IMG/VR virus record: IMGVR_UViG_3300006143_000333
Location: 32,001-96,000 of that record
DNA from: a virus
Taxonomy: Duplodnaviria > Caudoviricetes
Length of the DNA stretch: 64,000 nt
Strand: one strand, 5' to 3'
In this document: positions 1 to 64,000 of the stretch, one piece after another
Numbering within the stretch: the first letter of the stretch is position 1
Layout of the letters: the number at the start of each line of letters is the position of its first letter
The notes under the pieces: generated by a model
What the model was told of the DNA's origin: nothing
Databases searched by the model: none
The model's input: only the letters and a program-made list of their open reading frames with translations
Made by a program: the position numbers and the translations under genes

Positions 1-238
1 TGGTCACATTATTAACCCAAAAAGATGTGACAGCAGAGGCATTTATTGATTTAAAAATGAAAAATAAAGATTCTTTTCAAAGTTTTAATGTTTTAGATGA
101 TAATACATTTATAGATATTAATATTGACGGTACATATATTAAGGTTATGATACATGATGATATTTCGCGATAGAAAATATATGAGATTGCACTTATACAA
201 AATTAATTGAAATGTTGCTTTCAAGTGGAGGTAGAATA

Positions 239-469
239 GTGGATAATTTTAAATTATTTAAGGATATATCAGATGAAGAAATGTTGGAAATGTATAAAGA
301 TATTTTAGGAAGTAAAGAAATGGGGTTGCGACCCAGAAGTTTAGATTCATATGCAAAACAGTTAAAAGAAACTTGTCGTTTTGAAATGTTATCCCAAGCG
401 ACAAATTTTGTGATTGAACTTTTTTATGAAGAAGTTGCACTGAGATATTTTAGGAATATAAACGGATGA
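239..469 (+). CDS. Hypothetical protein
   Basis: GTG after GGAGGT SD; ORF track 212..469. Confidence 0.6.
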   Translation: MDNFKLFKDISDEEMLEMYKDILGSKEMGLRPRSLDSYAKQLKETCRFEMLSQATNFVIELFYEEVALRYFRNING

Positions 470-575
470 AAAAATGATGTTTTAAGTGGAGAAAAAAATA
501 TGATTTACTTGGATTGTGGTAATATGGATATAAGATATGATGAAAAAGAAAAGCGGTTTTAGATCATAAATTTTG

Positions 576-636
576 TTGACTTGTATATAATAACGGCATA
601 TAATATAAGTACAGTAAATAGTACGGTTTTAAGTAC
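576..636 (+). promoter_or_regulatory. SigA promoter and TA operator
   Basis: TTGACT(576)-17bp-TATAAT(599); GTAC cores at 609, 621, 633 with 12-bp period, as in yefM-yoeB operators. Confidence 0.75.
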
Positions 637-651
637 GTAGAGAGGTGCGCT

Positions 652-909
652 ATGATTGCAACGAAACAGATGGATGTAAGAGCAAATATAAAAAAATATT
701 TCGACATGGCGTTTGATGGGGAGCCAGTGATTGTTTCCCGTAAAGAGAATAAAAATGTTGTTATAATATCTGAAGCAGAATATAACGAATTATCAAAAGC
801 TAAGAAGAATGCTGAATATCTAGCAAAATTGAATAAGGCAGATGAACAGATTAAAAACGGTCAGGTGGTAACAAAAACTATGGATGAGCTTCTGGCAATG
901 GAGGAATAG
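652..909 (+). CDS. yefM: Phd/YefM family antitoxin
   Basis: DVRANIKKYFD..GEPVIVSRK..VVIISEAEYNEL pattern; directly upstream of toxin. Confidence 0.85.
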   Translation: MIATKQMDVRANIKKYFDMAFDGEPVIVSRKENKNVVIISEAEYNELSKAKKNAEYLAKLNKADEQIKNGQVVTKTMDELLAMEE

Positions 910-912
910 TCT

Positions 913-1176
913 ATGAAAATCACTTTTGCAGAAGATGGATGGAGTGAATATCTCTATTGGCAGACTCAGGATAAAAAGACAGTAAAGAAGATAAACCAGT
1001 TATTGCAAAGTATAGAACGGGATGGTGTATTACAAGGTATAGGTAAGCCAGAACCATTAAAATATGGGAAGTCGGGATCATTTAGTAGACGAATAGATGA
1101 AGCGAATCGCTTGGTTTATGAAGTTTCTGATGACCAAATTATTGTAAAATCATGCAAAGGACATTATGATGATTGA
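913..1176 (+). CDS. yoeB: Txe/YoeB family toxin
   Basis: YLYWQTQDKK, GIGKPEPLK, SRRIDEANRLVY, C-terminal GHY. Confidence 0.93.
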   Translation: MKITFAEDGWSEYLYWQTQDKKTVKKINQLLQSIERDGVLQGIGKPEPLKYGKSGSFSRRIDEANRLVYEVSDDQIIVKSCKGHYDD

Positions 1177-1179
1177 TAG

Positions 1180-1206
1180 TAGGGATTGAGAATAGATCAA
1201 TCCCTA
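1180..1206 (+). terminator. Hairpin after TA operon
   Basis: TAGGGATTGA-gaataga-TCAATCCCTA perfect 10-bp stem; weak U-tract. Confidence 0.55.
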
Positions 1207-1254
1207 TAGTTAAATTTGAAGAAGTAATTGATGAAAATAATGGAGGAAAATATT

Positions 1255-1716
1255 ATGAGTAAATTTAAAGCATTAGATGTTGGGAAACCTTTTATACAGC
1301 CAGAGAGTCCGTTTTTCTTATTGACGGAAGATTCTGATGGGAATGTGTCTTATTGTTGGTGGGATAATGAAGAAGGACTTCAGGAAGATGCTGTTGAGAG
1401 AAGGGGATCGGGAGAACGGATTATTTGTGCAATTGAGATTTCTTCATGTAGAAATGTGGAAATTCCTCCTGAGTATACTGTGGATGATTTTATAGAGGAA
1501 GTCAATTCTGCTTATGATGATGCAAAAGAAAGAGGATTTGACAGTATTGTTTTAGCGATAGAAACAGATACGGAACAAACATATTATATCAATGACACAG
1601 AAGATGGATTCCAGTGTGATGAATTTGATTATTGCTTTGAAGATTTGGATTCCATTGCAGAAGCATTATTTAATGAGAAAATTATTGGAAAACCTGTGGA
1701 GATTAGAATTGAGTAA
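1255..1716 (+). CDS. Acidic hypothetical protein
   Basis: ATG after GGAGG; ORF track 1228..1716. Confidence 0.65.
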   Translation: MSKFKALDVGKPFIQPESPFFLLTEDSDGNVSYCWWDNEEGLQEDAVERRGSGERIICAIEISSCRNVEIPPEYTVDDFIEEVNSAYDDAKERGFDSIVLAIETDTEQTYYINDTEDGFQCDEFDYCFEDLDSIAEALFNEKIIGKPVEIRIE

Positions 1717-1739
1717 TTTTATGAAAGGAAGTGAAATAG

Positions 1740-2948
1740 ATAAAGGTAAATAGAACAGAACAACACAAAATAAAACCTGATTCTGATTTTACCAAATTCA
1801 TTGACGAATACTGTTTCAAGTCAAAAAATCTTTACAACTATGCTAATTATATTATCCGTCAGGAATTTATCAACAACAATAACTGGATCAGATATAACAA
1901 GTTATTTGAGTTGGTAAAAGAATCAGAACCATACAAAGATTTAGGAAGTAATGTAGGACAAGGAACGCTCAGAATACTTGATAAAGCATGGAAATCATTT
2001 TTTAAAGCCATCAAAGATTGGTCAAAGAATCCATCAAAGTATCTTGGCAGACCCAAACTTCCAAAATATAGACCAAAAGACGGAAGATTTATATTGTCTC
2101 TTGATAGTAATAAAGTCAAGTTGAAAGGTGAATATGTATATTTTGCGTGGAAACCATTTAAGCAATTCAATCATCGGTTCAGGACAAATGCTAAAGAGAG
2201 AATATTACAGTGTAGATTCATTCCGAAAGCTGGTCATTATGTGATGGAAATTGTTTATGAGATGGAAGTTCCTGATTGTGTGGATTCTTCTGAGCGTGTA
2301 GCTGCTATCGACATAGGAGTTGATAATTTCATAACTATGGTAAACAACATAGGCGAGGAACCTATCGCTGTTAAAGGTGGAGTCATCAAGTCTATCAATC
2401 AGTTTTACAATAAGCAAAAAGCAGAAATACAATCAGAATTGAAGAAGACAAATAAGCATGATTGGTCAAAGCGATTACGGAAACTTACAGACAAGCGATA
2501 TGGGATGATTAAATATCAGATGCATTGTATCAGCAAGTATGTGATTGATTGGTGTGTTTTGTATGGCATTGATACTCTGATTGTGGGGCACAATGACGAA
2601 TGGAAACAAAAGAATAAAGGTATGCAGAATTTTACTTACATTCCTTATGATATGTTTATACAGATGCTTTCCTATAAGTGCGAGAATAATGGGATAAAAT
2701 TTGTAGAGACAGAAGAGGGATATACTTCTGGGACATCGTTTGTAGATGGAGAAGATCCTGTGAAAACCAATTATGATAAATCCAGAAGAGTTCATAGAGG
2801 TTTATTTGTAGGAAACAATGGTACACAGATAAACGCTGATGTCAACGGTGCGTATCAAATTATGAAAAAAGTAATCCCAAATGCTTTCGCAAATGGGATA
2901 GAGGGTGCAGGTTTACATCCATTGACTATTAAGAAATTGATAGCATAA
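1740..2948 (+). CDS. tnpB: TnpB-family RNA-guided nuclease (IS200/IS605, IS1341-like), no tnpA
   Basis: RuvC-I AIDIGVDN, EEGYTS, RuvC-III NADVNGAYQI; frame extends to ATA at 1740 (KVNRTEQH..SKNLYNYANYIIRQ) behind AAGGAAGTG. Confidence 0.85.
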   Translation: MKVNRTEQHKIKPDSDFTKFIDEYCFKSKNLYNYANYIIRQEFINNNNWIRYNKLFELVKESEPYKDLGSNVGQGTLRILDKAWKSFFKAIKDWSKNPSKYLGRPKLPKYRPKDGRFILSLDSNKVKLKGEYVYFAWKPFKQFNHRFRTNAKERILQCRFIPKAGHYVMEIVYEMEVPDCVDSSERVAAIDIGVDNFITMVNNIGEEPIAVKGGVIKSINQFYNKQKAEIQSELKKTNKHDWSKRLRKLTDKRYGMIKYQMHCISKYVIDWCVLYGIDTLIVGHNDEWKQKNKGMQNFTYIPYDMFIQMLSYKCENNGIKFVETEEGYTSGTSFVDGEDPVKTNYDKSRRVHRGLFVGNNGTQINADVNGAYQIMKKVIPNAFANGIEGAGLHPLTIKKLIA

Positions 2949-2994
2949 ATGGTAGAAATGCCAATGAATTGCTGTTTTTAAGTGGAAGTTTTGA

Positions 2995-3162
2995 ATGTTT
3001 AATAAAAATGGGAAAAGAGTGATTCGAGTTGCGATTAAACATATTATTGAATTGCCACAAAATATTTCAGATGATGAAATTGAGAAGTTTTTAGAAGAAA
3101 AGTATAATGGAAAAGAATATCAATGGTGCGACGGAGATCAAGATGTTTTTGGTGATTTTTAG
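2995..3162 (+). CDS. 55-aa protein, paralog of 5401..5568
   Basis: MFNKNGKRVI...GKEYQWCDGD; 19/55 ungapped identity with 5401..5568. Confidence 0.7.
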   Translation: MFNKNGKRVIRVAIKHIIELPQNISDDEIEKFLEEKYNGKEYQWCDGDQDVFGDF

Positions 3163-3185
3163 AAATGAAAGGCTGGATTTATTGA

Positions 3186-3452
3186 TTGGAGGAAAAGATG
3201 GTAAGAGTAAATAGATGTGGAAAAATGGAAGATAGATTTATTAATGGCTGGTGTAAGGAATGCGAATCAACTTGCGAGATGGATGAAGGACAAATGATTG
3301 ATAAAAGGATATATGATTATGCTATGAGACATGGCTTACTATCATGTGGGATGTTTTCAATAAGTAATTTTAAAAATTATTTTGAAAATCATCCATGTAT
3401 TGATAAAGAACCAAAATACATACAGAATTATTTAAAAACAATAGAATTCTAG
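3186..3452 (+). CDS. Hypothetical Cys-containing protein
   Basis: ORF track; bounded by junction repeats (3166 and a degenerate copy at 3442). Confidence 0.55.
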   Translation: MEEKMVRVNRCGKMEDRFINGWCKECESTCEMDEGQMIDKRIYDYAMRHGLLSCGMFSISNFKNYFENHPCIDKEPKYIQNYLKTIEF

Positions 3453-3479
3453 TTTTGTGGTATAGGTAGGGATAATATT

Positions 3480-4013
3480 ATGGAGAAGATAGCGAGGTTT
3501 AAGGATATTCCGCAGTTTACGACAAGTGGTAATTGGCAGTGCGATTTTGAACCTGTTGGTTTGATAAAATTTATAGATGAACAAGTATCCGAAGAAGGAT
3601 TACAACTTAATCCTAAGTTTCAAAGAGGACACGTCTGGTCAAGTAAACAGCAAATAGCATACATTGAATATTTTTTGAAAGGTGGAAAATCTGGAACAGT
3701 AATTTATTTAAATAAACCTGATTGGAATATTAATATGCCAGTTGGCGAATATAATGAATTTGTATGTGTTGATGGTTTGCAACGTATTACAGCATTTCGG
3801 AGATTTATAAACAATGAAATTAAAATATTTGATTCGTATTTTAGAGAATATACTGATAAATTGCGAATGAAATTTACAATTAAGGTTAATATAAATGATT
3901 TGAAATCAGAAAAAGAAGTGTTACAATGGTATGTGGATATGAATGCTGGCGGAACACCACATACAAGTGGCGAGATTGAAAAAGTAAGAAAAATGATTCA
4001 AGAACTTGGATAA
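3480..4013 (+). CDS. DUF262 (ParB/Srx-like) domain protein
   Basis: PKFQRGHVWS and VDGLQRITA motifs. Confidence 0.8.
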   Translation: MEKIARFKDIPQFTTSGNWQCDFEPVGLIKFIDEQVSEEGLQLNPKFQRGHVWSSKQQIAYIEYFLKGGKSGTVIYLNKPDWNINMPVGEYNEFVCVDGLQRITAFRRFINNEIKIFDSYFREYTDKLRMKFTIKVNINDLKSEKEVLQWYVDMNAGGTPHTSGEIEKVRKMIQELG

Positions 4014-4023
4014 TTAGTGATAT

Positions 4024-4779
4024 ATGCGAGGTGCAGATATGAATAATCTTACGAATAAAGAGTTTTTATATTTCCTTTTAGAAAGATGCAAAATAGAAAG
4101 AGAAAAATTTGACAGATCCGGCGTGTATGCATATACACAACGTTTACTTGCCTATAACTCAAATAAGATTGAGGGTAGCACACTTACTGAGGAGCAAACT
4201 GCTTCACTGTTTGATAATGGAATTCTACCTAAATCTGATGATTATTATAGGGCAAAAGATGTTGAGGAAATGAATGGGCATTTTCTCATGTTTAATAAAA
4301 TGTTGGATACATTGGATGAACCGTTATCACAGGAACTAATAAAACAATTTCATTATGAGTTAAAGTCTGGAGTATTTGAGGATAGGGCTAATGGATATGC
4401 AATTGGTGATTATAAGCAGCGTCCTAATATGATAGGTATGTATCAAACTGTAAGACCAGAAGATGTTGCTCAAGAAATTTATTTACTAATGGATTGGTAT
4501 GATGGTCAGGCAATAAATATTTCTGTATTAGCTGAGTTTCATGCAAGATACGAGAGCATTCATCCTTTCCAAGACGGGAATGGTAGGACGGGAAGATTGA
4601 TTCTCTTTAGGGAGTGCTTGAAGAATGGTGTTGTGCCGGTTGTGATTGAAGATTCAAATAGAAATGAGTATCTGGAGGCATTAAAAGAATATAGAGAAGA
4701 AAAATCTTTGAATAAGCTGATTGAGTTGTTTAAAAAAGAGCAGCAATTTTATCTTGAGAAGTGCAACTATTTTATGTGA
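4024..4779 (+). CDS. Fic family protein
   Basis: HPFQDGNGRTGR Fic motif; YNSNKIEG inhibitory-helix-like motif. Confidence 0.92.
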   Translation: MRGADMNNLTNKEFLYFLLERCKIEREKFDRSGVYAYTQRLLAYNSNKIEGSTLTEEQTASLFDNGILPKSDDYYRAKDVEEMNGHFLMFNKMLDTLDEPLSQELIKQFHYELKSGVFEDRANGYAIGDYKQRPNMIGMYQTVRPEDVAQEIYLLMDWYDGQAINISVLAEFHARYESIHPFQDGNGRTGRLILFRECLKNGVVPVVIEDSNRNEYLEALKEYREEKSLNKLIELFKKEQQFYLEKCNYFM

Positions 4780-4817
4780 GATTAGGATGAATGTTCAGTT
4801 TTAAGGGGATATAATAT

Positions 4818-5369
4818 ATGAGGATGGATATAATAGCTACTGCTATTGAAGATGCAATTGAGAAAAGATGTTTTTTACCAGCTTTGTCATTATCGTTGGT
4901 TATACCTGATATTTGTGCTAAATATGATTATCCTGATATCTATAAAAAGAAATCTGATTACAAAGGATATAAAGGACAAGGTGCTGCATATGCTAAATGG
5001 TATGATGAAAACATTGGAAATTATGATATTGATCCGAAGACAGGTATAGGATTAATTGATGGTAGAAGTTGCTGGAAATTAAGATGCGAGTTTTTACATA
5101 GTGGTAGCATTGATCTTGATAATTTTATGAGCGTAGATGATAAACATATAACATTTAAGTTGATTTCATCTAGATATTCTGATTTAAAATGGACAATAGG
5201 CGGATGCTCTGCAGTTGCATATAGTGAGAATAAAAAGAAACAGGATATTGAGCTGGATATAGTAAATTTATGTGGGAAAATATTAGCTGTTCTAAGACAT
5301 TCTTATTTAACTGACGATAATTTTATAAAAGCAACGGAGAATAAAGCTTTAAACTATATAGAACAATAG
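4818..5369 (+). CDS. HEPN-like protein
   Basis: ALSLSLVIPDIC N-terminus and LRCEFLH (Rx4H) motif. Confidence 0.5.
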   Translation: MRMDIIATAIEDAIEKRCFLPALSLSLVIPDICAKYDYPDIYKKKSDYKGYKGQGAAYAKWYDENIGNYDIDPKTGIGLIDGRSCWKLRCEFLHSGSIDLDNFMSVDDKHITFKLISSRYSDLKWTIGGCSAVAYSENKKKQDIELDIVNLCGKILAVLRHSYLTDDNFIKATENKALNYIEQ

Positions 5370-5400
5370 CGAATAAAAGTGAAATTTCATGAGGTGTGTG

Positions 5401-5568
5401 ATGATTTTAAATAATGGATATAGAAAGATAAAGTATTGTGTGGTTAAAGAAATAGAAGTCAATGAAAACTTGTCAGGATCAGAAATAGACGATTATATTG
5501 AAAATATTGCAGAAGGAAAAGATTACGTGTGGTGTGATGCTGATGAGAATTTATTAGACATGAAATAA
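5401..5568 (+). CDS. 55-aa protein, paralog of 2995..3162
   Basis: MILNNGYRKI...GKDYVWCDAD; GAGGTG SD. Confidence 0.7.
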   Translation: MILNNGYRKIKYCVVKEIEVNENLSGSEIDDYIENIAEGKDYVWCDADENLLDMK

Positions 5569-5605
5569 CTATTTTATCATGTAAAGATGAGAGGACTGAA
5601 AGAAA

Positions 5606-5851
5606 TCAGTCCTCTTTTTGATGAAGAACAGGATCGTTTGTACGCCCAACAAGATAATCAATTGAAACATCAAAATAATCAGCAAGTTTGATTAACATAT
5701 CTAAGCTTGGTTTTTTGTTTCCGTTTTCAAAATTACCAATAGTACCCCTTGTGGTTTCAATTTCTTTACCAAGCTGCTCCATAGTAAGTTTTTTGGAAGT
5801 CCTTAATTCTTTTAGTCTTTCAGAAAAACTAGGGAAAAAGAAAAAAAACAT
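5606..5851 (-). CDS. XRE-family repressor (CI/ImmR-like)
   Basis: FSERLKELR..ENGNKKPSLDMLIKLADYFDVSIDYLVGRT; ATG behind AGAGGTG. Confidence 0.88.
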   Translation of the reverse strand: MFFFFFPSFSERLKELRTSKKLTMEQLGKEIETTRGTIGNFENGNKKPSLDMLIKLADYFDVSIDYLVGRTNDPVLHQKED

Positions 5852-5862
5852 AAAATCACCTC

Positions 5863-5914
5863 TTGACAAAAGTATTCTGATAGAATACAATAAATATGTA
5901 TTCAAACGGAATAC
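5863..5914 (+). promoter_or_regulatory. cro promoter with two GTATTC-N5-GAATAC operators
   Basis: TTGACA(5863)-17-TACAAT(5886); palindromes at 5872-5888 and 5898-5914 between divergent HTH genes. Confidence 0.8.
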
Positions 5915-5935
5915 ATAACTGGAAAGGAGATAATT

Positions 5936-6151
5936 ATGACCCAGCTAAAACAAATCCGTTTGAAGAATAAATGGACTCAACAGTATGTGGCTGATAGAAT
6001 TGGAATTACAAAGTCAGCATATTCAAACATTGAAAATCAAAATAGGAATCCATCATTAAAAGTAGCCTTACAATTACAAAAATTGTTTGGTTTATCAATT
6101 GAAAAACTAATGGAAAATGAGAATAGCAACTCTTCACCGACCAAAGTTTAG
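5936..6151 (+). CDS. Cro-like XRE regulator
   Basis: TQQYVADRIGITKSAYSNIENQNRNPSL HTH; divergent from repressor. Confidence 0.88.
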   Translation: MTQLKQIRLKNKWTQQYVADRIGITKSAYSNIENQNRNPSLKVALQLQKLFGLSIEKLMENENSNSSPTKV

Positions 6152-6226
6152 AAGTTGCCATTCGCCAAATGATTTGAACTAAGTCCTAATCTTTTTTATT
6201 TTATCGTACTTTCTGGACTATTTCAA
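6121..6226 (-). ncRNA. Putative antisense RNA unit 1 (upstream of antirepressor-like gene)
   Basis: Minus-strand TTGAAA(6226-6221)-17-TAAAAT; hairpin 6121-6163. Confidence 0.5.
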
Positions 6227-6365
6227 GTCGAATTTTCAAAAATCGTACCTTGATAATTTAATATTGAGTATCGCAAGTATAATTTTAGAAAAAATGTGAA
6301 AAGTTTTGTAGAAATAGTTAGTGGAACTGTTGATCAAAACTTATTTACAGAAAGGAAATGATAGA

Positions 6366-7331
6366 ATGAGAATTAAAGAGAAACAAAACGAAAACATTAT
6401 CGCTGATAGGAGTATTAGAGATAAGTGTGCAGAGCATTATGAGGTATTAGAAAAAGTCAAAAAGTTGTTACTTATTTCAGGAACAGATTTTGCAGTAATT
6501 GCACAGGTTGCAGATTATTATGGAACTGGCTTAGAGGCAATAGCTTCATTGGTAAAAGATAATCGAGAAGAACTTTTGGAAGATGGATTGGTTAATGCTT
6601 CTGGGCAAGAAACGAAAGAAATTTTAGCAAAGTCCTCAAAGAACTTTGCTAATGAGAGAGGCTATTTTGTATGTGATGGAATTAAATTTAATCATAGAAA
6701 TAACTTATTATTTCCTCGTAGAGCGATTTTACGTGTAGGAATGTTGCTTAGAGATTCTGAAGTTGCAAAGGAAGTTCGGACACAGTTACTAAATATAGAA
6801 GAAAAAGCTTCTGATGAAACTAAGACACAAGATATTGACGAAGAACAGAGTCTTATGTTATCGGTAGGAATGGCAGTTGCAAGTGGTGACGCAACGGCAG
6901 TAGCAGTGGCTTCTGCAAAGTTGGTAGAATTTAAAAATCGCCACATCCAGAAATTAGAAAATGATAACAAAGCTCTTGCTGAAGGAATTCTTGAATGGAA
7001 AGACAGGAATAAACTTAACGCTGGTATCAGGAAGCTTGCTGCTGTGACAGGAATTCATTTTAGCAAGATGTGGAATGAATTATATAAGAATCTTCAGTAT
7101 AAGTATGGGATCTGTGTAAAGCAGAGAGGAGGTACTCCATATATACAGTGGATTGACGAGTCTGAGTGGGCTGATGTAATGAAAACATTTTGTGCTATGT
7201 GTGAAGCATATGAACAGTCGCCAACAGAGATGTTACAACAGAGTACACCATTACAAAATTTAAAGCAAAATGATAAGCTAAAGGGTATGGCAGCTTTGAA
7301 TGATTTAAAAGCAAGGCGGATAAGTGTTTAA
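6366..7331 (+). CDS. Antirepressor-like DNA-binding protein
   Basis: FPRRAILRVGMLLRDSEVAKEVRTQLL motif, coiled coil; position after cro. Confidence 0.6.
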   Translation: MRIKEKQNENIIADRSIRDKCAEHYEVLEKVKKLLLISGTDFAVIAQVADYYGTGLEAIASLVKDNREELLEDGLVNASGQETKEILAKSSKNFANERGYFVCDGIKFNHRNNLLFPRRAILRVGMLLRDSEVAKEVRTQLLNIEEKASDETKTQDIDEEQSLMLSVGMAVASGDATAVAVASAKLVEFKNRHIQKLENDNKALAEGILEWKDRNKLNAGIRKLAAVTGIHFSKMWNELYKNLQYKYGICVKQRGGTPYIQWIDESEWADVMKTFCAMCEAYEQSPTEMLQQSTPLQNLKQNDKLKGMAALNDLKARRISV

Positions 7332-7340
7332 AATTACATA

Positions 7341-7370
7341 TGGTCAGTATGTATAAAAGCATACTGACCA
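7341..7370. terminator. Hairpin between convergent genes
   Basis: TGGTCAGTATG / CATACTGACCA 11-bp stem. Confidence 0.6.
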
Positions 7371-7538
7371 ATATAGAAACCATAATTTTATCTTTGATAT
7401 TAGCCAGTTTAGCATAGAAAAATCCTTATTTCTATACTAAAAATATGGAAGCAATGGATAAAACTGTAATATGATCAACCATCTATAAGTGTAAAAGCGT
7501 GTAAAATAGGCATTTCTGCATATGAAAATAAGATAAAA

Positions 7539-7781
7539 TTATGGTTTCATCTGTTTTAATAAAAGCTGCATTTGAGGATCGTCAGATGTCAATATTTCAA
7601 TTGGTGAACATTCTAGTTCTTTGCAAATTGACTCAAGTATTTCAAATTTTATAGATGTTGATGTCCCTTTATATATATTATCAATAGTAGGATAGGTAAC
7701 ACCGATACGTTTTGCCAGCTCATATCGAGTCATGCCTTTTTCTTTTAATTTGTTTTGTATAAATATTTTCATATATACCAA
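7539..7781 (-). CDS. XRE/Cro-C1 HTH regulator
   Basis: MTRYELAKRIGVTYPTIDNIYKG..IKFEILESICKELEC. Confidence 0.85.
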   Translation of the reverse strand: MVYMKIFIQNKLKEKGMTRYELAKRIGVTYPTIDNIYKGTSTSIKFEILESICKELECSPIEILTSDDPQMQLLLKQMKP

Positions 7782-7847
7782 CCTTTCTATATATAGAATA
7801 ACATATATATAAAGAAAAGAAAATATAAAAAATAATTATAATAATTG

Positions 7848-7876
7848 TTGACAATATATATAGTTAAGTATATAAT
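7848..7876 (+). promoter_or_regulatory. Consensus SigA promoter for mazF-like gene
   Basis: TTGACA-17-TATAAT. Confidence 0.8.
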
Positions 7877-7928
7877 ATAAAATATCAAAGGCAAAATTAA
7901 GTACATATCACGAGAGAGGAGGATACAT

Positions 7929-8309
7929 ATGGAGCTTCATAGATACGATATTATAGAGGCAGAATTAGATTATGGGACTGGCTCTATTCAGAAAAAGAAG
8001 AGGCCATATATAATTGTAAGTAATGAGAAAGGAACAACAAATGCAAGTATCATTACTGTAATGCCTTTGACTCATATTATAAAAAAGCAGCATCTTCCAG
8101 TTCATGGGTGTTTACAAGCAGAATCTGAGACTGGATTATCTATGTACTCTATGATTCTTGGTGAACAGCCACAAACGATTTGTAAAGAAGAAGTAATTAA
8201 GAAATTAGGGAACGTTTCAGATCGCAAACAGAGAAATAATGTAAATAAAGTTTGTTTCAATACATTTTTCTTTGGAGAAATCATTAATTGGGAAGAGGTG
8301 TTAGCATAA
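7929..8309 (+). CDS. PemK/MazF family endoribonuclease
   Basis: GSIQKKKRPYIIVSN, ITVMPLT, SMILGEQPQTI. Confidence 0.8.
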   Translation: MELHRYDIIEAELDYGTGSIQKKKRPYIIVSNEKGTTNASIITVMPLTHIIKKQHLPVHGCLQAESETGLSMYSMILGEQPQTICKEEVIKKLGNVSDRKQRNNVNKVCFNTFFFGEIINWEEVLA

Positions 8310-8581
8310 TGAATGTTATTGTGTGTTCTGTAAAAGAAGCATATAAGTTAATGGAACATATGGATGAAGAGGATATGGTTGTATTAACTGTTTTGAACAA
8401 GAAAACTCATATTCATAGTATTCCGAAAAGAATTAAGAAGAAAAATGGAGAAGAATTAATAAAACGAGCAGATAACATTCTTTATCAAAATAATAATTTT
8501 TTTGGCATGTTGTCATTGTATGGAGTTACAAAAAAGGAAAAAGATACCATTCATAACATATCTTTTCCACAATTAGAATAA
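8309..8581 (+). CDS. Hypothetical protein coupled to mazF-like gene
   Basis: TAATG stop/start overlap, GAGGTG SD. Confidence 0.6.
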   Translation: MNVIVCSVKEAYKLMEHMDEEDMVVLTVLNKKTHIHSIPKRIKKKNGEELIKRADNILYQNNNFFGMLSLYGVTKKEKDTIHNISFPQLE

Positions 8582-8587
8582 AAATAC

Positions 8588-8639
8588 AAACTAATGTTCG
8601 ATTTTCTTATTGACAAGAATATATGTTCGGGGTTATAAT
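8588..8639 (+). promoter_or_regulatory. SigA promoter with LexA (Cheo)-like boxes
   Basis: TTGACA(8610)-18-TATAAT(8634); GAAT-atat-GTTC (8617) and AAAC-taat-GTTC (8588) versus GAAC-N4-GTTC. Confidence 0.65.
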
Positions 8640-8655
8640 ACCATCAGAAACAAAA

Positions 8656-8758
8656 AGACCTATCCTCAAACGGTGTTGGCGCACCATCGGACAGGTCTAA
8701 TACATAAACGAGCAGAAACGCTCACTTGTATTTTACATAGTTAATTTTTATAAGTCAA
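8656..8758 (-). ncRNA. Putative antisense RNA unit 2
   Basis: Minus-strand TTGACT-17-TAAAAT; hairpin 8656-8698 with T-tract on minus strand. Confidence 0.5.
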
Positions 8759-8818
8759 GTAAATTCAAGCGGTTCTGCAAAAATTCATAATATTATAATT
8801 GAATATTTTGACAATTAT

Positions 8819-8892
8819 GGATCTATAGCTCAGTTGGTGAGAGCAATCGTCTCATAAGCGATAGGTCTTGGGTTCGAGTCCCAATAGATCCA
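8819..8892 (+). tRNA. tRNA with CAT anticodon, most likely tRNA-Ile2 (lysidine), CCA not encoded
   Basis: Acceptor GGATCTA/TAGATCC plus A73, D arm GCTC/GAGC, anticodon loop CTCATAA, GGTTCGAGTCC T arm; G1-C72 excludes fMet. Confidence 0.9.
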
Positions 8893-8968
8893 TTAAATCA
8901 GTGTTTTAAGAACACTGTATTTTTTGTACGCATTTTTTAAAATTTAATGAGAAAGGAATGAAGAAAAA

Positions 8969-9604
8969 GTGGATTATGTAATTAAAAATCATAAAAATTT
9001 GTATATTCGGTTAAATAAAAATGGGAAACCTGTTACTTGTACAGAATATGAAAAAACATTATTTGAGTATTCAAAAGCAAAAAATATTCTTGATAATTTG
9101 CCCAAAACATTACATAGGTTAAATTTTAGAGTAGAAGTAGTCCCAGATATTGTCCAAGACACGCATAAAATGACACAATGTAACCCAAGTGTTATAGAAA
9201 ATAAGATTATACAAGCAGAAGAATACATAATTTCAGAACAAATAAAACGATGGATAGAAAAATTTGGAATATGTGATGACATAATAAAAGAAGCAAAAAA
9301 AAGGAAAGATGAGTTAGAAAAGAATATTTCCAATTATGATCGTGCTGTTAGTAATTGGTTACATGAGGTAGAGCTAGAAAAGAAAAAGAATGCTTGTGAA
9401 GGATATCTCAAATATAAATACATAAAAGAAGTTGTTGATAAAAGAAGAATAGCCAAAGATGAATGGGTGATTATTAACAATATTTTGCGAATGGATTTTA
9501 GAAATCTTGATAGGGAAGTTGTTAATAAAGCAATAATTGGTCTTGCTAAAAGAAAATTTACATATCGAGTTGTTGAAGAGGAGGAAACAGAAAATGTTGT
9601 GTAA
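8969..9604 (+). CDS. Coiled-coil hypothetical protein
   Basis: ORF track, AAGGA SD. Confidence 0.7.
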   Translation: MDYVIKNHKNLYIRLNKNGKPVTCTEYEKTLFEYSKAKNILDNLPKTLHRLNFRVEVVPDIVQDTHKMTQCNPSVIENKIIQAEEYIISEQIKRWIEKFGICDDIIKEAKKRKDELEKNISNYDRAVSNWLHEVELEKKKNACEGYLKYKYIKEVVDKRRIAKDEWVIINNILRMDFRNLDREVVNKAIIGLAKRKFTYRVVEEEETENVV

Positions 9605-9776
9605 AAAGTGCATGATGGGCATGGGAACTGGGACTACATATGAACAAAATAAAGATGGAAAGCCATCAGCTAAGAGATTTCATGAATGTAAAAAGTGTCA
9701 TGATAAGGTTTATACAAAAGAACCTAATTTTCAGGAATGTATGAGTAAAGCATCAGAAAAATGTAGAAATAGATAA
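9594..9776 (+). CDS. Small zinc-ribbon protein
   Basis: CKKC...CKKC; GAGGAGG SD. Confidence 0.6.
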   Translation: MLCKKCMMGMGTGTTYEQNKDGKPSAKRFHECKKCHDKVYTKEPNFQECMSKASEKCRNR

Positions 9777-9793
9777 TACATAATTATTAAGAG

Positions 9794-10387
9794 GTGTCCA
9801 ATATGAATCAGATATTAATTACATATTATTCAAACAATGCAAAGAAACTTCATAAGATAGTTGACAGGATTTTACTAAAATTTGGCGGTTTATCTGATAA
9901 AGATGTGGATGATTTCTATTCTCTTGCAAATGAGGTATTTGTAGATGTGATGAATCGATATGATAATTCTCAATCTTTTGATGCATTCCTGTATTCTTGT
10001 CTACTAAATAAAATTAAAACTGAAATGACAAAAAGGAATCGAGAAAAACGTAAAGCAGATAGATTGTCGATTTCAATTTATACACCGATTGGTGATGATG
10101 AAAATTCTACTATAGGAGATATTATCGCATCTGATTTTTCTATTGAAAAAGAAGTATTTGAAGATGGTGAGGAAGAATATAGTAGAAGAATGTTGCTATA
10201 TCTTAATAGGCTTTCAAATCTCCAAAAGGAAATATTAAGACTTAATATATCTGGGCATCTTCCTAGAGAAATCAGAGAAGAATTACATATAAGTGAGAAA
10301 GAATATGCTGATTGTTATTCAGCAATTAAGTCATATAAAAACACAAAATATTTAGCAAAATTGATTAGGAGGAAAAGCGTATGTTAG
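9794..10387 (+). CDS. Sigma-70-like factor
   Basis: Region-2-like DDFYSLANEVF..YDNSQSFDAFLYSCL; C-terminal HTH EIREELHIS. Confidence 0.65.
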   Translation: MSNMNQILITYYSNNAKKLHKIVDRILLKFGGLSDKDVDDFYSLANEVFVDVMNRYDNSQSFDAFLYSCLLNKIKTEMTKRNREKRKADRLSISIYTPIGDDENSTIGDIIASDFSIEKEVFEDGEEEYSRRMLLYLNRLSNLQKEILRLNISGHLPREIREELHISEKEYADCYSAIKSYKNTKYLAKLIRRKSVC

Positions 10388-11805
10388 ATGAGTATAGGAT
10401 TGAGCCATTAAGTGTAGGACAGTATTTGGATCGTGTGGATAATGAAGATATTAAAATAGATCAAGCTGTACAGCGAAGTTTTTGTTGGAATAAGGAGATG
10501 ATGAATGCACTTATTTATAGCGCGCTTTCAAGAAAAATATATATTCCTAATTTTATTCTTGCTGAAGAAAAAAGAAATGACGGGACGAAACAGACGTATG
10601 TTGTAGATGGTGGTCAAAGAACAGAAACCCTATATCAATTTAAGTATGGTGGTTATACAATAACGAATAATCTGAGGAGTTATATCATCCCATATAAAAA
10701 GAGAAAAGTTGATGAAAAGGGAAATGTTGTAAGGGATGAGTATGGGAATATTCAATATGAATTGGTAGAGTATGATATTCGGAAAAAAACTTATAACGAA
10801 CTTCCTGAAGAATTAAAAAAGAAATTTGATGGATGTCCATTGACGACTGTGATTTATCAAGACTGTACAACAGAAGAGACTTCAGAGTTGGTATTGCTCT
10901 ATAACAATCATGTAGGCATGAACGTTTCACAGAAGTCTCTTACATATATTGGTAAATTTGCAGATGAAATAAAAAGAATCAAGGATAGCAATAGATTTTT
11001 AATAGATTGTACATCCCTTAGTGAAAACGAAAAGAAAAATGGTGTATGGGAAAGGGTTATATCAGAGAGTGTGATGGCTATCAATCATTTTGATCATTGG
11101 AAAAAGAAACCAAAAGATATGTGTGATTATTTAAATAATAATTCATCCATTGATGAGTTTAAGGGTTTGGAAAGTTACTTTAATAGATTGATTCCATATA
11201 CGGATCAACTAGTGAACAGAGATGTAGCATCATTGTTTACAGCAAAAAATTTATTTATTTGGATGATGGTCTTTGATAAGTTCTCAAAAATGCATGTTTC
11301 AGATGATAAGTTTGGTGAATTCTTAAGTGCTTTTGTATGTGGGTTACAGAATAGAGAGATCAATGGAGAGGATTGGGCAACTATTGATAGTGACCGTCAT
11401 ACAAAAGATAGAAGTCTTATTGAAAGAAAAATTAAGTATATTGAATGTTTACTGAAAGAATTTTTATCCTCAGTAAATATTCAGGAAGAGAAAAATAGTG
11501 TCGAATCCATTGTTGCAGAATGTCTTGGCATAGAAGCAAAGACAATTCAAGAAGATATGGATTTATATAATGAATCACTAGATGCCTTATTGGAGAATAC
11601 CGTAAAGGTTGATTCAAAACTACGACATGAACAAAATCGTCCGTCTTTATTGGCAATGATGATTTATTCCTACAAACATGATAGAGATTTAGATAATTGG
11701 ATGATAAGTTATGCAAAGAATAATAATACATATTTTGTAAATCAAAAAAAGAATTTCTTACATATGAAAAATGATTTTGAGCAATATCTTAGAAGATGTG
11801 TATAA
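10381..11805 (+). CDS. DUF262 domain protein
   Basis: VQRSFCWN, IYIPNFIL, VVDGGQRTETL. Confidence 0.75.
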   Translation: MLDEYRIEPLSVGQYLDRVDNEDIKIDQAVQRSFCWNKEMMNALIYSALSRKIYIPNFILAEEKRNDGTKQTYVVDGGQRTETLYQFKYGGYTITNNLRSYIIPYKKRKVDEKGNVVRDEYGNIQYELVEYDIRKKTYNELPEELKKKFDGCPLTTVIYQDCTTEETSELVLLYNNHVGMNVSQKSLTYIGKFADEIKRIKDSNRFLIDCTSLSENEKKNGVWERVISESVMAINHFDHWKKKPKDMCDYLNNNSSIDEFKGLESYFNRLIPYTDQLVNRDVASLFTAKNLFIWMMVFDKFSKMHVSDDKFGEFLSAFVCGLQNREINGEDWATIDSDRHTKDRSLIERKIKYIECLLKEFLSSVNIQEEKNSVESIVAECLGIEAKTIQEDMDLYNESLDALLENTVKVDSKLRHEQNRPSLLAMMIYSYKHDRDLDNWMISYAKNNNTYFVNQKKNFLHMKNDFEQYLRRCV

Positions 11806-11947
11806 AGGAGGATGGGTAAATGGCGGTTATTATTAATTTCCAGAAATATGTTAATTCAAGAAAAAAGAAAGGTGAAGATGTAGAAGTAAATAAAGATTCA
11901 AAAGAAATGTGTGAAATTATTCATTTTAACAGGGAGGATGTTAGTTT

Positions 11948-12431
11948 ATGAGATACATAAGTGATGATGGGAAAGTATTCAATACTGAACAGGAATGTTG
12001 CGAACATGAATACAAGATAGAACAGGAAAGAGTTAGAGAAGAAAAAATAGAGATGGAACGTCAGAATAGGTTAGATTCTATTAATAAAAAGTATGAAGAT
12101 TTGCAGAAAGAGATTTCTGAATATAAAAAGGATTATGGTGCTAGATTAGAAGGATATTTTACACCATTCCATGAGTTGTTGGATATATTATACAGATAGT
12201 TTGAAAGCCGCATTTCATTGGGAAAAATAGGAGATTTTTATGAAAGCAAGAATAGTTAAAGATGGAAATTTTTGGATTGGAGAAGTTTATGGACATTGGA
12301 ATATGTTTTTTGGACTAGAAGAAAGAATTTGTTGGGGTTCTGTAACAAGTAGATGCTTTACAAAATTTGGGGCAAAACTTGAATTAATGAAGTGGAAAAG
12401 AGAACATAGCGGAGAGGAATTTGAGTTATGA
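11948..12431 (+). other. Two small hypothetical ORFs (11948..12199, 12240..12431)
   Basis: ORF track with SDs; separated by junction repeat 12202. Confidence 0.6.
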
Positions 12432-13333
12432 GTGATAAAAAGATGAAAAGAGACGATTTAGGAAATCGCATGAAAACATTTTATGAGGAGATTCCTAAAA
12501 CAAAGTTAATGAGACGTTGCCCAGTTATATGCCGGATTGATGGCAAGGCGTTCCATACATTTGCCAGAGGGTTCAAAAGACCGTTTGATGATGTTCTTAT
12601 TATGACAATGCAGGAAACAGCAAAATATCTGTGTGAGAATATTCAAGGATGTCAATTAGCGTACACACAGTCAGACGAGATTTCTTTGTTACTGATTGAT
12701 TATCAGAGATTTGAAACTTCTGCATGGTTTGATTATGAGATTCAGAAAATGTGTAGTATCTCTGCAAGTATGGCAACTATGGCGTTCAATAAATTTTTGT
12801 ATAGAAATATTGAGGATTATGGACGTGATTGCTGCTATGATCCAGATGTTTGTAATTATGGGAGTAAAATTAATCCAGGTAGAGAAGATGATTATAAACG
12901 ATACAAAGAAGTTTATAGAACAAGATTGTTTATGGGTGCTATGTTTGATGCCAGAGTCTTCAATATTCCCAAAGAAGAAATAACTAATTATTTCTACTGG
13001 CGGCAATTAGATGCCTCAAGAAATAGTATTCAGATGGTAGGACAAGCAAATTTCAGTCATAAGGAGTTACAGTTTAAATCTTGTAATGACATTCAGGATA
13101 TGCTTATGACACAAAGAGGGATTAATTGGAATGACCTTCCTACATATCAGAAACGTGGGAGTTGCGTAGTAAAAAATAAAGTTGTTCTTGAATCGGATGG
13201 TGTAAAAGAGAAGTGTATGTTGCGTGATCCGAAACATGGTGAAAACAATTGGATTATTGATTGTGACATTCCCATTTTCAAGGGAGAGGACAGAGAGTAT
13301 ATTGAACAGTTTGTGAATGTAGGAGAGGTGTAA
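12428..13333 (+). CDS. tRNA(His) guanylyltransferase Thg1-like protein
   Basis: RIDGKAFHTF, YTQSDEISLL, FDARVF, WRQLDASRNSI, QKRG motifs. Confidence 0.93.
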   Translation: MSDKKMKRDDLGNRMKTFYEEIPKTKLMRRCPVICRIDGKAFHTFARGFKRPFDDVLIMTMQETAKYLCENIQGCQLAYTQSDEISLLLIDYQRFETSAWFDYEIQKMCSISASMATMAFNKFLYRNIEDYGRDCCYDPDVCNYGSKINPGREDDYKRYKEVYRTRLFMGAMFDARVFNIPKEEITNYFYWRQLDASRNSIQMVGQANFSHKELQFKSCNDIQDMLMTQRGINWNDLPTYQKRGSCVVKNKVVLESDGVKEKCMLRDPKHGENNWIIDCDIPIFKGEDREYIEQFVNVGEV

Positions 13334-13590
13334 AATTATGGATATTAGTAAAGCTGAAAAAATTGGTAAAGTTATGAATAATATTAATCGTTGCAAAAGT
13401 TTTCTTGGTTGCTTGAAAGACAGGGGTTATCCTGACAGCTTTGAAATCTATTATAGAGATTATAAAGCTTGTGATCTTGAGGAAGATGTATTGGATATTA
13501 TTATTGAACACTACGAAAACGAATTGGAGAGATATAACGAAGAGCTGAAAAAACTTTAAGCATTGAAACTAACATTTCAAGTCAATATAG

Positions 13591-13638
13591 GATCAATATA
13601 TGGTATGTGAGTAATTAACTAATAACAATATATAGCGC
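13591..13638 (+). promoter_or_regulatory. Tandem NrdR-box-like pair
   Basis: gatCAATATATGGtat (13591) and taaCAATATATAGcgc (13623), 32 bp apart. Confidence 0.5.
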
Positions 13639-13658
13639 AATAAAAAGGAGAGCAAATT

Positions 13659-15745
13659 ATGGAATTTACAGAAATGAGAAACAAATTGATGGAAAACTTT
13701 AATGAGATGGTAAAAGACGTAGATCATCTTTTTGAAGTAGCAGTAGACAAGGATGAATTATGGAATCTGTACCTTGATAGTTTTCCAGCAGGAACTAATG
13801 AGATTTACAGAGAACGAAGGTGGCATGACTGTAGTTGTTGTCACCAGTTTATTAAGACAATTGGAAATGTTGTTGTGATTAAAAACGGAGAAATTACAAC
13901 CATTTATATCAGCCAGTGTTAGATGCTCTGTCAAGTTTTATCAAGTCTCATGCTGTATCAGATATTTTTGTGAGTAAGTTTAAGAAAATCGGTACTTTAC
14001 AGAATTATGAAGAATTAGAAAATGGCAAGGTACAGGAATGGACTCATTTTTATTTAGAGTTGCCTGATAAATTTGTGGACAGAAGTAGCAGATCAGAAGG
14101 CGATATTAAAGGCGGCTTTAGGGATACAAGGAATGTTTTTAAGCGTTCTCTGGATGAGATTACAATGGATTCCATTGACACAATTTTGGAACTTATTAAT
14201 TCCAATACCCTTTATAAAGGAGAAGAGTGGAAGGGTGTGCTTGGTGAGTTTAAGAAATACAAGAAGGAATATGATAAACTCACTTCCGATGTTGAAAGAG
14301 ATAATTATGCGTGGGAACAGTCGGTAAAAGCTGGTATTGCTATTGGTCGGATCAGAAATCACAGCATTGGAACACTGCTTGTCAATGTAAGTGAAGAAAT
14401 GGATTTGGACACAGCGGTTAAGAAGTATGAACAGATTGTAGCACCTGCAAATTATAAGCGTCCAAAGGCAATTTATACAAAGAAGATGCTTGAAGATGCA
14501 AAGAAAACCATTACAGAACTTGGATATCTGGATTCTTTGCAGAGAAGATTTGCTAATTTGGATGATATTACAGTAAATAATATTTTGTTTTCTAATAGAG
14601 ATGCTGCTAAGAGGATTGTTGGCGCCGATGATATTTTTGGGGAGATGGAAAAGGATGTTGCTGTAAATCCGAGAAAGTTTTCCAAGGTTGAGGAAATTCC
14701 AGTAAAAGATTTTATTGAAAATATATTACCAACTGCAAAGGATATTGAAATATATTTGGAAAACAAACATACGTCTAATATGGTTTCGCTAATTGCTCCA
14801 AAAATCAAAAATTCAAAAACTATGTTCAAATGGAATAATGGATTTTCTTGGGCATATAGTGGAAACATTACAGACAGTGATATTACACAGAGAGTACAAA
14901 ATGCTGGCGGTCGTATTGACGGAGTTTTAAGATTTTCACATAGTTGGAATTATGAGGGTATGCGAAATGGATCTCTTATGGATTTACATGTATTCATGCC
15001 TGGCTCAAATCAAAAAGTAGAATATAAAAATGGAAAAGAAATTCATGATAACTATGGAAACAATGAGCGTGTTGGATGGAATCATAGACAGCATTTGCCT
15101 TCTGGTGGAGTACAAGATGTTGATTATGTTAATGTTGCACCAGTCGGATATATTCCTGTAGAAAATACAACATTTCCATCAATTGAAAAATTGAAAGAAG
15201 GAATATATACATTTAAAATTCATAACTGGAATTTTAGAAATCCGACAACTGGTGGTTTTAAAGCAGAAATCGCTTTTGATGGACAGGTTTATAGATTTAT
15301 TAGAAGAGAACCTTTACAGCATAAGGAATGGATAACTTTAGCAAAGTTAGAACTTAAAAATGGTCATTTTGAAATAATAGAAATGATGGAAAATGATACT
15401 ACTCCTATTGAAATTTGGGGATTAAAGACTAATCAATTTATTCCTGTATCAGCAATTAGTTATAGTCCAAATTACTTTGATGAGCAGGACGGTATTGGAC
15501 ACAGACATTTATTCTTCTTCCTAAAGGATTGTGTAAATACAGAAGAACCAAATGGATATTACAATGAATTTTTGAAGAATGAACTTGCGGAACATAAGAG
15601 AGTGTTTGAGGCTCTTGGAGCAAAGTGTCATGTGGAAGATACAGAGGATCAACTTTCTGGAATTGGATTTAGTATGACTAAGAGAGCAGAATTGATTGTT
15701 AAAGTAAAAGGTGCAACAGAAAGAATCATGAAGGTAAAATTTTAA
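13659..15745 (+). pseudogene. Large phage protein split by a frameshift near 13905
   Basis: ORFs 13659..13922 and 13916..15745 overlap; second lacks an SD and continues from YQPVLDAL in another frame. Confidence 0.6.
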
Positions 15746-15766
15746 TCAGAAAAGGAGAAAGAGATT

Positions 15767-16156
15767 ATGGCAGTAGAAAACATTTTTGAGTATGCAACAA
15801 GGAATAAGGTACATTTTCCGTATAAAGGGAATGTTTGGGTAGAGGATCTGTGGGACTTATCGGTTACAGAACTTGATAAGGTGTTTAAGTCGCTTAATTC
15901 ACAGAAAAAGCAGTCTCAGGAAGAAAGTCTTTTGAATACAAAATCAAAGGAAGACGAGATTGTGGAAGTTCAGATTGCTATTGTAAAGCATATTGTAGCT
16001 GTAAAATTAGCAGAGAAGGAAGCAAAAGAAAAAGCGGCTGAAAATAAGGTTAAGAAACAGAAGATTATGGCTATTATGGCAGCGAGAGATGAAAAGGCAT
16101 TAGAAAATGCTTCAGATGAAGATTTACAGAAAATGCTTTCGGAACTGGATGGGTGA
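15767..16156 (+). CDS. Hypothetical coiled-coil protein
   Basis: AAGGAG SD, ORF track. Confidence 0.7.
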   Translation: MAVENIFEYATRNKVHFPYKGNVWVEDLWDLSVTELDKVFKSLNSQKKQSQEESLLNTKSKEDEIVEVQIAIVKHIVAVKLAEKEAKEKAAENKVKKQKIMAIMAARDEKALENASDEDLQKMLSELDG

Positions 16157-16225
16157 TTAAGTAGTATGTGATAGGTAAAACTGTTGCATGACCAATTTAA
16201 TAGAATAATTGGAAAGGAAAATAGA

Positions 16226-17314
16226 ATGAAAGAAGTTACGAATAGATTTGGAACAGGAATTTTGTACGAAGAAAGTGATTTAGGAAAGAACATTTATTGT
16301 GTATGTACTGCCTGCATGAGTGTGTGGTCTGATTTTTTGAGCTTTGCGAATGAGGAGGCTGTTAAAGACAAAGATGGCAAGTGTGTTACACCATATTTTG
16401 TAGAAGAAAATTCTAATGATGTACTTAATCCAACAGATACGATCGTTGTTCTGGGGTGTCAGGTAACTGATCTTGCGATTTACAATGATTTAGAAACTGC
16501 AGAAGAACTTCATGAGCAGCATCCCAATACTCCAATTTATATGGGAGGATGTCTTGCACAGAGATTTGATATTGAGTTACCAGATTATCTTAGACGACTT
16601 GATGTTGTGCGAAAAGAATATGTAGATTTGAAGTATGTTACAGGGTTTATTGATTATAGAAAGCCTTTCTGGAATAGAAAATTAAAAGAAAACGATGATG
16701 AGTTTGCAGTTGGTAATTTGTTTCGGCATATGTATCCTTTGAAAATTGGAGCAGGATGTCATGGTAAGTGTAAGTATTGTACAATTCGTAACACAAGAGG
16801 AGAAACATATCATACTGATGCATATTTACAGGTAAAAGAATTTCTGGATCATGCTGATGAAAGTGTTGTAGTAATTAGTGATAGTCCAACTGTACAACAG
16901 ATTAAGGATTGGTGTCATATAGCAATTCGGTACAATAAACCTATTTCTTTTAGAAATGTGGAACCTCAAAATGCAAATGCTTGTAGAGATGAATTAATCA
17001 GTTTAGCAGATAAAGGATTGCTGAAGATATTTCATTGCCCTATCCAAAGTGATAACGCAAGAGTTCTTCAGGCTATGAATAGAGACATTGATCAAACCCT
17101 TTGGTATGTTGCACTTGCACAGGATTTAAGAAAATGTGGAACAAAAGTAGCTACCAATATTATCATTGATTATGTTGTGGATGGAAAAGTAATACATAAC
17201 ATGAATGAAAATTGGTTGAATGATAAGTTTGATTATTGGTCCTGGAATCCCTATTTTGATGGCAATTGGGATTATCAGAAAGCTGAAGAAAGATTTAAAA
17301 AGTATATTGGATAA
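16226..17314 (+). CDS. Radical SAM protein, methylthiotransferase (MiaB/RimO)-like
   Basis: GCHGKCKYC CxxxCxxC; N-terminal VVLGCQVT and GGCLAQR; HCPIQS..VLQAMNR. Confidence 0.7.
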   Translation: MKEVTNRFGTGILYEESDLGKNIYCVCTACMSVWSDFLSFANEEAVKDKDGKCVTPYFVEENSNDVLNPTDTIVVLGCQVTDLAIYNDLETAEELHEQHPNTPIYMGGCLAQRFDIELPDYLRRLDVVRKEYVDLKYVTGFIDYRKPFWNRKLKENDDEFAVGNLFRHMYPLKIGAGCHGKCKYCTIRNTRGETYHTDAYLQVKEFLDHADESVVVISDSPTVQQIKDWCHIAIRYNKPISFRNVEPQNANACRDELISLADKGLLKIFHCPIQSDNARVLQAMNRDIDQTLWYVALAQDLRKCGTKVATNIIIDYVVDGKVIHNMNENWLNDKFDYWSWNPYFDGNWDYQKAEERFKKYIG

Positions 17315-17320
17315 TCAAAA

Positions 17321-17480
17321 CAGTCGTTGGTGAAAGATAAACGCATTTAAGACAATAATATGCTCACAGGAGGTAACGCTTACACAAAAGTAAGTATTCC
17401 GAGGCAGGTAATCGGCTTCAACATATGAAGTATCTGAACTGTGCATGAGTGCTGGAGGAGTGAAAGGCTCACCACGACTG
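17321..17480 (+). ncRNA. Candidate structured RNA
   Basis: Closing stem CAGTCGtTGGTGA/TCACCACGACTG with several internal hairpins. Confidence 0.45.
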
Positions 17481-17500
17481 GTTATTGAGAAAGGGAAAAT

Positions 17501-18744
17501 ATGAAAAACAAAATAGAAGAAGCAAAAGATTTAAAGTATCGGTTAGAAAATAATAAAAAGATAGTCCAATATTGTCTTGGAAAACAGGAAGATAATGACG
17601 GCGGATTTATTCATAATCCCAATAATGATAAACATAATTTTGTGTTTTCTACCACACAACATCATTCATCAAAACCAATATATTTAGATGCTTACTATGG
17701 ATATTATGGCAATAGTAATGTATCTATGTTTAATGATGAATTTTACATTACATGTATGGTAGAAGCAATAAATAAATTTCTTCCTCAACTTAGGGAAGAA
17801 ACAGAGAAAATTATGGGGCAGAAATACAATGAAGCACTATTAGAGGCGAAAGGTGAAGCTGAGAAGATTCTTAAAACAATTGAAGATCTAGGTTTGAATT
17901 AGGCAATGAAAAATTCATTTCAATTATTACAGAAGGAGAGGTCATGATTAATATAGAGAAAACAGATAGTATAGAACAAGAATATTTACAGTGTTCAAGC
18001 TGTTTAAAATGTAATGATGATTTAAATATGTTTAAAATCATTGTTGGTAAAAATATGAGACAAACAACAACTGTGAAATTATGCGAAGAATGTATGCGTG
18101 ATTTATTGGAAGATTTAAAAAGATTGGAAATTAACGGTCAGATATAAGTGGCAATGAATATTTGATTTTGTGGTGTGAGGTGATAGGATGACAGAGAATG
18201 AAGCAATCGCAAGAATGAGGTACAGAATAGATACAGCAACAGAAGCAATTGGAAAAGGTTCTGATGGTAAGGCTTATGAGGATATGGAAATCGCAATTAA
18301 AGCACTTGAAGAAATTCAACAGTACAGAGTAATTGGGACAGTTGAGGAATGTCGAGAGGCACGGGAAAGGCAGATTGGGAAGAACCCCATAATTTTAAGT
18401 GAGCAATCTGTAGAATCAGAGAAAAAATTATATATAGCAAAGTATTTCAAATGTCCTACTTGCGGAAACACATCTACATATTTCGGAGGACTACCTAATA
18501 ATTGTCATAATTGTGGTCAGAGGTTGGAGAGTGATGCCACATGACCTACCAAAGAGCAGACCAAAAACATCCATTAATGGGGCTTGATAATAAAATCTGT
18601 AAAAATCCTGCCTATTGGTGTAGGTTACATCAAGTCTGGTTGTCTGATGATGATGTAAAGAAGAAACAATGTAAATGTAAACAGACTTTTGACATGGTTG
18701 GTACATATTGTTGCGGAAATTTAGTCAAGAAGTCAATAAAATGA
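17501..18744 (+). other. Four small ORFs (17501..17902, 17944..18147, 18188..18544, 18541..18744), several with CxxC motifs
   Basis: ORF track with SDs; junction repeats at 17907, 18155, 18737. Confidence 0.6.
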
Positions 18745-18807
18745 AACTTTCAAGTAAGAAAAGAGAAATATATATATCACAAAAATGAAAAGGAGAGATG
18801 ATAAGTT

Positions 18808-19578
18808 ATGTGTAATTTTAAGAGTGGAATTATTTTGAAGAACAAGGTGGTTTTAGCACCAGAAGGAAATGAAAGCCATTCAGATTTATTGAAAAATCTT
18901 GAAATTGAAGATACTCACATGAATGCATCTAAAACATTTGTAAGAGCAGAGTTAATTCCTAAAAATAATGATAAAACGACCAATGTAAAAGACTGGAGAT
19001 ATAAAGTCGATCAGGATATTGTGCCTGATTGGTATGAAAAAGACCCAGAGAGATACGAACAAGATTTTAGAAATGCAGTTGAAGAATATATGAATGAGTG
19101 GAGAAAACAGTTAAAATTCATTTGTGGGCATTATTGGACAAGTGCTCAGGATGGGAATCGTACATATTATTTTATGAATGGGATTCTTAAAAAGTCAGAC
19201 TTTGGTAAAACAAATAATTATGCAGAATCTTATGTGCGGAGAGATCTTATTAATAGTGAGTTGGCAGAGGATTTAAAGAAAGAATTTGGAGATAAACTTG
19301 TTCCGATTTCTCTTGATTTGACTTCTATGGATGGATTTAAAGATTATGGAAGTGTTGAAGGTGATATTTTAGCAATCCCAAATATTCAGTTGCTTATGAA
19401 GTTTGGTGAAAGTATTCCATTGATTGATAATTGGTATTGGCTTGCTAATCCTAATCAGACACCGAAGAGAAACGACGCCCGCTATGTTCTGTGCGTTAGC
19501 TCCGATGGCGATGTGTGCTACGGCGATTGCGGCTGGAGTGGCCGGGGCGTGCGTCCGTTTTTCATCCTTCAATCTTAA
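18808..19578 (+). CDS. DGR target protein with C-terminal variable (C-type-lectin-fold-like) domain
   Basis: WYWLANP...GVRPFFIL C-terminus carrying the VR. Confidence 0.88.
   Translation: MCNFKSGIILKNKVVLAPEGNESHSDLLKNLEIEDTHMNASKTFVRAELIPKNNDKTTNVKDWRYKVDQDIVPDWYEKDPERYEQDFRNAVEEYMNEWRKQLKFICGHYWTSAQDGNRTYYFMNGILKKSDFGKTNNYAESYVRRDLINSELAEDLKKEFGDKLVPISLDLTSMDGFKDYGSVEGDILAIPNIQLLMKFGESIPLIDNWYWLANPNQTPKRNDARYVLCVSSDGDVCYGDCGWSGRGVRPFFILQS
19477..19559 (+). repeat. DGR variable repeat (VR)
   Basis: 83-bp ungapped match to 20070-20152; 18 mismatches, all at TR A positions. Confidence 0.96.
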
Positions 19579-19620
19579 ATCTTTGAATTTTGCAAAAAAC
19601 CATCGGGTAGCCAGTAATCA

Positions 19621-19638
19621 GGAATGCGTCAGCATTCC
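19621..19638. promoter_or_regulatory. DGR target-recognition hairpin
   Basis: GGAATGC-gtca-GCATTCC downstream of VR/IMH. Confidence 0.75.
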
Positions 19639-19679
19639 GTAGGTAGCCGATGAGCGACTGAAAGGAGCGGGGAAAACCA

Positions 19680-20048
19680 GTGAGCGAAGCGAAACTGGAT
19701 GTTATTGTAAAAGCAATAAATCTTATGGAATATACTATGACAATTACATCAAACCGAAAGAGGTATCCAGTTAAGCATTTAACATTGGTAAAACGCATCC
19801 AAAATCGCTGTATGGATATATATGAATATTTGCTTGATGCAAATAGGCTGAAATTGGATACTTCAAAATCGGAACGCCAAGAATTACAAACAAAAGCATT
19901 TTCATGTTGTGATAAGTTGTCTTGTTATGTGGAACTTTCTATGAAATTGAAATTAATTGGAAGTGATACAGTAGGATATTGGCAGAAACAAATAAATGAT
20001 GTGAAATATATGAGTATTGCATGGCGTTCAAAAGATAAAGAGAGATAA
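19680..20048 (+). CDS. avd: DGR accessory variability determinant (four-helix bundle)
   Basis: KRYPVKHLTLVKRIQN..AWRSKD; between target and TR. Confidence 0.85.
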   Translation: MSEAKLDVIVKAINLMEYTMTITSNRKRYPVKHLTLVKRIQNRCMDIYEYLLDANRLKLDTSKSERQELQTKAFSCCDKLSCYVELSMKLKLIGSDTVGYWQKQINDVKYMSIAWRSKDKER

Positions 20049-20069
20049 TTTTAGGTTGTTTGTTGTATG

Positions 20070-20152
20070 ACCCACTATGTTCAGTACGTTAACTCCAATG
20101 GCAATGTGAACTACAACGATTGCAACTGGAATGACAAAGGCGTGCGTCCGTT
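20070..20152 (+). repeat. DGR template repeat (TR)
   Basis: AAC/AAT-rich copy of VR; flanks 20053-20064 and 20214-20225 are complementary. Confidence 0.96.
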
Positions 20153-20271
20153 CTGGATCGGAAGACGAATGAAAGTAAGAGAAACACTGAAATTAGAGTC
20201 CCGATATCAAAAGAATAAACAACCTTTCCTGATTCAAAAATGTCAGGATAAATACAAAGGAACAAAATACT

Positions 20272-21315
20272 ATGATAGAAGATAAAACAGATTTTGAAAA
20301 AGTAGTAGATTTCGGTAATTTATATCAAGCATATTTAAAATCTAAATCAGGTAAAGGTTTTTCAAAAAGCAGTCAAAAATTCCAAGTATTAGCTCTTGAT
20401 GGAATTCATCAAATAAAGAGAAGATTAGAAACTAAAACATATCAAGTATCAAAATACAATGAATTTATAATATATGAACCGAAAGAGAGAGTCATTAAAG
20501 CATGTTCGTTTGTAGATAAAATTGTACAGCATAGTTTGTGTGATAATGTACTGATTCCAAGATTGAATAAAGAGTTTATTCAAACAAATTATGCTGGACA
20601 GATTGGCAAAGGTACATTGTATGGATTGGATTGCTTAAAAGCTCAGATGTATCTTGCATATCAGAAGTATGGATATGATTGTTGGATTATAAAAGCTGAT
20701 GTTAGCAAGTTCTTTTACAATATCAATCACGATATTTTGAAGGATATTTTGAAATATTTTATAGAAAATAAAGAAGTGTATTGGCTGTGTGAGAAGTTTA
20801 TTGATAGTACTGAGGGAGTAGGACTTCCATTAGGTAATCAGGTTAGTCAAGTATTTGCACTTTTATATTTATCAGTGTTAGATCACTTTATCACAGGAGA
20901 ACTTGGAGTTAAATATTATGGTAGATATATGGATGATTTTTATTTGATAGTACAAAATAAAGAATATGCGAAATGGTGTTTAGCAGCTATTTATGAGTTT
21001 GTGTATTCATTAGGTCTTGAATTAAACAGTAAGACTCAGGTCATTCCTTTTAAAAATGGAATCAAATTTTGTGGTTTTCATACATATGTGACTTCAGATG
21101 GTAAAGTAATCCGAAAGCTGAAGAACGAAAATAAACGTGCCGCTAAAAAGAAATTTAAGAAAATGGTTGGATTAGTGAGGTGTGGAAAACTTAGCAAAGA
21201 GAAATTTTATGAGAGTTACAATGCTTGGAAAAATCATATATCACATGGCAATTGTGTGAAATTGGGATATGAGATGGATAGATATATAGAAAAATTATTT
21301 ATAGGAGAAAAATGA
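20272..21315 (+). CDS. DGR reverse transcriptase
   Basis: EPKERVI, KADVSKFF, GLPLGNQVSQ, YGRYMDDF. Confidence 0.96.
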   Translation: MIEDKTDFEKVVDFGNLYQAYLKSKSGKGFSKSSQKFQVLALDGIHQIKRRLETKTYQVSKYNEFIIYEPKERVIKACSFVDKIVQHSLCDNVLIPRLNKEFIQTNYAGQIGKGTLYGLDCLKAQMYLAYQKYGYDCWIIKADVSKFFYNINHDILKDILKYFIENKEVYWLCEKFIDSTEGVGLPLGNQVSQVFALLYLSVLDHFITGELGVKYYGRYMDDFYLIVQNKEYAKWCLAAIYEFVYSLGLELNSKTQVIPFKNGIKFCGFHTYVTSDGKVIRKLKNENKRAAKKKFKKMVGLVRCGKLSKEKFYESYNAWKNHISHGNCVKLGYEMDRYIEKLFIGEK

Positions 21316-21545
21316 TGGAATATATTTTGTTTTCATTTATATTGGCTGGAACACCTGCTTTATATACTGGATATTGTAATAAATTGAGAGACTTAATTCG
21401 ATTAATTTTCATCATAACATTTATCGTAATCTATTATATTAATAAATGGGAAACCGCAGATATTAATGTGGGATTATTCGTTTGTTGGTGTGCAGTATGG
21501 ACGATATTTTGGGATAATTTATATAAGAAACTTAAAAGGAAATGA
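21312..21545 (+). CDS. Small membrane protein
   Basis: Three hydrophobic segments; stop codon is the left arm of repeat 21543. Confidence 0.6.
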   Translation: MMEYILFSFILAGTPALYTGYCNKLRDLIRLIFIITFIVIYYINKWETADINVGLFVCWCAVWTIFWDNLYKKLKRK

Positions 21546-21570
21546 AACACGAGTTTTAAGGAGGAAAATT

Positions 21571-23905
21571 ATGAAATCAGTAGAAGAAAGAATTACAAAT
21601 AAGATTGAAGAAAGTGAAGATGGAGTGTTGATGAAGTTCCTTGGAGCTAAAAATGTTGAAAGACTGAAAAAGGAAGTTACAGATGCAATTATTCAACAGG
21701 TAATCAAAGATTTACATGATAGTTGTGATTATATAATTAGCCCAGACGATATAGTGCAAGACATTATTGATGATATTATAGATTCTGCTAATAAGAATAT
21801 TAGACCGAAAGTAGAAAAGCTGTTGTATAAGAAAGCTATGGAAAAATTAGGATTAGAGGAATAGTTTTAAAATTTCCGTTTTAAGGCTATTTTAGAGAAA
21901 GGATAATAATATGAAAAATTACATAGAAGAATTAAAACAGGATGATCCTAACGCAATGATGACCCCACAACAGTATTTTGATTCTATGAAGGAAAAGAAA
22001 AACACCGTATCTTCTGAAGATTTAAAGAAGATTTATGATAATTGCTTGGAACTTGCGAATAAATATAGGATTACTGGTCAAGTGCGTGGGCTGAGAAAAA
22101 TATTGTTCTGTATGGAGTCTATAGAAAAAGAACAAAAACTTGTAGATATGGGCATTACAACTTTTATCTATAAAGATGATATTGATTTCTATATTGATAG
22201 CGTCGTTAAGAGTAGAAAAAGAGATGAGAAGCCGATTAAAATTATTGAATTAGAGCGATATGAAAGAGAAATTCCTGATGAGATTGTAGAGGTAATTGAC
22301 AAAACTAAGGAATTATTTGACCAAATGTATATTGTATATACTGATTATACTGGCAAAGAAGAGCGTAAAATTGAAGCAGAACGAAAACAAAAAGATCCTA
22401 TTCTTTTTGGAACCTTTCAAAATAAAAAAAAGAAAGTGTGTATTGACAGATTCTATTATCTTGGTGATTGGATTGACGAATTTTGTGATTTGACACTTGA
22501 CAAAATGATAAATGAAACTGAAAAGTTGGGCAGAAATATTGTTAGGACAATAACAACTCCGAAAGATGTAGAAGGATTAAGAAAATATATTGATGCTCAT
22601 TATGAAGTAGAAAAGGATAGTATTTCAAAGATTATTAGAAAAGCAGATGCAGATTTTACGCCAAAGATTAGTTTGTTTTCAAAGGTTAAAACTGTGTTCA
22701 GTAGAAAGAAGTAGATATGATACAAGACTTAACCGCAAATAGAGATTTTCAAAACGATAGAGATTTGAGTATTTTATCAAATTTAATAAGACAGAGTTCA
22801 ACTCAGGATGATTTAACATCTCTATATGATGAAGTCGTATTAACAGGAACAACTTTTGATCGTGACCATAAACGTTATATTTTGGACTATGAAAGCGAAC
22901 AAAAGAATATGTGTGATTGCTGTGGTTCTCCAATTAGAATTCGACCTTGGGATTTTGAAGAAAACAAAACGCTATGTCCTGCGTGTGAAAAATGGTTAGA
23001 AGAATCACAAAACAGGAAATATGATGGAGAACTGCTTGAAGAAATAATAGATGATTCGTGGTCTATAAGAATTGTAAAGCCCTGGGATATAAATGATTTT
23101 GAAAGAGAAAATGCAGTTGATAATGTATTATTGTGGGACTAGATAAAACGAAGGTTTCAAGTAAAAATGAGGTGGTAATTTGGAAAATATTTTAAGTAAA
23201 AATAATGACGGATCAATAGATGTCATGGACAGATATGGATTTACGGAATATACAGTTGCCAAGAATGAAAATGGTATAGTAGCTAGATTGGCAAATCAGT
23301 TATATGAATATGAGAATTTCTTTACAGAAAGGCTTAAAGATGTATTGATGAATTACTTTGATGTTCCATCTGACACATATGCGTATAATCTAACAAGACA
23401 TAAAACTGCTTTTTCTGAAGTAACCATATCTCTTGATGATTTTGAAGAATTTGATGAAGAAATCATTGATGATATTGTGAAGTATATCAAAGACAATATT
23501 TAGCCAATAGAAGAAACATTTTAACTGGATGGAGGTGTGTTCGTGTATCAGAATTGTTGTAAAAAATGTGGAAGTATCTCATTACATACAGAAGTAAAAG
23601 GTAATAACACTGGTTTATATTGTGATGATTGTGGAGCCTGGGTGAAGTGGTTAGGTAAGGATGAACTTAGAGCGTTTGAACATAGTCAGATAGAGAGTAA
23701 CAAGTTATCTAATAAAAACATAACTGCCAGACTAAAAGAGTTTGTTGAATTTCTTGAAAAGAAAATTGATTCTGAATATGATAATTTACCAAATTCAAAA
23801 GATGATGCAATTAGAAAGAATGTTTGCTGTGCAATTATGGAACGAGATAAAAATGCAATCATCAACATTATAAACGGGCATGATTTTAATTATATAGAAG
23901 AATAA
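21571..23905 (+). other. Five hypothetical ORFs (21571..21864, 21911..22714, 22717..23142, 23180..23503, 23537..23905)
   Basis: ORF track; junction repeats at 21543, 21868, 23144, 23508. Confidence 0.65.
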
Positions 23906-23906
23906 A

Positions 23907-24011
23907 ATAAGCACTCTGATAACTTTGGCGAGCGAGCAGAGTGCTTATCAATACAAAACGGAAATCCGCTTTGATAAGTCTTAGTATATCAATTATTCAT
24001 GACCTATTCAA
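23907..24011 (-). ncRNA. Putative antisense RNA unit 3
   Basis: Minus-strand TTGAAT-17-TATACT; 12-bp stem ATAAGCACTCTG/CAGAGTGCTTAT. Confidence 0.5.
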
Positions 24012-24252
24012 GTCGGTAATTCCACAAATTAAAAATTGAATACAGGTGGTGATATTTATATAGAAACTTTTTATCATGGAACATCTGATACTTTAGATGT
24101 GAACAAAATAATTAGCTGATAAAGCAGTAGTAATAGGACAAATTTAGTCTTGAAATAAATCTTTCATAGAAAAAGAAATAGTAAATATAAGACGAAAGGA
24201 GTAAGAGGTTTGCTGTCCAGCATTAAAGACTGTCTTTACTCTAAAAGGTATA

Positions 24253-25107
24253 TTGGAAACAAATAAAATTTATTGTGGTAATTGTATTGATATTCTTAAA
24301 TCTTTCCCTAATAAAAGCGTGAATTGTTGCATAACAAGCCCACCTTACTATGGATTAAGAGATTATGGCGTAAGCGGACAAATCGGAAACGAAGATACAC
24401 TAGAACAATACATAGAAAATTTGGTAAATGTATTTGAACAAGTAAAAAGGATTTTAAAGGACGATGGAGTTCTTTGGTTAAATCTTGGTGATAGTTGGCT
24501 TGGAACTGGTGGAGAGGGAAGATATAAAAGAAATCAAAATATGAAGGCATCAGGAATAAAATGCAAAGACTTAATAGGTATTCCGTGGATGGCAGCATTT
24601 GCATTGAGAGAGGCTGGTTGGTATCTTCGTCAAGATATAATTTGGGCAAAAGGAAATCCAATGCCTGAAAGTGTTAAAGATAGATGTACAAAATCTCATG
24701 AATACATATTTTTGCTTTCCAAATCAAGAAAATATTATTTTGATTATGAGTCTATAAAAGAACCAGCAAAATATCCTAATGATAATCGTGGAAGCAGAAA
24801 TGATAGTCGTAGAGGAACAAAAATGAATAGCATAAGTGGTGTCACAGGGGAAAAGCGCAATAAGCGTGATGTATGGAATGTAAATACAAAACCATGTAGA
24901 GAAGCACATTTTGCAACATTTCCAGATACACTGATTGAACCATGTGTATTAGCTGGTTGTCCTGAAGGTGGCATTATCTTAGACCCATTTATGGGAGCAG
25001 GAACAACGGGAATGGTCGCAAAAAGACATAATAGGAATTATGTTGGAATTGAATTAAATCCAGATTATGTTCAGATTGCAGAAAATAGAATAGAAAAGAA
25101 GTCTTAA
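24253..25107 (+). CDS. N4/N6 DNA methyltransferase (beta class)
   Basis: ITSPPYYG, HFATFP, LDPFMGAGTT. Confidence 0.92.
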   Translation: METNKIYCGNCIDILKSFPNKSVNCCITSPPYYGLRDYGVSGQIGNEDTLEQYIENLVNVFEQVKRILKDDGVLWLNLGDSWLGTGGEGRYKRNQNMKASGIKCKDLIGIPWMAAFALREAGWYLRQDIIWAKGNPMPESVKDRCTKSHEYIFLLSKSRKYYFDYESIKEPAKYPNDNRGSRNDSRRGTKMNSISGVTGEKRNKRDVWNVNTKPCREAHFATFPDTLIEPCVLAGCPEGGIILDPFMGAGTTGMVAKRHNRNYVGIELNPDYVQIAENRIEKKS

Positions 25108-25131
25108 AACCCACGTTTCAAAGGAGATAAG

Positions 25132-27958
25132 ATGAAATATTTTAATGTTCCACAATGTTATAAAGAGAAAATAGTAGTTATTATAGACGGTGCTTTTAAA
25201 GGAGTTATTGGTGTATTAACATCATTAGAAATGAGTTATTTAAGAGAAACAACTTGTAAAATTAATATAGACTACAGAAATACAATCACTGTCAATTATA
25301 ATCAAATTATTTCTTTGGATATATCTGTATTTGAAGATTGTGACATTGATATATCTAATGAAGATGGTACTTTTAAAAATGTATTTGAAATTATAAAATA
25401 TGGAGAAAAAAATATTATGCCAACAAAATCATTTGATTTAGAACTTATGGGAATTAAGAATCTTCATTTCTATATTGCCAAACCAGAAATAGTAGATGTA
25501 AATATCGTTGTGCCAGGCAAGGTTGTAGAAGTAGTTTTTGCAGATGGGACAAAAGAGAAATCTGTATGTAGAGAACCTGATACATTTAGTTTAGAATCCG
25601 CAATTTCAATTTGCATTTCTAAGAAAATTATGGGTGGATCTTCTGCTTATAATAATGCAGTTAAGCATGGTATGAAGGTTTATGAGGACAAGCAGAAGAA
25701 AGAACTTGCTAAAAAAGAAGAACAGGAACGCATTGAGAAGAAACGTACTAAGAGACTTGCTTATAAGGAGCGTAGAGCTGCTAAGAGGGCTGAGGAAGAG
25801 AAACGGAGAAAGGCTAGAGAACGTGAAGAGCAGATTGCGATTCAGACGGAGGCATATCTGAGAGTGATGAAAGAAATAGGTAGTATTCAGTACAATCCAG
25901 CAAAAGAAGTGTTTAGTTAATTTATTTTATCACTGTCTCTCGTCAATATTATTTATATTTGGCGAGAGATTTTATGAAGGGAAGGAATATATATTTTTAT
26001 GACTAACGAAGAAATAATTAGAAAGAGAGTAGCAAGGGAAATATTATCCATGATTGAGACTATTTGTTTCAGCGAAGAATTTAAAGATTTTAGAATCGGA
26101 CAAGGAAGTAATGGGACAAGGGATTTAATTATTGAACGCATAAAGAATACATATGACATTGGATGAAATCTGCGATTTATTGGGAGGTTAATGGATTTGA
26201 AGGAATGTAGATTCTGTAAAGATAGAACAAGATGTGAATATGCTATGAATGATTATCCTGGCTCTGGCGATCTTTGGAAAGCAAAGAAATATTGTGAAAA
26301 AATTCAGAGACAAGAAGTAGAAACTATTAGCGAAAATGACAATAAAGTATTTAAAGAAAAAGTAGAAAAATTTCTTTCACAAGGATATAAAATCTCTTCT
26401 ACCAATTGTGGTTATGCTGGAGAAGTTGGTGGAAATGTATACGATTGCGAATACTGGATGGCGATTTTGATTAAGGAGTGATTGAATATGAAAGACATAA
26501 ATATTATTATCAAAGACGCTTTTGGAAGAGAAATCAAAACTAACACAGATCAGATTGAGGAAGATGTTCTGCGAATGAGAATAGGATTGGAACCACAGGA
26601 ACAGGATGGTGACTAATGCGTAGAAGAATCACAGGCAATATTTATACTGGTCTTGGGAATCCATCGCCAGTAATTTTTGACAACGAATGGACAGATAATA
26701 AAAAATTTAATGATGCTGTAAAGTTGTTCTTTGAAGATATTCTAAATTTATTAAAAGACGAAACTATTAATAGTGTTGGTGGTTTTGATTTCAAAATAGA
26801 ATTAGAAAATAACAGTTTTAAAATCTTATTTGGTATTGAGCCATCATATATGTATGATTCATATATCTGCTATTGTTTTGATAGTGAAAAAGAGAATAGT
26901 TATATACATAAAGAACGGGCTTTTGGGTATTATGGTGCTGACATTAAAATTAAATCGAATAAAAGTTATAAGAGATGTGGTAAGGAATTTAGTGAATGTA
27001 TGGATAAGTATTATGAAAATTTGATGAGGTGTTTAAGTGAATAATGGAATATTTGCAAAGTATACAGGAATTCCAATAATAGTTGTTCCTGATAGTAAAA
27101 AGCAAAATAGAACACATAGGAAAAAGAGAATTAACAAGAAATGGGCTAAAAGATATGGATATACAACATATAATTCCATTGAAGATGAACAGATCATTAC
27201 AATGAATGGAAGCATGTATGTGAATCCGAGAACTTATTATAAGCTAAAATCTCTTGAATTATATACTTAGAAATTCATTCTGTGTGGGAGGTGAATAATG
27301 AATTCAAAATATGAAAATATGTCTTTAAAAGAAATTATTAGACAGATAGAAAAGAAGGATAAAAGAATTGCTAAGTTGGAGAAAAAAGTTTCTGATATGA
27401 ATGACACCATCAGAACAATCGGTAATCAGAATCGTAAACTGAAAAGAAATAATGAAAGATATCAGGAACGATTAACAGAAGTTTTATATAAAGGTGAGAT
27501 TAAGAATTGCTCAACATGTAAAAATAATGTTAAATTTCCTCCTCCTCATACTTGTGATATTTGTACCAGTTTAGACCAGGAAGAAGAATATGAGATGTGG
27601 GAGGAAAGGATTGAGATTAATTGATGCAGATAATTTAACAAAAGAAACAGAAAAATCTATGCATGACAATCCTCATAAAAATAGACAAATTTCTCAAAAT
27701 CATTTAACAGAACATATTCATTTTTTGTCATTAATTGGAAGACAATCAACAGTAACAGATGATAGAATTACGAAAGCATTGGAGCTTGTATGGAATTATG
27801 GTCAAATTGATGGAGATAATCATAAGACATGGATTATTGATCAAATTGTTAGAATTTTGTGTGGTAGTAATGAGGAATATAAAAAGTGGGTTGATAAATA
27901 TGAAGAACCTTTAGAAGATGGTGATTATTACAGTTGGAATCAAGGTATCAATTCTTAA
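25132..27958 (+). other. Run of hypothetical ORFs (25132..25920, 26191..26481, 26616..27044, 27037..27270, 27298..27624, 27590..27958)
   Basis: ORF track, plus-strand SDs. Confidence 0.6.
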
Positions 27959-27996
27959 ATCTTGCATTTCATTGGCAAAAAAACGGAGGTTAGAGA

Positions 27997-29025
27997 ATGA
28001 ATATTGAACAAATTAAAGAAGTATTGAAAACAGGTGAATATGATTTCCTGAGAGAAGATAAAAATTTAGGTGATAATATCATTCTCTTGACACTCGGAGG
28101 AAGTCATGCTTATGGAACTAATAATGAGAATAGTGATCTGGATGTTCGTGGTTGTGCGTTAAATAGTAAAATGCAGATTCTCACAAATGAAAATTTTGAA
28201 CAATTTGTAAATGAAGCGACTGATACAACAATTTACTCATTCAATAAGTTGATTTCTCTGCTAAGTAATTGCAATCCTAACACCATTGAGCTACTTGGGA
28301 ATAAACCAGAACATTATTTATATGTATCAAACATTGGAAAAGAATTGATTAATAATTCTCATTTATTCTTATCCAAGCGAGCAGCGTATTCTTTTGGAGG
28401 ATATGCGACAGCACAATTAAGGCGGTTGGACAATAAAGCTGTTAGATTAGTTAATCAGAAACAGAGAGAAAGACATATTCTAAACAGTATTATGAACGCA
28501 TTTCATACTTTCCCAGAGAAGTATTTTCATTTTGAAGAAGATAATATCAGATTATATATTGATAAATCTGAACAAGAAGAGTATGATACAGAAATTTTTA
28601 TGGATGTAAATTTACATCATTATCCATTGAGAGATTATAAGTCAATGTGGTCTGAAATGAATAATGTTGTGAAGGATTATTCTAAGATTGGCAAGAGAAA
28701 TAAAAATGCCATTGAACATAATAAGCTGGGAAAGCACATGATGCACCTTATCAGGCTTTATATGATGTGTCTTGATATTCTTGAACATGAAAAGATTGTA
28801 ACATATAGAGAAAAAGAGCATGAACTTCTTATGGATATTCGTAATGGAAAGTTTCTTGATGTGGACAGACAACCAATTCCTGAATTTTATGAAATGGTTG
28901 ATGATTACGAGAAGAAGTTAGAGTATGCAAAGAATAATACGAGTCTTCCTGATAATCCAGATTATAAGCGGATCAATGAATTTGTAGCAAGTGTGAATGA
29001 GAGAGTGGTGAAAAATGAGATTTAG
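27997..29025 (+). CDS. DNA pol-beta superfamily nucleotidyltransferase
   Basis: GGSHAYGT..SDLDVRG, NPNTIELL, KHMMHLIRL. Confidence 0.85.
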   Translation: MNIEQIKEVLKTGEYDFLREDKNLGDNIILLTLGGSHAYGTNNENSDLDVRGCALNSKMQILTNENFEQFVNEATDTTIYSFNKLISLLSNCNPNTIELLGNKPEHYLYVSNIGKELINNSHLFLSKRAAYSFGGYATAQLRRLDNKAVRLVNQKQRERHILNSIMNAFHTFPEKYFHFEEDNIRLYIDKSEQEEYDTEIFMDVNLHHYPLRDYKSMWSEMNNVVKDYSKIGKRNKNAIEHNKLGKHMMHLIRLYMMCLDILEHEKIVTYREKEHELLMDIRNGKFLDVDRQPIPEFYEMVDDYEKKLEYAKNNTSLPDNPDYKRINEFVASVNERVVKNEI

Positions 29026-30376
29026 TATAGAAGTTCCTGTATCAGTAAGTTATATCATACAGGAATTAGAGAAATGTGGACATGAGGCATACATGGTAGG
29101 CGGCTGTGTAAGGGATAGCGTGTTGGGAAGAAAACCACATGACTATGACATATGCACATCTGCCACTCCTGATGAGATATTGAAGGCATTTCCCAATGAA
29201 GAAATTATTCCGACTGGTCTTCAGCATGGCACAATAACAATTTTAATAAATAAGGAACCATTTGAGGTAACAACTTATCGGATTGACGGAGATTACTCTG
29301 ATAATCGTAGACCTGATAATGTAACATTTACAAAGAATCTGGTTGAAGATTTACGGAGAAGAGATTTTACGATTAATGCTATGGCATACAATCCTAAAAC
29401 TGGTTTAATTGATCCGTTTAATGGCATGGAGGATATCAAATATAAAAAGATTCGATGTGTTGGCTCCGCAGAAGACAGGTTTAATGAAGATGCTCTGCGA
29501 ATACTCAGAGCAATAAGATTTGAAGCACAGTTAGGTTTTGCAGGGTTTCCAGAAACAATGTTTGAAATAGATCGACAATATGAGCGGTTAAAGAATATTT
29601 CCGTTGAAAGAATTAACAGTGAATTTTGTAAAATAGTTGCTTCTAATCAGTTCTGTGTGGAATTAGTTTTGTATCCCGATGTGTTCTCTTTATTTATCCC
29701 AGAATTAAAAGATATGATAGGTTTTCAACAGGATAATCCATATCATGCATATGATGTATTTGATCATACAGTACATGCGATAGAAAAATGTGAATCGGAT
29801 GATTTAATTGTAAGGCTTGCAGTTTTCTTTCATGATTTTTGGAAGCCACATTCTTATCAGGATGGAGAAGATGGTATTAGGCACTTTAAAGGTCATGGAA
29901 AAGTAAGTTCTGATATTACTGACACTATTATGAAACGTCTTAGATTTGATAATGAAACCAGAAATAATGTAGTAGAACTGGTATATTATCACGACGCTAC
30001 TTTTGAAGTTGGAAAGAAGTATGTTAAGAGATGGCTTAATAAAATCGGTGAAAAGCAGTTTAGGCGGTTGTTAGAAGTCAGGAAAGCGGATATTAAAGGA
30101 CAAAAACCGGATTATGAAGAATCTCGGATAGAGAAAATAAATAATATAGAAAATATTCTTGAAGAAATATTATCTGAGAAATCTTGTTTCTCATTAAAGG
30201 ATTTAGCGGTTAATGGTAACGATGTAAAAGAGGTGATGAAACTCAAAGAAGGTAAAGATATTGGGTATTGGTTAAATGAGATACTGAAACGTGTTATAGA
30301 TGGAGAATTAGAAAATAATAAAGATGATTTGGTTTATTGGATGACAGGTGTTAGAGATGGTTGGATAAAATTTTAA
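29015..30376 (+). CDS. cca: CCA-adding tRNA nucleotidyltransferase with HD domain
   Basis: VGGCVRD, DYDI, DLRRRDFTINAMA, EDALRILRAIRF, HD. Confidence 0.9.
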   Translation: MRFSIEVPVSVSYIIQELEKCGHEAYMVGGCVRDSVLGRKPHDYDICTSATPDEILKAFPNEEIIPTGLQHGTITILINKEPFEVTTYRIDGDYSDNRRPDNVTFTKNLVEDLRRRDFTINAMAYNPKTGLIDPFNGMEDIKYKKIRCVGSAEDRFNEDALRILRAIRFEAQLGFAGFPETMFEIDRQYERLKNISVERINSEFCKIVASNQFCVELVLYPDVFSLFIPELKDMIGFQQDNPYHAYDVFDHTVHAIEKCESDDLIVRLAVFFHDFWKPHSYQDGEDGIRHFKGHGKVSSDITDTIMKRLRFDNETRNNVVELVYYHDATFEVGKKYVKRWLNKIGEKQFRRLLEVRKADIKGQKPDYEESRIEKINNIENILEEILSEKSCFSLKDLAVNGNDVKEVMKLKEGKDIGYWLNEILKRVIDGELENNKDDLVYWMTGVRDGWIKF

Positions 30377-30391
30377 GGAGGGTTTGATAAT

Positions 30392-31285
30392 TTGAAGTGT
30401 TTTTATCATGTAGATGATGATGGGAAATGTGCTGCATTTTGGGTGTATTTAAGTGCAGGAGTATATGATGGATATGAGTCAGAATTTATTCCTATCAATT
30501 ATGGAATGGAATTTTCTTTTGACAAGATAAATCCTAATGAGCAGGTATATATTGTTGACTATTCAATTATGCCAGACGAAATGAGAAAACTGTTAGAAAT
30601 AACAAAAGATGTAACCTGGATTGATCATCATAAATCAGCAATAGAAAGATATACGGATTTTGAAATTCCTATTCGTGGAATTAGATATGACGGGATAGCC
30701 GCTTGTATGCTTACATATTGTTGGTTGCATCATATGACTGAAAGAGGAGGTGGCAATCCGAAAAAATTTGATATTTCTATGACAAAAGATGCACCTATGT
30801 TTACAAAATATATTGCTGATTATGATGTATGGGCTTTTGAATATGGTGCTGATACAAGATATTTTCATATGGGATTTGATGCATACGATAAAAGCCCAGA
30901 TAACGAGATTTGGTATAACCTTTTAGATGATGATGCGGAGAATAAATATATTGAAGAAGGAAAAGCAATCATCAAGTATCGTGATAGTTTTGCAAAAGAA
31001 TACTGTAAATCTAAAGGCTTTGAAACAGAGTTTGAAGGTCATAAAGTATATGCAATGAATATTGGACTAGCTGGTAGTGATTGGTTTAAATCTGTAGATG
31101 ATGGTTCCTATGATATATTGATGCCATTTTTATTTAATGGAAGAAATGGTACATGGACATATAGTATGTATTCAAAAACTGTGGATGTATCTGAAATTGC
31201 AAAGAAATATGGTGGTGGAGGTCATAAGGGAGCTGCTGGATTTAATACGAATAGGTTGATTTTTGAGAGAAAAGGAGAAATTTAA
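30392..31285 (+). CDS. DHH/DHHA1 phosphoesterase
   Basis: DDDG, WIDHH, GGGGHKGAAGF. Confidence 0.88.
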   Translation: MKCFYHVDDDGKCAAFWVYLSAGVYDGYESEFIPINYGMEFSFDKINPNEQVYIVDYSIMPDEMRKLLEITKDVTWIDHHKSAIERYTDFEIPIRGIRYDGIAACMLTYCWLHHMTERGGGNPKKFDISMTKDAPMFTKYIADYDVWAFEYGADTRYFHMGFDAYDKSPDNEIWYNLLDDDAENKYIEEGKAIIKYRDSFAKEYCKSKGFETEFEGHKVYAMNIGLAGSDWFKSVDDGSYDILMPFLFNGRNGTWTYSMYSKTVDVSEIAKKYGGGGHKGAAGFNTNRLIFERKGEI

Positions 31286-31286
31286 T

Positions 31287-32444
31287 ATGGCAGATAGAGC
31301 ATTGGCACATATTGAAAAAATTGAGTGGGTAAGACCGATTGATGGAGCAGATAATATTGAACTTATTGGAGTCCTTGGATGGGTTTGTATCGCAAAGAAA
31401 GAAGAGTTTAAGCCAGGAGATTTAGCCGTGTACATTGAAATTGATAGTAAATGTCCTGAATCTGATGAAAGATTTGCTTTCTTAGCAACAAAGCATTATA
31501 AGGTAAAAACAATGAAGCTAGGGAAATTTAAGGTTATTAGTCAGGGACTTGCACTCCCGATTTCATTATTTCCAGAGTTGAGTGATAAAGCTATTGGATC
31601 GGACGTGACTGAAAGTCTTAAAATTACTTATTCTTGTGAAGAAGATATTAAGAGAAAGTCCAATAATATAGATTCTAATGCTAAATATAAGTCTATGGCT
31701 CGGAGACATAAGAAATTCTTCAGCAGACCGCTTGTTCGTAAGATTATGAGATATAAGTTTGGCAGGAAAATTATGTTCCTGTTCTTTGGTAGGAAGAAGG
31801 ATAATCCAAAAGAGTTTCCTAAGTGGATTGTTAAGACGGACGAGACACGAATTGAGAACGCACCGTTTTATCTTGAAAGTACCGATAAATGGATTAAGAC
31901 AGAGAAGTTGGACGGAACAAGCTGCACATTTGCTGTAGACAGAATTAAGAAGAATAAGTTTGAGTTTATTGTTTGTAGTAGAAATGTGAGACAGGCAGAT
32001 AGAAATCAGGAAACTTACCATGAGTCAAATGTCTATTGGGAGCTGGCAGATAAATATGGCATTGAAACAATTTTAGCTAAGTTTGCTACAGAGAATGGAT
32101 ATAATAGAGTGGTTCTCCAGGGAGAGGGTGTCGGATCAGTTCAAGGTAATCCATACAAAATGAAAGAGAATAAGTTGTTTGTATTCAATCTGATTGTTGA
32201 TGGTGTACGCCTTGGAACTGTAGATATGGCTAAGTTCTGTGAACAGAATGGTTTAAAGAATGTACCAATTATTGATACAGAATATGTTCTGCCTAAGACT
32301 ATGGAAGAAATGAAGCTGGAAGCTGACGGATATAGTGAAATCAATCCAAAGGTAAAAAGAGAAGGATTTGTGTATAGAAGTGTTGATGGACAGCAGAGCT
32401 TTAAAAACGTATCAAGAGAATATTTGCTGAAGCATAATGGGTAA
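31287..32444 (+). CDS. ATP-dependent RNA ligase (Rnl2/DRB0094-like)
   Basis: PIDGADNIE, KTDETRI, TEKLDGTS, QGE, REGFV, SFK. Confidence 0.88.
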   Translation: MADRALAHIEKIEWVRPIDGADNIELIGVLGWVCIAKKEEFKPGDLAVYIEIDSKCPESDERFAFLATKHYKVKTMKLGKFKVISQGLALPISLFPELSDKAIGSDVTESLKITYSCEEDIKRKSNNIDSNAKYKSMARRHKKFFSRPLVRKIMRYKFGRKIMFLFFGRKKDNPKEFPKWIVKTDETRIENAPFYLESTDKWIKTEKLDGTSCTFAVDRIKKNKFEFIVCSRNVRQADRNQETYHESNVYWELADKYGIETILAKFATENGYNRVVLQGEGVGSVQGNPYKMKENKLFVFNLIVDGVRLGTVDMAKFCEQNGLKNVPIIDTEYVLPKTMEEMKLEADGYSEINPKVKREGFVYRSVDGQQSFKNVSREYLLKHNG

Positions 32445-32795
32445 TAGGCAATAAATTCGAGATTTTAACTGAGGAGATGATGAATGATTATAGGAAAATT
32501 TATAGGTACAAATTCTTGCGGTTTTAAAAAAGGAGGTACATATATGATAAAAATATCAATAAAGAGATTTCAAGGAAAGTATTGTATATTCTTACGGGAT
32601 CTTAAAAGCAATGCAGAATGTCCATATTCAAGTTTAGATAGTTTGTTACGAAATTGGATGATAATAGGAGAATGATTTGAACCCAGATGTAGAAGATATA
32701 TTCTGAGATGAAAGGTCAATGTATTAGGACTTATTATTTTTAACATTCTTTTGTTATAGATGTTATAAAACAGATATAAAATATAAGGAGGACAA

Positions 32796-35402
32796 ATGAA
32801 AGGATTAACAAACAATGAAGTATTAAAAAGTAGAGAAAAATATGGTAGTAATAAGCTGCCAGAACCAGAGTTGAAAAGTTGGTACGATTTTGCAAAAGAT
32901 GCTTTGAGCGAAAAAATCACACTCATTCTTATTGCGATTGCAATTATTCAATTATTTCTTGCATTTATGGGTGTAATGGAATTTTCAGAACCAATTATGA
33001 TTATGGTGGTTCTTGGTATTGTAACTGGAATTGCTGTAAAAACAGGATTGGGTGTACAGAAATCGGCCGCAGAATTAAGAGCAAAAACATCAATTCGATA
33101 TTGTGATGTTATTCGTGATGGAAAAGTAGAAACAATTAATAAGGATGATATTGTAGTTGGTGATTTGGTTTGTCTAGGAATGGGGCAAGAGATATTCGCT
33201 GATGGTTATATTGTAGAAGGAAAGATTTCTGTAAATAACGCTGCAATAAATGGAGAAAGCAAAGAATGTAAAAAGTACCCAGTGGAGGGATATATTCATA
33301 AAAAAACAACATCTACAGATGCATATACAAATGAAAACTGTCTATTTGCAGGAACTACAGTAATGGCCGGTGAGGGGAAGATGGTTGTAACAGATGTTGG
33401 AATTAATACCATTAATGGAGACACAATGGTTAAAATGCAGACATTGGAATCACCTAAGACAGCATTAGATATTGCACTTGATAATTTGAGTGAATTTATC
33501 TCAAAATGGGGAACAATCGCATCAATTTTAACATTTGTTATCCTTACTGTATCAGGAATTGTAGAAGTTGGATTTAGCGAATATTTTGCAGATAGTCCAT
33601 TTAATATTATTCAAAAATTTGCACAAAATTTTTCGGTAGCATTAACAATCATTGTAGCTGCAGTTCCAGAAGGACTTCCATTAATTGTAAAACTTGTAAC
33701 TAAACAAAATGTTAAAACAATGGAACAATTTAATATTTTGGCAAAAAATCCAAATAAAATTCCAGAATTAGCCTATGTAGATATTATTTGCACTGACAAA
33801 ACAGGGACCTTAACAACAGGAGTTATGAGTCCAAAAACAATTGTAAGTGGAGAAGGGAAGGAAGTTGATCGAAATTCTCCTCTTTGGAGCGAAATTGAAA
33901 AGAATATTATATTAAACAATAGTGCAACGTTTGACAACAAAAATAATATTACAGGCGGCAATTCAATTGATAGAGCTATACTTTCTCTTGTGAAAAATGA
34001 AGAGTATTTATCTGTTTTGAACAATAATAATATGAAGGACAAGCAGGTATTTAACAGTTCTAATAAGTATTCAGCTTTTACTTCTGAAAATGGGACTACA
34101 TATTACAAAGGGGCTCCTGAAAAATTGATTGATTCTTGCACAAGAGTTATGAAAAATGATGGATCGATATGTGATTTAACGTCCACAATGAAGAAGAGTA
34201 TAGATGAGACTATTAGAACAATGACATCGAAGTCAATTAGGTGTATTGCTTTAGCCATGAAAAACGAAGATTTAATTGAAAATATACTGCCGTCAAAAAT
34301 GACATTACTTGGAATTATTGGTGTAGTTGATCCTGTAAGAGTAGAAGTACCAAATGCCGTAAAAGTTGCGCATAAAGCGGGTATTCAGGTAATTGAAGTT
34401 ACTGGAGATTGTATCGAAACAGCTATTTCAGTAGCAAGAGAATGTGGAATTTTTGAAGAAGGCGATGTGGCTTTAACAAATAATGAATTTGAAACAATGA
34501 CAGATGAAGAAGTAAAGGATATAATACCTTCCCTAAGAGTGATTTCAAGATGTTCTCCAAATACAAAACTTAGGCTTGTAACATTAGCGCAGGAAATCGG
34601 TAAGTCTGTAGCAATGACAGGAGATGGTGTAAATGATTCTCCGGCATTAAAGAGATCAGACGTTGGATTCGGAATGCAGAGTGGAAGTGATGTAGCGAAA
34701 GAAGCAAGTGACATTGTATTGACTGATGATAACTTTGCTTCAACAGTAAAAGCAGCAGAGCTTGGTAGGACGTTTATGCATAACATCATGATGTTCCTAG
34801 AATTTCAATTACCAATTAATATTTCACTTTTGATTTTAAGCATTGTATACCCGATGTTGTCTGCGGGAGCGTCTATATTAGCATCAGTTCAGATTTTAAT
34901 TGTAAACATTATTATGGATTCTCTTAATTCACTTTCTTTTGGTGGAGAACCTCCAAAAGAAGAATATATGAGTGAGAAACCTATTAAAAAAGGATCAGGT
35001 TTGTTTATTAGAGGGGCAAAAGAAAGAATTGCAATAAGTACGTGTTCTTTTATCGCTGTTTACGGGATACTTACAATTTCTCCAATTAAATGCATATTTA
35101 CATCGGAATTGGAAAGCTTGACGGCCAGATTTGCTCTCTTATGTTTCATGGCAGTATTTAATGGTTTCAATATTAGAACAGAACATATGAATTTGCTTAG
35201 TGGATTGAGCAGCAATAAATTATTTACAAAAATTGCTTTGGGAATTTTTATAGGAACGATGGCAGTTTGTACGTTTATGGGAAATCTTGTTAAGGTTAGT
35301 TCATTAAATATCGTTCAATGGATGGTCATAATTGGACTAGGATTTATTGTGATTCCAATTGATATATTAAGAAAATATATTACAAAAAGAAAAAAGAATT
35401 AA
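32796..35402 (+). CDS. P-type ATPase, Ca2+-translocating (P2) type
   Basis: AVPEGLPL, DKTGTLT, KGAPE, TGD, MTGDGVNDSPALK; multiple TM segments. Confidence 0.92.
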   Translation: MKGLTNNEVLKSREKYGSNKLPEPELKSWYDFAKDALSEKITLILIAIAIIQLFLAFMGVMEFSEPIMIMVVLGIVTGIAVKTGLGVQKSAAELRAKTSIRYCDVIRDGKVETINKDDIVVGDLVCLGMGQEIFADGYIVEGKISVNNAAINGESKECKKYPVEGYIHKKTTSTDAYTNENCLFAGTTVMAGEGKMVVTDVGINTINGDTMVKMQTLESPKTALDIALDNLSEFISKWGTIASILTFVILTVSGIVEVGFSEYFADSPFNIIQKFAQNFSVALTIIVAAVPEGLPLIVKLVTKQNVKTMEQFNILAKNPNKIPELAYVDIICTDKTGTLTTGVMSPKTIVSGEGKEVDRNSPLWSEIEKNIILNNSATFDNKNNITGGNSIDRAILSLVKNEEYLSVLNNNNMKDKQVFNSSNKYSAFTSENGTTYYKGAPEKLIDSCTRVMKNDGSICDLTSTMKKSIDETIRTMTSKSIRCIALAMKNEDLIENILPSKMTLLGIIGVVDPVRVEVPNAVKVAHKAGIQVIEVTGDCIETAISVARECGIFEEGDVALTNNEFETMTDEEVKDIIPSLRVISRCSPNTKLRLVTLAQEIGKSVAMTGDGVNDSPALKRSDVGFGMQSGSDVAKEASDIVLTDDNFASTVKAAELGRTFMHNIMMFLEFQLPINISLLILSIVYPMLSAGASILASVQILIVNIIMDSLNSLSFGGEPPKEEYMSEKPIKKGSGLFIRGAKERIAISTCSFIAVYGILTISPIKCIFTSELESLTARFALLCFMAVFNGFNIRTEHMNLLSGLSSNKLFTKIALGIFIGTMAVCTFMGNLVKVSSLNIVQWMVIIGLGFIVIPIDILRKYITKRKKN

Positions 35403-35414
35403 AGGAGGAAACAA

Positions 35415-36179
35415 ATGGGATTATTTGAAAAATTGTTTGGTAGAAAGGATTCTCAGATGGTGGTGCATGATAGTACCGCCACACCAGTAGCATTACAGAA
35501 TTTAGAAAATGTAACAATTGATATGTCAAAGTCGGCCAAAAGCCTAAACAAGGTTCTAATTGATATGTCGAAAACAAGTAAGATTGATATGTCAAAGCAT
35601 ACTGCAAGAGTTGCATTGGCTATGGATTATTCAGGAAGTATGAGTGAGCTGTTTAATAATGGTTCTGTCCAGGATACAATTACAAGGCTTTTACCAATAG
35701 CATTGAAGTTTGATGACAATGGTGAATTAGAATCTTGGTTATTTTCAAATAGTATGAAGCGCCTTGAAGCAGTTGATATTAATAATTATAAGAATTATGT
35801 AAGAAAAGTGATGATGAGATCAGGTATGAGTATGGGAGGGACCAGTTATGCACCAGTTTTAAAAGATATTGTCTCATATTATAAGGATATTGAACCAAGT
35901 GAAATCCCAGCTTTTATTATCTTTATAACAGATGGAGAAAATTGGGATACCGAAGAGACAAACAGAATTATTAGAGAATTATCTAATTACAATATGTTTG
36001 TTCAGTTTATTGGTATTGGAAATGAAAGTTTTGATTATTTACGTTCTTTAGATGATATGAAAAGACGCAAGTATGATAATACAGGATTTACAGCAGTAAA
36101 AGATATGAATAGGATGAGTGATGAAGAGCTATATAGTGAAATTTTAAGACAATATAAAGATTGGTTAAACAGTAAATAA
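35415..36179 (+). CDS. vWA domain protein (TerF-associated type)
   Basis: MIDAS DYSGSM, GGTSYAP, FITDGE. Confidence 0.85.
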   Translation: MGLFEKLFGRKDSQMVVHDSTATPVALQNLENVTIDMSKSAKSLNKVLIDMSKTSKIDMSKHTARVALAMDYSGSMSELFNNGSVQDTITRLLPIALKFDDNGELESWLFSNSMKRLEAVDINNYKNYVRKVMMRSGMSMGGTSYAPVLKDIVSYYKDIEPSEIPAFIIFITDGENWDTEETNRIIRELSNYNMFVQFIGIGNESFDYLRSLDDMKRRKYDNTGFTAVKDMNRMSDEELYSEILRQYKDWLNSK

Positions 36180-36200
36180 TTGAAAATGGAGGGTTAAATA

Positions 36201-36839
36201 ATGGCAGTAATTAATATGAGTAAGAATCAAAAGATTAGTATGGCAAAAGAAGATGGAAGTGCAATTAAAAATATCTTTATTGGAGTTAATTGGGATGAGA
36301 ATCGTTTTGCAGGAGAGTCAGATATTGATTTTGATATCCATGGGATGTTAACTAATTCGGATAGAAAAGTGGCTTATCCTAAAGATATTGTAAATTATAA
36401 TACTTATGGAAATGGTACTGATTATCCATGGATTGAGTTTTCAGGAGATAATCGAACAGGTGACGATTCACAGGGAATTAATTTTAATGGTAAACATTAT
36501 GATGAATTTTTTATTATTCATGCAGACAAGTTTCCTAAAGAAAGAACAAATTTTACAGTGTGCTTAACTATTTTTAGAGCAATACAGAGATTGCAAAATT
36601 TTGGGATGGTGAGCAATGCCAAAATGATAATTTGTGATTACGATAATCCTAAAGGATTTGCTGCAGAGTATGATTTGTCTGAAGAAGAAAAATTTACAGA
36701 TTTGAATGCAGTAGAAATGGGGCGTTTATACCGTTATGGTGATGGATTTAAGTTTCAGGCTATAGGTTCAGGTTACGTGGGAGGTACGACAGAACTTTTT
36801 AAGAATTTTGGCCTGGATATTGATGAAGGAAGGGATTAA
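36201..36839 (+). CDS. TerD family protein
   Basis: GVNWD, SGDNRTGD, QNFGMVSNA, GRLYR..FKFQAIGSG. Confidence 0.85.
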   Translation: MAVINMSKNQKISMAKEDGSAIKNIFIGVNWDENRFAGESDIDFDIHGMLTNSDRKVAYPKDIVNYNTYGNGTDYPWIEFSGDNRTGDDSQGINFNGKHYDEFFIIHADKFPKERTNFTVCLTIFRAIQRLQNFGMVSNAKMIICDYDNPKGFAAEYDLSEEEKFTDLNAVEMGRLYRYGDGFKFQAIGSGYVGGTTELFKNFGLDIDEGRD

Positions 36840-36840
36840 T

Positions 36841-37578
36841 ATGATAAATTTACTAATTATTTCAATTTTTGTTTGTATTGTTGGAGGAATACTACTTTTT
36901 TCTAAAGTGGGTAAAAGAATAAGGTTAAGGGCTTCTGGAACTGCAGATGAATTGATTTCAAGGGACGCTTCTACTCCGGAAGGGTCCAAAGCATATTATA
37001 ATACCGCCATAACAGCGAAAGAAAATGATTATCAAAAAGCTTATTCTATCTACACACAAATGCTAGGGAAAATTCAAACCTATGAAGAGCAATTAAGAAG
37101 TTTACAGAAAGAGAATATGCAGTTAAATCTCAATATCAATACCTGTGTTGATAAGAATGATGACGAAGGTGCAAAGGTTTATTTAAAACGACAACAGGAA
37201 GTAAATGAAAAAGTAGATATTATTAAAAATGTTTTAAAAGAACTTAAGTCTAATTCTGTCCTGCAAAAAGAGACTGTAGATAATATTTTTGCTGAGTTAG
37301 GAGATTTGAAATCAGAAAAAGAAAATGCAATCCTAACACTTGAAACAGCACAGGTCACTAAGTCATTACAAGCAACACCTGGTATTTCGTCCAAAGAAGA
37401 AGATAAAATGTTAGAAAAAGTAAGAGATGGAATCCGTAAAACCAAAGAAGAAGCTGATGGGAATAAAGTTGCTTATGAGAATTCTTCAACTGTTCAGCAA
37501 ATGCGTCTTGATAAACGTATGAAAGATGAGGAAGTGGATCAAAAGTTACAGGAATTAAAAGCAAATAGAAAGAAATGA
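36841..37578 (+). CDS. Membrane-anchored coiled-coil protein (PspA/IM30-like)
   Basis: N-terminal TM, long heptad region, ends DEEVDQKLQELKA. Confidence 0.55.
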   Translation: MINLLIISIFVCIVGGILLFSKVGKRIRLRASGTADELISRDASTPEGSKAYYNTAITAKENDYQKAYSIYTQMLGKIQTYEEQLRSLQKENMQLNLNINTCVDKNDDEGAKVYLKRQQEVNEKVDIIKNVLKELKSNSVLQKETVDNIFAELGDLKSEKENAILTLETAQVTKSLQATPGISSKEEDKMLEKVRDGIRKTKEEADGNKVAYENSSTVQQMRLDKRMKDEEVDQKLQELKANRKK

Positions 37579-37932
37579 TTTTGAATTTTATTGTGTGCAG
37601 TATTTTATGACTACACACAATATATTCTTAGAAAAATATTAAATGATTTGGAACCTGTAAATAATCGAAAGTTTATAAAAGGAGACCAAAGATGAAAAAG
37701 ATTAAACTTTCCCCAGCACCACATACAGTGATGATACTTCATGTGTCGGATCAGATGGAAAAAGATATGGAAGAATGTCATGCGAAAGCTTTGCATAAGG
37801 GGCAAGATTGTGACAAGTGCAGTTGGAAAGATGTGGAGCCGTATGGGGTAGATATGTGTGGTATTGGCGAAGTGGTAAATAAAGTGCTGTTTGATGTTGG
37901 CGATCCATTAGATTAAAAGTTAGTGGCAAGGA

Positions 37933-38658
37933 GTGAAATTAAATATGTATTATGATGATTATTATGACGAGGACTACGAGCCTACGCCGGAAGAAATGGA
38001 GGAACAGGACGGAATGGATAATACGGAAGTAAAGATGGAGAGAGAAAATCTGAAAATAGAATTCAACACGGAAAATTTTGCGGCTGGAATTATGCAGGTC
38101 GTAGCATCAGAGGTCAAGAAGAATCTATATAGCGAAATCGTGAGTGAGATCAAGAGAGAGGTCCTGGAGGATATTCAGAAGAAGATTCAGTGTGCAACCG
38201 GCGATATCATTAAGGATATTGTACAGGATTTCATGGTTAATGAGAAAATTTGCATTGGTGGTTCCAATGTCTGGGATGATGAACCGAAAGAAGAGCTTAC
38301 ATTGTTCCAGTATGCGAAGCGATGCGTAAAGGATTGTATTGAAAACAATAGATTCCGGATCGTTAAGAACTTTGAGAAGGACAGGTACAATAAGGGGCGG
38401 TACAGAGCGGAAACGAAGGAATATACATTTGAAGAGTATCTTCTGCAGCACCTTGGAATTGATGATGAGGTGAAAAGCTATCTGGATAAGCAGGTGGATG
38501 AAGTTCGCCAGCAGGTAAATCGTGATGTGAAGGCGGCATTTGATGAAAGCACGAAGGCGATGCTGTCCAATGCGGTATTGCAGGTTCTTATGGCAAATGA
38601 TACTTATAAAAAGATTGAAGGAAATATTGCCTGCATAGCAGACAGGCCGCAGGAGTAA
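37933..38658 (+). CDS. Hypothetical protein in higher-GC patch
   Basis: ORF track; visibly G/C-ending codons. Confidence 0.65.
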   Translation: MKLNMYYDDYYDEDYEPTPEEMEEQDGMDNTEVKMERENLKIEFNTENFAAGIMQVVASEVKKNLYSEIVSEIKREVLEDIQKKIQCATGDIIKDIVQDFMVNEKICIGGSNVWDDEPKEELTLFQYAKRCVKDCIENNRFRIVKNFEKDRYNKGRYRAETKEYTFEEYLLQHLGIDDEVKSYLDKQVDEVRQQVNRDVKAAFDESTKAMLSNAVLQVLMANDTYKKIEGNIACIADRPQE

Positions 38659-38695
38659 AGAGAGAGTATGGGGGTGAGTAAGGGGAAATTCCCTC

Positions 38696-38854
38696 TCACT
38701 CTCCACCAGGACCATCACGACGTGGCACTTCATCTGGAATTATATTTTCGGCATCGGTTGTCTTTGGAAGATCAACCTCTGGAATATTGTCATCGTCATA
38801 ATCGTCATTGGAGTAAGGATTTATTGTTGGTAAATTTGTTTTACTACTTTTCAT
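38696..38854 (-). CDS. 52-aa acidic protein
   Basis: MKSSKTNLP...PDEVPRRDGPGGE behind AAAGGAGTG SD. Confidence 0.6.
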   Translation of the reverse strand: MKSSKTNLPTINPYSNDDYDDDNIPEVDLPKTTDAENIIPDEVPRRDGPGGE

Positions 38855-38944
38855 GCGTACACACTCCTTTCATAGGTAGTGTTTGTATAAGTGAAAAAAA
38901 TATGTATAGATATTAAAGGAAATTTTAAGTAGGAGGTGAAAAAC

Positions 38945-39070
38945 ATAGATAATCGTTGGAAAGTACAAATAGCTGCGTGGATCACGACTGCGATAGGAGT
39001 TATTGCAGGAGTATATTTTACGAAGTCACCTACATGCTTGTGGGCATTTTTATTACCGTTATGGTGTTGA
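38945..39070 (+). CDS. 41-aa membrane peptide, ATA start
   Basis: AGGAGGTG-6nt-ATA; DNRWKVQIAAWITTAIGVIAGVYFTKSPTCLWAFLLPLWC. Confidence 0.55.
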   Translation: MDNRWKVQIAAWITTAIGVIAGVYFTKSPTCLWAFLLPLWC

Positions 39071-39083
39071 AGGAGCTGAGACT

Positions 39084-39380
39084 ATGAAATTGATGGAAGA
39101 AAAAATACAAGATGTGTTAATCGAAATATTAAAAGAGTTTGGCATTCCTGAAAATTTTTATTCTCTTGGAGGATATGCAGAAGAAACAGTTTGTCTTGAA
39201 AAGAAAGGGGACACTTGGATTGTATATGGTGGTGAAAGAGGGCAAAAGCATAATGTAATAACACATATAAATTGTAAAAGTGCTTGTCTTGATCTTTTAA
39301 GCAGACTTGCAGAAACAAGAGTTGAAGAGGAAAGGATGAAGATCTTTTTCGAAATAAAATGCAAAAAGATAGAAGAATAA
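39084..39380 (+). CDS. Immunity-protein-like ORF
   Basis: YSLGGYAEETVCL..WIVYGGERGQK..AC pattern resembles polymorphic-toxin immunity proteins. Confidence 0.4.
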   Translation: MKLMEEKIQDVLIEILKEFGIPENFYSLGGYAEETVCLEKKGDTWIVYGGERGQKHNVITHINCKSACLDLLSRLAETRVEEERMKIFFEIKCKKIEE

Positions 39381-39652
39381 ATATAGATGAAAAATCTGTT
39401 TCATCGCAGGAGGTGATTTAGAGTGTATGTTACAAACCTTTGAAGAAATGTGTGATAGCGAAGAGATTTGTAGTTATTGCTCTCATACAGAATATGGAGA
39501 ATATAAGTCTGGTGTTACACCAAATGGATATTGGAGTTGTGAGGGTAGTTGGTGTAAAGACGCATATGAAGATTATTTAGATGAGAATGGAACAACAGAT
39601 AATATTGTAAAATATGCAAGTGTTGTTAAATTGGTAAACAGGGAGGAATTTA

Positions 39653-40255
39653 ATGGGAACACCACTTAAATTTGAGTTTGATTTTGATGAAGTATTTGAA
39701 GGAATCAAACAGGGTGTAATAAGAGAATTGTCAGAAACAAATTTTGATGAAGCCAAAGAATCAGCTATAAATCAGATTAAAAGTGAAGTAAAAGAAAAGC
39801 TGGCTCTTACATATAGTGATGAATATGCTTTAAAGGATGAAATTAAAAAGGAAATAAAAGAGAGAGTATTTGATAAACTTATTAAAGATATTGATGACAA
39901 ATATTTAGAACAGTTTGAAGGTTACATAGAGTCACAGTTGACAAAGAATCCTGACAGATTGGAGCAGTTAAAAAGAGAAATTAAAGATGGGTTGACTGAA
40001 AATCTATATGATGATTTATATCATTCTATTAAAGAAGAAGTGATTGGACAAGTTAGAGAAACGACTACTCAGTTATGTAATTTGATTGGTGGTAACAGTG
40101 TTAAAGCAGAGGGTTCTGATAGAACAATTTCTAAAAAGGAATATGAAGAGTTGATGGATAGAAATAGAAAACTCAGTGCTTTAGAGGCTGGCGGTGTAGA
40201 TAACTGGGAATGGTATAGTGAGTCTTTAAGTCAGTATTATGATGAAGAAGAATAA
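39653..40255 (+). CDS. Coiled-coil phage protein
   Basis: C-terminal LEAGGVDNWEWY motif common in phage ORFs. Confidence 0.65.
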   Translation: MGTPLKFEFDFDEVFEGIKQGVIRELSETNFDEAKESAINQIKSEVKEKLALTYSDEYALKDEIKKEIKERVFDKLIKDIDDKYLEQFEGYIESQLTKNPDRLEQLKREIKDGLTENLYDDLYHSIKEEVIGQVRETTTQLCNLIGGNSVKAEGSDRTISKKEYEELMDRNRKLSALEAGGVDNWEWYSESLSQYYDEEE

Positions 40256-40331
40256 ATAAAAGAAAAATAGTACAGAAAGGAACAAAGGTGCTGCAGCCGT
40301 GAGATGATCATACCTTTCTGGGTAAAGAAAA

Positions 40332-41219
40332 ATATTTGAGAATAATAATTATGAATTATGGCAAGGTGATTGTTTGGAATTGATGAATGATATTCCTGAT
40401 AAAACTATAGACGCAATAATAACGGATCTTCCTTTTGGGCAGACTGCTAGGAATGTTTGGGATATAGTAATTCCATTTAATGACTATATAAACTTAGAAG
40501 TCAGAAGGAAGCCAAAAATATTTTATAAAGATGATTTTCTTTTATGGTGTTATAAACAAGGAGAGACAGATTATAACGGAGCAGTTACATATTTTGAAGA
40601 AAATAAATCTATAGGATTGTGGACTCAGTATAAAAGAATTATCAAAGATAATGGTGCAATTATTTTATTTGCAAATGGTATGTTTACTGCCGATCTTATG
40701 GAAAGCAATAGAGAGATGTGGAGGTACAATCTTGTCTGGGAGAAAACTCAACCTACAGGGTTTCAAAATGCTAATAGGATGCCAATGAGAAATCATGAGG
40801 ATATGTGTGTATTCTATAAGAAACAACCAACATATAATCCTCAAAAAACAAGTGGTCATATCAGAAAAGTTAGTACAGCTTCACACAAAAGAAATAGTAA
40901 GCAATCAACAAACTACAACGAAATCAAAAATCATACATATGACAGTACAGAAAGATTTCCTAAGTCAGTTTGGCTATTCGCCAAAGATACCCAAAAGTGT
41001 GCATTAACTCCAACTCAAAAGCCAGTAGCATTAGTAGAAGAAATTATTAAAACTTATACTAATGAAGGTGATACTGTGTTTGATTCGACTGCTGGTAGTA
41101 TGACAACTGGAGTAGCTGCTATTCGGACAGGTAGGAAGTGTATTTGTATTGAGAATAACGAAGAGATATTTAATATCGGTAAAAATAGAATTACGGAATG
41201 TGTGAAAGAGAATAAATAA
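40332..41219 (+). CDS. N4/N6 DNA methyltransferase
   Basis: QGDCLELM (in frame back to ATA 40332), TDLPFG, PTQKPVAL, FDSTAGSMTT. Confidence 0.85.
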   Translation: MFENNNYELWQGDCLELMNDIPDKTIDAIITDLPFGQTARNVWDIVIPFNDYINLEVRRKPKIFYKDDFLLWCYKQGETDYNGAVTYFEENKSIGLWTQYKRIIKDNGAIILFANGMFTADLMESNREMWRYNLVWEKTQPTGFQNANRMPMRNHEDMCVFYKKQPTYNPQKTSGHIRKVSTASHKRNSKQSTNYNEIKNHTYDSTERFPKSVWLFAKDTQKCALTPTQKPVALVEEIIKTYTNEGDTVFDSTAGSMTTGVAAIRTGRKCICIENNEEIFNIGKNRITECVKENK

Positions 41220-41383
41220 AAGTATTCCGAAATGTTTTTTTAAGGACTATTGGATAGAGGTATTTCTAATGCCTTATGTATACGAGTTTGTCTATATAGA
41301 ATGGGTGTGATATCCAATAGAAAGCCAATTTTATTGCAAGAAAATAAGGCAATCCGATGACTGCCTTACCCTCTTAATGAACA

Positions 41384-41548
41384 CTACTTCTTATGTTTCT
41401 TCTTTTTGGACTTTGTGTTAATCTCAAAATCTTTGTATTTAATATGTAAGTTCCTGAGAACAAAGCCACTTACCAACACCAAGATTGATAGTGCCAAAAT
41501 GACACAAGTAGGTGTCTGAAAAAGTTGAATGATAGATGAGATATTCAT
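41384..41548 (-). CDS. 54-aa single-TM peptide with basic tail
   Basis: AAGGAGG SD; own TTTACT-17-TATAAT promoter and downstream hairpin TAAGGCA/TGCCTTA. Confidence 0.7.
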   Translation of the reverse strand: MNISSIIQLFQTPTCVILALSILVLVSGFVLRNLHIKYKDFEINTKSKKKKHKK

Positions 41549-41762
41549 AGGCGCCTCCTTTTCAGGAGGAAAAATTAGCTTAATGTGTTCGTAAATATAA
41601 TTATAACACAAGTGACTAAAATAGTAAAGAAATAGCAATGAAAATTTCGATTCATTGGTAGTTTAAAAGTAGAAGTAACAATTAAGCATGTGCGAAAAGT
41701 AATCAAACAGGAGGAAATGAGGTTTCTGCGCAGAATAAATCATGATTTACTCCTAAAGTTAT

Positions 41763-42602
41763 TTGAAAGAAGAAAAGTACATAAAAAGTCCACTTAATTA
41801 TGTGGGTGGAAAGCATAAATTGTTAAAAGAAATATTACCGCTATTCCCAAAGGATATTCACACGTTTGTTGATTTATTTGGAGGCGGATTTAATGTTGGT
41901 GTGAATGTAGAAGCAGAACATATTATTTATAACGATATATGTGAACCAGTAGTAAAATTCCTAAGATGCCTATCTGGAAGCGATATTGATAAAATTCTTG
42001 CTGAAATTGATAAATACATAGAAAAATACAACCTAACAAAAGAAAATAAGGAAGGATATTTGCAACTTAGAGAAGATTATAATAAAGGAACTAAATCCGC
42101 AATGAAGTTTTATACATTGCTTTGTTATGCATTTAATAATCAAATACGTTTTAACAAAAATGGCGATTATAATATGCCATTTGGTAAAGATAGGAGTAGT
42201 TTTAATCCTGCATTAAGACAGAAATTTATTGATTTTCATAAAAGGATTAATGTAATAGACTGTGTATTTATAAATATTCCATTTGAAAGGTTTGATTTTT
42301 CGGAATTAGATAGCAAAGATTTTGTATATTGTGATCCGCCATACTTCAATAGTGTAGCAACTTATAACGAGCAGAACGGTTGGACTGAAGAACATGAAAA
42401 GAAATTGTTGTCTGTATTAGATGTGTTAAATGAAAAAGGCGTTAGATTTGCATTAAGCAATAATCTTAAATATGAAAATCCACTTTTGGATGAATGGAAA
42501 AATAAGTATAACATTCACTATTTGAATGGTAATTATAGCAATTGTAATTATCAAAAGAAAGATAAGAGTCAAGATATAGAAGTGTTAATTACGAATTATT
42601 AG
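41763..42602 (+). CDS. Dam-like (D12 class) DNA adenine methyltransferase
   Basis: YVGGK, DLFGGG, RFNKNGDYNMPFG, YCDPPY, EVLITNY. Confidence 0.92.
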   Translation: MKEEKYIKSPLNYVGGKHKLLKEILPLFPKDIHTFVDLFGGGFNVGVNVEAEHIIYNDICEPVVKFLRCLSGSDIDKILAEIDKYIEKYNLTKENKEGYLQLREDYNKGTKSAMKFYTLLCYAFNNQIRFNKNGDYNMPFGKDRSSFNPALRQKFIDFHKRINVIDCVFINIPFERFDFSELDSKDFVYCDPPYFNSVATYNEQNGWTEEHEKKLLSVLDVLNEKGVRFALSNNLKYENPLLDEWKNKYNIHYLNGNYSNCNYQKKDKSQDIEVLITNY

Positions 42603-42623
42603 TCTTAAAACATCGGTTTCAAA

Positions 42624-42772
42624 GGGAGTCATTAGTTCATAACTGATGATTTCCATTCGAGAGATAGTTGCCTTACCAATTCTAACGACTCTCTTCAAAC
42701 GGTAGGAATGGCGTTTACGACAGGTGGTAGTGAAGATCCTTCCTTGTACGAGAACAAGGGCAAACTACACTG
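42624..42772 (+). ncRNA. Candidate structured RNA with possible pseudoknot
   Basis: Three stem domains; loop CCTTACC complementary to downstream GGTAGG. Confidence 0.4.
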
Positions 42773-42797
42773 AAATATAGAAAGGATAATTTAAAAA

Positions 42798-43853
42798 ATG
42801 AATAGAGATATAGGTGCTAAATTACCACAAACAAATTGTAGAACACCAATGCAACCTGTAAAGGAATTTGGTGAAAAAATTTGTGAGAATTGTGATAAAG
42901 AAGATGTGTGTATGTATAAAGAAGAGTGCATAAAAGCTATAAAGGATATTTTGGATATCGAGAGTAGAACTAATGTGTTTATTAAAACACATATTGATTG
43001 TAAGAAGTGGAGTAAGAAGTCAAATATAAATGATATTGCTTACAGATAAAATTTTCATTTCAAAGGAAGGAGAAATATGTTTCAAAATATAGTTATTTGT
43101 GATAGATGTGGAGAAAAGGCAAATTTTTGTGGAACTTCCTATTATACAATACATATTTCTGCCCATGATATAAATCCGACTAATGACGGACGATTATATG
43201 TTGATACGGCAGTTCAGAATGTACATGAGAATATGAGTAAGATTTTTGGTAAAGAACGTCATTATTGTAAAAAGTGCAAAGAGAAAATAGAAAAATTTAT
43301 GAGCGAGGTAGATGATGACAATAGAACAGAAAATTGATTATATGATTCAGTCTTTACAGTTAGCAAAAGAAGAAATTACTTATGCAAAATGGTATACAGA
43401 AGGAAAAGAAAAAGATCGAAATTTTGATTGGTATGATCATCCTGGATATCAAAAAAGAAGTCCAAACGGAACAATAATAAGAGAATCATTAAAGATGGTA
43501 GGTAGAATGGCTAATATAATGGCAAATAGTATTTGTCTAAGCCCATATAATAAAAATTTGTATAAAGAATAAATCAACTCTTTCATTGAGAAAATAGGAG
43601 GGATGACTTGATTGTTGGAGGATATGATACCGATGATTTGACAGATAGACAAAATCATGTATTTCGTAAATTATATAACAATCCAGTAGCCAATAATAAT
43701 CTATTAGCTTTGAATTTTCTATCTTATTCTGTACGTAAAAATTTTAGATGTAGAGAATTTTATAATTATGAAGATGATTGTGATTACTTGTTAAGGATAG
43801 AAAAAGAAACATTAAGCAAATATGGAATAGATTTAAAAGAACTGTATACTTAA
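42798..43853 (+). other. Four small ORFs (42798..43049, 43077..43337, 43312..43572, 43608..43853)
   Basis: ORF track; stops at 43047 and 43570 form left arms of junction repeats. Confidence 0.6.
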
Positions 43854-43876
43854 TTAAAAGCACAAGGAGGAATCGC

Positions 43877-45164
43877 TTGAAAAGTAATATATTTATTCCC
43901 AAAACAATAAATGTAGGATATCAGAATCGTTCTGGTACATACACAGGAAAATTAGCTTATGTAATTTATTATGATGAAAAAGGAAAGCTGCGGAAAGAAG
44001 CATCTTGGAATAGCTGGCGTGATGAAAAGATTCCAAATGAAGAATTTGATAATGTGCCAACAACTGGATTTGTATTAAATAAAAAGGTTGGTGATTATTC
44101 TTCGGGCTGGGATCATAGACAAGCATATTGTAGAGTGTATGATCCACGAAACTTTGAATTTGAGATAACTATTGAAAATCTGTTGTATATTCTTGAAAAT
44201 GCAAATTCCATCAAAGGTAAAGGGCTTGAAGGAGAATTTGTTTATGGATGGGATGGTAAAGACTTGGTGTTAATGCCGGTAGAGTCTCCTGATTATAAAC
44301 AGATCACAGAATATAACAAAATTGTTCATAATAATGAGAGTATTAAAGCAAAAAGATTTGATTGTAGGAGCTACATATCTAACCAAAAACAATGAAGAAA
44401 GAATTTATTTGGGCAAATTTGATTATTACTCATATGGTTATAGGTGGTTAGAAGACGGAGAATATAAAACTAGTAAAAATTCAGATGATATACCGACAGA
44501 AAGTGGTAGTGGTTCTGGTTGGTATAGACATAAAATTTCGTATGATAGTATTGATTATTTATATGGAAAATATTTTTGGTTTGCTTATAAATATTATGAT
44601 TATGATTACGTTAATGGAGAAAAAGTTTATAGAGATAAATATGAATGGCATTTTGAGCAATATAAGAGTATATCAGCAAACAAATTTATTACTTGTGTTG
44701 ATAATAAATGCACACAGGATTATTCAGATATTTATGAGTCTATGATCCGTACCAATCATTTTTCACCTAGAGACTTTGATAATTTAAAATATATTCCATA
44801 TTCTTTTGAAGAATTTAAAGAATATGCAGAGAAAACAGAAGATAGATACAATCGAGGTATTTTTTGTAGATATAATACGAACTATTTCTCTGATAGTTAT
44901 TGTAAATATGAAATTTCCTGTGATGATGAAACAAATTTATGGACAGTTAAACAATCTTATTATGAGAATGATGATGATTTTTATGGCAGGTTTATTTTTA
45001 AAGATGAAGAGGTCAATAATTATTGGGGAAGTAGGAAAATTATAAAAAAGATTATTCCGATGACAATAGAAGAATTATATGAGAGGTTAAAACCTTGCTA
45101 TAAAGAAATTTATTTACGGAATGGTAAATTATTTGGAAGGGAGTGCTACTATGGCAACAAATAA
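43877..45164 (+). pseudogene. Phage protein split by an apparent +1 frameshift in an A-run near 44350
   Basis: 43877..44395 and 44322..45164 join as ESIKAK-DLIVGATY if one A is removed. Confidence 0.6.
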
Positions 45165-45555
45165 TGATGAAAGAGTTTTACAACTAAAACAGGTTATTGA
45201 TAAGAAGAAAACAGAACTAAAAGGATCAAAGAAGTTCACGCCACTTACAAATTGTGTCCTAGATTTAGAAGGGCAGAGATACAATTTGAATGTTCTCCAG
45301 TTTGATGATTTGCAGTTGTTGCTTGTTAGATTGAATATGTATTTAATGTCTGTTAAAGATCTGGGAATCAGTTTGGAAGTTTCGGGGTATAACATTGTAG
45401 AATGGATTACGGATATCAAATGTAAGATTGAGATTTTCGAGTATAAGAAGAAAGAAGCAGAGCTGAAGGCATTAGAAACTAAATTGGACAAGATGTTATC
45501 TGATGAAAAGAAGACTGAATTGGAACTGGATGAGATTGCTGCATTATTGAATTAG
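45151..45555 (+). CDS. Hypothetical protein coupled to the preceding gene
   Basis: ATG behind GGGAG, overlapping upstream stop. Confidence 0.7.
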   Translation: MATNNDERVLQLKQVIDKKKTELKGSKKFTPLTNCVLDLEGQRYNLNVLQFDDLQLLLVRLNMYLMSVKDLGISLEVSGYNIVEWITDIKCKIEIFEYKKKEAELKALETKLDKMLSDEKKTELELDEIAALLN

Positions 45556-45893
45556 TCTTGAAATTTTGCTTTCATTGAGTCAGGGGGAAGATGTGGAAGA
45601 ATTAGAAAAAATATTAAAACAGATGGCGAATCAACCAATACAGGTGCTTAAAGAGCCAGAAATTTATTACATAGTAAGTATCAAGGAAAGATATATTTAT
45701 GACTTACATTTAACCACAATTACTAAAGAATTTTGTGGACGAATAGAGAATCAAACAAGCACAAGCATTTATTTTAGACTTAATGGAAGTGATGCTTTAG
45801 TAATAATTCCTCATAACTGGATTGAGTGGATGGCACCAGCAAAAGAACTATGGCAAGCAATATAAAAATAAATTATAAAGGAGAAAGAAATTT

Positions 45894-46445
45894 ATGAACA
45901 AGAAAACAAATTGGAAGTTACCGTTAATCATTGGAGCAGGTATTGTTGCTGTTATTTTACTTTGTGTATTTGGTGTACAGAGTTCCCAGAACAGGGCGTT
46001 TGCTTTGGAGGAACAGGTAAACACAGCACAGTCGGATATCAAAGTTCAGGAGAAACGAAGAGTAGATTTAGTGTACAACCTTGCAGATTGTGTAAAGCAG
46101 TATGACAAACATGAGTCTGAAACTCTTACAGCCATTGCAGAGGGGCGTGGATCAGCAGGTGATATTGAAAATGTAACGACAGCTATTACAGCGGTTTCAG
46201 AAGCATATCCTGAGTTAAAGTCTAATGAAAACTATAAGCAGCTTATGAATGAACTGGCGATGACTGAAAACTTAATTGCAGAATATAGAAGTAATTATAA
46301 TAAACAGGTCAAGGAATATAACAGATATGTAAAGGCATTTCCTACTAGAGTTTTTCTAAATATTCTCGGATATGAAAAGCAGAATTATACATATTTGGAT
46401 TATGACGCACCTTCTGACGCACCACAAAATTTGTTTGGAGATTAA
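45894..46445 (+). CDS. lemA: LemA family protein
   Basis: N-terminal TM, RRVDLVYNL, EAYPELKSNENY, YNRYVKAFP. Confidence 0.9.
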   Translation: MNKKTNWKLPLIIGAGIVAVILLCVFGVQSSQNRAFALEEQVNTAQSDIKVQEKRRVDLVYNLADCVKQYDKHESETLTAIAEGRGSAGDIENVTTAITAVSEAYPELKSNENYKQLMNELAMTENLIAEYRSNYNKQVKEYNRYVKAFPTRVFLNILGYEKQNYTYLDYDAPSDAPQNLFGD

Positions 46446-46447
46446 AT

Positions 46448-47194
46448 ATGAGTAGATACAGTTATAGGAATCGTGGATTTGATTTTGGAGACTTTGAAAT
46501 CACCAAGAGAGAAATTTTAGCAAGTATTTCTATTATAGCTGTAATGTTGCTTATTGGTGTTCTGATTTCTGGCAAGATTTCAGAACACCAGCTAGATGCA
46601 AATGAAGTCTATAACAAGGCAGTGAAAATAGATAATATAGATTTGTTTCAGTATGGCATGGACACAAATGTAGGTAATGCGTTTGTATATGGTGATTTAG
46701 TGGCAGTTGACACAGTTACTTATCCTGAAATTGGCGGAGAGTATATGTATATTGAAAAAGTGAAGGAGAAATATACAAGACATACTCGAAGAGTGAAATC
46801 AGGGAAAACATATCATACACAAGTTTATTGGACGTGGGATAGAGTAGGTAGCGAAGATAGAAAGTGTCAGGAAATTTCTTTTTGTGGAATTGCTTTTAAT
46901 AGTAATAAGATTGATTTACCAAGCACAGATTATATAGACACTATCAAAGAATCAAGTCATATCAGATATAAATATTATGGTGTTGGAACAAAATATACAG
47001 GAACCATATTTACAGATTTGAGAGATCAGACTATTTCAGATAATACTCAATTTTACAATAACAAAAATATAGAAGAAACAGTTAAGCAGTTAGAATCTGG
47101 TGGTGGAGTGATTATATTCTGGATATTTTGGATTCTGTTGACTGGTGGTTGTGTGTTTGGATTTTATTATGCAGAGAATAAGTGGTTAGAGTAA
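46448..47194 (+). CDS. Two-TM membrane protein coupled to LemA
   Basis: N- and C-terminal hydrophobic helices. Confidence 0.7.
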   Translation: MSRYSYRNRGFDFGDFEITKREILASISIIAVMLLIGVLISGKISEHQLDANEVYNKAVKIDNIDLFQYGMDTNVGNAFVYGDLVAVDTVTYPEIGGEYMYIEKVKEKYTRHTRRVKSGKTYHTQVYWTWDRVGSEDRKCQEISFCGIAFNSNKIDLPSTDYIDTIKESSHIRYKYYGVGTKYTGTIFTDLRDQTISDNTQFYNNKNIEETVKQLESGGGVIIFWIFWILLTGGCVFGFYYAENKWLE

Positions 47195-47236
47195 GGACTT
47201 AAAACCAGAGTTTCAAGGGAGATGGAGGTGATATAA

Positions 47237-48031
47237 GTGCTGTTTTGGCTTCAAAAAGAGTTAAATAATAAAATTGATATTGATACTACAATCCTACAGG
47301 AAGAACTTGATAAGCAAAAAATTAATCATTTGTATGATATTGGAACCATGAAAGATTATGAGTGTATTTTGAATACAGATATGATTGAGAAAGAAAATTT
47401 GGAGAAAGTAATCCCTGTAGGTAGTCTTGATTTTGTACAAATGATTCTTTCTAGGATACATAATGTCAATAATATGAATCCAATAGAAGTTCCAGATGTT
47501 CTTAGAGAAGATAGATTCTTGAAACGTAAATATTCCATTGTGCCTAAAAATAAACTTCCAAAGGAAGGATATTATTTCACAAAATATGTTTCAAAACTGA
47601 AAGTATTTAGCCATACAGGAATGATAGAGACTCTGCAATATACAGACGATGGTAAGGAACCATTTCTGAAAGAAGGATTATATCAAGTATCAGAAGTGGT
47701 GGATATTTTATCTGAATATCGTTGCTTTGTACAGAATGATAAGTTGGTTGCTATAAATTATTATGATGGAGATTGTACTGTATTCCCAGATGTCTCAGAT
47801 ATAAAAACTATGATTGGCAATTATATGAGAGATCAAGATAGACCAAAAGCATATACAATGGATATTGCTGTAATTCGTAATAGTGGTACTGCAATTTTAG
47901 AAGTGCATCCGTGGGTAAGCGTTGGATTATATGGGTATATGTTTGGTGGTTCTCTTCCATATTACTACAAAGATGGATTTGAATATTATATCAATTCTAA
48001 TAAAGAAATAAAAGAATGGAGTAATTTTTAA
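47237..48031 (+). CDS. ATP-grasp (DUF4343/R2K-like) protein
   Basis: PVGSLDFV, SEYRCFV, YTMDIAV, ILEVH..GLYG. Confidence 0.7.
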   Translation: MLFWLQKELNNKIDIDTTILQEELDKQKINHLYDIGTMKDYECILNTDMIEKENLEKVIPVGSLDFVQMILSRIHNVNNMNPIEVPDVLREDRFLKRKYSIVPKNKLPKEGYYFTKYVSKLKVFSHTGMIETLQYTDDGKEPFLKEGLYQVSEVVDILSEYRCFVQNDKLVAINYYDGDCTVFPDVSDIKTMIGNYMRDQDRPKAYTMDIAVIRNSGTAILEVHPWVSVGLYGYMFGGSLPYYYKDGFEYYINSNKEIKEWSNF

Positions 48032-48465
48032 AGGATAGTAGAGGTGATTTTTATGAGTGAATATGTAGAATTACCAAAAGGTTATAACTTTGATACGGTA
48101 TTTGATACTTATATTTTGGCGTTTTGTCCAGATACAGATTCATGGTTCGCTACTAATCAAAGGTTTTTCTATTATGAATACCAAAAGGAATTTAAAAGCG
48201 AATCTGAAGCAATAGAGTATTTTAAAAATAATCCAAATATATTTTTAGAACAAGAAGAAAGAATGAAAGTATATCGTCCAACCTTTTATGCTGAAGGAGT
48301 ATATTTGGATAATACAAAAGAACTCATAAAAGTATCAATGAAAGGTTAATTTCATGGAATAAAAATAGAAGAAATATGATGTGATAGTTGCAAATATCAC
48401 AAATAAAATTAGGAGGAAACGAGATTTGACTGGTCGATAAATGTACATTTGCTCCTAAAAAGTAA

Positions 48466-49467
48466 TTGACAGACAATAAACATACACCAGAAGATTTAAA
48501 ACGTCTTCAATTATATGATTTGGGTAACAAGATACAAATTTCTATTGCCAGAATCATGGAATGGTATAACAGAAACGATAAAAAATGTTATGTATCGTTT
48601 TCAGGTGGAAAAGATAGTACAGTTTTAGCATGGTTAGCAGCACAAGTTTGTAAATTGTTTGATTGTAAATTAATATTATGGTTTTCTGATACTGGTCTTG
48701 AATTTCCAGAATTGAGGGAACATGTAAAAACATATTCGGAGTGGTTGAAATTAACCTTTTCGATAGAAGTTGAAACTATAATGGACACTCCCAAAGATAA
48801 AAATGGAAAGAGAATAATATTTAAAGATGTGATTTTGAATGAAGGCTATCCAATTCTCAGTAAAAATATTAGCAGACAGATAGGAGATGTTCAAAGACTT
48901 GGACAGGATTGTTGGGCTGCAAGATGTTTTGATGGTAGAGAAACTGGAATGTATGATATGAGAAGATGGAAATATGTATTGTCAGCTCCGTATAAAGTAT
49001 CAAATAAGTGTTGTGAAATAATGAAGAAAAGACCAGCACATAGATTTACAAAATTATCTGGGTTAATGCCAATTATAGGAACAATGGCTTGTGAAAGTCG
49101 GCAGAGAAAAACAGAGTGGTTACATAATGGTTGTAATGCTTTTAATAAGAAAAATCCAAGTAGTCAGCCTATGAGTTTCTGGACAGAACAGGACGTACTG
49201 GAATGTCTTGTGAAATATGAAATTCCATATTCTTCAGTTTATGGTGAAATTAAGAAAAATGAAAAAGGAGAATGGTACACGACAGGATATAACAGAACGG
49301 GTTGTATGTTTTGTGGATACGGTTGTCATTTAGAAAAAGAACCAAATAGATTTCAGATGTTAAAAAATACTCATCCTAAAGTTTGGGATTATTGTATGAA
49401 ATCAGTTGAAGATGGAGGATTGGGTATGAGAGAAGTTTTAGAGTATATAGGCGTCAAAGTAGAATAA
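48466..49467 (+). CDS. PAPS-reductase-family (PP-loop) protein
   Basis: SFSGGKDSTVL, DTGLEFPE, CCEIMKK, RTGCMFC. Confidence 0.85.
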   Translation: MTDNKHTPEDLKRLQLYDLGNKIQISIARIMEWYNRNDKKCYVSFSGGKDSTVLAWLAAQVCKLFDCKLILWFSDTGLEFPELREHVKTYSEWLKLTFSIEVETIMDTPKDKNGKRIIFKDVILNEGYPILSKNISRQIGDVQRLGQDCWAARCFDGRETGMYDMRRWKYVLSAPYKVSNKCCEIMKKRPAHRFTKLSGLMPIIGTMACESRQRKTEWLHNGCNAFNKKNPSSQPMSFWTEQDVLECLVKYEIPYSSVYGEIKKNEKGEWYTTGYNRTGCMFCGYGCHLEKEPNRFQMLKNTHPKVWDYCMKSVEDGGLGMREVLEYIGVKVE

Positions 49468-49716
49468 AATGGACTTAAAATCTTGGTTTCAAGTGGTGGG
49501 AGGGAAAGAGTATGGTAAAACATTTTTGCGATATGTGTAAAAAAGATTCAAAAACAAGTTTGGTAAATCTTCCTTCATTAGAACAACATGGAACAGATAA
49601 TGATGGATATCCAGTTTTTAAAAAGATAATAAGAGGTTTTGATATTTGTGATAATTGTTTAAATGAAATGTCAAAGAATTTTTATGAAAAATTGAAATGG
49701 TAGAGGAGGTAGGAAC

Positions 49717-50409
49717 ATTAAAAAATTAGTAGACCACATAAAAGAATCAGAACATTATATAAAAGAGTTTGCAACATGGGAAGCATCTGAGCAGATTATA
49801 GATGATAACAAATCATTTTGGATGTTAAGAAAGCCAGGAAGCCAATATCAGAAAGTTTGTCTTTATCGTGATGGTTGCAATATGTTTGTATATGGAGATT
49901 ATGGACAATTCACATTCGACAACATGACTTGGACAGGCAGTGTTTATAATCTGGAATATGATAACATCAGATATCAGATGGAGAAGTTAAACCATGAGAG
50001 CAAAGAATCTTTAAGAGTTTTTGATGAAGATAAATGCGTAAAGGATATTTATGATTGGTTAAAAGAACATCTTGAAGATTTATATGATGCTGAAGAAGAT
50101 ATTATCAAGAAGATTATCAAATTATTCAAAGAAAGTATATATGTGTATGATTCGAATATAGATGATTTTTGTTATGAAAACAATATGGAAGAATTGAAAG
50201 ATATACTTTACTTTACAAGAAACGCTTTAGAAAATGCTGATGAATATAATTGGAATGTTTTCTTGAGAAATAGTAATATAGAAGATTTTGATGATCCATG
50301 TGAGAGTTACTTATGGAATGCTGGCAAATGTATTCATCAAAGATATTTTATCTGTATGTATGCGTTGCAGGTTTGTGGTGAGAAGCTAAAAGATAGGAGT
50401 GATAAGTAA
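49717..50409 (+). CDS. Hypothetical protein, probable ATT start
   Basis: GAGGAGGT-6nt-ATT in frame with ORF 49822..50409. Confidence 0.6.
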   Translation: MKKLVDHIKESEHYIKEFATWEASEQIIDDNKSFWMLRKPGSQYQKVCLYRDGCNMFVYGDYGQFTFDNMTWTGSVYNLEYDNIRYQMEKLNHESKESLRVFDEDKCVKDIYDWLKEHLEDLYDAEEDIIKKIIKLFKESIYVYDSNIDDFCYENNMEELKDILYFTRNALENADEYNWNVFLRNSNIEDFDDPCESYLWNAGKCIHQRYFICMYALQVCGEKLKDRSDK

Positions 50410-50426
50410 TCAGTACAGTTAAGGAT

Positions 50427-51155
50427 TTGTTTTTGGTAATTGAAGAAAAAATAAAAATGGAAGAAAAAATAAAAGAGATTGTAAACAAACTGAAATTACA
50501 GGCAAAAAACTTGAAAGTCTCAGATTTAAGTGATTTCAGTTATGAGGAATGTAGAAATTTATATAAGCAGATTCAATATTATATTGATGATGAAAATTTG
50601 CGAAATCAACTATCTACAATTGTTGAGAAGAAAAAGATTGAAAAATATCCAGAATTACTGAAACCTACATATTATCCAGAAATTGATTCATTAGAGATTT
50701 CCGATTCAGAGAAGATTAGATTAGACAAAGCTGCACGATGGAATGTTAGAAATTATATGAATGAAAATAATATCAAAAAAATGACATATCCACTATCTAT
50801 TGACGATTTGGAAATGCTAAAAAGTATTGGTATTGTTGAGAAGAAATATAATTTCAGATGCGAAAGCTGTGGAAGTTCATGTGATGTGATTTCAGAAAGT
50901 GATTTGGAAAAGTATAAAAGATTTTGGGAACTTTTTGAGCTTGAAAAACAGAAGATAATTACGGATGAGCAATTAGATGAATTAGATCAGTTAGAAAAAG
51001 ATGGATTTTATGAGATTTACTTATGCTGCTTGGATGAAGACGAGTGTGATGATGCTGAAATAACAAATGAAAAAGAATTATCTGATTACATGAGAAATGT
51101 AGAAGTAGTTTATAAGGTGGTAAAGAATCCAGATTTGACTTATGAGAAATTATAG
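50427..51155 (+). CDS. Hypothetical protein with CxxC
   Basis: ORF track. Confidence 0.65.
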   Translation: MFLVIEEKIKMEEKIKEIVNKLKLQAKNLKVSDLSDFSYEECRNLYKQIQYYIDDENLRNQLSTIVEKKKIEKYPELLKPTYYPEIDSLEISDSEKIRLDKAARWNVRNYMNENNIKKMTYPLSIDDLEMLKSIGIVEKKYNFRCESCGSSCDVISESDLEKYKRFWELFELEKQKIITDEQLDELDQLEKDGFYEIYLCCLDEDECDDAEITNEKELSDYMRNVEVVYKVVKNPDLTYEKL

Positions 51156-51173
51156 AAAAGGAGAATAAAAAGT

Positions 51174-51425
51174 ATGCCAAACGAATTAAGAGATACAATT
51201 GAAATGATGAACAGTGAAAATTATAAGGAGAGATTCAAAGCTGAATATTATCAGGTGGTGATTCGCTATCAGAAATTAAAGTCAATGCTTGATAAGTGGG
51301 ATAACGATCAGCTTGAATTTACACCTACCTGTCCACGAAGTACATATAATATGCAGATTGTAGCAATGATAGATTATATTGCGGTTCTGGAGGCGAGGGC
51401 AGTTATGGAAGGTGTGGAACTATAG
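51174..51425 (+). CDS. Small phage protein (crAss001_48-like)
   Basis: ERFKAEYYQV..RYQKL..Q..AM..Y..VLEARA pattern. Confidence 0.55.
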   Translation: MPNELRDTIEMMNSENYKERFKAEYYQVVIRYQKLKSMLDKWDNDQLEFTPTCPRSTYNMQIVAMIDYIAVLEARAVMEGVEL

Positions 51426-52263
51426 AAAGTAAAATAGTTTTGGTTTATGAAGCAGACCTCATAATTAAATGAATGAAATTTAAGGCACAGTGTAGTCAGG
51501 TATTCTCCAGGGAGAAGAAATCCACGAGTTCATTCAGCCAAAACTTAATTAAAAAGGAGAACTAATATATATGGCGTTAACAAAGAAACAAGAAAAACAG
51601 TTAAATGGTGAAATCAAAAAGACTTTGGATGAAGTTAGATTTCAGGGATTAAAAGCAGGTGCTGCAGGTATTCTTGGAGCAGTTCTGGATATGTGTAACA
51701 CAGGTAAAACGGTTGATGATATTAAAAATTTCTGTGAGAAGTCTTTGGGTATGGATGGGATGAAATAAATGGAGGTATCTATTGGAGAGATATTTTAAAA
51801 TTAAATTTTTTGTAGAGTTTGGAGTACCAGTATTTTTATTTGCTTTATGTGTCTTAATAATGTTGATTTGTATAATTGTAGGAATTATAGAATCACATAA
51901 AGAGAATAAGATTAAAAGGTATATGTTAGCAAATGGATATGAACATTATCTGAGAGATGTTGCTTCTGTTGGAGGAAAATGCTGGTACGCATTTAGAAAA
52001 GATAATATTAGAATTGACGAAGAAAAATTATATAAAATGTCATTTAGGCAGGTAAAGAAAAATTACAAGTGAGGTATATATGAAGGTAAAATTTTTAGAT
52101 AATGTAGATATCAGTGGCAAAATCAATATTAATAAAGGTGAAACTTTTGAAGCTAGAGAAGATGGAGATTTTATCATGATTCGCATGAAAGATGATAGCA
52201 CAGTTAAAGCACCGAAATCTGAAATCGAAGGAATTTTGGAAATTGTGGAAGGAGAATAAATAA

Positions 52264-52482
52264 TTGGAGTGGATCAAATGTATTTCTGGTCAAATGCCAG
52301 AAGATGATGAAAGATATAAAGGTAAAAAAGTTATTAATGTTATTGCCACCACTAATAAAGGGGTTGTTACGAAGGTACAAAGGATTTTTAATGATTATGC
52401 TAACACTTGGTATTGGGGAAGGATATGTGGAGGTATGAGGGCATGGATGCCGTTGCCTGAGCCATACAAAGAGAAGCATTGA
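52264..52482 (+). CDS. DUF551-like phage protein
   Basis: MEWIKC..MPE, AWMPLPEPY. Confidence 0.7.
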   Translation: MEWIKCISGQMPEDDERYKGKKVINVIATTNKGVVTKVQRIFNDYANTWYWGRICGGMRAWMPLPEPYKEKH

Positions 52483-52528
52483 AAGCACGATTTCAAGGTT
52501 GTTTAAATAGAAACGGAGGTAAGCTTAT

Positions 52529-54358
52529 TTGGCAGTAGAATTAAAGGTAAATGTGATAAATCAGCTTAAATTGCTGCGCCAAAGTACATTTAAGGATATA
52601 TATTGTTTTCTTGATGAAGATATACAGAATGCCCAGAGAGCAAAAGCGACAGAGGTAAGAGTTACTGTTGATAGATGGGGAGAAGGTACAGTCACTATTG
52701 AAAATAATGGCAATATACTTACTAAACCACAGGCACTATTTTCTATTGCCGAAAGTGATTGGGATGAAGAAGTAAGGAATAGTGAAAATCCTTTTGGTAT
52801 GGGATTCTTCAGTAATATTACTGTCAGTAATCTTATCAATGTTCATTCAGGAAATACATATATTACATTTGATGTAGAAGATATGATTTCTACGAACAAT
52901 ACAGAAATCAAAGTAGAAGAAATAGATGATTATTATGACGGATTTAAATTAATTCTTAGAAATTTTGATTTTGATACAGCGAGTTCATATGATATACAGG
53001 AGCGTGTAGAAGTTCTCGGAAAATATATTCATGAGTTAGACATTTATTATAACGGAGAATTAGTTGAAGAAAAAGATCTAACGGAGGGTGATGGTAGCAA
53101 GTATCAATTTTCTGTAGATGATGAAAATTGCAAAGGTTGGATTGCATTAGGAAATAATTACTCTTGGGGAAATAATGTCAATGTATTTTACAAAGGAAGG
53201 TTGGTTGCTCCGTTAGAAGGATTGCCATACTTAAAAGGTGATTTACATGTAAGCGACAAAACTCTCAATTTAACATCTCCAGATAGAAAAGATATTATCA
53301 AAGATGAAAAATTGAATGTATTTAAAAAGGTGATAACAGAACATGTTGAAAAATACTGTACATCTTTATTGGTAAACGGAGAAGAGAATATTAGTGATTA
53401 TGCTTCTTGCTTTGGTTATTATGTGAATAAAAAGAATGTAAAAAATAGCATCAAATTTATGACATTCAAGAGCAAAAGTGAAGATGACATTAAATATCTA
53501 AAAGGAATTGCTATTGCGAGAGGTAAAAACAAAGATATCAAATCATTTACAGGTTATGAAATATATCTGAAAAAAGATGCGGCCAAACAAAATGAGCAAA
53601 TTGTAAATGAAGTTACTGTAAACCCTGAGTTACAAACAGCCCCAGAGAAAGCTAGTGGACGAGTTTATCATGAAGCATCATATTCTCACAGAGATGGGTA
53701 TGTAGAAGTACCAGAAATAAAAATAAAAGACTTAATGGAAAAGAGAGGTTCTTTGATTATTGATTCAGTAGAGCCAACATTCTTTATAGGATTTAATGAA
53801 GTAGAACAATATGAATACAAGTTGAATGTTGCGAAACATTATGATTTAAAAATTATTGTAAGTCGCAACGAGGTAGAAACTTCTATATTAAAATCTATGA
53901 AAGAATCTGATAATGTGTTGCATATTTCTGAACTCAAAGAAGAAATAACAGTTAGAGGATATTTGTCAAATACAGAATTATCTATTAAGGAAAGTAGAGC
54001 ATTGATGATCTTTGATATGATCAGTAGAATTTTAGGGTTTGATCATAATGTATTTGCTATTGGCAATTTAATGGTGACAAAATCTGTTTCAGTAGAATCA
54101 ATTGGCGTTGAAGAAGAAATGGTTGAATCAAACATTGTTGTACTGAAGGATGAACTGAATGATAAAGTTTATGTGGATAGAAGCATCATCAATAAGAATA
54201 AACTCAGGAATGATACAGATACGAATTTAGATATATTTGATTATCAGTTTATTCTGGCAAATTTTAAGGAAATGATGAAACAGGTTGCATTAGTGGCTGG
54301 TATATCGCCAAATGATTGTGAAGTAAAAGTGTTAGATATCTTGGGAAATTGTGCTTGA
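52529..54358 (+). CDS. GHKL (HATPase) ATPase domain protein
   Basis: EDIQNAQRAKA, IENNG, PFGMGFFS, GFKLIL motifs. Confidence 0.7.
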   Translation: MAVELKVNVINQLKLLRQSTFKDIYCFLDEDIQNAQRAKATEVRVTVDRWGEGTVTIENNGNILTKPQALFSIAESDWDEEVRNSENPFGMGFFSNITVSNLINVHSGNTYITFDVEDMISTNNTEIKVEEIDDYYDGFKLILRNFDFDTASSYDIQERVEVLGKYIHELDIYYNGELVEEKDLTEGDGSKYQFSVDDENCKGWIALGNNYSWGNNVNVFYKGRLVAPLEGLPYLKGDLHVSDKTLNLTSPDRKDIIKDEKLNVFKKVITEHVEKYCTSLLVNGEENISDYASCFGYYVNKKNVKNSIKFMTFKSKSEDDIKYLKGIAIARGKNKDIKSFTGYEIYLKKDAAKQNEQIVNEVTVNPELQTAPEKASGRVYHEASYSHRDGYVEVPEIKIKDLMEKRGSLIIDSVEPTFFIGFNEVEQYEYKLNVAKHYDLKIIVSRNEVETSILKSMKESDNVLHISELKEEITVRGYLSNTELSIKESRALMIFDMISRILGFDHNVFAIGNLMVTKSVSVESIGVEEEMVESNIVVLKDELNDKVYVDRSIINKNKLRNDTDTNLDIFDYQFILANFKEMMKQVALVAGISPNDCEVKVLDILGNCA

Positions 54359-54405
54359 AAACGCACTTGAAACCCAATTTTAAGATTTAAATGAGGTGAT
54401 TTTGA

Positions 54406-54885
54406 TTGTTAATACCTGCAATTTTAAAGAAGAATGAAATACAGGAAGCATTTAAGAGATATTACTATTCAGATGATATGATGTACGAAACTGGTGGTTT
54501 AAATAATTGGCTGCCAAATATCCAAGAAGAGACTGAAATAGGAAGGTTTCAATTTGCTATTGTAAATTCAGAAGAAAAATTAGTTGGATATTTTGATTAT
54601 CATATTGATTGGTATAATTCTTGTGCTTCCAGATTTGGATTGATTTCTTTTGATAGAGGCAACCCAATTGTAGGGATGGATTTATATAGTGAATTGAAGA
54701 AACTTATTTATGAGTACAATCTACATAGAATTGAATGGCGAATGATAGGTGGCAATCCAATAGAGAAAAATTATGATAAATTTTGTGATAAGTTTGGTGG
54801 TACCAAGCACATTTTGAGAGATGCTGTTAAAGATAAATACGGCAAATATCATAATGATATTATTTATGAGATTATCAATGATTAA
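54406..54885 (+). CDS. GNAT (RimJ/RimL)-like protein
   Basis: KLVGYF, NLHRIEW..GNP, G..RD..GKYHN..IYEI. Confidence 0.5.
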   Translation: MLIPAILKKNEIQEAFKRYYYSDDMMYETGGLNNWLPNIQEETEIGRFQFAIVNSEEKLVGYFDYHIDWYNSCASRFGLISFDRGNPIVGMDLYSELKKLIYEYNLHRIEWRMIGGNPIEKNYDKFCDKFGGTKHILRDAVKDKYGKYHNDIIYEIIND

Positions 54886-55288
54886 GAAGGAGAATTTGTA
54901 AATGGATTGTAAATATCCGATTGAAAGTAGAAGTTATAAAGTATGTATATTGTGTTCTGAGAAAAATATCTGCGAAAATTCAACTATCGTAAATGATACA
55001 GCAACATTATTATCTGCAAGTGAATCACATAAAAAGACAGTAGATAATATTAAAAATTGTTCAACAAAAGAATTAGCAGAAATCAGTAAAAGAATTAGTG
55101 ACGCTATTGCAAATGGAAAGTTTTCTATTAGTGATGATGGTTGTTTACAATATGAAACAACTCAAAGATTAGAAGAACTTGGTTATAAAGTTCAAACTGG
55201 AAGCCAATACAATGAGCAGTATTGGAGTATTAGCTGGAAATAACAGTTGAAACCGAAATTTCATTTGAAAAATAAAGGAGTGAGATGT

Positions 55289-55744
55289 ATAGAAAAAAGG
55301 ATTTTAGATGTATGCTGCGGATCAAGAATGTTTTGGTTTGATAAGCATAATGAAGATACAGTATTTATGGATAACAGAATACTACATGATACATTGTGTG
55401 ATGGTAGAAAATTAAATGTTGAACCAGATGTCATAGGAGATTTTAGAAATATACCTTTTAATGATGATACTTTCAATATGGTCGTATTTGATCCTCCTCA
55501 TCTTTTGAAAGTTGGAGAAAGTTCATGGTTGGCCAAGAAGTATGGAAAACTAACTGAGAACTGGAAAGAAGATTTGAAGTTGGGATTCAAGGAATGTATC
55601 AGGGTACTAAAGCCAGGAGGAAGTTTGATTTTTAAGTGGAATGAACAACAAATAAAATTGAAGGAAATATTGAAGTTGGTTGATATTGAACCTCTTTTTG
55701 GTAATAAAAGAGCAGATACACATTGGGTTGTGTTTATGAAATAG
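55289..55744 (+). CDS. SAM-dependent (probably DNA) methyltransferase
   Basis: ILDVCCGSRMFWFDK, VFDPPHL, RVLKPGG; ATA behind AAGGAGTG. Confidence 0.8.
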   Translation: MEKRILDVCCGSRMFWFDKHNEDTVFMDNRILHDTLCDGRKLNVEPDVIGDFRNIPFNDDTFNMVVFDPPHLLKVGESSWLAKKYGKLTENWKEDLKLGFKECIRVLKPGGSLIFKWNEQQIKLKEILKLVDIEPLFGNKRADTHWVVFMK

Positions 55745-55791
55745 GACTTGAAAGCGTTCTTTCATTTGGTAAATAGAGAAAAGGGAGGTAC

Positions 55792-55989
55792 ATATTAAAA
55801 AGATTTTTACTATGGATTTTAGTCATTATTCTTGGTGTTATAGTATTGTCACTACTCTATGCTTTGGGATATATGTCAGCAACAAGTAATGTAAGTTCAT
55901 TTGTACGAATAGTTATTGGAACTATAGCATTATGTATTGCAGATATAAAAAGTTATTTGCAATGGAAAGTTATTAATTGGAACAAATAA
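55792..55989 (+). CDS. 65-aa two-TM protein, ATA start
   Basis: LKRFLLWILVIILGVIVLSLLYALGY...; GGGAGG SD, short spacing. Confidence 0.45.
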   Translation: MLKRFLLWILVIILGVIVLSLLYALGYMSATSNVSSFVRIVIGTIALCIADIKSYLQWKVINWNK

Positions 55990-56013
55990 GGATTTGGAAA
56001 GGAGAATGAGATA

Positions 56014-56409
56014 TTGAAAGAAGTAATTTTGATTTTATGTATGCTATTTTGTCACATTGTAGATGACTATTACCTACAAGGATGGCTTGCATCAGCAAAA
56101 CAGAAAAAGTGGTGGAAACAAAACGCCAATAATCCATTATACAAAAATGATTATATTATGGCGTTGGTGGAACACGCATTTAGTTGGAGTTTTATGATCC
56201 ATATTCCAATTATTGTTTATTCTTTAATTTGCGGATTGCAACTAAACATCTTGTTATTCATTGCAATATTTACAATGAATTGGTTGATACACACAATTAC
56301 GGATAATGCAAAAGCAAATTTGATGAAAATTAACCTAATTCAAGATCAGTGGATACATATAGCACAGATTTTTGTTACATGGACAATATATGTGGTGATG
56401 AGTAGATAA
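56014..56409 (+). CDS. DUF3307-like membrane protein
   Basis: HIVDDYYLQ, H..D..K, DQWIH. Confidence 0.7.
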   Translation: MKEVILILCMLFCHIVDDYYLQGWLASAKQKKWWKQNANNPLYKNDYIMALVEHAFSWSFMIHIPIIVYSLICGLQLNILLFIAIFTMNWLIHTITDNAKANLMKINLIQDQWIHIAQIFVTWTIYVVMSR

Positions 56410-56412
56410 AAT

Positions 56413-56460
56413 ATACAATATACAGTATTTGTATAGAAATCAAAACACAATATATTGATG
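56413..56460 (+). promoter_or_regulatory. Tandem NrdR-box-like pair
   Basis: ataCAATATACAGtat (56413) and acaCAATATATTGatg (56445), 32 bp apart. Confidence 0.55.
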
Positions 56461-56814
56461 TAAAAAGCGGTTGAAATTCTTATTTCATTGGGTGAGTTTG
56501 GAGGTGATTTGATTATGAGTGATATGTTTACAGATGCAAGTCCATTAAGTTGTAGTTTAGAAAAACTCAATGATTTTTATTTTAAAAATGGCGAAAGAGA
56601 AATTGTTACACAAACAAGTAATGGTAGAAATTGTAGAACTTGTTGTAAAGTAACTGTTTGTAAATATTCAGAAGAAGTGGTTGAAAAAGTAGAAAATCTA
56701 ATTGGCGAAATCTCTAAAATGAATTTACCATTATCTGTTAATATTAATTGCCAAGAATGGGCAGATAGAAAAACAAGTACATTGAGATAAAAATGGAATG
56801 TGAGGTGATAATAC

Positions 56815-56997
56815 ATAAAATTTGAAACAAGCAAAAGAATAGATAAATGGGTAGAGAAGCATAGAAAGCAAGGTTGTGTATCTCATGCAACAGCAGGTGA
56901 ACAGTTTGTATATGAATTTTTACCAAGTGGCATTGTAGAGTGTCAAACAGTCAAATGTATGTGTTGCAATGAAGAATTTACTGATTATGTAGATTGA
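56815..56997 (+). CDS. 60-aa Cys/His protein, ATA start
   Basis: GAGGTG-7nt-ATA with in-frame stop just upstream; YEFLPSGI..CMCCNEEFTDY. Confidence 0.55.
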   Translation: MKFETSKRIDKWVEKHRKQGCVSHATAGEQFVYEFLPSGIVECQTVKCMCCNEEFTDYVD

Positions 56998-57926
56998 TGA
57001 AAAGGAGAATGATTAAATGAACGAAAAGAATGGAATTTCAGAAGGAGTAAAAGAAATAAATCCAATTGATGAATATTTGGAGAGATATAAGGAACAAAGA
57101 CTTGCAGAATTTTGTGTCCAAAAAGATAAAGAAATTCAGGAATATAAGGAAGAAAGACTGAAACTTATTGAACAGATTGCAGTTATGAGGCATAAGGTTG
57201 AAGAATATGATGATACTTGGAATAATGTAAAGAAACTATATGAACATATCAAAAGTCTTTCTGTAGATGATTATTTAAAAATATATCATATGATTTCAGA
57301 AGATGTATCTGGGAATCATAATTATGTATCAACAATTACACTTAATAGATAGGAGAAAATATACATATGGGACTTACATGTAAACCATTAGGCAAAATGA
57401 GAAGTGTCACAAGAAAGTTAGAGAATCATTTAGCTGAAGAAGCGAAGTTACAGAAAGAGAAAAAGGAAAGTAAGAAAGATAAGACAAGCAGATAGATTAG
57501 ATACATTTTATGATGAATTAAAGAGAATACACAAACAATATTTTTGTGATTGGCGTTTTGGTCAGCTTTGTAGTAATTTTTTCGGTTGGCTCATGTCAGA
57601 GAAGAAAGTGGATTTATTCTTTCCAGAAGAAGATAAGATGATAGAGTATATCCGAGAATATGCCGAGAGTTCTGGTAGCAACAAGTAAACTTTCGCACGG
57701 TTATCCGTAGAAAATTCCAATATTAACAACTGAACAGTTATATTCGTTTTTGGTGGTGAACAGCATACCATTGGCTTAAATTACGCAAAAATAGCCATAA
57801 ATCACTGATTAGCATAGATTTTATATAGATTTAATTTCTATGTTCCAGTCTGAAAAGGCTGTTGAAGTTATATATATGATGTGAAAATATTTTAATAATT
57901 TTATTTTACAGGAGGACATTTATTTA

Positions 57927-58997
57927 ATGACAGAAACAAAGAAAAAGGGAAGACTATTTGATTTACCTGAGACAAAAGGATCATTCCAGTTGAAGGGCGT
58001 TGTTAGTGGCGTAGAGAAGGAAAACTTCTATAAGGAAATTAAGACCAAGAGCAACAAGGATATGAGAATGATTAACTTTGGAGTTGGATACGCTGAAGGC
58101 AGCACACTCTACGTTAATTTACAGGGTATGGAGCAGGAAAATGTGTATTTCTCAAAGAAGGCTGAAAGGAAGGGCGATAAGCCTGAAACTGCAAAGGTTC
58201 ATTGGGCAGATAGGTTTTCTTATAACCGTGAAGGATTCCGTCTTATTGGTAAGAACATTGGAGTAAAGAAGAAGGTAGATGAGAATGGTAAGACCGTTAA
58301 TGATAAAAAGGTCATGACAGACTTTGATGCTTGCAAGGAAGTAAATGACAATCTGAAAGATGGAGCAAGTGTATTTATCAGAGGTAGTCTTGATTATAGT
58401 AGCTTCTTGGATAACAACGGTAATAAGAAGACATCTACCAAGTTGGTTCCTAATCAGATTTCACTTTGTTCAGAAATTGATTTTAATGATGAGAACTTCA
58501 CTCAGCAGAATGACTTTATCCAGGTAATTGTATTTATGGGTATTGATCAGGAAAAGGAAAATAATAAGCCGACTGGAAGATTTGTTGTATCTGCAAAGGT
58601 TATTACATACAGCAACATTGAAGATGTTGAGTTCATTATCGAGAATAAGGATTTGGCAAATAAGTTCAAGAAATCCTTAAAGCCATATAATGCGATTCAG
58701 GTCAGCGGTCATATGGTAGCGTCTACACAGACAGAAACAGTTGAAGATGATGATGCCAACTGGGGTGAAGAAGTTTCTATGGAGAAGGTTCTTGCGCCTA
58801 CCAAGAGAGAATTTATCATTACCAACGCAAAAGGTTCTACTGTTGATAAAGAACTTTACACAGAAACGAATGTTACAGAAGCTATGTCGAAGATTACACA
58901 GGCAAACAAAGCTGAAAATGATTTTGGTGGAGATGCTGACAATGATGATTGGGGAGAAGCCAATCTTGATACAGACGATGATGCAGCTTGGGAGTAA
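57927..58997 (+). CDS. Putative single-stranded DNA-binding protein
   Basis: Beta-rich with acidic aromatic tail DTDDDAAWE; first gene of replication block. Confidence 0.6.
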   Translation: MTETKKKGRLFDLPETKGSFQLKGVVSGVEKENFYKEIKTKSNKDMRMINFGVGYAEGSTLYVNLQGMEQENVYFSKKAERKGDKPETAKVHWADRFSYNREGFRLIGKNIGVKKKVDENGKTVNDKKVMTDFDACKEVNDNLKDGASVFIRGSLDYSSFLDNNGNKKTSTKLVPNQISLCSEIDFNDENFTQQNDFIQVIVFMGIDQEKENNKPTGRFVVSAKVITYSNIEDVEFIIENKDLANKFKKSLKPYNAIQVSGHMVASTQTETVEDDDANWGEEVSMEKVLAPTKREFIITNAKGSTVDKELYTETNVTEAMSKITQANKAENDFGGDADNDDWGEANLDTDDDAAWE

Positions 58998-59069
58998 TTC
59001 TTGGACTAAGGAACGTCAGAGATGGCGTTCCACAACTCTTAAAAATAATACTATTTCGGAGGTAATTTA

Positions 59070-60230
59070 ATGGCAAAGGCTAGAAAAGCGTCAGTAACAC
59101 AGAGTAAGTTAGGAATGATTTTATATGGAGAACAGTTTACAGGTAAATCTACTATGGCTATGCAGTTAGCATATTTCAAGCGTCCAGACGGAAAGCCGTT
59201 TATGGTACTGTATCTTGATCCTGAGACTGGTTCTATTGATGATTATTTGGGTGAATTAGAAGCAAACGGTGTAGACCTTGAAAATATTTATATCGTATAT
59301 ACACAGTCTCTTGGAGAAGTAAGGGAGTACATTGCAAAGGTAAAAAATGGTGAGGATTTGTATGTTCTTGATGAAGAGACTGGCGATGAAACAGATGAAG
59401 TTCTTCTTGATGCAGACGGTGAACCTTTTAGGGCAGATGCGATTGTTGTTGATGGTACAAGCATTTTAAATTTGACAACCAAACAGGGATTGATTGAGTT
59501 TTCCAAGAAGAGAAATAAGGTAAAGGCTGATAAGGACGGTCTTGTAGGTGATGCTCGGCTTGTAAAGATTGAGGGAGCAGGTATGGAACTGAAGGATTAT
59601 CAGACTATCAACTTTAAGGGACAGGACTTGATTCTTGATTTGATGGCATCTGGTGTTCACTATATTGTGACAGCAAGAGAGACAGATGAGAAAGAGACAA
59701 TTAAACAGGAAGATGGTTCTACTATGAGTGTTACAACTGGCAGAAAGATTCCTGATGGTTTTAAGGGAATGACATACAATGTCAAAACAGAGGTTCGTAT
59801 GTTTAGAAACGAAGATGGTGTTGTATGCGCTCATGTTAAGAAGGACAGAACACATACCCATGAAGATAATATTATCATTGAAGATCCTACTCTGGTCGAT
59901 TGGCAAGCGGTTATTGATAAGACAGCAGATAAAAAGGCATTTGTTGTTAAGAATGACTTGACTAAGGCTGTTGATGTTGAGCAGAACATTTATAGTAAGG
60001 AGATTCTTGGTAAGGTTGGAGAACCTGTAAATGAAGAGTCTGCTGAAGAAAATAGTTCTGGTGTAGATATTGAGACAATGAAGAAAGAAATTATTGCTAA
60101 ACGAAATGCACTACCACCTATGGAAAAGAAAGCAATGAAAGAAAAGTTGGAAGCAGAAGGACTACCTACAGCATACAAGAATGTAACAGATGCGGCTGTT
60201 TTACAGAAGGTGCTTGGTATGTTCAAATAA
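59070..60230 (+). CDS. P-loop ATPase (Sak4/AAA_24-like recombination protein)
   Basis: GEQFTGKS Walker A, YLDPETGS, IVVDG Walker B. Confidence 0.75.
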   Translation: MAKARKASVTQSKLGMILYGEQFTGKSTMAMQLAYFKRPDGKPFMVLYLDPETGSIDDYLGELEANGVDLENIYIVYTQSLGEVREYIAKVKNGEDLYVLDEETGDETDEVLLDADGEPFRADAIVVDGTSILNLTTKQGLIEFSKKRNKVKADKDGLVGDARLVKIEGAGMELKDYQTINFKGQDLILDLMASGVHYIVTARETDEKETIKQEDGSTMSVTTGRKIPDGFKGMTYNVKTEVRMFRNEDGVVCAHVKKDRTHTHEDNIIIEDPTLVDWQAVIDKTADKKAFVVKNDLTKAVDVEQNIYSKEILGKVGEPVNEESAEENSSGVDIETMKKEIIAKRNALPPMEKKAMKEKLEAEGLPTAYKNVTDAAVLQKVLGMFK

Positions 60231-60258
60231 TAAAAACTCTAGTATAGAAGGATAAAAT

Positions 60259-61122
60259 ATGAGGGCGACAAGAAAAGAAGGATGTATAAGTCGAGTATGT
60301 GCTTGCTGCAATCAATCCTTTTACATAGGTAAAGATAATATCAGTGATGCAATTTACTATGATAAAAAAACTTATCATAGTAATTGCTTTATTGATAAGC
60401 AAGTTAAATCTTTTGCACCAAAAGAAGTTAAAAACTTAAAAACAATGCCTAAAAACGATCAATTATTAAAATATGGTATAGATATTCAAAAATATAAAAA
60501 TGGTCGAAGGTATATTCCGAATGGAAAAGATAAAATATTACACGATTTTAATGAAGTAAAAAAGAAACAATATGAAGATCAACTAATTGATTTTCACAAT
60601 CGAGTAAATGATATAACTAACAATATATTAAACAGTGGGGAATTTATTCAATTAAAGAAAAACTCATATAATCATTTTTTACGTTCAATAGAAAAGCAAT
60701 GTGTGTATGACTTCATTTTAGAAGTTTATGATTTGAATATTATTCCTACTAATATTTGGGAAAAAATTACTGAGATTTATAGCGGTACATATAAGGGTAT
60801 GTCTATTGGGATACCTCCAGAACATTTACTTGATATGTGGAAAAGAAAAATTGATATGTTAAATGGTGTTGCAGAGAGAAATGAGATTAAGGGAATTAAA
60901 ATGTCAGCAGACCAAAGATTAAATTATGACTTATCAATTTTAGTTAATAAGTATGACAGCTATCTGAAGTGGCTTGAAAAACAGAAGATTATAGCATCGG
61001 AAAAAGAAATAGAAAAAAACGATAATATTGTTGGTAAAAGTATTGGATATACCGCTTCAAATAAATCTGAAAAAAATGATTCAGACGATATATCCGCTTT
61101 GGTTGATGATATTTTCGGATGA
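60259..61122 (+). CDS. Replication-block protein (possible helicase loader)
   Basis: N-terminal CACC...H..C; between ATPase and helicase. Confidence 0.45.
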   Translation: MRATRKEGCISRVCACCNQSFYIGKDNISDAIYYDKKTYHSNCFIDKQVKSFAPKEVKNLKTMPKNDQLLKYGIDIQKYKNGRRYIPNGKDKILHDFNEVKKKQYEDQLIDFHNRVNDITNNILNSGEFIQLKKNSYNHFLRSIEKQCVYDFILEVYDLNIIPTNIWEKITEIYSGTYKGMSIGIPPEHLLDMWKRKIDMLNGVAERNEIKGIKMSADQRLNYDLSILVNKYDSYLKWLEKQKIIASEKEIEKNDNIVGKSIGYTASNKSEKNDSDDISALVDDIFG

Positions 61123-61139
61123 TTGGTGGTGATAATTGA

Positions 61140-62687
61140 TTGACAGAGGAACATAGTGCTTCAAACATTCAAGCGGAGATATGCTTCGTAGGCGCACTAC
61201 TCAAAGCTCCTGATTCATTTGTTAATTACGGTAATTTTATGAGAAGTAAATACGACTTCTCAGATCCGGCAGTAAAGTTCTTTTATGACAGTTTTGAAAC
61301 TTACTATTTAACTTTCTCACAGACAGTAGATGAGACAAAGATGAATGTGTTTATGAGTCAAAATCCAGAAAGATTAAGCACATATAAGCAATATAAAGGC
61401 TGGAAAACCATACAGCAATATATGAATCTTGCAGATGAAAACGACTGTAAAAATTATTTTGATACAATCAAAAAGTATTCTCTTGTAAGAGAATATGGAA
61501 GAAATGGATTTCCGGTTGAAAAGATTTTGTCTCATAAGAACTTCGATAAGATGTCTCCCAATGATATATATAGGATTATTCGCACAAAGGCAGATAAAAT
61601 ACACACAGTCATCAATGCAGGTGAGGAGGCAGTAGAACTTACAGACAATAATACAGTACAAATTGACAAGTATCTTGAAAAGCCTAATTTCGGTTTACCG
61701 TTCCCTTGGTATATGTATAATGAATATTTCCTTGGTATGAGAGATACAAAACTACTATTTGAGGGGTTCTTGTCTAATGAAGGTAAAACAAGAAAACTGG
61801 TATTATTGGCAGCTTATGTAGCACTTGTACAAAATGAAAACTTTTTTCTTATGAGTAATGAAATGGATGAAGAAGATTTGAGAAGCTGTTTAATAACAAC
61901 GGTTATCAACAATAAAGAATTTCAGGATTTACATGGTGTTGTACTTGAAAAGCCAGAGAAAGAAATTGTTCTTGGTGTGTACCATGATAAAAGAGGAGAA
62001 ATCATCAGAAGAAAAATAGATGATTTTGGTATCTATATAGAATCAAATGAAGAATACATAAAAAGAGTACAGAAAGAATCAGAAGAATATTGGCAAGTAA
62101 AAACTGTAACAGAATGGATCGACAGTTCTGACCGTAAGGGTAAAGTTCTATTTAAAGATGTTGGTAATGATTATAGCCCAGAGCAGATTGAGTTTGAATT
62201 GCGTAAAGCAAAAATGGTTCAAAACATCAAATATTATGGATATGACACATTAAAAGGATATAACACAGATGATTGGTCACAAATAAAACAGTTTGCTACC
62301 AAGCTGAAAGAATTGACAAAAGAATTAAGAATGAGTGGTTATGCAGTCTTTCAGTTGAGTGATGATACTGTGTTTACAGATATTTTTAGTCTAAGCAGTA
62401 ACAATATTGCAAATGCAAAACAGATAAAACACGTTGCTGACATCTTGAATATTGGTAAGAAACTAAATAAGGATGAATATCACAAATATCAAATGGTGGC
62501 AGAAAATGATAGTTGGGGTGAGCCTGTTACAGAAGATTTAGACTTAAAAAAGCAATACTTTTGCATTAAACCTGATAAAAACAGGGCTGGCAGCAAAGAT
62601 AAAGTCATGTTATTTGAAATAGATCTCAATTTTAATATTTGGAGAAATATAGGTTATATCATTAAAAAACCGAAAAGTACAGAATAA
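61140..62687 (+). CDS. DnaB-like replicative helicase
   Basis: SNEGKT, SNEM, YDTLK, VFQL, DKNRAG. Confidence 0.85.
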   Translation: MTEEHSASNIQAEICFVGALLKAPDSFVNYGNFMRSKYDFSDPAVKFFYDSFETYYLTFSQTVDETKMNVFMSQNPERLSTYKQYKGWKTIQQYMNLADENDCKNYFDTIKKYSLVREYGRNGFPVEKILSHKNFDKMSPNDIYRIIRTKADKIHTVINAGEEAVELTDNNTVQIDKYLEKPNFGLPFPWYMYNEYFLGMRDTKLLFEGFLSNEGKTRKLVLLAAYVALVQNENFFLMSNEMDEEDLRSCLITTVINNKEFQDLHGVVLEKPEKEIVLGVYHDKRGEIIRRKIDDFGIYIESNEEYIKRVQKESEEYWQVKTVTEWIDSSDRKGKVLFKDVGNDYSPEQIEFELRKAKMVQNIKYYGYDTLKGYNTDDWSQIKQFATKLKELTKELRMSGYAVFQLSDDTVFTDIFSLSSNNIANAKQIKHVADILNIGKKLNKDEYHKYQMVAENDSWGEPVTEDLDLKKQYFCIKPDKNRAGSKDKVMLFEIDLNFNIWRNIGYIIKKPKSTE

Positions 62688-62702
62688 TTTGGAGGGTGGC
62701 AC

Positions 62703-63728
62703 TTGGATGTAAAAGAATTAAAGAATTACATATATGAAAACAGATATGTTGAGCAAATCCTAGAATCCATTGGTTGCCACCATATCAAATACCATGCTTC
62801 AAATAGTTATTGGACTTGTGCAAACGCAACAGGAGATAACAATGGAGCAATTGTTTTATATAACAGCGAGTATTTAATGTGTCAGAACTATACAAGACAG
62901 ATGATTAGAACTAATCGAAAAACAGATATTATTGATTTGGTGTGTTATACAAAGGATTTAACTTTCCCTAAAGGTTTGCAGTTTATATGTGATGAAATTG
63001 GAATGTCTTATTACCACGACTTTGAAGAAGACATTCCAGAAAGTTTTAAGATTCTGAAAATGATAGATGACATGAGTTCTAATACAAATATAGAAAAAGA
63101 GAAACCATTAAAACCAATCAGTGAAAGTGTGCTTTCCTATTATAAAAGATATGGAAACGATTTGTTTTATGAAGATAACATAGATTATTCCACGCAAAAA
63201 GAATTTGAGATTGGCTTTGATGAAGAAAGTAACAGATACACAATTCCTATTCGCTCAGAGCTTGGTGATTTGGTAGGAATTAAAGGAAGATATTTTTATA
63301 GAGAAGTTCCTGAAGGAGAAAACAAATATATTTATTTAGAACCATGTGCAAGATCGAAAATTATTTATGGATTATATAAGACTATTGATTATATAAAATC
63401 ATCTGGAAAGATATTTGTAGGAGAAAGTGAGAAATTTTCACAACAGCTATGGAGTTATGGATATAGAAATAGTGGAGGAACTGGAGGCAAGGAATTATCA
63501 CAACATCAGATAGATATGCTTGTTAGGCTTGGAGTAATGATTATTTTCTGTTTTGATAAGGATGTTACAAAAGATGGATTGGAAAAGTTAGCTGATAGAT
63601 TTCCTGATGGGGTTCCTCTGTTCTATATATATGATGAAGACAATGTTTTGAACGAACATGAATCACCTTCGGATAACCCTACAAAGTGGCAGTATATGGT
63701 AGAACATAATGTTTACAAATTGAGATAG
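62703..63728 (+). CDS. DNA primase (Toprim)
   Basis: IPIR..GIKGR, KYIY, VGESEK, FCFDKD, SPSD. Confidence 0.82.
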   Translation: MDVKELKNYIYENRYVEQILESIGCHHIKYHASNSYWTCANATGDNNGAIVLYNSEYLMCQNYTRQMIRTNRKTDIIDLVCYTKDLTFPKGLQFICDEIGMSYYHDFEEDIPESFKILKMIDDMSSNTNIEKEKPLKPISESVLSYYKRYGNDLFYEDNIDYSTQKEFEIGFDEESNRYTIPIRSELGDLVGIKGRYFYREVPEGENKYIYLEPCARSKIIYGLYKTIDYIKSSGKIFVGESEKFSQQLWSYGYRNSGGTGGKELSQHQIDMLVRLGVMIIFCFDKDVTKDGLEKLADRFPDGVPLFYIYDEDNVLNEHESPSDNPTKWQYMVEHNVYKLR

Positions 63729-63740
63729 AGAGGTGTGAAT

Positions 63741-64000
63741 TTGCAATATAAATTATATGAAAACGGAAATAATGATACTTCTAATGTGTTAGCAGAAGTT
63801 CTTAAAAATAGAGGAATAGATGATTATAACAGATATTTAAACTTAAATGAGAGTGTCGTTGAACCATATCAGAATTTAGACCATATTGAAGAAGCAGTAA
63901 ATCTATTCATGAAGCATTTTAATCAAAAAAGTAAGATTGGAATATTGGTGGATGAAGATCCAGACGGATTTTGTTCTGCAGCAATGATGTATTTATACAT
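63741..64000 (+). CDS. RecJ-like DHH exonuclease (5' part, truncated by window)
   Basis: TTG behind GAGGTG; LKNRGI, ILVDEDPDGFCSAA. Confidence 0.75.
   Translation, partial: MQYKLYENGNNDTSNVLAEVLKNRGIDDYNRYLNLNESVVEPYQNLDHIEEAVNLFMKHFNQKSKIGILVDEDPDGFCSAAMMYLY

Follow-up and report, generated by a model that had tools for sequence, protein, structure and literature searches.

What are the short inverted repeats that recur between the genes of this phage, and what do they mark? The DNA analyzed here (the window) is a stretch of 64,000 nucleotides, positions 32001-96000 of an incomplete viral record (128,958 bp, the 129-kb genome; CheckV 71%). The phage is large and of a type that has gut bacteria as hosts. 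Its family is SPbeta-like and encodes a YonO-type polymerase with an RdRP fold, and the genome encodes several DNA methylases and GmrSD-N-like proteins. The phages in the comparison are temperate, with nearly all genes on a single strand. An initial annotation of the window had proposed that the repeats form an integron-like system for gene-cassette capture and shuffling.

A palindrome with a 6-bp spacer is enriched at gene junctions

We defined a strict site as TRAAA-N6-TTTYA and a relaxed site as T[AG]AA[AT]-N6-[AT]TT[CT]A. The initial annotation had counted 23 strict sites in the window where about 3 were expected; we found 24 against 3.22 +/- 1.86 (maximum 9) in 100 dinucleotide shuffles. 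Genome-wide there are 38 strict sites in 128,958 bp, and the same arms at spacers of 2-5 and 7-11 bp occur just 3-10 times each. Additional near-strict copies had also been reported, and the relaxed form is present 71 times at spacer 6 and 12-33 times at other spacings. In an unbiased count at spacer 6 the top palindromic arm was TGAAA (19 vs 0.8). The 6-bp spacing is specific and no other spacing is enriched, in agreement with the tyrosine-recombinase core-site geometry claimed for these inverted arms.

The reported placement at gene junctions, at or just after stop codons, was borne out. With gene calls from a crude ORF caller, 32 of the 38 strict sites are intergenic in a genome that is 15% intergenic DNA (P = 6e-21), and 23 of 38 start no more than 12 nt from an open frame's stop, as do 4% of random positions. 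A typical site starts 2-9 nt past the upstream stop codon, or the stop codon is itself the left arm, and the distance from site end to the next start is 12-30 nt. The overlaps of stop codon and left arm listed in the initial annotation are all present: in strict sites 21543, 25105 (the stop of an N6/N4 methylase gene) and 43047, in near-strict sites 27956 and 43570, and at site 52480, where the listed ORF 52264-52482 terminates within the arm. A scan of the window found no strict sites in 7534-12202, 32452-39388 (the ATPase-Ter block) or 56472-64000, matching the core blocks and ATPase-Ter operon described earlier as site-free. No promoter or terminator signal above chance was found around the sites.

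The left R and right Y positions of the arms (n=185) combine as G/C 76, A/C 49, G/T 37 and A/T 23, exactly the independent expectation, so there is no base-pair covariation between arms; the flanking W/W positions are non-complementary. Independent variation of the arms argues for a double-stranded site for a dimeric protein and not an RNA or attC-like hairpin. Thus, the site is a duplex DNA site. Spacers are GC-rich (about 45-46% vs 32% for the genome), and none is repeated inside one genome except one background pair.

Spacers are kept by position and exchange points map inside sites

We compared the sites with those of four related phages, G001-G004, with <30% of genes in common. The sites in the window are as follows (window coordinates; strand given as a point).

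208..223, strand., strict junction site, spacer TGTTGC; collinear same-spacer sites in G002, G003, G004
2965..2980, strand., near-strict TGAAT-TGCTGT-TTTTA; spacer common to G001-G004, collinear
3166..3181, strand., near-strict TGAAA-GGCTGG-ATTTA; spacer also in G001, G002, L206
4788..4803, strand., near-strict TGAAT-GTTCAG-TTTTA; spacer also in G001
5374..5389, strand., strict junction site, spacer GTGAAA; also in G001, G002, G004
5561..5576, strand., strict junction site, spacer TAACTA; also in G001, G002
7534..7549, strand., strict junction site, spacer TTATGG; also in G001; left-flank homology with G002 ends at the right edge of the site
12202..12217, strand., strict junction site, left border of Thg1-like slot, spacer GCCGCA; also in G001, G003, G004
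13564..13579, strand., strict junction site, spacer CTAACA; also in G001, G002, G004
17907..17922, strand., strict junction site, spacer AATTCA; also in G003, G004
18737..18752, strand., strict junction site, left border of DGR slot, spacer TGAAAC; also in G001-G003; homology with G003 begins at the site
21543..21558, strand., strict junction site, right border of DGR slot, spacer CACGAG; also in G001, G003
21868..21883, strand., strict junction site, spacer TTTCCG; also in G002-G004
23144..23159, strand., strict junction site, spacer CGAAGG; also in G001, G003, G004; one-sided homology in G003
24151..24166, strand., strict junction site, spacer TAAATC; also in G001, G003
25105..25120, strand., strict junction site, spacer CCCACG; also in G001, G003, G004
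26164..26179, strand., near-strict TGAAA-TCTGCG-ATTTA; spacer also in G001, G002, G004
27956..27971, strand., near-strict TAAAT-CTTGCA-TTTCA, left border of RNA-repair block; spacer also in G001, G003
32452..32467, strand., near-strict TAAAT-TCGAGA-TTTTA, left border of ATPase-Ter slot; spacer common to G001-G004; slot 6920 bp here, 1964 bp in G002, 202 bp in G004
39388..39403, strand., strict junction site, right border of ATPase-Ter slot, spacer AATCTG; also in G001-G004
41639..41654, strand., near-strict TGAAA-ATTTCG-ATTCA; spacer also in G002, G003
42606..42621, strand., strict junction site, spacer CATCGG; also in G002-G004
43047..43062, strand., strict junction site, spacer TTTTCA; no exact spacer match in G001-G004; one-sided homology in G001, G003
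45559..45574, strand., strict junction site, spacer TTTTGC; also in G001-G004
47200..47215, strand., strict junction site, spacer CCAGAG; left flank alone homologous in G001 and G002, right flank alone in G004
48339..48354, strand., strict junction site, spacer GGTTAA; also in G001, G004
49476..49491, strand., strict junction site, spacer TCTTGG; also in G001, G002, G004
52480..52495, strand., strict junction site, spacer GCACGA; also in G001, G002; left flank 99-100% identical in G001 and G004, homology stops at the site
55248..55263, strand., strict junction site, spacer CCGAAA; also in G001-G004
55749..55764, strand., strict junction site, spacer GCGTTC; 16-mer identical or near-identical in G001-G004, flanks mostly different on both sides
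56472..56487, strand., strict junction site, spacer TTCTTA; also in G001-G004

Genome-wide, the spacers of 35 of 38 strict sites recur unchanged in one or more of the four relatives. Genome pairs have 20-41 spacers in common (0.5-1.4 by chance), and their order is collinear in 10 of 10 pairs, the chain taking in all common spacers or all but one. At 197 of 288 shared sites neither flank can be aligned. For 83 slots the two bounding addresses agree, and of these 42 hold unrelated, 33 partly related and 8 homologous cargo. The sites had been said to delimit gene modules, and junctions of the accessory region retain synteny with relatives in 4/75 cases with a site vs 40/133 without one (Fisher P = 1.3e-5). 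Thus, the spacer is kept by position and is not carried with the cassette.

Gene-exchange points in relatives map inside the sites. Pairs with one homologous flank only agree in the spacer in 400/451 cases if that flank is the left one and in 131/140 if it is the right one; the spacer differs in 6-11%. TRAAA-family pairs that share the left flank agree in the near arm in 59/60 cases and in the far arm in 22/60 (random 29%), and those that share the right flank in 21/21 and 12/21. This retention of spacer and near arm, and not of the far arm, places the exchange inside the site. Spacers are conserved more than flanks: where flanks are 90% identical, the spacer is identical in 72/74 pairs vs 41.6 expected. 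The site pairs behind all these statistics are not independent of one another. The site copies look like labelled crossover points for gene exchange.

Arm types and candidate recombinases

More distant relatives have a different arm, A[AG]GAA[AT]-N6-[AT]TTC[CT]T (ARGAAW-type), with 198 copies at spacer 6 vs 19-32 at other spacings and none in this genome; in a further genome, G014, the arms are almost exclusively TAAAA/TTTTA. Arms differ by lineage.

The initial annotation had placed the recombinase outside the window, and a full-length Xer-like protein is encoded at genome 25807-26835. Its best NCBIfam match is XerS, under the model cut-off. This gene has just one close relative in IMG/VR, and its counterparts in genomes with the same arm are 33% identical or undetectable. 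Close relatives encode a second Xer-like protein of 317 aa in a region missing from this record. Its R, K, HxxR, H and Y motif positions align to XerC/XerD/XerA, it is 61-81% identical across five TRAAA-type genomes, and it is present in 7/7 motif-enriched genomes tested (28-43 sites vs 5-13 control). This conserved gene lies on the strand opposite the main coding direction. In five ARGAAW-type genomes the TRAAA motif is unenriched (7-13 vs 2-8) and the best matches to the 317-aa protein are 22-29% identical; the corresponding locus there has no common recombinase but three types with 21-30% identity between them. Thus, the TRAAA arm type co-occurs with one conserved Xer-like recombinase clade, an association drawn from two or three lineages, with phylogeny as a confounder.

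Proposed cassette exchange between matching sites and alternative explanations

Our best explanation, to which we give about an even chance on the sequence comparisons, is that these are Xer/dif-like core sites in an ordered array and that each spacer serves as a slot address for cassette exchange. Each would be a double-stranded core site for a dimeric Xer/Cre-type ("simple") tyrosine recombinase, with two inverted 5-6-bp arms (W-T-R-A-A-A) flanking a 6-bp overlap region. The overlap differs from junction to junction, and enzymes of this kind exchange strands between matching overlaps, so the only partner of a site would be the one with its own address in a second genome in the same cell, that of a co-infecting phage or prophage. 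Binding by a recombinase, and not by some other protein, is our inference, as is a mechanistic requirement for overlap identity; the assignment of a candidate recombinase to the sites is likewise presumptive. Several points weigh against this explanation. The conserved arm is just 5-6 bp, shorter than the 11-13 bp of known Xer, Cre and FLP arms, and 16-18 bp of identity might be enough for phage annealing recombinases. The conserved Xer-like gene is absent from this incomplete record, the one at 25807-26835 has poor counterparts in genomes with the same arm, and the ARGAAW-type genomes have no recombinase in common at the corresponding locus.

The initial annotation had named operators for a phage protein as its alternative, and such a role, second or primary, may well apply to the bound protein. 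We consider it rather unlikely that the sites instead serve a dimeric phage regulator, possibly of integrase fold, as operators or as roadblocks to transcription. Exchange would then be a by-product, as proposed for the promoter-early stem-loops (PeSLs) of T4-type phages: general or phage-encoded homologous recombination would cross over at the sites because they are the sole conserved 16-18 bp between unrelated modules. A palindrome that is independent of spacer sequence suits a dimeric DNA-binding protein, its placement between stop codon and ribosome-binding site resembles that of stoperators in short intergenic regions (PMC9283540), and PeSLs are a precedent for regulatory motifs that mediate modular exchange (PMC2839356). 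The temperate lifestyle, the genes nearly all on one strand, the opposite orientation of the conserved Xer-like gene and the SPbeta-like family with its YonO-type polymerase also fit. MrpR/SroF, the SPbeta master repressor that recognizes repeated SPBRE elements, is a protein of tyrosine-recombinase fold (PMC10516654; bioRxiv 2025.11.27.690993). Integrase-fold proteins of SPbeta-like phages are known that act purely as repressors (PMC10516654), which also counts against our best explanation. However, a spacer-blind regulator leaves unexplained why spacers are conserved above coding flanks and retained when both flanks are replaced, and the GC enrichment of spacers also speaks against it. The island of identity is just 16-18 bp, which is at or under the usual minimum for homologous exchange. 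Further, the phage Xer-like protein retains all the catalytic motif positions that MrpR has lost (PMC10516654), a monomer reads the asymmetric SPBRE and SroF boxes (bioRxiv 2025.11.27.690993), and no promoter or terminator signal above chance surrounds the sites.

It is improbable that the palindromes are targets of a homing-type or restriction-like site-specific nuclease or nickase whose breaks lead to repair recombination with co-resident relatives. Nuclease targets are commonly bipartite palindromes around a fixed gap, here N6; breakpoints cluster at the sites, and the methylases and GmrSD-N-like proteins are compatible with this idea. However, break repair requires two-sided homology, and at most shared sites one flank or both are non-homologous right from the edge of the site; the need for matching spacers is unexplained, and no nuclease is linked to the motif. 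We disfavor the integron-like reading and judge it very improbable. Cassettes would own their site, excise as circles and re-insert elsewhere in shuffled order. Sites directly after stop codons, mostly promoterless units and the encoded tyrosine recombinases agree with it, and the 6-11% of one-flank pairs with differing spacers could reflect some movement between slots. Yet hairpin covariation is absent, site identity follows position and not cargo, the order is collinear, and spacers are unique within a genome except for the background pair. Matches to the integron-integrase models are far under cut-offs, and the analysis turned up neither an integrase of integron type nor an attI or Pc arrangement. 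The recombinase geometry, the module borders and the exchange at sites of the initial annotation thus stand, and integron-like capture and shuffling does not.

Relation to known systems

We found no description of this site architecture in the literature searched. Among the closest likenesses are the dif modules of Acinetobacter Rep_3 plasmids, which are bounded by pdif (XerC/XerD) sites and in which many core sites with a 6-bp center likewise share one replicon and delimit gene modules whose content varies between related replicons (PMC13141974, PMC6449649). pdif sites react if their spacers are identical or nearly identical (PMC13141974). The replicon here is instead a temperate phage of 130-160 kb that carries about 50-70 sites. 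Their arms are symmetric with 5-6 bp conserved, whereas pdif sites have 11-bp XerC and XerD arms in alternating orientation, and a phage gene, not host XerC/D, supplies the candidate recombinase. Spacers here are also unique per genome and their series keeps its order across genomes, so that modules are swapped where they lie and do not change places. The single-recombinase sites difH/XerH, difSL/XerS and archaeal dif/XerA also have a palindromic core with exchange in the central region, and the inner arm bases of difH and difSL next to it, ...TGAAAA and ...CGAAAA, resemble the phage TGAAA (PMC5357621). XerS, XerA, XerC and XerD are the best-scoring models for the phage Xer-like proteins, which nevertheless fall far under their equivalog cut-offs. 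Unlike the phage array, dif is one site per chromosome with 10-11-bp arms and serves dimer resolution (PMC5357621).

PeSLs are likewise short conserved intergenic motifs in hyperplastic regions and mark end points of insertion, deletion and replacement in large phages, but each is a sigma-70 promoter with a terminator hairpin, and homology recombination occurs between any copies (PMC2839356, PMC4122927). The sites here lack promoter or terminator signal and hairpin covariation, and their centers are position-specific. Stoperators of cluster A mycobacteriophages and SPBRE, whose binding protein in SPbeta has an integrase fold (PMC10516654), also occur as dozens of short-motif copies in short intergenic regions of temperate phages. 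They differ in being asymmetric and monomer-read, with SPBRE in about ten promoter regions, and no position-specific variable center or link to exchange points is described for them (PMC9283540, PMC10516654). Integron attC sites also follow stop codons, bound promoterless cassettes and involve a tyrosine recombinase, but they are 57-141 bp long, recombine as a folded single strand and travel with cassettes whose order varies, none of which is true here.

Heterospecific lox or FRT sites used in recombinase-mediated cassette exchange have identical arms and different overlaps; only like sites recombine, and a segment between two unlike sites is exchanged and not deleted. The phage array appears to follow the same logic and, if our preferred explanation holds, would be a natural counterpart of this artificial design, in which arms of 13 bp surround an 8-bp spacer. 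The literature searched described no natural array of heterospecific-type sites across a genome. In cassette exchange between matching addresses, a single crossover would swap genome arms, two crossovers at adjacent addresses would swap the genes between them, and unlike overlaps within one genome would block deletion or inversion. The position between a stop codon and the next ribosome-binding site would keep such exchanges in register with whole genes.

Distribution of the palindromic sites

The window contains 24 strict copies of TRAAA-N6-TTTYA, against 3.2 expected, and none of 100 shuffles reached that number, bearing out the over-representation seen in the initial annotation. Genome-wide there are 38. 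This abundance is specific to the 6-bp spacing: the same arms at spacers of 2-5 and 7-11 bp give only 3-10 matches each, and when every 5-mer inverted repeat with a 6-bp spacer is counted without bias, TGAAA ranks first, with 19 copies versus 0.8 at neighbouring spacings. A relaxed form of the site with W at the inner arm position has 71 copies at spacer 6 versus 12-33 at other spacings.

The sites had been described as punctuating gene junctions, and 32 of the 38 strict sites are indeed intergenic, although intergenic DNA makes up only 15% of the genome. They begin 2-9 nt past a stop codon or include that codon, leaving 12-30 nt between their end and the following start. In 61% of cases the first base is no more than 12 nt from the stop of an open frame, compared with 4% of random positions. 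The sites are spread over approximately 80 kb with no single insertion point. Two strict sites lie within conserved coding sequence, at genome positions 23665 and 120547 (window -8335 and 88547). Similarity to the relative G002 shifts sharply at the latter, so exchange at the level of domains may be marked by a site within a gene.

Genome, relatives and cargo

The record is 128,958 bp long with 32% G+C, nearly all of its genes are on the + strand, and its CheckV completeness is 71%; terminal repeats were not found. Close relatives occur as proviruses in the mouse-gut Lachnospiraceae Roseburia sp. 1XD42-69 and Acetatifactor muris DSM 23669. In a stretch beyond this record, the relative G001 encodes an 896-aa protein (L207:2849-5539) of the eukaryotic-type RdRP fold family (PF05183, E = 1.8e-13) and of the YonO kind, and the family is therefore SPbeta-like. 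The window holds accessory cargo, including the following (window coordinates):

1911-2948, TnpB-type protein (OrfB_IS605 and Cas12f-like TNB domain), within one slot, that is, the stretch between two consecutive sites, with no TnpA nearby
4039-4779, Fic/DOC-family protein, 85-92% identical in G001, G002 and G004 and among the best conserved cargo genes
7929-11805, site-free "core block" encoding MazF-like, sigma-70-like and GmrSD-N-like proteins with 33-79% identity in G001-G004
12428-13333, Thg1-like enzyme, in a slot separate from the RNA-repair block
27997-32444, RNA-repair block in one slot: RlaP-type nucleotidyltransferase, CCA-adding/poly(A) polymerase with an HD domain, DHH phosphoesterase and RNA ligase
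32796-36839, P-type cation ATPase followed by vWA-TerF-like and TerD proteins (the ATPase-Ter slot)

The sigma-70-like protein of the core block has weak region 2/3 matches and corresponds to a PHROG sigma factor. Further cargo in the window includes a radical-SAM protein, a DGR reverse transcriptase, a DNA methylase and GmrSD-N-like proteins. The INPHARED phage collection contained no nucleotide match to the core block. Searches with a core protein and with the Thg1-like protein each recovered about 80 loci, from viral contigs of 90-215 kb.

Module borders coincide with sites

Five closer relatives (G001-G005) show enrichment of the motif, with 38, 43, 22, 29 and 17 sites, respectively, versus 13, 8, 8, 0 and 3 matches to a control pattern, and were compared as whole genomes. 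All five are collinear with this genome, yet their mosaicism is extreme: a single relative gives tblastn matches to only 16-59 of about 200 ORFs, and nucleotide similarity is confined to patches of 65-98% identity. In the accessory region, neighbouring genes have stayed together in a relative at 40 of the 133 informative junctions that lack a site. Where a strict site is present this holds for only 2 of 45 junctions, and for one-mismatch sites the figure is 2 of 30. Adjacency is thus kept less often where a site is present (odds ratio 7.6, P = 1.3e-5). In pairwise alignments, the start of homology coincides with a site's left edge, or its end with the right edge. At the window 47200 site, for example, the spacer CCAGAG is kept even though homology is limited to the left flank in G001 and G002 and to the right flank in G004.

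Spacers behave as positional addresses

Of the 38 strict sites, 35 have a counterpart with the identical spacer in one or more of the four close relatives G001-G004; for the relaxed sites the figure is 53 of 71. Any two of these five genomes have 20-41 spacers in common versus 0.5-1.4 by chance, and the order is collinear in all ten genome pairs, with the longest collinear chain comprising all shared spacers or all but one. Within a genome no spacer is repeated except for one background pair, a depletion too weakly powered to count (one observed, a few expected).

This conservation does not extend to the surrounding DNA. For 197 of 288 shared-site pairs, neither 60-nt flank aligned above the 99th percentile of random pairs, and direct inspection showed identical 16-mers set in unrelated sequence. 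Together with the spacing specificity, these 16-mers rule out chance alone or vertical conservation alone. In 83 cases, both members of a genome pair had a slot flanked by the same pair of consecutive addresses. The content showed no relationship in 42 of these, was partly related in 33 and was homologous in 8. At window 32452-39388, the ATPase-Ter slot is 6920 bp long in this genome, whereas G002 has 1964 bp of unrelated DNA there and G004 only 202 bp. The conserved slots include that of the DGR (window 18737-21543). Where both flanks are homologous (mean 90% identity), 72 of 74 pairs have identical spacers versus 41.6 expected, and a need for partner sites to match would give a reason for this.

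Ancestry switches inside the site

We collected 498 distinct site instances from all loci and took pairs in which one 40-nt flank was at least 75% identical and the other was non-homologous by local alignment. Spacers were identical in 400 of 451 pairs sharing the left flank and in 131 of 140 sharing the right flank. In the TRAAA family, pairs sharing the left flank had an identical left arm in 59 of 60 cases and an identical right arm in 22 of 60 (random expectation 29%); pairs sharing the right flank had an identical right arm in 21 of 21 and an identical left arm in 12 of 21. All of these counts are descriptive, since the pairs lack phylogenetic independence. The near arm is kept and the far arm is not, which places the switch of ancestry past the variable position of the one arm and short of that of the other, and so, as read from these alignments, it would fall inside a core of roughly 12-14 bp that contains the 6-bp spacer. 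This speaks to the check suggested in the initial annotation, whether breakpoints in relatives fall inside the 6-bp core. Based on these comparisons, the sites appear to be the place where these phages exchange genes, each carrying a conserved positional label.

Arms differ between lineages

Most of the distant relatives have no TRAAA motif. In its place, past the stop codon and ahead of TTGG and a ribosome-binding site, is A[AG]GAA[AT]-N6-[AT]TTC[CT]T (ARGAAW type). This motif has 198 matches at spacer 6 versus 19-32 at spacers of 3-9, and none in this genome; whole genomes of this type carry 11-14 such sites versus about 1 at control spacings. Pairs of ARGAAW genomes share 2-5 addresses of a relaxed form (NRGAAW-N6-WTTCYN), all collinear, versus about 0.1 by chance, and identical spacers were again found with differing flanks. 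In three genomes 54-73% of the sites are stop-adjacent; this measure is unreliable for G006, G011 and G015, where genes lie on both strands and the orientation rule is ambiguous. A few sites of the TRAAA type also recur in the ARGAAW genomes G006-G010, for instance T[GA]AAA-AATTGC-TTTCA, which is seen in all five as well as in G013 and G014, so the two site types may coexist.

A 212,684-bp relative (G014, L313-L323) uses almost only TAAAA-N6-TTTTA, with 32 perfect palindromes versus 3.5 at other spacings, and its copy of the conserved Xer-like gene is 63% identical. This usage may reflect a shift in arm preference. G005, G011, G014 and G015, all of TRAAA type, have arms in common with G000-G004 (this genome and its close relatives) but fewer than four addresses in common, which suggests that arms define a broad group and spacers a narrower exchange group.

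The motif is predicted to be a duplex protein site

A stem of RNA or single-stranded DNA would disfavour an A/C combination at paired positions. Among 185 distinct sites pooled from six genomes, the left R and right Y were G/C in 76, A/C in 49, G/T in 37 and A/T in 23, exactly the independent expectation. Complementarity of the conserved W at -1 and +16 was no commoner than chance, no pairing was found between outer or inner positions of the pooled sites, and paired arm positions of ARGAAW-type sites likewise vary independently. These data exclude RNA operators and an attC-like mechanism, and we reject a hairpin of any such kind, whether regulatory stem-loop, processing site or attC-like fold. 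A reading as promoter or terminator was also rejected. A consensus scan of 20 kb holding 8 sites gave 105 promoter-like matches around sites versus 101 expected and 2 terminator-like matches versus 6 expected, and there is too little space between site and start codon.

Conservation covers only 16-18 bp; information content is near zero beyond -1/+16, with a weak signal to -4/+19. The spacers, all different, have about 45% G+C versus 32% for the genome. The independent variation of the arms makes the motif a probable duplex protein site and points to a dimer contacting two half-sites one helical turn apart.

Candidate recombinases

The genome encodes two tyrosine recombinases and no serine recombinase. 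The initial annotation, which saw no recombinase in the window, had suggested looking for one elsewhere, and an Xer-like one does lie outside the window. A third gene is found in G001 and G002, on the opposite strand past an HU-like gene, left of where this record begins. The candidates and their neighbours are:

Right end of the genome, 405-aa integrase
Genome 25807-26835, outside the window, 342-aa Xer-like protein with full-length XerS, XerA, XerC and XerD matches below cut-offs
G001, L207:8923-9198, opposite to the main coding strand, HU/IHF-type DNA-binding protein (PF00216, E = 2.7e-35)
G001, L207:9212-9844, opposite to the main coding strand, 210-aa protein without an assigned family
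G001, L207:10001-10954, opposite strand and in a row with the preceding two genes, conserved 317-aa Xer-like recombinase

The case for the mid-genome 342-aa protein as the common enzyme is weakened by its distribution: syntenic counterparts are very divergent, sharing 33% identity or escaping detection in same-arm genomes, and IMG/VR contains just one close relative. This protein itself looks like cargo. The 317-aa protein aligns with XerC, XerD and XerA, including the positions of the R, K, HxxR, H and Y catalytic motif. The family holds 60 relatives of it at 51-100% identity, copies from five TRAAA-type genomes are 61-81% identical to one another, and in G001 a junction site lies 3 nt past the stop codon of its gene. 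The TRAAA motif is enriched in 7 of 7 genomes known to carry this protein. Five ARGAAW-type genomes that are complete or almost so (CheckV 86-100%) show no TRAAA enrichment and have only 22-29% identical proteins; at the corresponding locus they have three unrelated recombinase types and no single one. The co-variation of TRAAA arm and 317-aa recombinase is suggestive; the lineages are few, and the ARGAAW group shares no recombinase type. The 32 genes shared with G001 and G002 (including GmrSD-N-like, Fic, LemA, sigma-like, ligase-like and unknown proteins) yielded no conserved non-recombinase DNA-binding candidate.

Mechanism and comparison with known systems

Like the Xer/dif core site, the phage site has two inverted arms around a central region of 6-8 bp, but it lacks the approximately 11-bp arms with a conserved outer part. 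The pattern would also fit Xer/dif exchange within matching centres, since the spacer is kept, the far arm is not, and only like spacers are joined. The closest known system is that of the dif modules on Acinetobacter plasmids, where modules are flanked by XerC-XerD sites whose orientation alternates and host XerC/D act; the phage arms are symmetric, without distinct XerC- and XerD-type arms. The logic of the phage sites is that of engineered cassette exchange with heterospecific lox/FRT sites. Inner arms resembling the phage TGAAA occur in the single-recombinase sites difH (AGTTATGAAAA) and difSL (TTTCCGAAAA) (PMC5357621).

The integron-like cassette capture first proposed is the wrong model. 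Integron attC sites act as folded single strands with paired R/L boxes and conserve their structure, not their sequence, whereas the phage site is 16-18 bp with independent arms and non-complementary flanks; integron cassettes carry their own site and change order, whereas the phage spacers are positional and collinear in ten genome pairs. An integron also has its integrase beside attI and a cassette promoter; here integron-integrase models gave only 27.8-50.8 bits against cut-offs of 265-435. Motif-mediated modular exchange has a phage precedent in the PeSLs of T4-type phages (PMC2839356), but a PeSL combines a strong sigma-70 promoter with a terminator stem-loop, and the phage sites have neither promoter/terminator signal nor hairpin covariation.

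The main rival holds that these are regulatory sites that recombine by short homology. Many dispersed sites can be repressor targets, as shown by stoperators (PMC9283540) and by the SPBRE of SPbeta, and MrpR-SroF of SPbeta shows that an integrase fold can be a repressor (PMC10516654; bioRxiv 2025.11.27.690993). Stoperators and SPBRE, however, are asymmetric, read by a monomer, and oriented with transcription or located in promoters, whereas the phage site is a symmetric palindrome. MrpR lacks catalytic residues (PMC10516654), whereas the 317-aa protein keeps those positions, and no MrpR/SroF chain matched it even at E up to 10. A spacer-blind protein also gives no reason for spacer conservation in 72 of 74 pairs. 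We consider this rival rather unlikely, and recombination and regulatory roles could coexist.

Conservative site-specific recombination by an Xer-like enzyme between like-addressed sites is the most likely mechanism, and we give it about an even chance. The fuller model, a natural genome-wide cassette exchange over some 50-70 ordered Xer-type core sites with 6-bp address overlaps and a phage-encoded Xer-like reader, is plausible but slightly more doubtful than that. Under this model the overlap sequences would serve as unique slot addresses read by the phage recombinase, SPbeta-like phages of gut Lachnospiraceae would swap the content of any slot precisely, in register and without deletions, and arm sequence would set compatibility groups between phage lineages. 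We found no description of ordered, spacer-addressed palindromes in phages in the literature searched. If true, the array would also provide dozens of mutually incompatible recombination sites, ready-made for multiplex genome engineering.

Phage genomes are mosaics, and how unrelated genes come to be joined cleanly at gene borders is debated. One candidate is illegitimate recombination followed by selection, the other recombination at conserved linkers. In the present phages such linkers are explicit, with the shape of a recombinase site and a positional label that outlasts the surrounding genes. Should a recombinase act on these sites, large temperate phages of the gut, a widespread family, would possess a mechanism dedicated to modular evolution, and it would explain the trade in defence, anti-defence, DNA-modification, RNA-repair and DGR modules.

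Follow-up and report, generated by a model that had tools for sequence, protein, structure and literature searches.

What does a diversity-generating retroelement (DGR) diversify when it lies far from any phage tail gene? To our knowledge, DGRs are the only natural systems of targeted protein hypermutation in prokaryotes, with receptor switching as their proven use in phages, and we know of no experimentally characterised phage DGR target that is not a virion protein. In BPP-1, the classic phage DGR, the target is the tip of the tail fibre and is encoded in the structural module. The window analyzed here, a 64,000-nucleotide stretch of a Caudoviricetes genome, was described in a first-pass annotation as carrying a complete DGR that diversifies a small, non-structural intracellular binder and is mobilised as a cassette between two junction sites. 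We find that the locus is, with near certainty, a canonical DGR that has recently been active, and that its target is probably not a virion receptor-binding protein but a soluble, early-expressed intracellular protein with changeable recognition; to this reading of the target, and to the statement as a whole, we assign a probability of about 60%. The locus contains the following features:

18737..18752, + strand: left junction site, TAAAA-TGAAAC-TTTCA, overlapping the stop of the upstream ORF 18541-18744
18808..19578, + strand: DGR target gene, a soluble, two-domain ORF of 256 aa
18808..19107, + strand: N-terminal domain of the target (aa 1-100), uncharacterised, with no Pfam or PHROG family
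19108..19575, + strand: C-type-lectin-fold (DUF6273-type) domain of the target (aa 101-256), which bears the VR, assigned from structure matches and phrog_9958
19477..19566, + strand: VR, with a mutable part (19477-19545), an invariant GC-rich GGCGTGCGTCCGTT, then three non-adenine differences at 19560-19563
19621..19638, + strand: hairpin GGAATGC-GTCA-GCATTCC, with a 7-bp stem and a GTCA loop, 43 nt past the target stop
19680..20048, + strand: Avd, 122 aa (phrog_3206, "Avd protein of DGR", E 3.7e-18)
20070..20159, + strand: TR, with 25-26 adenines, mostly within AAY codons
20272..21315, + strand: DGR RT, 347 aa (RVT_1, PF00078, E 3e-15; phrog_1423, E 2e-108)
21312..21545, + strand: hydrophobic ORF of 77 aa overlapping the RT stop (ATGA), a variable accessory gene
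21543..21558, + strand: right junction site, TGAAA-CACGAG-TTTTA, with spacer CACGAG

Every part of the DGR named in the first-pass annotation was recovered where it had been placed, and between 18808 and 21315 the parts follow the BPP-1 order of target, VR, hairpin, Avd, TR, and RT. The VR ends 12 nt before the target stop, in the last part of the gene and within its C-type lectin domain, and is offset from the TR by 593 nt. The repeat is 89–90 nt long rather than the 83 bp originally proposed, while the proposed count of 25 TR adenines held (25–26). Most mismatches between VR and TR (17–18 of 20–21) fall at TR adenines, and the other three all lie within the final 7 nt, behind a 14-nt GC-rich identical block, an asymmetry resembling that of IMH versus IMH*. 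The RT adjoins the TR and contains both a DGR-type [ILV]GxxxSQ motif (LGNQVSQ) and a YxDD motif (YMDD); NCBIfam returned only sub-threshold group II and Drt matches for it. Avd is divergent, as its match to NF033474 (E 2.8e-7, 30.8 bits) scores below the cut-off of 80. Hairpins occur in relatives 22–56 nt past the target stop (mostly 38–56), with stems that differ and covary and with GNRA-like loops (GTAA, GGAA, GAAA, or GCAA); the fold z-score of the whole 116-nt hairpin stretch is only −1.85. An Rfam search of 17000–23500 gave no match, and scans for sigma-70 promoters and terminators returned hits at shuffle level only.

Variation among relatives follows the template closely. The 89-nt TR is identical in the window and in relatives L018 and L019, and their VRs differ at 8–15 positions, every one of them a TR adenine. 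All 23 variable VR positions coincide with TR adenines, of which the first 80 nt hold 24 (chance 3.5e-19), and a contig from RNA-library run X16 departs from the window VR at seven positions, again all at TR adenines. Across 113 close homologues, entropy peaks only at the AAY-templated codons 231–246. Because relatives share the same TR and have VRs that differ only at its adenines, the DGR has recently been active in this lineage. Mechanistically, the TR is transcribed, and RT together with Avd copies it into cDNA while misreading adenines; the mutated cDNA then takes the place of the VR, with the GC-rich IMH and the downstream hairpin setting the direction, so that the 3′ end of the target gene is rewritten. 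The AAY-rich template randomises about a dozen codons, the most variable in nature being the eight at aa 231–246.

The search for remote VRs that the first-pass annotation had proposed yielded one, in decay. When adenines were treated as wildcards in an ungapped scan, the 129-kb genome yielded only the VR described above, and a gapped comparison uncovered a second, frameshifted VR (VR2) 33 kb upstream, outside the window, with a 4-nt deletion and five non-adenine changes that are identical in three runs. The decayed paralogue carrying it is flanked by a phrog_2598 gene of unknown function on one side and, on the other, by a 566-aa ORF in which an NPPF motif like that of N6-adenine methylases was recognised by eye. 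In provirus G002, a 95%-complete relative, there is a TR with a single VR and no other VR anywhere in the record, the structural arm included.

The sites flanking the DGR are real elements of this genome. The window has 24 copies of the 16-bp pattern TRAAA-N6-TTTYA where 3.2 would be expected, a count reached in none of 100 shuffles, and the sites at 18737 and 21543 are among the 24; no such site lies inside the DGR unit. A candidate junction motif, AAATGAAAC, was rejected, as its three matches against 2.2 expected amount to chance. On the left, the TGAAAC spacer recurs in L018–L021 and in five Lachnospiraceae prophages, and homology to L018 and to the X16 contigs breaks at the site (18736/37 for the contigs). 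On the right, the CACGAG spacer is kept in L018, L019, L021, L237, and four of the five prophages, which have different flanks, and a contig from run X3 diverges from the window at 21562. In L018 and L237 both flanks differ around an unchanged CACGAG site, and in L018 the left flank changes at the TGAAAC site. Homology thus breaks at sites whose spacers are kept, a pattern repeated in the five prophages, and in the lineage that bears these sites the DGR is always placed in the slot from TGAAAC to CACGAG.

The further claim that the unit is mobilised as a cassette stands only in part. Flanks do change at the sites, but no relative lacking exactly 18737–21558 was found in IMG/VR through the flanking gene g21911, the site patterns (mostly chance matches), or g13916, so the same two sites were not seen with and without the unit. 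The "transposase" label that g21911 takes from phrog_10081 was set aside, with no Pfam or NCBIfam match behind it. L162 lacks a larger block (17923–23143); L237 lacks 19604–21542, and with it avd, TR, and RT, while keeping the target, whose VR and Cys2 have decayed, and the CACGAG site. Two breakpoints, 19604 and 21300, lie away from the sites. Presence of the element is sporadic, with a DGR within 10 kb in one of 80 g13916 relatives. In this phage the DGR is a sporadic accessory module that keeps to a fixed slot between two 16-bp sites, at which neighbouring modules are exchanged.

The 21300 breakpoint concerns the ORF after the RT, which the first-pass annotation took for a coupled protein with three transmembrane segments ending at the right site. 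The coupling and the stop hold, the TGA forming the first three bases of the site at 21543, but a crude Kyte-Doolittle scan shows one strongly hydrophobic segment, not three. This ORF was found only in the window and L019/L235; L018, L020, and L021 carry an unrelated gene in its place, and the exchange falls at RT codon 343, a position that has no junction site. The X16 contigs likewise diverge from the window at 21288–21301 and do not cover 21319–21600 because that strain has a different gene after the RT. The 77-aa ORF is a variable accessory gene and not a core part of the DGR.

The element is carried by a temperate phage of ~150 kb whose hosts are mouse-gut Lachnospiraceae and whose relatives are integrated proviruses in cultured members of that family, with Eubacterium plexicaudatum ASF492 and Lachnospiraceae bacterium A4 among the strains with such a prophage; INPHARED holds no near-identical phage record. 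The 129-kb contig encodes replication, tRNA-repair, methylase, integrase, and lysin genes and no structural gene, and the target gene is part of the early or accessory arm, where it runs in the same direction as the replication genes and is surrounded by early and counter-defence genes, not tail genes. In G002, 69 kb separate the DGR from the terminase, which is encoded on the opposite strand. Neither a structural-module position nor a virion-anchoring domain was found for the target. RNA-library contigs cover the DGR locus, but such coverage could stem from carried-over DNA and does not prove transcription.

The target itself has 1068 homologues in a protein search and an AF2 model with a pLDDT of 96.5. 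A crude Kyte-Doolittle scan found no 19-residue window above 1.1, so that the 256-aa protein appears to have no transmembrane segment or signal peptide, in agreement with the first pass. Virion proteins require no signal peptide, and large phages scatter their structural genes. The structure prediction it had called for identifies residues 101–256 as a DUF6273-type lectin fold: VIA-align matches this part to 9qa6, the N-terminal domain of an IgA peptidase (Z 14.2, rmsd 2.6, 151 aligned residues, 17% identity), and further to Lcl (DUF1566; Z 9.1) and TvpA (Z 7.9), its neighbours in BFVD are DUF6273 proteins, and it matches phrog_9958 (E 2.5e-24). The window protein has no Pfam match, and its 84%-identical relative P0058 passes PF19789 with 24.9 bits against a gathering threshold of 23.5. 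The solved relatives of the lectin fold act outside the cell, an observation that runs counter to a non-virion role.

The N-domain (pLDDT 96.2 when modelled by itself) is conserved, and an 11-sequence alignment shows M1, C2, K5, S6, H24, D35, E48, W63, D68, Q69, D70, P73, and W75 to be fixed. Searches of Pfam, PHROGs, and NCBIfam for its function were all empty, the ESM Atlas returned only its own kin, BFVD returned a single homologue, and structure searches gave no match to known virion folds. A likeness to RNase PH-like domains, the best solved-structure match, was rejected as not meaningful at Z 5.0. Helix 80–101, which precedes the lectin domain, looks like the neck of a collectin and could form trimers as a fibre does. 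The N-domain occurs with other C-termini in many proteins. Of about 140 N-domain loci in IMG/VR, five, from small temperate phages, were annotated; in all five the gene lies in an early operon, next to a repressor, Ant or integrase, or between a regulator-like gene and replication genes, and its orientation is that of early lytic genes and not that of the repressor.

The early-arm position, the structural arm of G002 free of VRs, the early operons of the N-domain family, and the missing transmembrane segment and signal peptide together support a non-virion target, which leaves the non-structural binder of the first-pass annotation with circumstantial backing and short of proof. The constant 100-aa N-domain would supply an effector or docking function, and the hypervariable lectin domain would recognise a variable protein of the host or of a rival phage, giving the protein a part in counter-defence, in the takeover of the host, or in controlling the switch between lysis and lysogeny. 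A more doubtful extension, which we offer tentatively, is that an undescribed family of early phage proteins may combine this N-domain and its invariant N-terminal Cys with DGR lectin or 9-residue-repeat domains, acting as retargetable intracellular binders whose recognition of variable host defence or regulatory proteins, and not of receptors, would be evolved by the DGR.

A virion-associated or released adhesin of the tail, whisker, or capsid decoration, anchored by the N-domain and binding host-surface or gut glycans through the lectin domain in the manner of the BPP-1 Mtd, Hoc-like, or tentaclin targets, is somewhat unlikely yet draws on several observations. The fold matches to DUF6273, DUF1566, and TvpA are all to extracellular binders, BFVD matches include receptor-binding and tail proteins bearing the lectin domain, one homologue has a weak Hoc-like match, and small DUF6273 targets have been read as receptor binders (PMC10743442; bioRxiv 10.1101/2024.10.15.618418); tail fibres, too, combine a constant N-domain with C-termini that can be swapped. 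This account is opposed by the placement of the gene with replication genes and away from the terminase, by N-domain genes that adjoin a repressor or anti-repressor instead of tail modules in the five small temperate phages, and by an N-domain unlike known virion folds.

That the target serves the lysogen, as a defence sensor that is expressed from the prophage and whose diversified domain detects or blocks incoming mobile elements, superinfecting phages among them, seems very unlikely. Integration of the relatives in cultured Lachnospiraceae, an integrase on the contig, clustering of N-domain genes at the immunity region, links of cellular DGR targets with conflict systems (cited in PMC8008677), and, weakly given possible DNA carry-over, the RNA-library contigs all fit such a sensor; the early lytic direction of the gene in the small phages sampled, and family and structure searches that revealed no recognisable effector domain, do not. 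Whether the target acts inside or outside the cell, the DGR of this strain could also be a fixed relic, intact in sequence but past turnover like VR2, which we consider unlikely. Contigs of three DNA runs from different studies carry a VR identical to that of the window, although rare variants are dropped at contig level and turnover within a sample would be invisible there. The shared VR2 lesions and the decay in L237 point the same way, whereas intact RT, Avd, TR, IMH, and hairpin, and very close relatives with the same TR whose VRs differ only at adenines, argue against a relic.

The locus is a clearly defined DGR with recent activity and a single intact target, which is small, soluble, and encoded in the early region. 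Were that target a virion adhesin, this would be an ordinary gut-phage DGR; were it an intracellular binder of variable host defence or regulatory proteins, the DGR would be a phage-side counterpart of adaptive immunity. Because the element resides in prophages of cultivable mouse-gut Lachnospiraceae, including an Altered Schaedler Flora member, it offers a tractable test of phage DGRs in intracellular conflicts. The N-domain family, whose genes lie next to the lysis-lysogeny switches of many gut phages, is a lead in its own right.

Compared with known systems, the locus resembles BPP-1 (mtd-avd-TR-brt) in gene order, adenine-specific differences between VR and TR, Avd, a hairpin after the VR, a VR at the C-terminus of a C-type lectin fold, and an IMH that is GC-rich and mismatched in its TR copy. 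Unlike the BPP-1 target, the protein diversified here is soluble, 256 aa long, and encoded in the early or accessory arm; it has an uncharacterised N-domain, and its lectin domain is of the DUF6273 and not the Mtd type. The junction sites recall the PeSL promoter-stem-loop cassettes of T4-type phages, short palindromic junction elements of plastic regions in which modules are shuffled: both are short conserved palindromes at gene junctions where related phages exchange modules, although the sites here have a 5+6+5 layout, each around a unique spacer that relatives retain even where the sequence on both sides has changed.

Among published targets, a parallel in setting is the second DGR target of Quimbyvirus (ORF 80/84), which lies in a defence-related island and is predicted to be non-structural (Benler et al. 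2021, PMC8008677); it too carries a C-type lectin domain, is encoded well away from the structural genes, and has methylase and tRNA-repair genes around it. In that ~75-kb Bacteroides phage the target is remote from the RT, on the opposite strand, and accompanied by a tail-side target, whereas here the sole intact target adjoins the RT and the 95%-complete relative has no tail-side VR. Small DUF6273-only DGR targets of gut Firmicutes phages, namely nd4/nd12 target2 (PMC10743442), Lelie/CP11 (PMC11792537), and Toutatisvirus (bioRxiv 10.1101/2024.10.15.618418), have been interpreted as receptor binders. They share with the present target a C-lectin-like domain with a C-terminal VR, a DGR that some members of the phage group carry as variable hotspot cargo and others lack, and target genes that can outlast the DGR, but their loci adjoin tail genes, lack the N-domain, and typically have two active VRs, where the second VR here is frameshifted. 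The best structural match to residues 101–256, the DUF6273 domain of the Thomasclavelia ramosa IgA peptidase (9qa6; PMC12402451), belongs to a secreted, cell-wall-anchored protease that is not diversified by a DGR. Since the literature already describes phage DGR targets that lie outside the structural modules, as well as small DUF6273 targets, novelty would be overstated for either feature; an early-region target is unusual, but not unprecedented, among phage DGRs.

Every part of the complete diversity-generating retroelement (DGR) proposed in the first-pass annotation was recovered, in the same order as in BPP-1 (target, avd, template repeat (TR), reverse transcriptase (RT)) and with adenine-confined changes in the variable repeat (VR). 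Its features, with the two flanking junction sites (16-bp TRAAA-N6-TTTYA), lie at the following window positions:

18737, left junction site, spacer TGAAAC
18808-19578, target ORF of 256 aa, the VR forming its last 100 nt
19477-19566, VR, the variable copy of the direct repeat
19621-19638, hairpin downstream of the target
19680-20048, Avd gene (phrog_3206, E 3.7e-18; NF033474, E 2.8e-7, under that model's cut-off)
20070-20159, TR, between the Avd gene and the RT
20272-21315, RT (RVT_1; phrog_1423, E 2e-108; LGNQVSQ and YMDD motifs)
21312-21545, coupled hydrophobic ORF of 77 aa after the RT
21543, right junction site, spacer CACGAG

The direct repeat spans 89-90 nt at an offset of 593 nt. Across 19477-19545, every VR/TR difference is a template A replaced in the VR, by G at 15 positions, T at 2 and C at 1; non-adenine differences number only three, at 19560-19563 within the final 7 nt. 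Just before these lies a GC-rich block, GGCGTGCGTCCGTT, identical in VR and TR, and together they form the IMH versus IMH* pattern. Most TR adenines sit in AAY codons. Hairpins of relatives lie 22-56 nt past the stop (mostly 38-56), with GNRA-like loops, and the stem covaries, since relatives carry different stems (GGAATGC, AGGGGC, GAACAATGC, GTATTGTATC).

The window shares an identical 89-nt TR with two relatives from IMG/VR (L018 and L019), and the three VRs show 8-15 pairwise differences, all at template adenines; over the set, each of the 23 variable positions coincides with one of the 24 adenines in the first 80 nt (chance 3.5e-19). More distant relatives each carry their own adenine-biased VR. 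Among 113 natural homologues (at least 82% identity), column entropy has peaks at eight codons only (231, 233, 235, 237, 239, 242, 244, and 246), whose templates are AAY codons and, in one case, an AAA codon. Public runs were compared as assembled contigs: three DNA runs on mouse gut, drawn from separate studies, contain the window's exact VR, and one metatranscriptome-library run contains a variant with seven differences, all at template adenines. Together, these patterns among relatives, homologues, and run contigs show that the DGR was recently active in this lineage.

The proposed search for remote VRs, run as a gapped comparison, located one VR-like stretch at contig 18178-18273, outside the window and 33 kb upstream of the DGR. 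It lies in a DUF6273-type paralogue (contig 17662-18420, 252-aa ORF, phrog_9958 match) whose lectin domain is 33% identical to that of the target. The DNA of this second VR is ~80% identical to the TR and the first VR, far above the rest of the gene, showing that this TR, or a sister of it, once homogenised the stretch. The second VR now has five non-adenine changes and is frameshifted by a net deletion of 4 nt; the original frame can still be read to its ending GVRPFFIIQS-stop, and the sequence is identical in three independent runs. On one side of the gene is an ORF of 566 aa whose NPPF motif looks, by eye, like that of N6-adenine methylases; on the other is a phrog_2598 gene, whose DGKQR motif points to a DUF262 relative.

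The target contains no hydrophobic segment and has two modules; its full-length AF2 model reaches pLDDT 96.5. Residues 101-256 have the fold of a C-type lectin. Their best structural match is the N-terminal DUF6273 domain of T. ramosa IgA peptidase (9qa6; Z 14.2, rmsd 2.6, 151 aligned); next come Lcl of Legionella through its DUF1566 domain (Z 9.1), TvpA, itself a DGR target (Z 7.9), and animal C-type lectin domains (Z near 7). BFVD neighbours are gut-phage DUF6273 proteins; PF19789 is passed by an 84%-identical relative but not by the window protein itself.

Residues 1-100 (N-domain) constitute a separate module. An exhaustive search uncovered many proteins that match the target only there and carry other C-termini, built from ~9-residue repeats in loci of other phages (L286-L311). 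Alignment revealed invariant M1, C2, K5, S6, H24, D35, E48, W63, D68, Q69, D70, P73, and W75. None of the family libraries searched has an entry for this domain; modelled alone it reaches pLDDT 96.2, and its best solved-structure match (Z only 5.0) was judged not meaningful. Among 79 IMG/VR loci encoding the N-domain, ~45 have adjoining Avd and RT genes, and ~30 encode a ~254-aa homologue without them. Several ~42-kb phage contigs stop within the N-domain gene, which suggests that these genes are also repetitive or hypervariable. Neighbours were annotated in five small temperate phages, all of which carry the N-domain gene in their early region:

L304, after integrase, repressor, and a small cro-like ORF
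L311, divergent from the repressor
L300, directly after the Ant anti-repressor
L310, after integrase and repressor
L303, between an ImmA-like regulator and exonuclease plus DNA polymerase

These positions provide the strongest support for a non-virion role of the target, although this support is circumstantial, as is that from the genome setting. The 128,958-bp contig (32% G+C) encodes tRNA-His guanylyltransferase, methylases, CCA-adding enzyme, RNA ligase, helicase, primase, DNA polymerase, RecJ, ligase, and NrdD/G, and its end (115001-128958) encodes a plus-strand tyrosine integrase followed by an endolysin and a 644-aa ORF, both on the minus strand. It carries no structural gene, so it corresponds to a larger phage's early and accessory arm; the record probably covers ~80% of a temperate phage of ~150-160 kb. 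Related records measure 110-162 kb, and three are classed as proviruses. In a 95%-complete provirus relative, the terminase lies 69 kb from the DGR on the opposite strand, and the TR has no match apart from itself and one VR. The same DGR occurs in prophages of Eubacterium plexicaudatum ASF492, Roseburia sp. 1XD42-69, Konateibacter massiliensis, Lachnospiraceae bacteria A4 and MD308, and bacterium 1xD42-87. Upstream of the DGR, a 376-aa ORF (window 16184-17314; CxxxCxxC motif, radical-SAM-like by eye, without PHROG match) is missing from several close relatives that retain its neighbours.

The DGR had also been proposed to move as a cassette between its two junction sites. Such sites number 24 in the window (3.2 expected) and 38 on the contig, each with a unique spacer, and none lies within the DGR; spacer order along the genome is conserved and the content between spacers varies. 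The TGAAAC and CACGAG spacers flank the same DGR, with different neighbours, in L018-L021 and five cultured-strain prophages. Around the CACGAG site identity to L018 is lost on either side, and at the TGAAAC site it breaks off at the left arm; contigs of two public runs (X16 and X3) diverge from the window at 18736/37 and 21562. Between sites 21868 and 23144 (window 21868-23159), a two-gene module (21911-22714 and 22717-23142) recurs alone in at least 12 IMG/VR phages at 80-91% identity with no other neighbour common with the window; the phrog_10081 label of its first gene, "transposase", is backed by no Pfam or NCBIfam model.

The shared sites thus partly support the cassette reading, site-mediated mobility of this particular unit being putative; no relative was found that lacks exactly 18737-21558. 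In the relative L162, a larger block (17923-23143) is replaced, with breakpoints at AATTCA and CGAAGG sites. Another relative, L237 (5977-6900), keeps the target and, ~100 nt past its stop, the CACGAG site, and lacks avd-TR-RT, homology ending at 19603; its VR is decayed, Cys2 has become Ser, and GVRPFF has become GVFPFF. This locus either lost its DGR and then decayed, or shows the state before insertion. A recombination breakpoint at RT codon 343 (21300; window 21288-21315) coincides with no junction site; downstream lies the 77-aa hydrophobic ORF in the window and L019, and an unrelated ~100-aa gene in L018, L020, L021, and X16 contigs. More distant relatives carry target-avd-TR-RT before the gene at 13916 or after that at 15767, with these sites absent, and a DGR lies within 10 kb in only 1 of 80 relatives of the former gene. 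Therefore, the DGR is a sporadic accessory module in one slot of a site-punctuated, plastic region.

The locus may represent DGR-driven evolution of an intracellular binder, at a probability of about 0.3. Its contribution is a clean DGR case in cultivable hosts: the sole intact target is a soluble protein of two domains from the early region, and the family of its N-domain marks immunity and early regions in many gut phages. Among phages of gut Firmicutes, DGRs are common (10.64898/2026.01.26.701711), and predicted non-structural phage DGR targets (Quimbyvirus; PMC8008677), small DUF6273 targets (PMC10743442, PMC11792537), and DGRs that form variable cargo of hotspots and are outlasted by their target genes (bioRxiv 10.1101/2024.10.15.618418) are already published. 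The mechanism of the element is the same as that of the BPP-1 DGR.

Follow-up and report, generated by a model that had tools for sequence, protein, structure and literature searches.

A recurrent folded leader precedes DNA-modification genes in a mouse-gut phage and in other phages of Clostridia

The 129-kb contig of a mouse-gut phage, of which a stretch of 64,000 nucleotides (the window) was analysed here, carries a folded mRNA leader of about 50 bases before each of four DNA-modification genes. The leaders (S1 to S4), the genes behind them and one further hairpin lie at the following positions of the window.

24194..24244, + strand: leader S1, of the canonical GAAAGGAGTAAGAGGTTT type (model R1, 55.1 bits, E 1e-12); GGAG at 24198-24201, imperfect palindrome at 24211-24222, odd palindrome at 24224-24238, ACTCT at 24238-24242
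24253..25107, + strand: N6_N4 DNA methyltransferase gene behind S1 (PF01555, E 2.3e-54)
40273..40320, + strand: leader S2, of a divergent subfamily; perfect 8-nt inverted repeat with arms CAGAAAGG / CCTTTCTG, linker AACAAAGGT, slots GCTGCAGC at 40290-40297 and ATGATCAT at 40304-40311
40326..41219, + strand: N6_N4 DNA methyltransferase gene behind S2 (PF01555, E 5e-28)
41709..41754, + strand: leader S3 (model R1, 58.9 bits, E 1e-13); AGGAGG arm, linker AAATGAGGT, 12-nt palindrome at 41724-41735, 14-nt palindrome at 41736-41749, CTCCT at 41750-41754
41763..42602, + strand: D12-class N6-adenine DNA methyltransferase gene behind S3 (PF02086, E 2.7e-40)
48380..48401, + strand: upstream hairpin with a TTGCAA loop, an inverted repeat 10 nt ahead of leader S4
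48411..48456, + strand: leader S4 (model R1, 47.5 bits, E 1e-10); AGGAGG arm, linker AAACGAGAT, slot 1 TTGACTGGTCGA at 48426-48437, slot 2 (12-nt palindrome) at 48439-48450, CTCCT at 48452-48456
48466..49467, + strand: PAPS-reductase-like gene (phrog_424) behind S4 (PF01507, E 3.2e-16; phrog_424, E 4.3e-47)

The sequences described in the original prediction are present at all four sites, and profile matches returned the genes it had named behind them (N6_N4, N6_N4, D12 and PAPS_reduct, in that order). Its claim that one leader is shared by all four was borne out by the covariance model for S3, S1 and S4, the three strong matches of R1 in the 129-kb contig, where everything else scored 14.4 bits or less. 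S2 is divergent and gave no match to R1; its subfamily mates were found in L041, L042, L057, L064-L066, L072, L260, L262 and L264. The predicted non-ATG starts fared similarly. The genes behind S1, S3 and S4 start with TTG, at 24253 (10 nt past the 3' arm), 41763 (8 nt past CTCCT) and 48466 (9 nt past CTCCT), and the ATA proposed for the S2 gene is only putative. The frame of that gene is open from 40326 with no ATG, GTG or TTG ahead of a conserved GDCLE motif, and the ATG at 40304, within slot 2 of S2, is +1 out of frame with the methylase gene.

The two slots of S1 are decayed (GCTGTCCAGC compared with GCTGGCCAGC in most copies, the odd palindrome being GACTGTC), and its slot-2 variant also occurs in L230, L240 and L242. 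The 12-nt and 14-nt palindromes of S3 directly adjoin each other, a back-to-back pair that is unique in the genome; perfect palindromes of at least 10 nt are rarer than expected genome-wide (126 vs about 190). Slot 1 of S4 has a GACTGGTC core with a central U·G, and the orthologue of the S4 gene in L061 has the same leader. The pattern AGGAG-N30-50-CTCCTAAA occurs twice against 0.01 expected. Over the curated cut-off, the contig holds exactly two N6_N4 genes, one D12 gene and one PAPS_reduct gene, all of them full-length hits and each with a leader, and no C5 methylase. The four-site leader pattern is more than chance.

Searches across IMG/VR and GTDB genomes yielded more than 125 distinct leader copies in phages and prophages, nearly all from Lachnospiraceae and other Clostridia, of which 127 copies were parsed. 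From 5' to 3', each consists of a GGAG-type arm, a purine-rich linker, two palindromes in succession and a CUCC (or CCUUUCU) arm. This one internal order, which the search patterns themselves demanded, holds for every one of the 127 parsed copies. The leader is always on the sense strand of the gene behind it, and the distance from 3' arm to start is 8-10 nt in 109/127 copies, with a mode of 9 (n=81). No SD-like tract was seen beside the start codon in the leader sequences inspected. The family comprises three subfamilies that are unrelated in sequence and follow the same logic. The SD arm is on the 5' side in the canonical and S2 subfamilies; the D12 leader of relatives has the opposite polarity: a real GGUGA SD lies 6 nt ahead of the start, and its pairing partner, GUUCAC, lies upstream of it. 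The only unpaired part that is strongly conserved is a short RAGGU linker, the sequence of which differs between subfamilies, and the other junction strands are 0-3 nt long and variable. Two rival schemes of translation were rejected: the upstream TTG stands in no fixed frame to the gene (33/29/25), and the stop codon of the upstream gene never falls within the arm.

Against Rfam 15 (4227 models), the whole window at gathering score gave a tRNA-Met only, and permissive scans of S2, S3 and S4 (E up to 10) returned snoRNA and miRNA noise of 17-20 bits. The leader is a previously unrecognised element that is absent from Rfam, as had been supposed.

The genes behind the leader are mostly modification enzymes. 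A covariance model and a table of downstream genes had been proposed as checks; the model was built, and the 127 parsed copies lead to 47 downstream protein clusters, 45 of which were scanned. Among them are C5 (12), N6_N4 (8), D12 (5), PAPS_reduct (5), gamma N6 (3), other methyltransferase folds (2) and Mom/DruA-like (1). At least 36/45 clusters are C5, N4/N6, D12 or gamma-N6 methylases, PAPS-reductase-like or Mom-like enzymes, which upholds the predicted tie between a conserved cis element and genome-modification genes, in other phages too. Three more clusters match the phrog_424 PAPS reductase, including the commonest unnamed one (18/127 parsed copies), and a further cluster is a radical SAM protein. 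Among the cargo, PAPS-reductase-like genes are the most frequent kind, the uncharacterised genes include one for a 203-aa double zinc-ribbon protein, and the leader serves at least six enzyme families.

Pairing between the SD-like 5' arm and the 3' arm, as originally described, is found throughout: the arms are GGAG:CUCC or AGAAAGG:CCUUUCU in all copies and are paired in the minimum free energy (MFE) folds. In six diverse copies, GGAGURAG paired with CUUUACUCC every time. The nucleotide that follows GGAG changes together with the one opposite it: this fifth pair is most often U-A and in other copies C-G or U·G. The inner hairpins likewise change in sequence and keep their pairing. In 112 model-aligned copies, 90.3% of cells pair vs 72.6% when shuffled, and the covariation score is 0.48, compared with 0.15 after shuffling and 0.04-0.11 after sliding. 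Across the two hairpins of 125 distinct copies, Watson-Crick symmetry is broken by G·T 79 times and by A·C once; the sense strand is therefore the pairing strand. Single-sequence folding energies of the copies in the window are unremarkable (z 0 to -1.45), those of window and diverse copies together improve only modestly on shuffled sequences (z 0 to -2.7), and hairpin 1 was the only structure called by RNAalifold. The predicted three-way junction did not emerge as the MFE fold, which prefers a long outer helix over two mini-hairpins, with the 3' half of hairpin 2 competing between its own hairpin and the extended outer helix.

We read the leader as an SD-sequestering translational element, a reading supported by the tolerance of G·U pairs on the sense strand; it is probably a cis-acting mRNA 5' element through which the initiation of translation is controlled in DNA-modification genes. 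The gene's sole strong ribosome-binding sequence, GGAG(G) or AGAAAGG, is found some 45 nt ahead of the start codon. It pairs with (U)UUACUCC(U) or CCUUUCU, a tract of pyrimidines that reproduces part of the 16S rRNA 3' tail and occupies the usual place of an SD, at a distance of 8-10 nt from the start. The arms enclose two short hairpins and, as a second SD-like sequence, the exposed purine-rich linker RAGGU. Since the 3' half of hairpin 2 has two possible pairing partners, the leader has two exclusive states. In the first, this half would stay in its own hairpin and form a three-way junction with a short outer helix; in the second, it would pair with the 5' arm to form an outer helix of 8-10 bp. 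By default, translation of the potentially harmful enzymes would be low or off. Initiation would then need the junction state, in which the 30-nt insert is folded away and an SD-like tract comes close to the start, a trans-acting factor able to open the outer helix, like Com for Mu mom, or both. We infer the direction of control (on or off), its trigger and the role of the palindromic loops. The spacer between SD and start folds into hairpins; the main SD, however, is paired, and what is left of the path exceeds the length of a normal spacer. RAGGU, the exposed linker, could act as an SD brought near the start in the manner of T4. With the outer helix closed or open, no SD lies at the canonical linear distance, and ribosome initiation is therefore unexplained by the model. 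The Com-like zinc ribbon PF10122 had no matches in the contig and none in the control genomes.

The leader also coincides with points of gene exchange. L064 and L066 share the window sequence 41619-41757, a stretch that ends exactly at the 3' end of the leader; they then carry an N6_N4 gene in place of D12, and homology is back at the stop codon at 42600. The S3 scaffold is identical before other genes in L064-L066, L069 and L072, and leaders orthologous to S2 have compensatory slot changes (GTTGCAAC, AGATATCT, GACATGTC) with a methylase gene behind every one. Metagenome contigs lose homology at the leader edges 41706, 40284 and 40321. Judged from these sequence comparisons, the leader is the exact 5' edge for swaps of methylase genes between phages. 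Since the leader is conserved and the reading frames behind it differ, it would serve as a 5' linker for recombinational exchange.

Such precise replacement, from the 3' end of the leader to the stop codon, and the homology breaks of the contigs would also fit an element that acts at the DNA level. A dimeric protein would then recognise the palindromes, perhaps along with the outer inverted repeat, as double-stranded or extruded DNA, and the RNA features would be secondary. Candidates for this protein are a regulator that binds an operator and a site-specific recombinase for the exchange or inversion of modification cassettes. Palindromy extends across the centre in about 96% of 250 slots, which is typical of dyad DNA sites and unneeded in RNA hairpins. 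The PAPS-reductase orthologues of relatives L001-L011 carry a different leader and lie behind a 155-bp segment that occurs in both orientations and is bounded by 9-bp inverted repeats, and two generic tyrosine recombinases are encoded in the contig, far from the leaders. Nevertheless, we consider this explanation unlikely. Against a DNA site stand the strict sense orientation and the fixed 8-10-nt spacing to the start, a G·T to A·C asymmetry that marks one pairing strand, and arms that are SD and anti-SD sequences. No inverted copy was found among the more than 125 elements, although the search patterns required one internal order. The slots differ between phages with 97%-identical flanks and proteins, so that a sequence-specific protein would have to change too, and the swaps can be explained by homologous recombination at conserved linkers without a dedicated enzyme. 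Nor does the leader fit an inverton (an invertible promoter or 5' segment): four runs, on contigs only, gave no strand-changing joints at 40000-49600.

The hairpins are palindromic straight through their loops, a feature overlooked in the original prediction. The centre pair of the two slots in 125 copies is Watson-Crick in 240/250 and G·T in 10/250, with no other combination. The self-complementarity of the loops is kept by selection, and a simple RNA hairpin model fails to explain it. Conservation is far higher in the loops than in the adjacent linker that joins the two hairpins; this indicates some further constraint, which may act on double-stranded DNA or an RNA-RNA duplex. The leader might be read twice or pair with itself, as a leader-RNA dimer or as a dyad DNA site combined with an RNA switch, which we hold to be rather improbable. 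If dimers did form, intermolecular duplexes would be a concentration-dependent switch that limits enzyme output as phage genomes and transcripts multiply; in the dual DNA and RNA version, the same 50 bp would couple DNA state to translation of the modifying enzymes. Both, if real, would be principles of control that are not known from bacterial or phage mRNAs. The palindromy of the loops is under selection and is a puzzle for which none of the explanations tested accounts.

Another explanation for the palindromes is that the slots are sites of phage or host methyltransferases or restriction enzymes, through which DNA modification feeds back on expression. Each slot core is a 4-8-bp palindrome of type II-like form with, in many copies, a methylase gene behind it, and four or five independent CCGG->CTGG slot changes would fit deamination of 5-methylcytosine. 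S1 lacks the GGCC and GACGTC cores that are common in other copies, and its genome strongly avoids both (GGCC 16 vs 72 expected in the contig, GACGTC 0 vs 4.4 expected). We regard this as very unlikely, given that the same slot pair precedes unrelated enzymes, that D12 methylases of 97% identity have TCATGA or TCCGGA in slot 2, and that all 16 possible 4-nt palindromes are found as cores. In its own DNA, a phage avoids its own slot 6-mers neither more nor less than the slots of other phages (O/E 0.69 vs 0.66), and the commonest cargo genes are PAPS-reductase-like. A metabolite riboswitch for SAM or SAH, for example, as the original prediction had suggested, is scarcely credible: it would fit a junction topology with a conserved purine-rich linker, the use of SAM by most cargo enzymes and the SD/anti-SD expression platform of the SMK-box, but Rfam gave no riboswitch match even when E was allowed to reach 10, both hairpins are free to vary, the non-linker junction strands are short and variable, the three subfamilies have the architecture in common and not the linker sequence, many of the cargo genes are PAPS-reductase-like and not for SAM enzymes, PAPS-reductase-like, Mom-like and zinc-ribbon cargo have no common ligand, and the leader holds the short RAGGU linker only, with no conserved ligand-binding core of the SAM-II/V, SMK-box or SAM/SAH kind.

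The translational leader favoured here has partial counterparts. In phage Mu, a translation-inhibition stem-loop in com-mom is opened by the Com zinc-finger protein. In both systems a phage DNA-modification gene that is harmful if mistimed would be held off in translation by mRNA structure that hides the initiation region, and a Mom/DruA-like gene is among the cargo of the leader. The two have no similarity in sequence or structure; the Mu element serves one gene, whereas the leader serves at least six enzyme families, and the SD of the leader, 45 nt from the start, pairs with a 16S-tail mimic and encloses with it two palindromic hairpins. Phage T4 genes 25 and 38 reportedly have split ribosome-binding sites (Nivinskas et al. 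1999), in which the SD is likewise distant from the start codon and the RNA between folds and loops the insert out. However, the single T4 hairpin leaves the SD free and near the AUG, whereas the SD of the leader is within the closing helix, its insert forms two hairpins and the single-stranded path that is left is still long, at about 14-24 nt. The SMK-box (SAM-III) riboswitch of Lactobacillales metK is likewise a small element of translational control with a branched fold, regulated at the step of SD/anti-SD pairing; unlike it, the leader has no Rfam match or conserved ligand pocket and lies before phage DNA-modification genes, not SAM synthesis. Integron attC sites are similar in that structure is conserved and sequence variable, folding is specific to a single strand and the site is the edge of exchangeable gene cassettes. 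They differ in lying 3' of cassettes, in their R and L boxes with extrahelical bases and in needing the IntI integrase, whereas the leader is 5' of genes, in fixed register with the start codon, and has SD and anti-SD sequences; no GTTRRRY boxes were found in the leader sequences. According to PMC3874152 (its reference 192), 5' stem-loops of type I toxin mRNAs (e.g. the par/fst locus) sequester the SD, an intramolecular fold that, like the one proposed here, leaves a harmful product untranslated. Architecture and cargo differ, and no antisense RNA partner of the leader was identified here.

Lachnospiraceae phages are abundant in mammalian guts, and phage-borne DNA methylases and other modification enzymes decide survival against host restriction. 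To our knowledge, the control of such enzymes by phages is understood in very few cases. The leader would be a dedicated, portable control element common to at least six unrelated enzyme families in Lachnospiraceae phages, with an odd form of translation initiation in which an internal 16S-tail mimic takes the place of the SD. It also reveals the sites at which phages swap anti-restriction genes. As a marker for gene discovery, it predicts a DNA-acting role for uncharacterised genes behind it, such as those for the double zinc-ribbon protein, the radical SAM protein and the phrog_424 PAPS-reductase-like family.

In L066, the homologue of the S2 methylase is the second of two tandem methylases. 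The hairpin upstream of S4 keeps its loop in relatives and its stem covaries (AGATAg..aTATCT; TATAGTGg..aCGCTATA with a U·G pair).

The window represents bases 32001-96000 of a viral contig of 128,958 bp (32% GC) from mouse gut metagenomes, with an estimated completeness of ~71% (CheckV). No close relative was found in the phage GenBank collection. Reading the sequence at each site bore out the four leaders of the original prediction. In these leaders an SD-like 5' arm, a purine-rich linker (RAGGU), two palindromic hairpins (slots 1 and 2) and a 3' anti-SD-like arm precede the start codon. Their cargo genes were also as predicted and encode, in order, two N6_N4 methylases, one D12 methylase and one PAPS-reductase-like protein.

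Leader sites in the window.
24194-24244: leader S1, a GAAAGGAGTAAGAGGTTT version of the S3/S4 scaffold
40273-40320: leader S2, the same plan with other arms (CAGAAAGG and CCTTTCTG)
41709-41754: leader S3, scaffold common with S4
48411-48456: leader S4, scaffold common with S3

From 5' to 3', the scaffold of S3 and S4 comprises AGGAGG, AAA-N-GAG-R-TTT, palindrome 1, (A/T)TAAA, the core of palindrome 2 and TTT-R-CTCCT, and a TTG start follows 8-9 nt past its end. The pattern AGGAG-N30-50-CTCCTAAA was observed 2 times against 0.01 expected. A covariance model built on 68 diverse leader copies (A2, R1) scored S3, S1 and S4 at 58.9, 55.1 and 47.5 bits, respectively; the next best match over the whole contig (<=14.4 bits) was an ordinary ribosome-binding site 5' of a membrane protein gene. 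Perfect palindromes of at least 10 nt are scarcer in the contig than in simulations (126 vs about 190), and the abutting 12-nt and 14-nt palindromes of S3 are the sole such pair in the genome. The leader is beyond chance. Family searches of the contig returned two N6_N4, one D12 and one PAPS_reduct match over cut-off and no C5 methylase; as these are exactly four full-length matches, the leader is found on 4/4 for these four families.

The strict leader pattern was found at 32 loci in IMG/VR and the relaxed pattern gave at least 116 matches. A genome scan using one genome per species identified 62 stretches, nearly all from Lachnospiraceae and other Clostridia, with carriers including Roseburia, Anaerotignum, Robinsoniella, Eubacterium, Dorea, Anaerosporobacter and Velocimicrobium. 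Roseburia porci MUC/MUC-530-WT-4D, Robinsoniella peoriensis CCUG 48729 and Anaerotignum sp. MB30-C6 were among the genomes with a match. We parsed 127 leader copies, and palindrome statistics were calculated on 125 distinct elements. The leader lies in the sense orientation in every parsed copy (n = 127), with the 3' arm 8-10 nt from the start codon in 109/127 (mode 9); the start codon is ATG in 96 copies, TTG in 22 and GTG in 9. No SD-like tract was observed beside the start in the printed strict- and relaxed-pattern sequences. The downstream proteins formed 47 clusters, 45 of which were scanned.

Clusters of proteins encoded downstream of the leader (45 scanned).
C5 methylase: 12 clusters
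N6_N4 methylase: 8 clusters, with an SNF2 fusion in two
D12 methylase: 5 clusters
PAPS_reduct: 5 clusters
Gamma-class N6_Mtase: 3 clusters
Other methyltransferase folds: 2 clusters
Mom/DruA-like: 1 cluster
phrog_424 PAPS reductase: 3 further clusters, among them the commonest unnamed one (18/127 parsed copies)
Radical SAM protein: 1 further cluster

The occurrence of at least five unrelated enzyme families acting, or predicted to act, on DNA behind one leader cannot be an accident, and the leader offers a practical marker for DNA-modification genes. The main exception among the cargo is a double zinc-ribbon protein of 203 aa (15 copies). This commonest non-enzyme cargo is found at L051 (6706-7317) and 14 other loci, and its gene adjoins a G39P-type helicase-loader gene.

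Departures from Watson-Crick symmetry in the hairpins of the 125 copies comprise 79 G·T and a single A·C. A constraint on double-stranded DNA only would predict equal numbers of the two, so it is the sense strand that pairs. In the model alignment of 112 copies, pairing is kept in 90.3% of cells, compared to 72.6% when shuffled, and the covariation score is 0.48 against 0.15 shuffled and 0.04-0.11 with the partners slid. The arms themselves are SD and 16S-tail-like sequences held in fixed register to the start codon. Together, this asymmetry, the covariation and the registered arms point to translation initiation as the function with the strongest support. Thermodynamic stability was rejected as evidence for the leader, folding energies being modest (z 0 to -2.7) and, in the window's own copies, not informative (0 to -1.45).

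The three-way junction proposed in the original prediction is a possible fold, although RNAfold disfavoured it in 6/6 diverse copies, always preferring a longer outer helix that pairs GGAGURAG with CUUUACUCC and uses up the 3' half of hairpin 2. Hairpin 1 was the only call made by RNAalifold. Since the outer helix competes for the 3' half of hairpin 2, the folding models thus predict two exclusive leader states, one with the long outer helix and the other in which hairpin 2 forms and the outer helix is short. Two junction purines covary without being complementary (GAG-G/TTT-A 113; GAG-A/TTT-G 7, in at least 4 contexts; G/G 5; A/A 0), a hint that the junction state may include a contact here.

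In the leader, the pairing partner of the SD is a mimic of the ribosome tail, and this mimic occupies the normal SD position; the insert folds and the spacing to the start is fixed. By default this arrangement would hold down the translation of enzymes required in small amounts and potentially harmful. Initiation would depend on the junction state, on a helix-opening factor, or on both; Com opens an mRNA helix in this way for Mu mom. A search for a Com-type zinc ribbon (PF10122) gave no match in the contig, nor in the control genomes. The canonical linear distance between SD and start occurs in neither leader state. The best candidate for the route of the 30S subunit to the start would be the exposed RAGGU linker, which the junction would bring close to the start to give a split-SD device like those of T4 genes 25 and 38.

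Other routes were considered and rejected. Coupling through an upstream stop (TAA/TGA after GGAG) in the 5' arm fails with 0 stops inside the arm; upstream ORFs stop 2-20 nt 5' of GGAG in 63/156 cases. A leader peptide, frameshift or hop beginning at the TTG that follows the first SD fails as well; the frame offsets 0/+1/+2 to the real start number 25/33/29 and the TTG is not conserved. Small reverse-strand ORFs from AGGAG, the complement of CTCCT, vary with slot content and are not conserved.

An RNA-library contig (41712-41959) runs from the leader into the gene; this library may hold DNA, and the contig shows neither ends nor strand. The sequencing runs, available as contigs only, listed no strand-changing joints and are neutral with regard to inversion and to transcription starts. 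At 48380-48401, and in the flanks of the related loci L049, L053 and L062, there is a hairpin whose TTGCAA loop stays constant while its stem, which includes a U·G pair, covaries. It is found 10-20 nt 5' of the leader in large-phage relatives and also inside the invertible segment of L002. By eye, the spacings of a putative sigma-70-type promoter in this hairpin are inconsistent among relatives.

No family in Rfam 15, its ribozymes and riboswitches included, matches the leader, and no description of the motif was found in a full-text literature search. The original interpretation is supported in part: the results favour a cis-regulatory leader of modification genes but not a SAM switch, for which there was no Rfam match. 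The leader is of the same general kind as SD-sequestering translational leaders. It resembles Mu com-mom in gene context, its geometry is reminiscent of the T4 split ribosome-binding sites and, like the SMK-box, it pairs SD and anti-SD within a branched fold, but it appears to belong to none of these three. Its one strange property is the selected palindromy of its loops.

In both hairpins the palindrome extends through the loop: the two adjacent central nucleotides form a Watson-Crick pair in 240/250 slots, G·T in 10 and no other kind of pair; 14 slots are odd palindromes. The loops are far better kept than the inter-hairpin linker of 0-3 nt, which varies among copies with identical slots. 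Conserved loops beside a varying linker argue that loop palindromy is under selection rather than a mark of youth. A single-molecule hairpin has no need of a palindromic loop, and the palindromy would reflect either a full duplex (RNA-RNA, or DNA recognized by a protein dimer) or some process not considered here.

Slot sequences do not track the downstream enzyme. Identical slot pairs were found before different enzyme families, D12 genes that are 97% identical carry TCATGA or TCCGGA in slot 2, and the slot cores cover 16/16 possible 4-nt palindromes. Site avoidance gave no support for the slots as restriction or methylation sites of the phage itself, the observed/expected ratio being 0.69 for its own slot 6-mers and 0.66 for those of other phages; no special avoidance of slot 6-mers was seen in this genome. 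CCGG has changed to CTGG independently four or five times, in every case on the sense strand, which is compatible with a duplex that tolerates G·U as well as with deamination on the non-template strand. Several palindromic sites are strongly avoided in the contig (observed/expected): CAGCTG 0/17, GGATCC 1/11.5, GCATGC 0/7, GGCC 16/72, GATC 213/395 and CGCG 7/38.

The related loci L064 and L066 match the window at 41619-41757 (86-94% identity) up to the exact 3' end of the leader; an N6_N4 gene then replaces the D12 gene, and homology returns at 42600-42605, at the stop codon. Similarly, homology breaks in metagenome contigs of another study (41706, 40284 and 40321) coincide with leader edges. 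The leader is therefore also a conserved 5' linker for swapping modification genes, and ordinary homologous recombination suffices to account for the swaps. Downstream of the D12 gene, a GC-rich intergenic block of 195 nt (42603-42797) is ~90% conserved in L064/L066 despite the differing gene before it; it contains a long perfect hairpin (~42624-42652), has a folding z of -1.5 and gave no Rfam match. The site T(G/A)AA(A/T)-N6-(A/T)TT(C/T)A occurs 71 times in the contig against about 22 expected, mostly between genes and with spacers that are not palindromic (e.g. 24151, 25105, 41639, 42606, 48339 and 49476 in the window). Copies flank the gene units of S1, S3 and S4, and homology blocks of relatives begin or end nearby (41639, 42606).

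Among PAPS-reductase orthologues (76% identical), a 155-bp segment bounded by 9-bp inverted repeats (TAGTATTTT and AAAATACTA) is present in both orientations (L001 2846-3002 vs L002 2844-2999; L004 and L008 vs L003, L005-L007, L009 and L011). Leader, ATG and the first six codons all lie within the segment, and one orientation leaves the gene without a start. From its sequence it looks like an inverton switching a phage DNA-modification gene.

S2, which gave no match with R1, falls in a divergent subfamily (L041, L042, L057, L064-L066, L072, L260, L262 and L264) with arms AGAAAGG and CCTTTCT and the linker AA(C/T)AAAGG(T/C). Its slots show compensatory changes (GCTGCAGC to GTTGCAAC; ATGATCAT to AGATATCT or GACATGTC), the start codon lies 8-11 nt past the arm and the cargo is always a methylase gene. 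In L261, an orthologue 72% identical to the S2 gene has the canonical leader in its place. Searching IMG/VR with a broad S2-type pattern (AGAAAGG..CCTTTCTG) gave generic hairpins and no S2-type copy among the matches listed. At 40304-40376, the S2 methylase frame has no ATG, GTG or TTG ahead of the conserved GDCLE motif. An ATG inside slot 2 (40304) is shifted by +1 from this frame both in the window and in L260 (A5 run, 40328-40332), and is in frame in L262 (A4 run). L066 has two methylase genes in tandem; the second, which is the homologue of the S2 gene, has its own ATG.

In L014-L036, where the orthologues of the D12 gene are 76% identical, the leader is of a third type with reversed polarity. 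Here a true GGUGA SD 6 nt 5' of TTG pairs with an upstream GTTCAC, enclosing a 12-nt palindrome and overlapping one of 10 nt. SD/anti-SD pairing around perfect palindromes is thus the theme common to the subfamilies.

Further features were observed in the window.
39653-40255: gene directly before S2, ending in a T7 gp5.9-like RecBCD-inhibitor domain
47237-48031: R2K-clade ATP-grasp protein upstream of the PAPS-reductase unit
55475-55675: 184-aa frame that matches N6_N4 methylase weakly (19 bits, below cut-off) and has no leader
41384-41551, minus strand: ~55-aa hydrophobic ORF with a lysine-rich tail end and a strong AAAGGAGG site

The RecBCD-inhibitor domain and the R2K ATP-grasp protein place the leaders in an anti-defence neighbourhood. 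The 184-aa frame may be a remnant. The ~55-aa ORF lies antisense between two methylase genes, in a region overlapped by an RNA-library contig (41179-41541).
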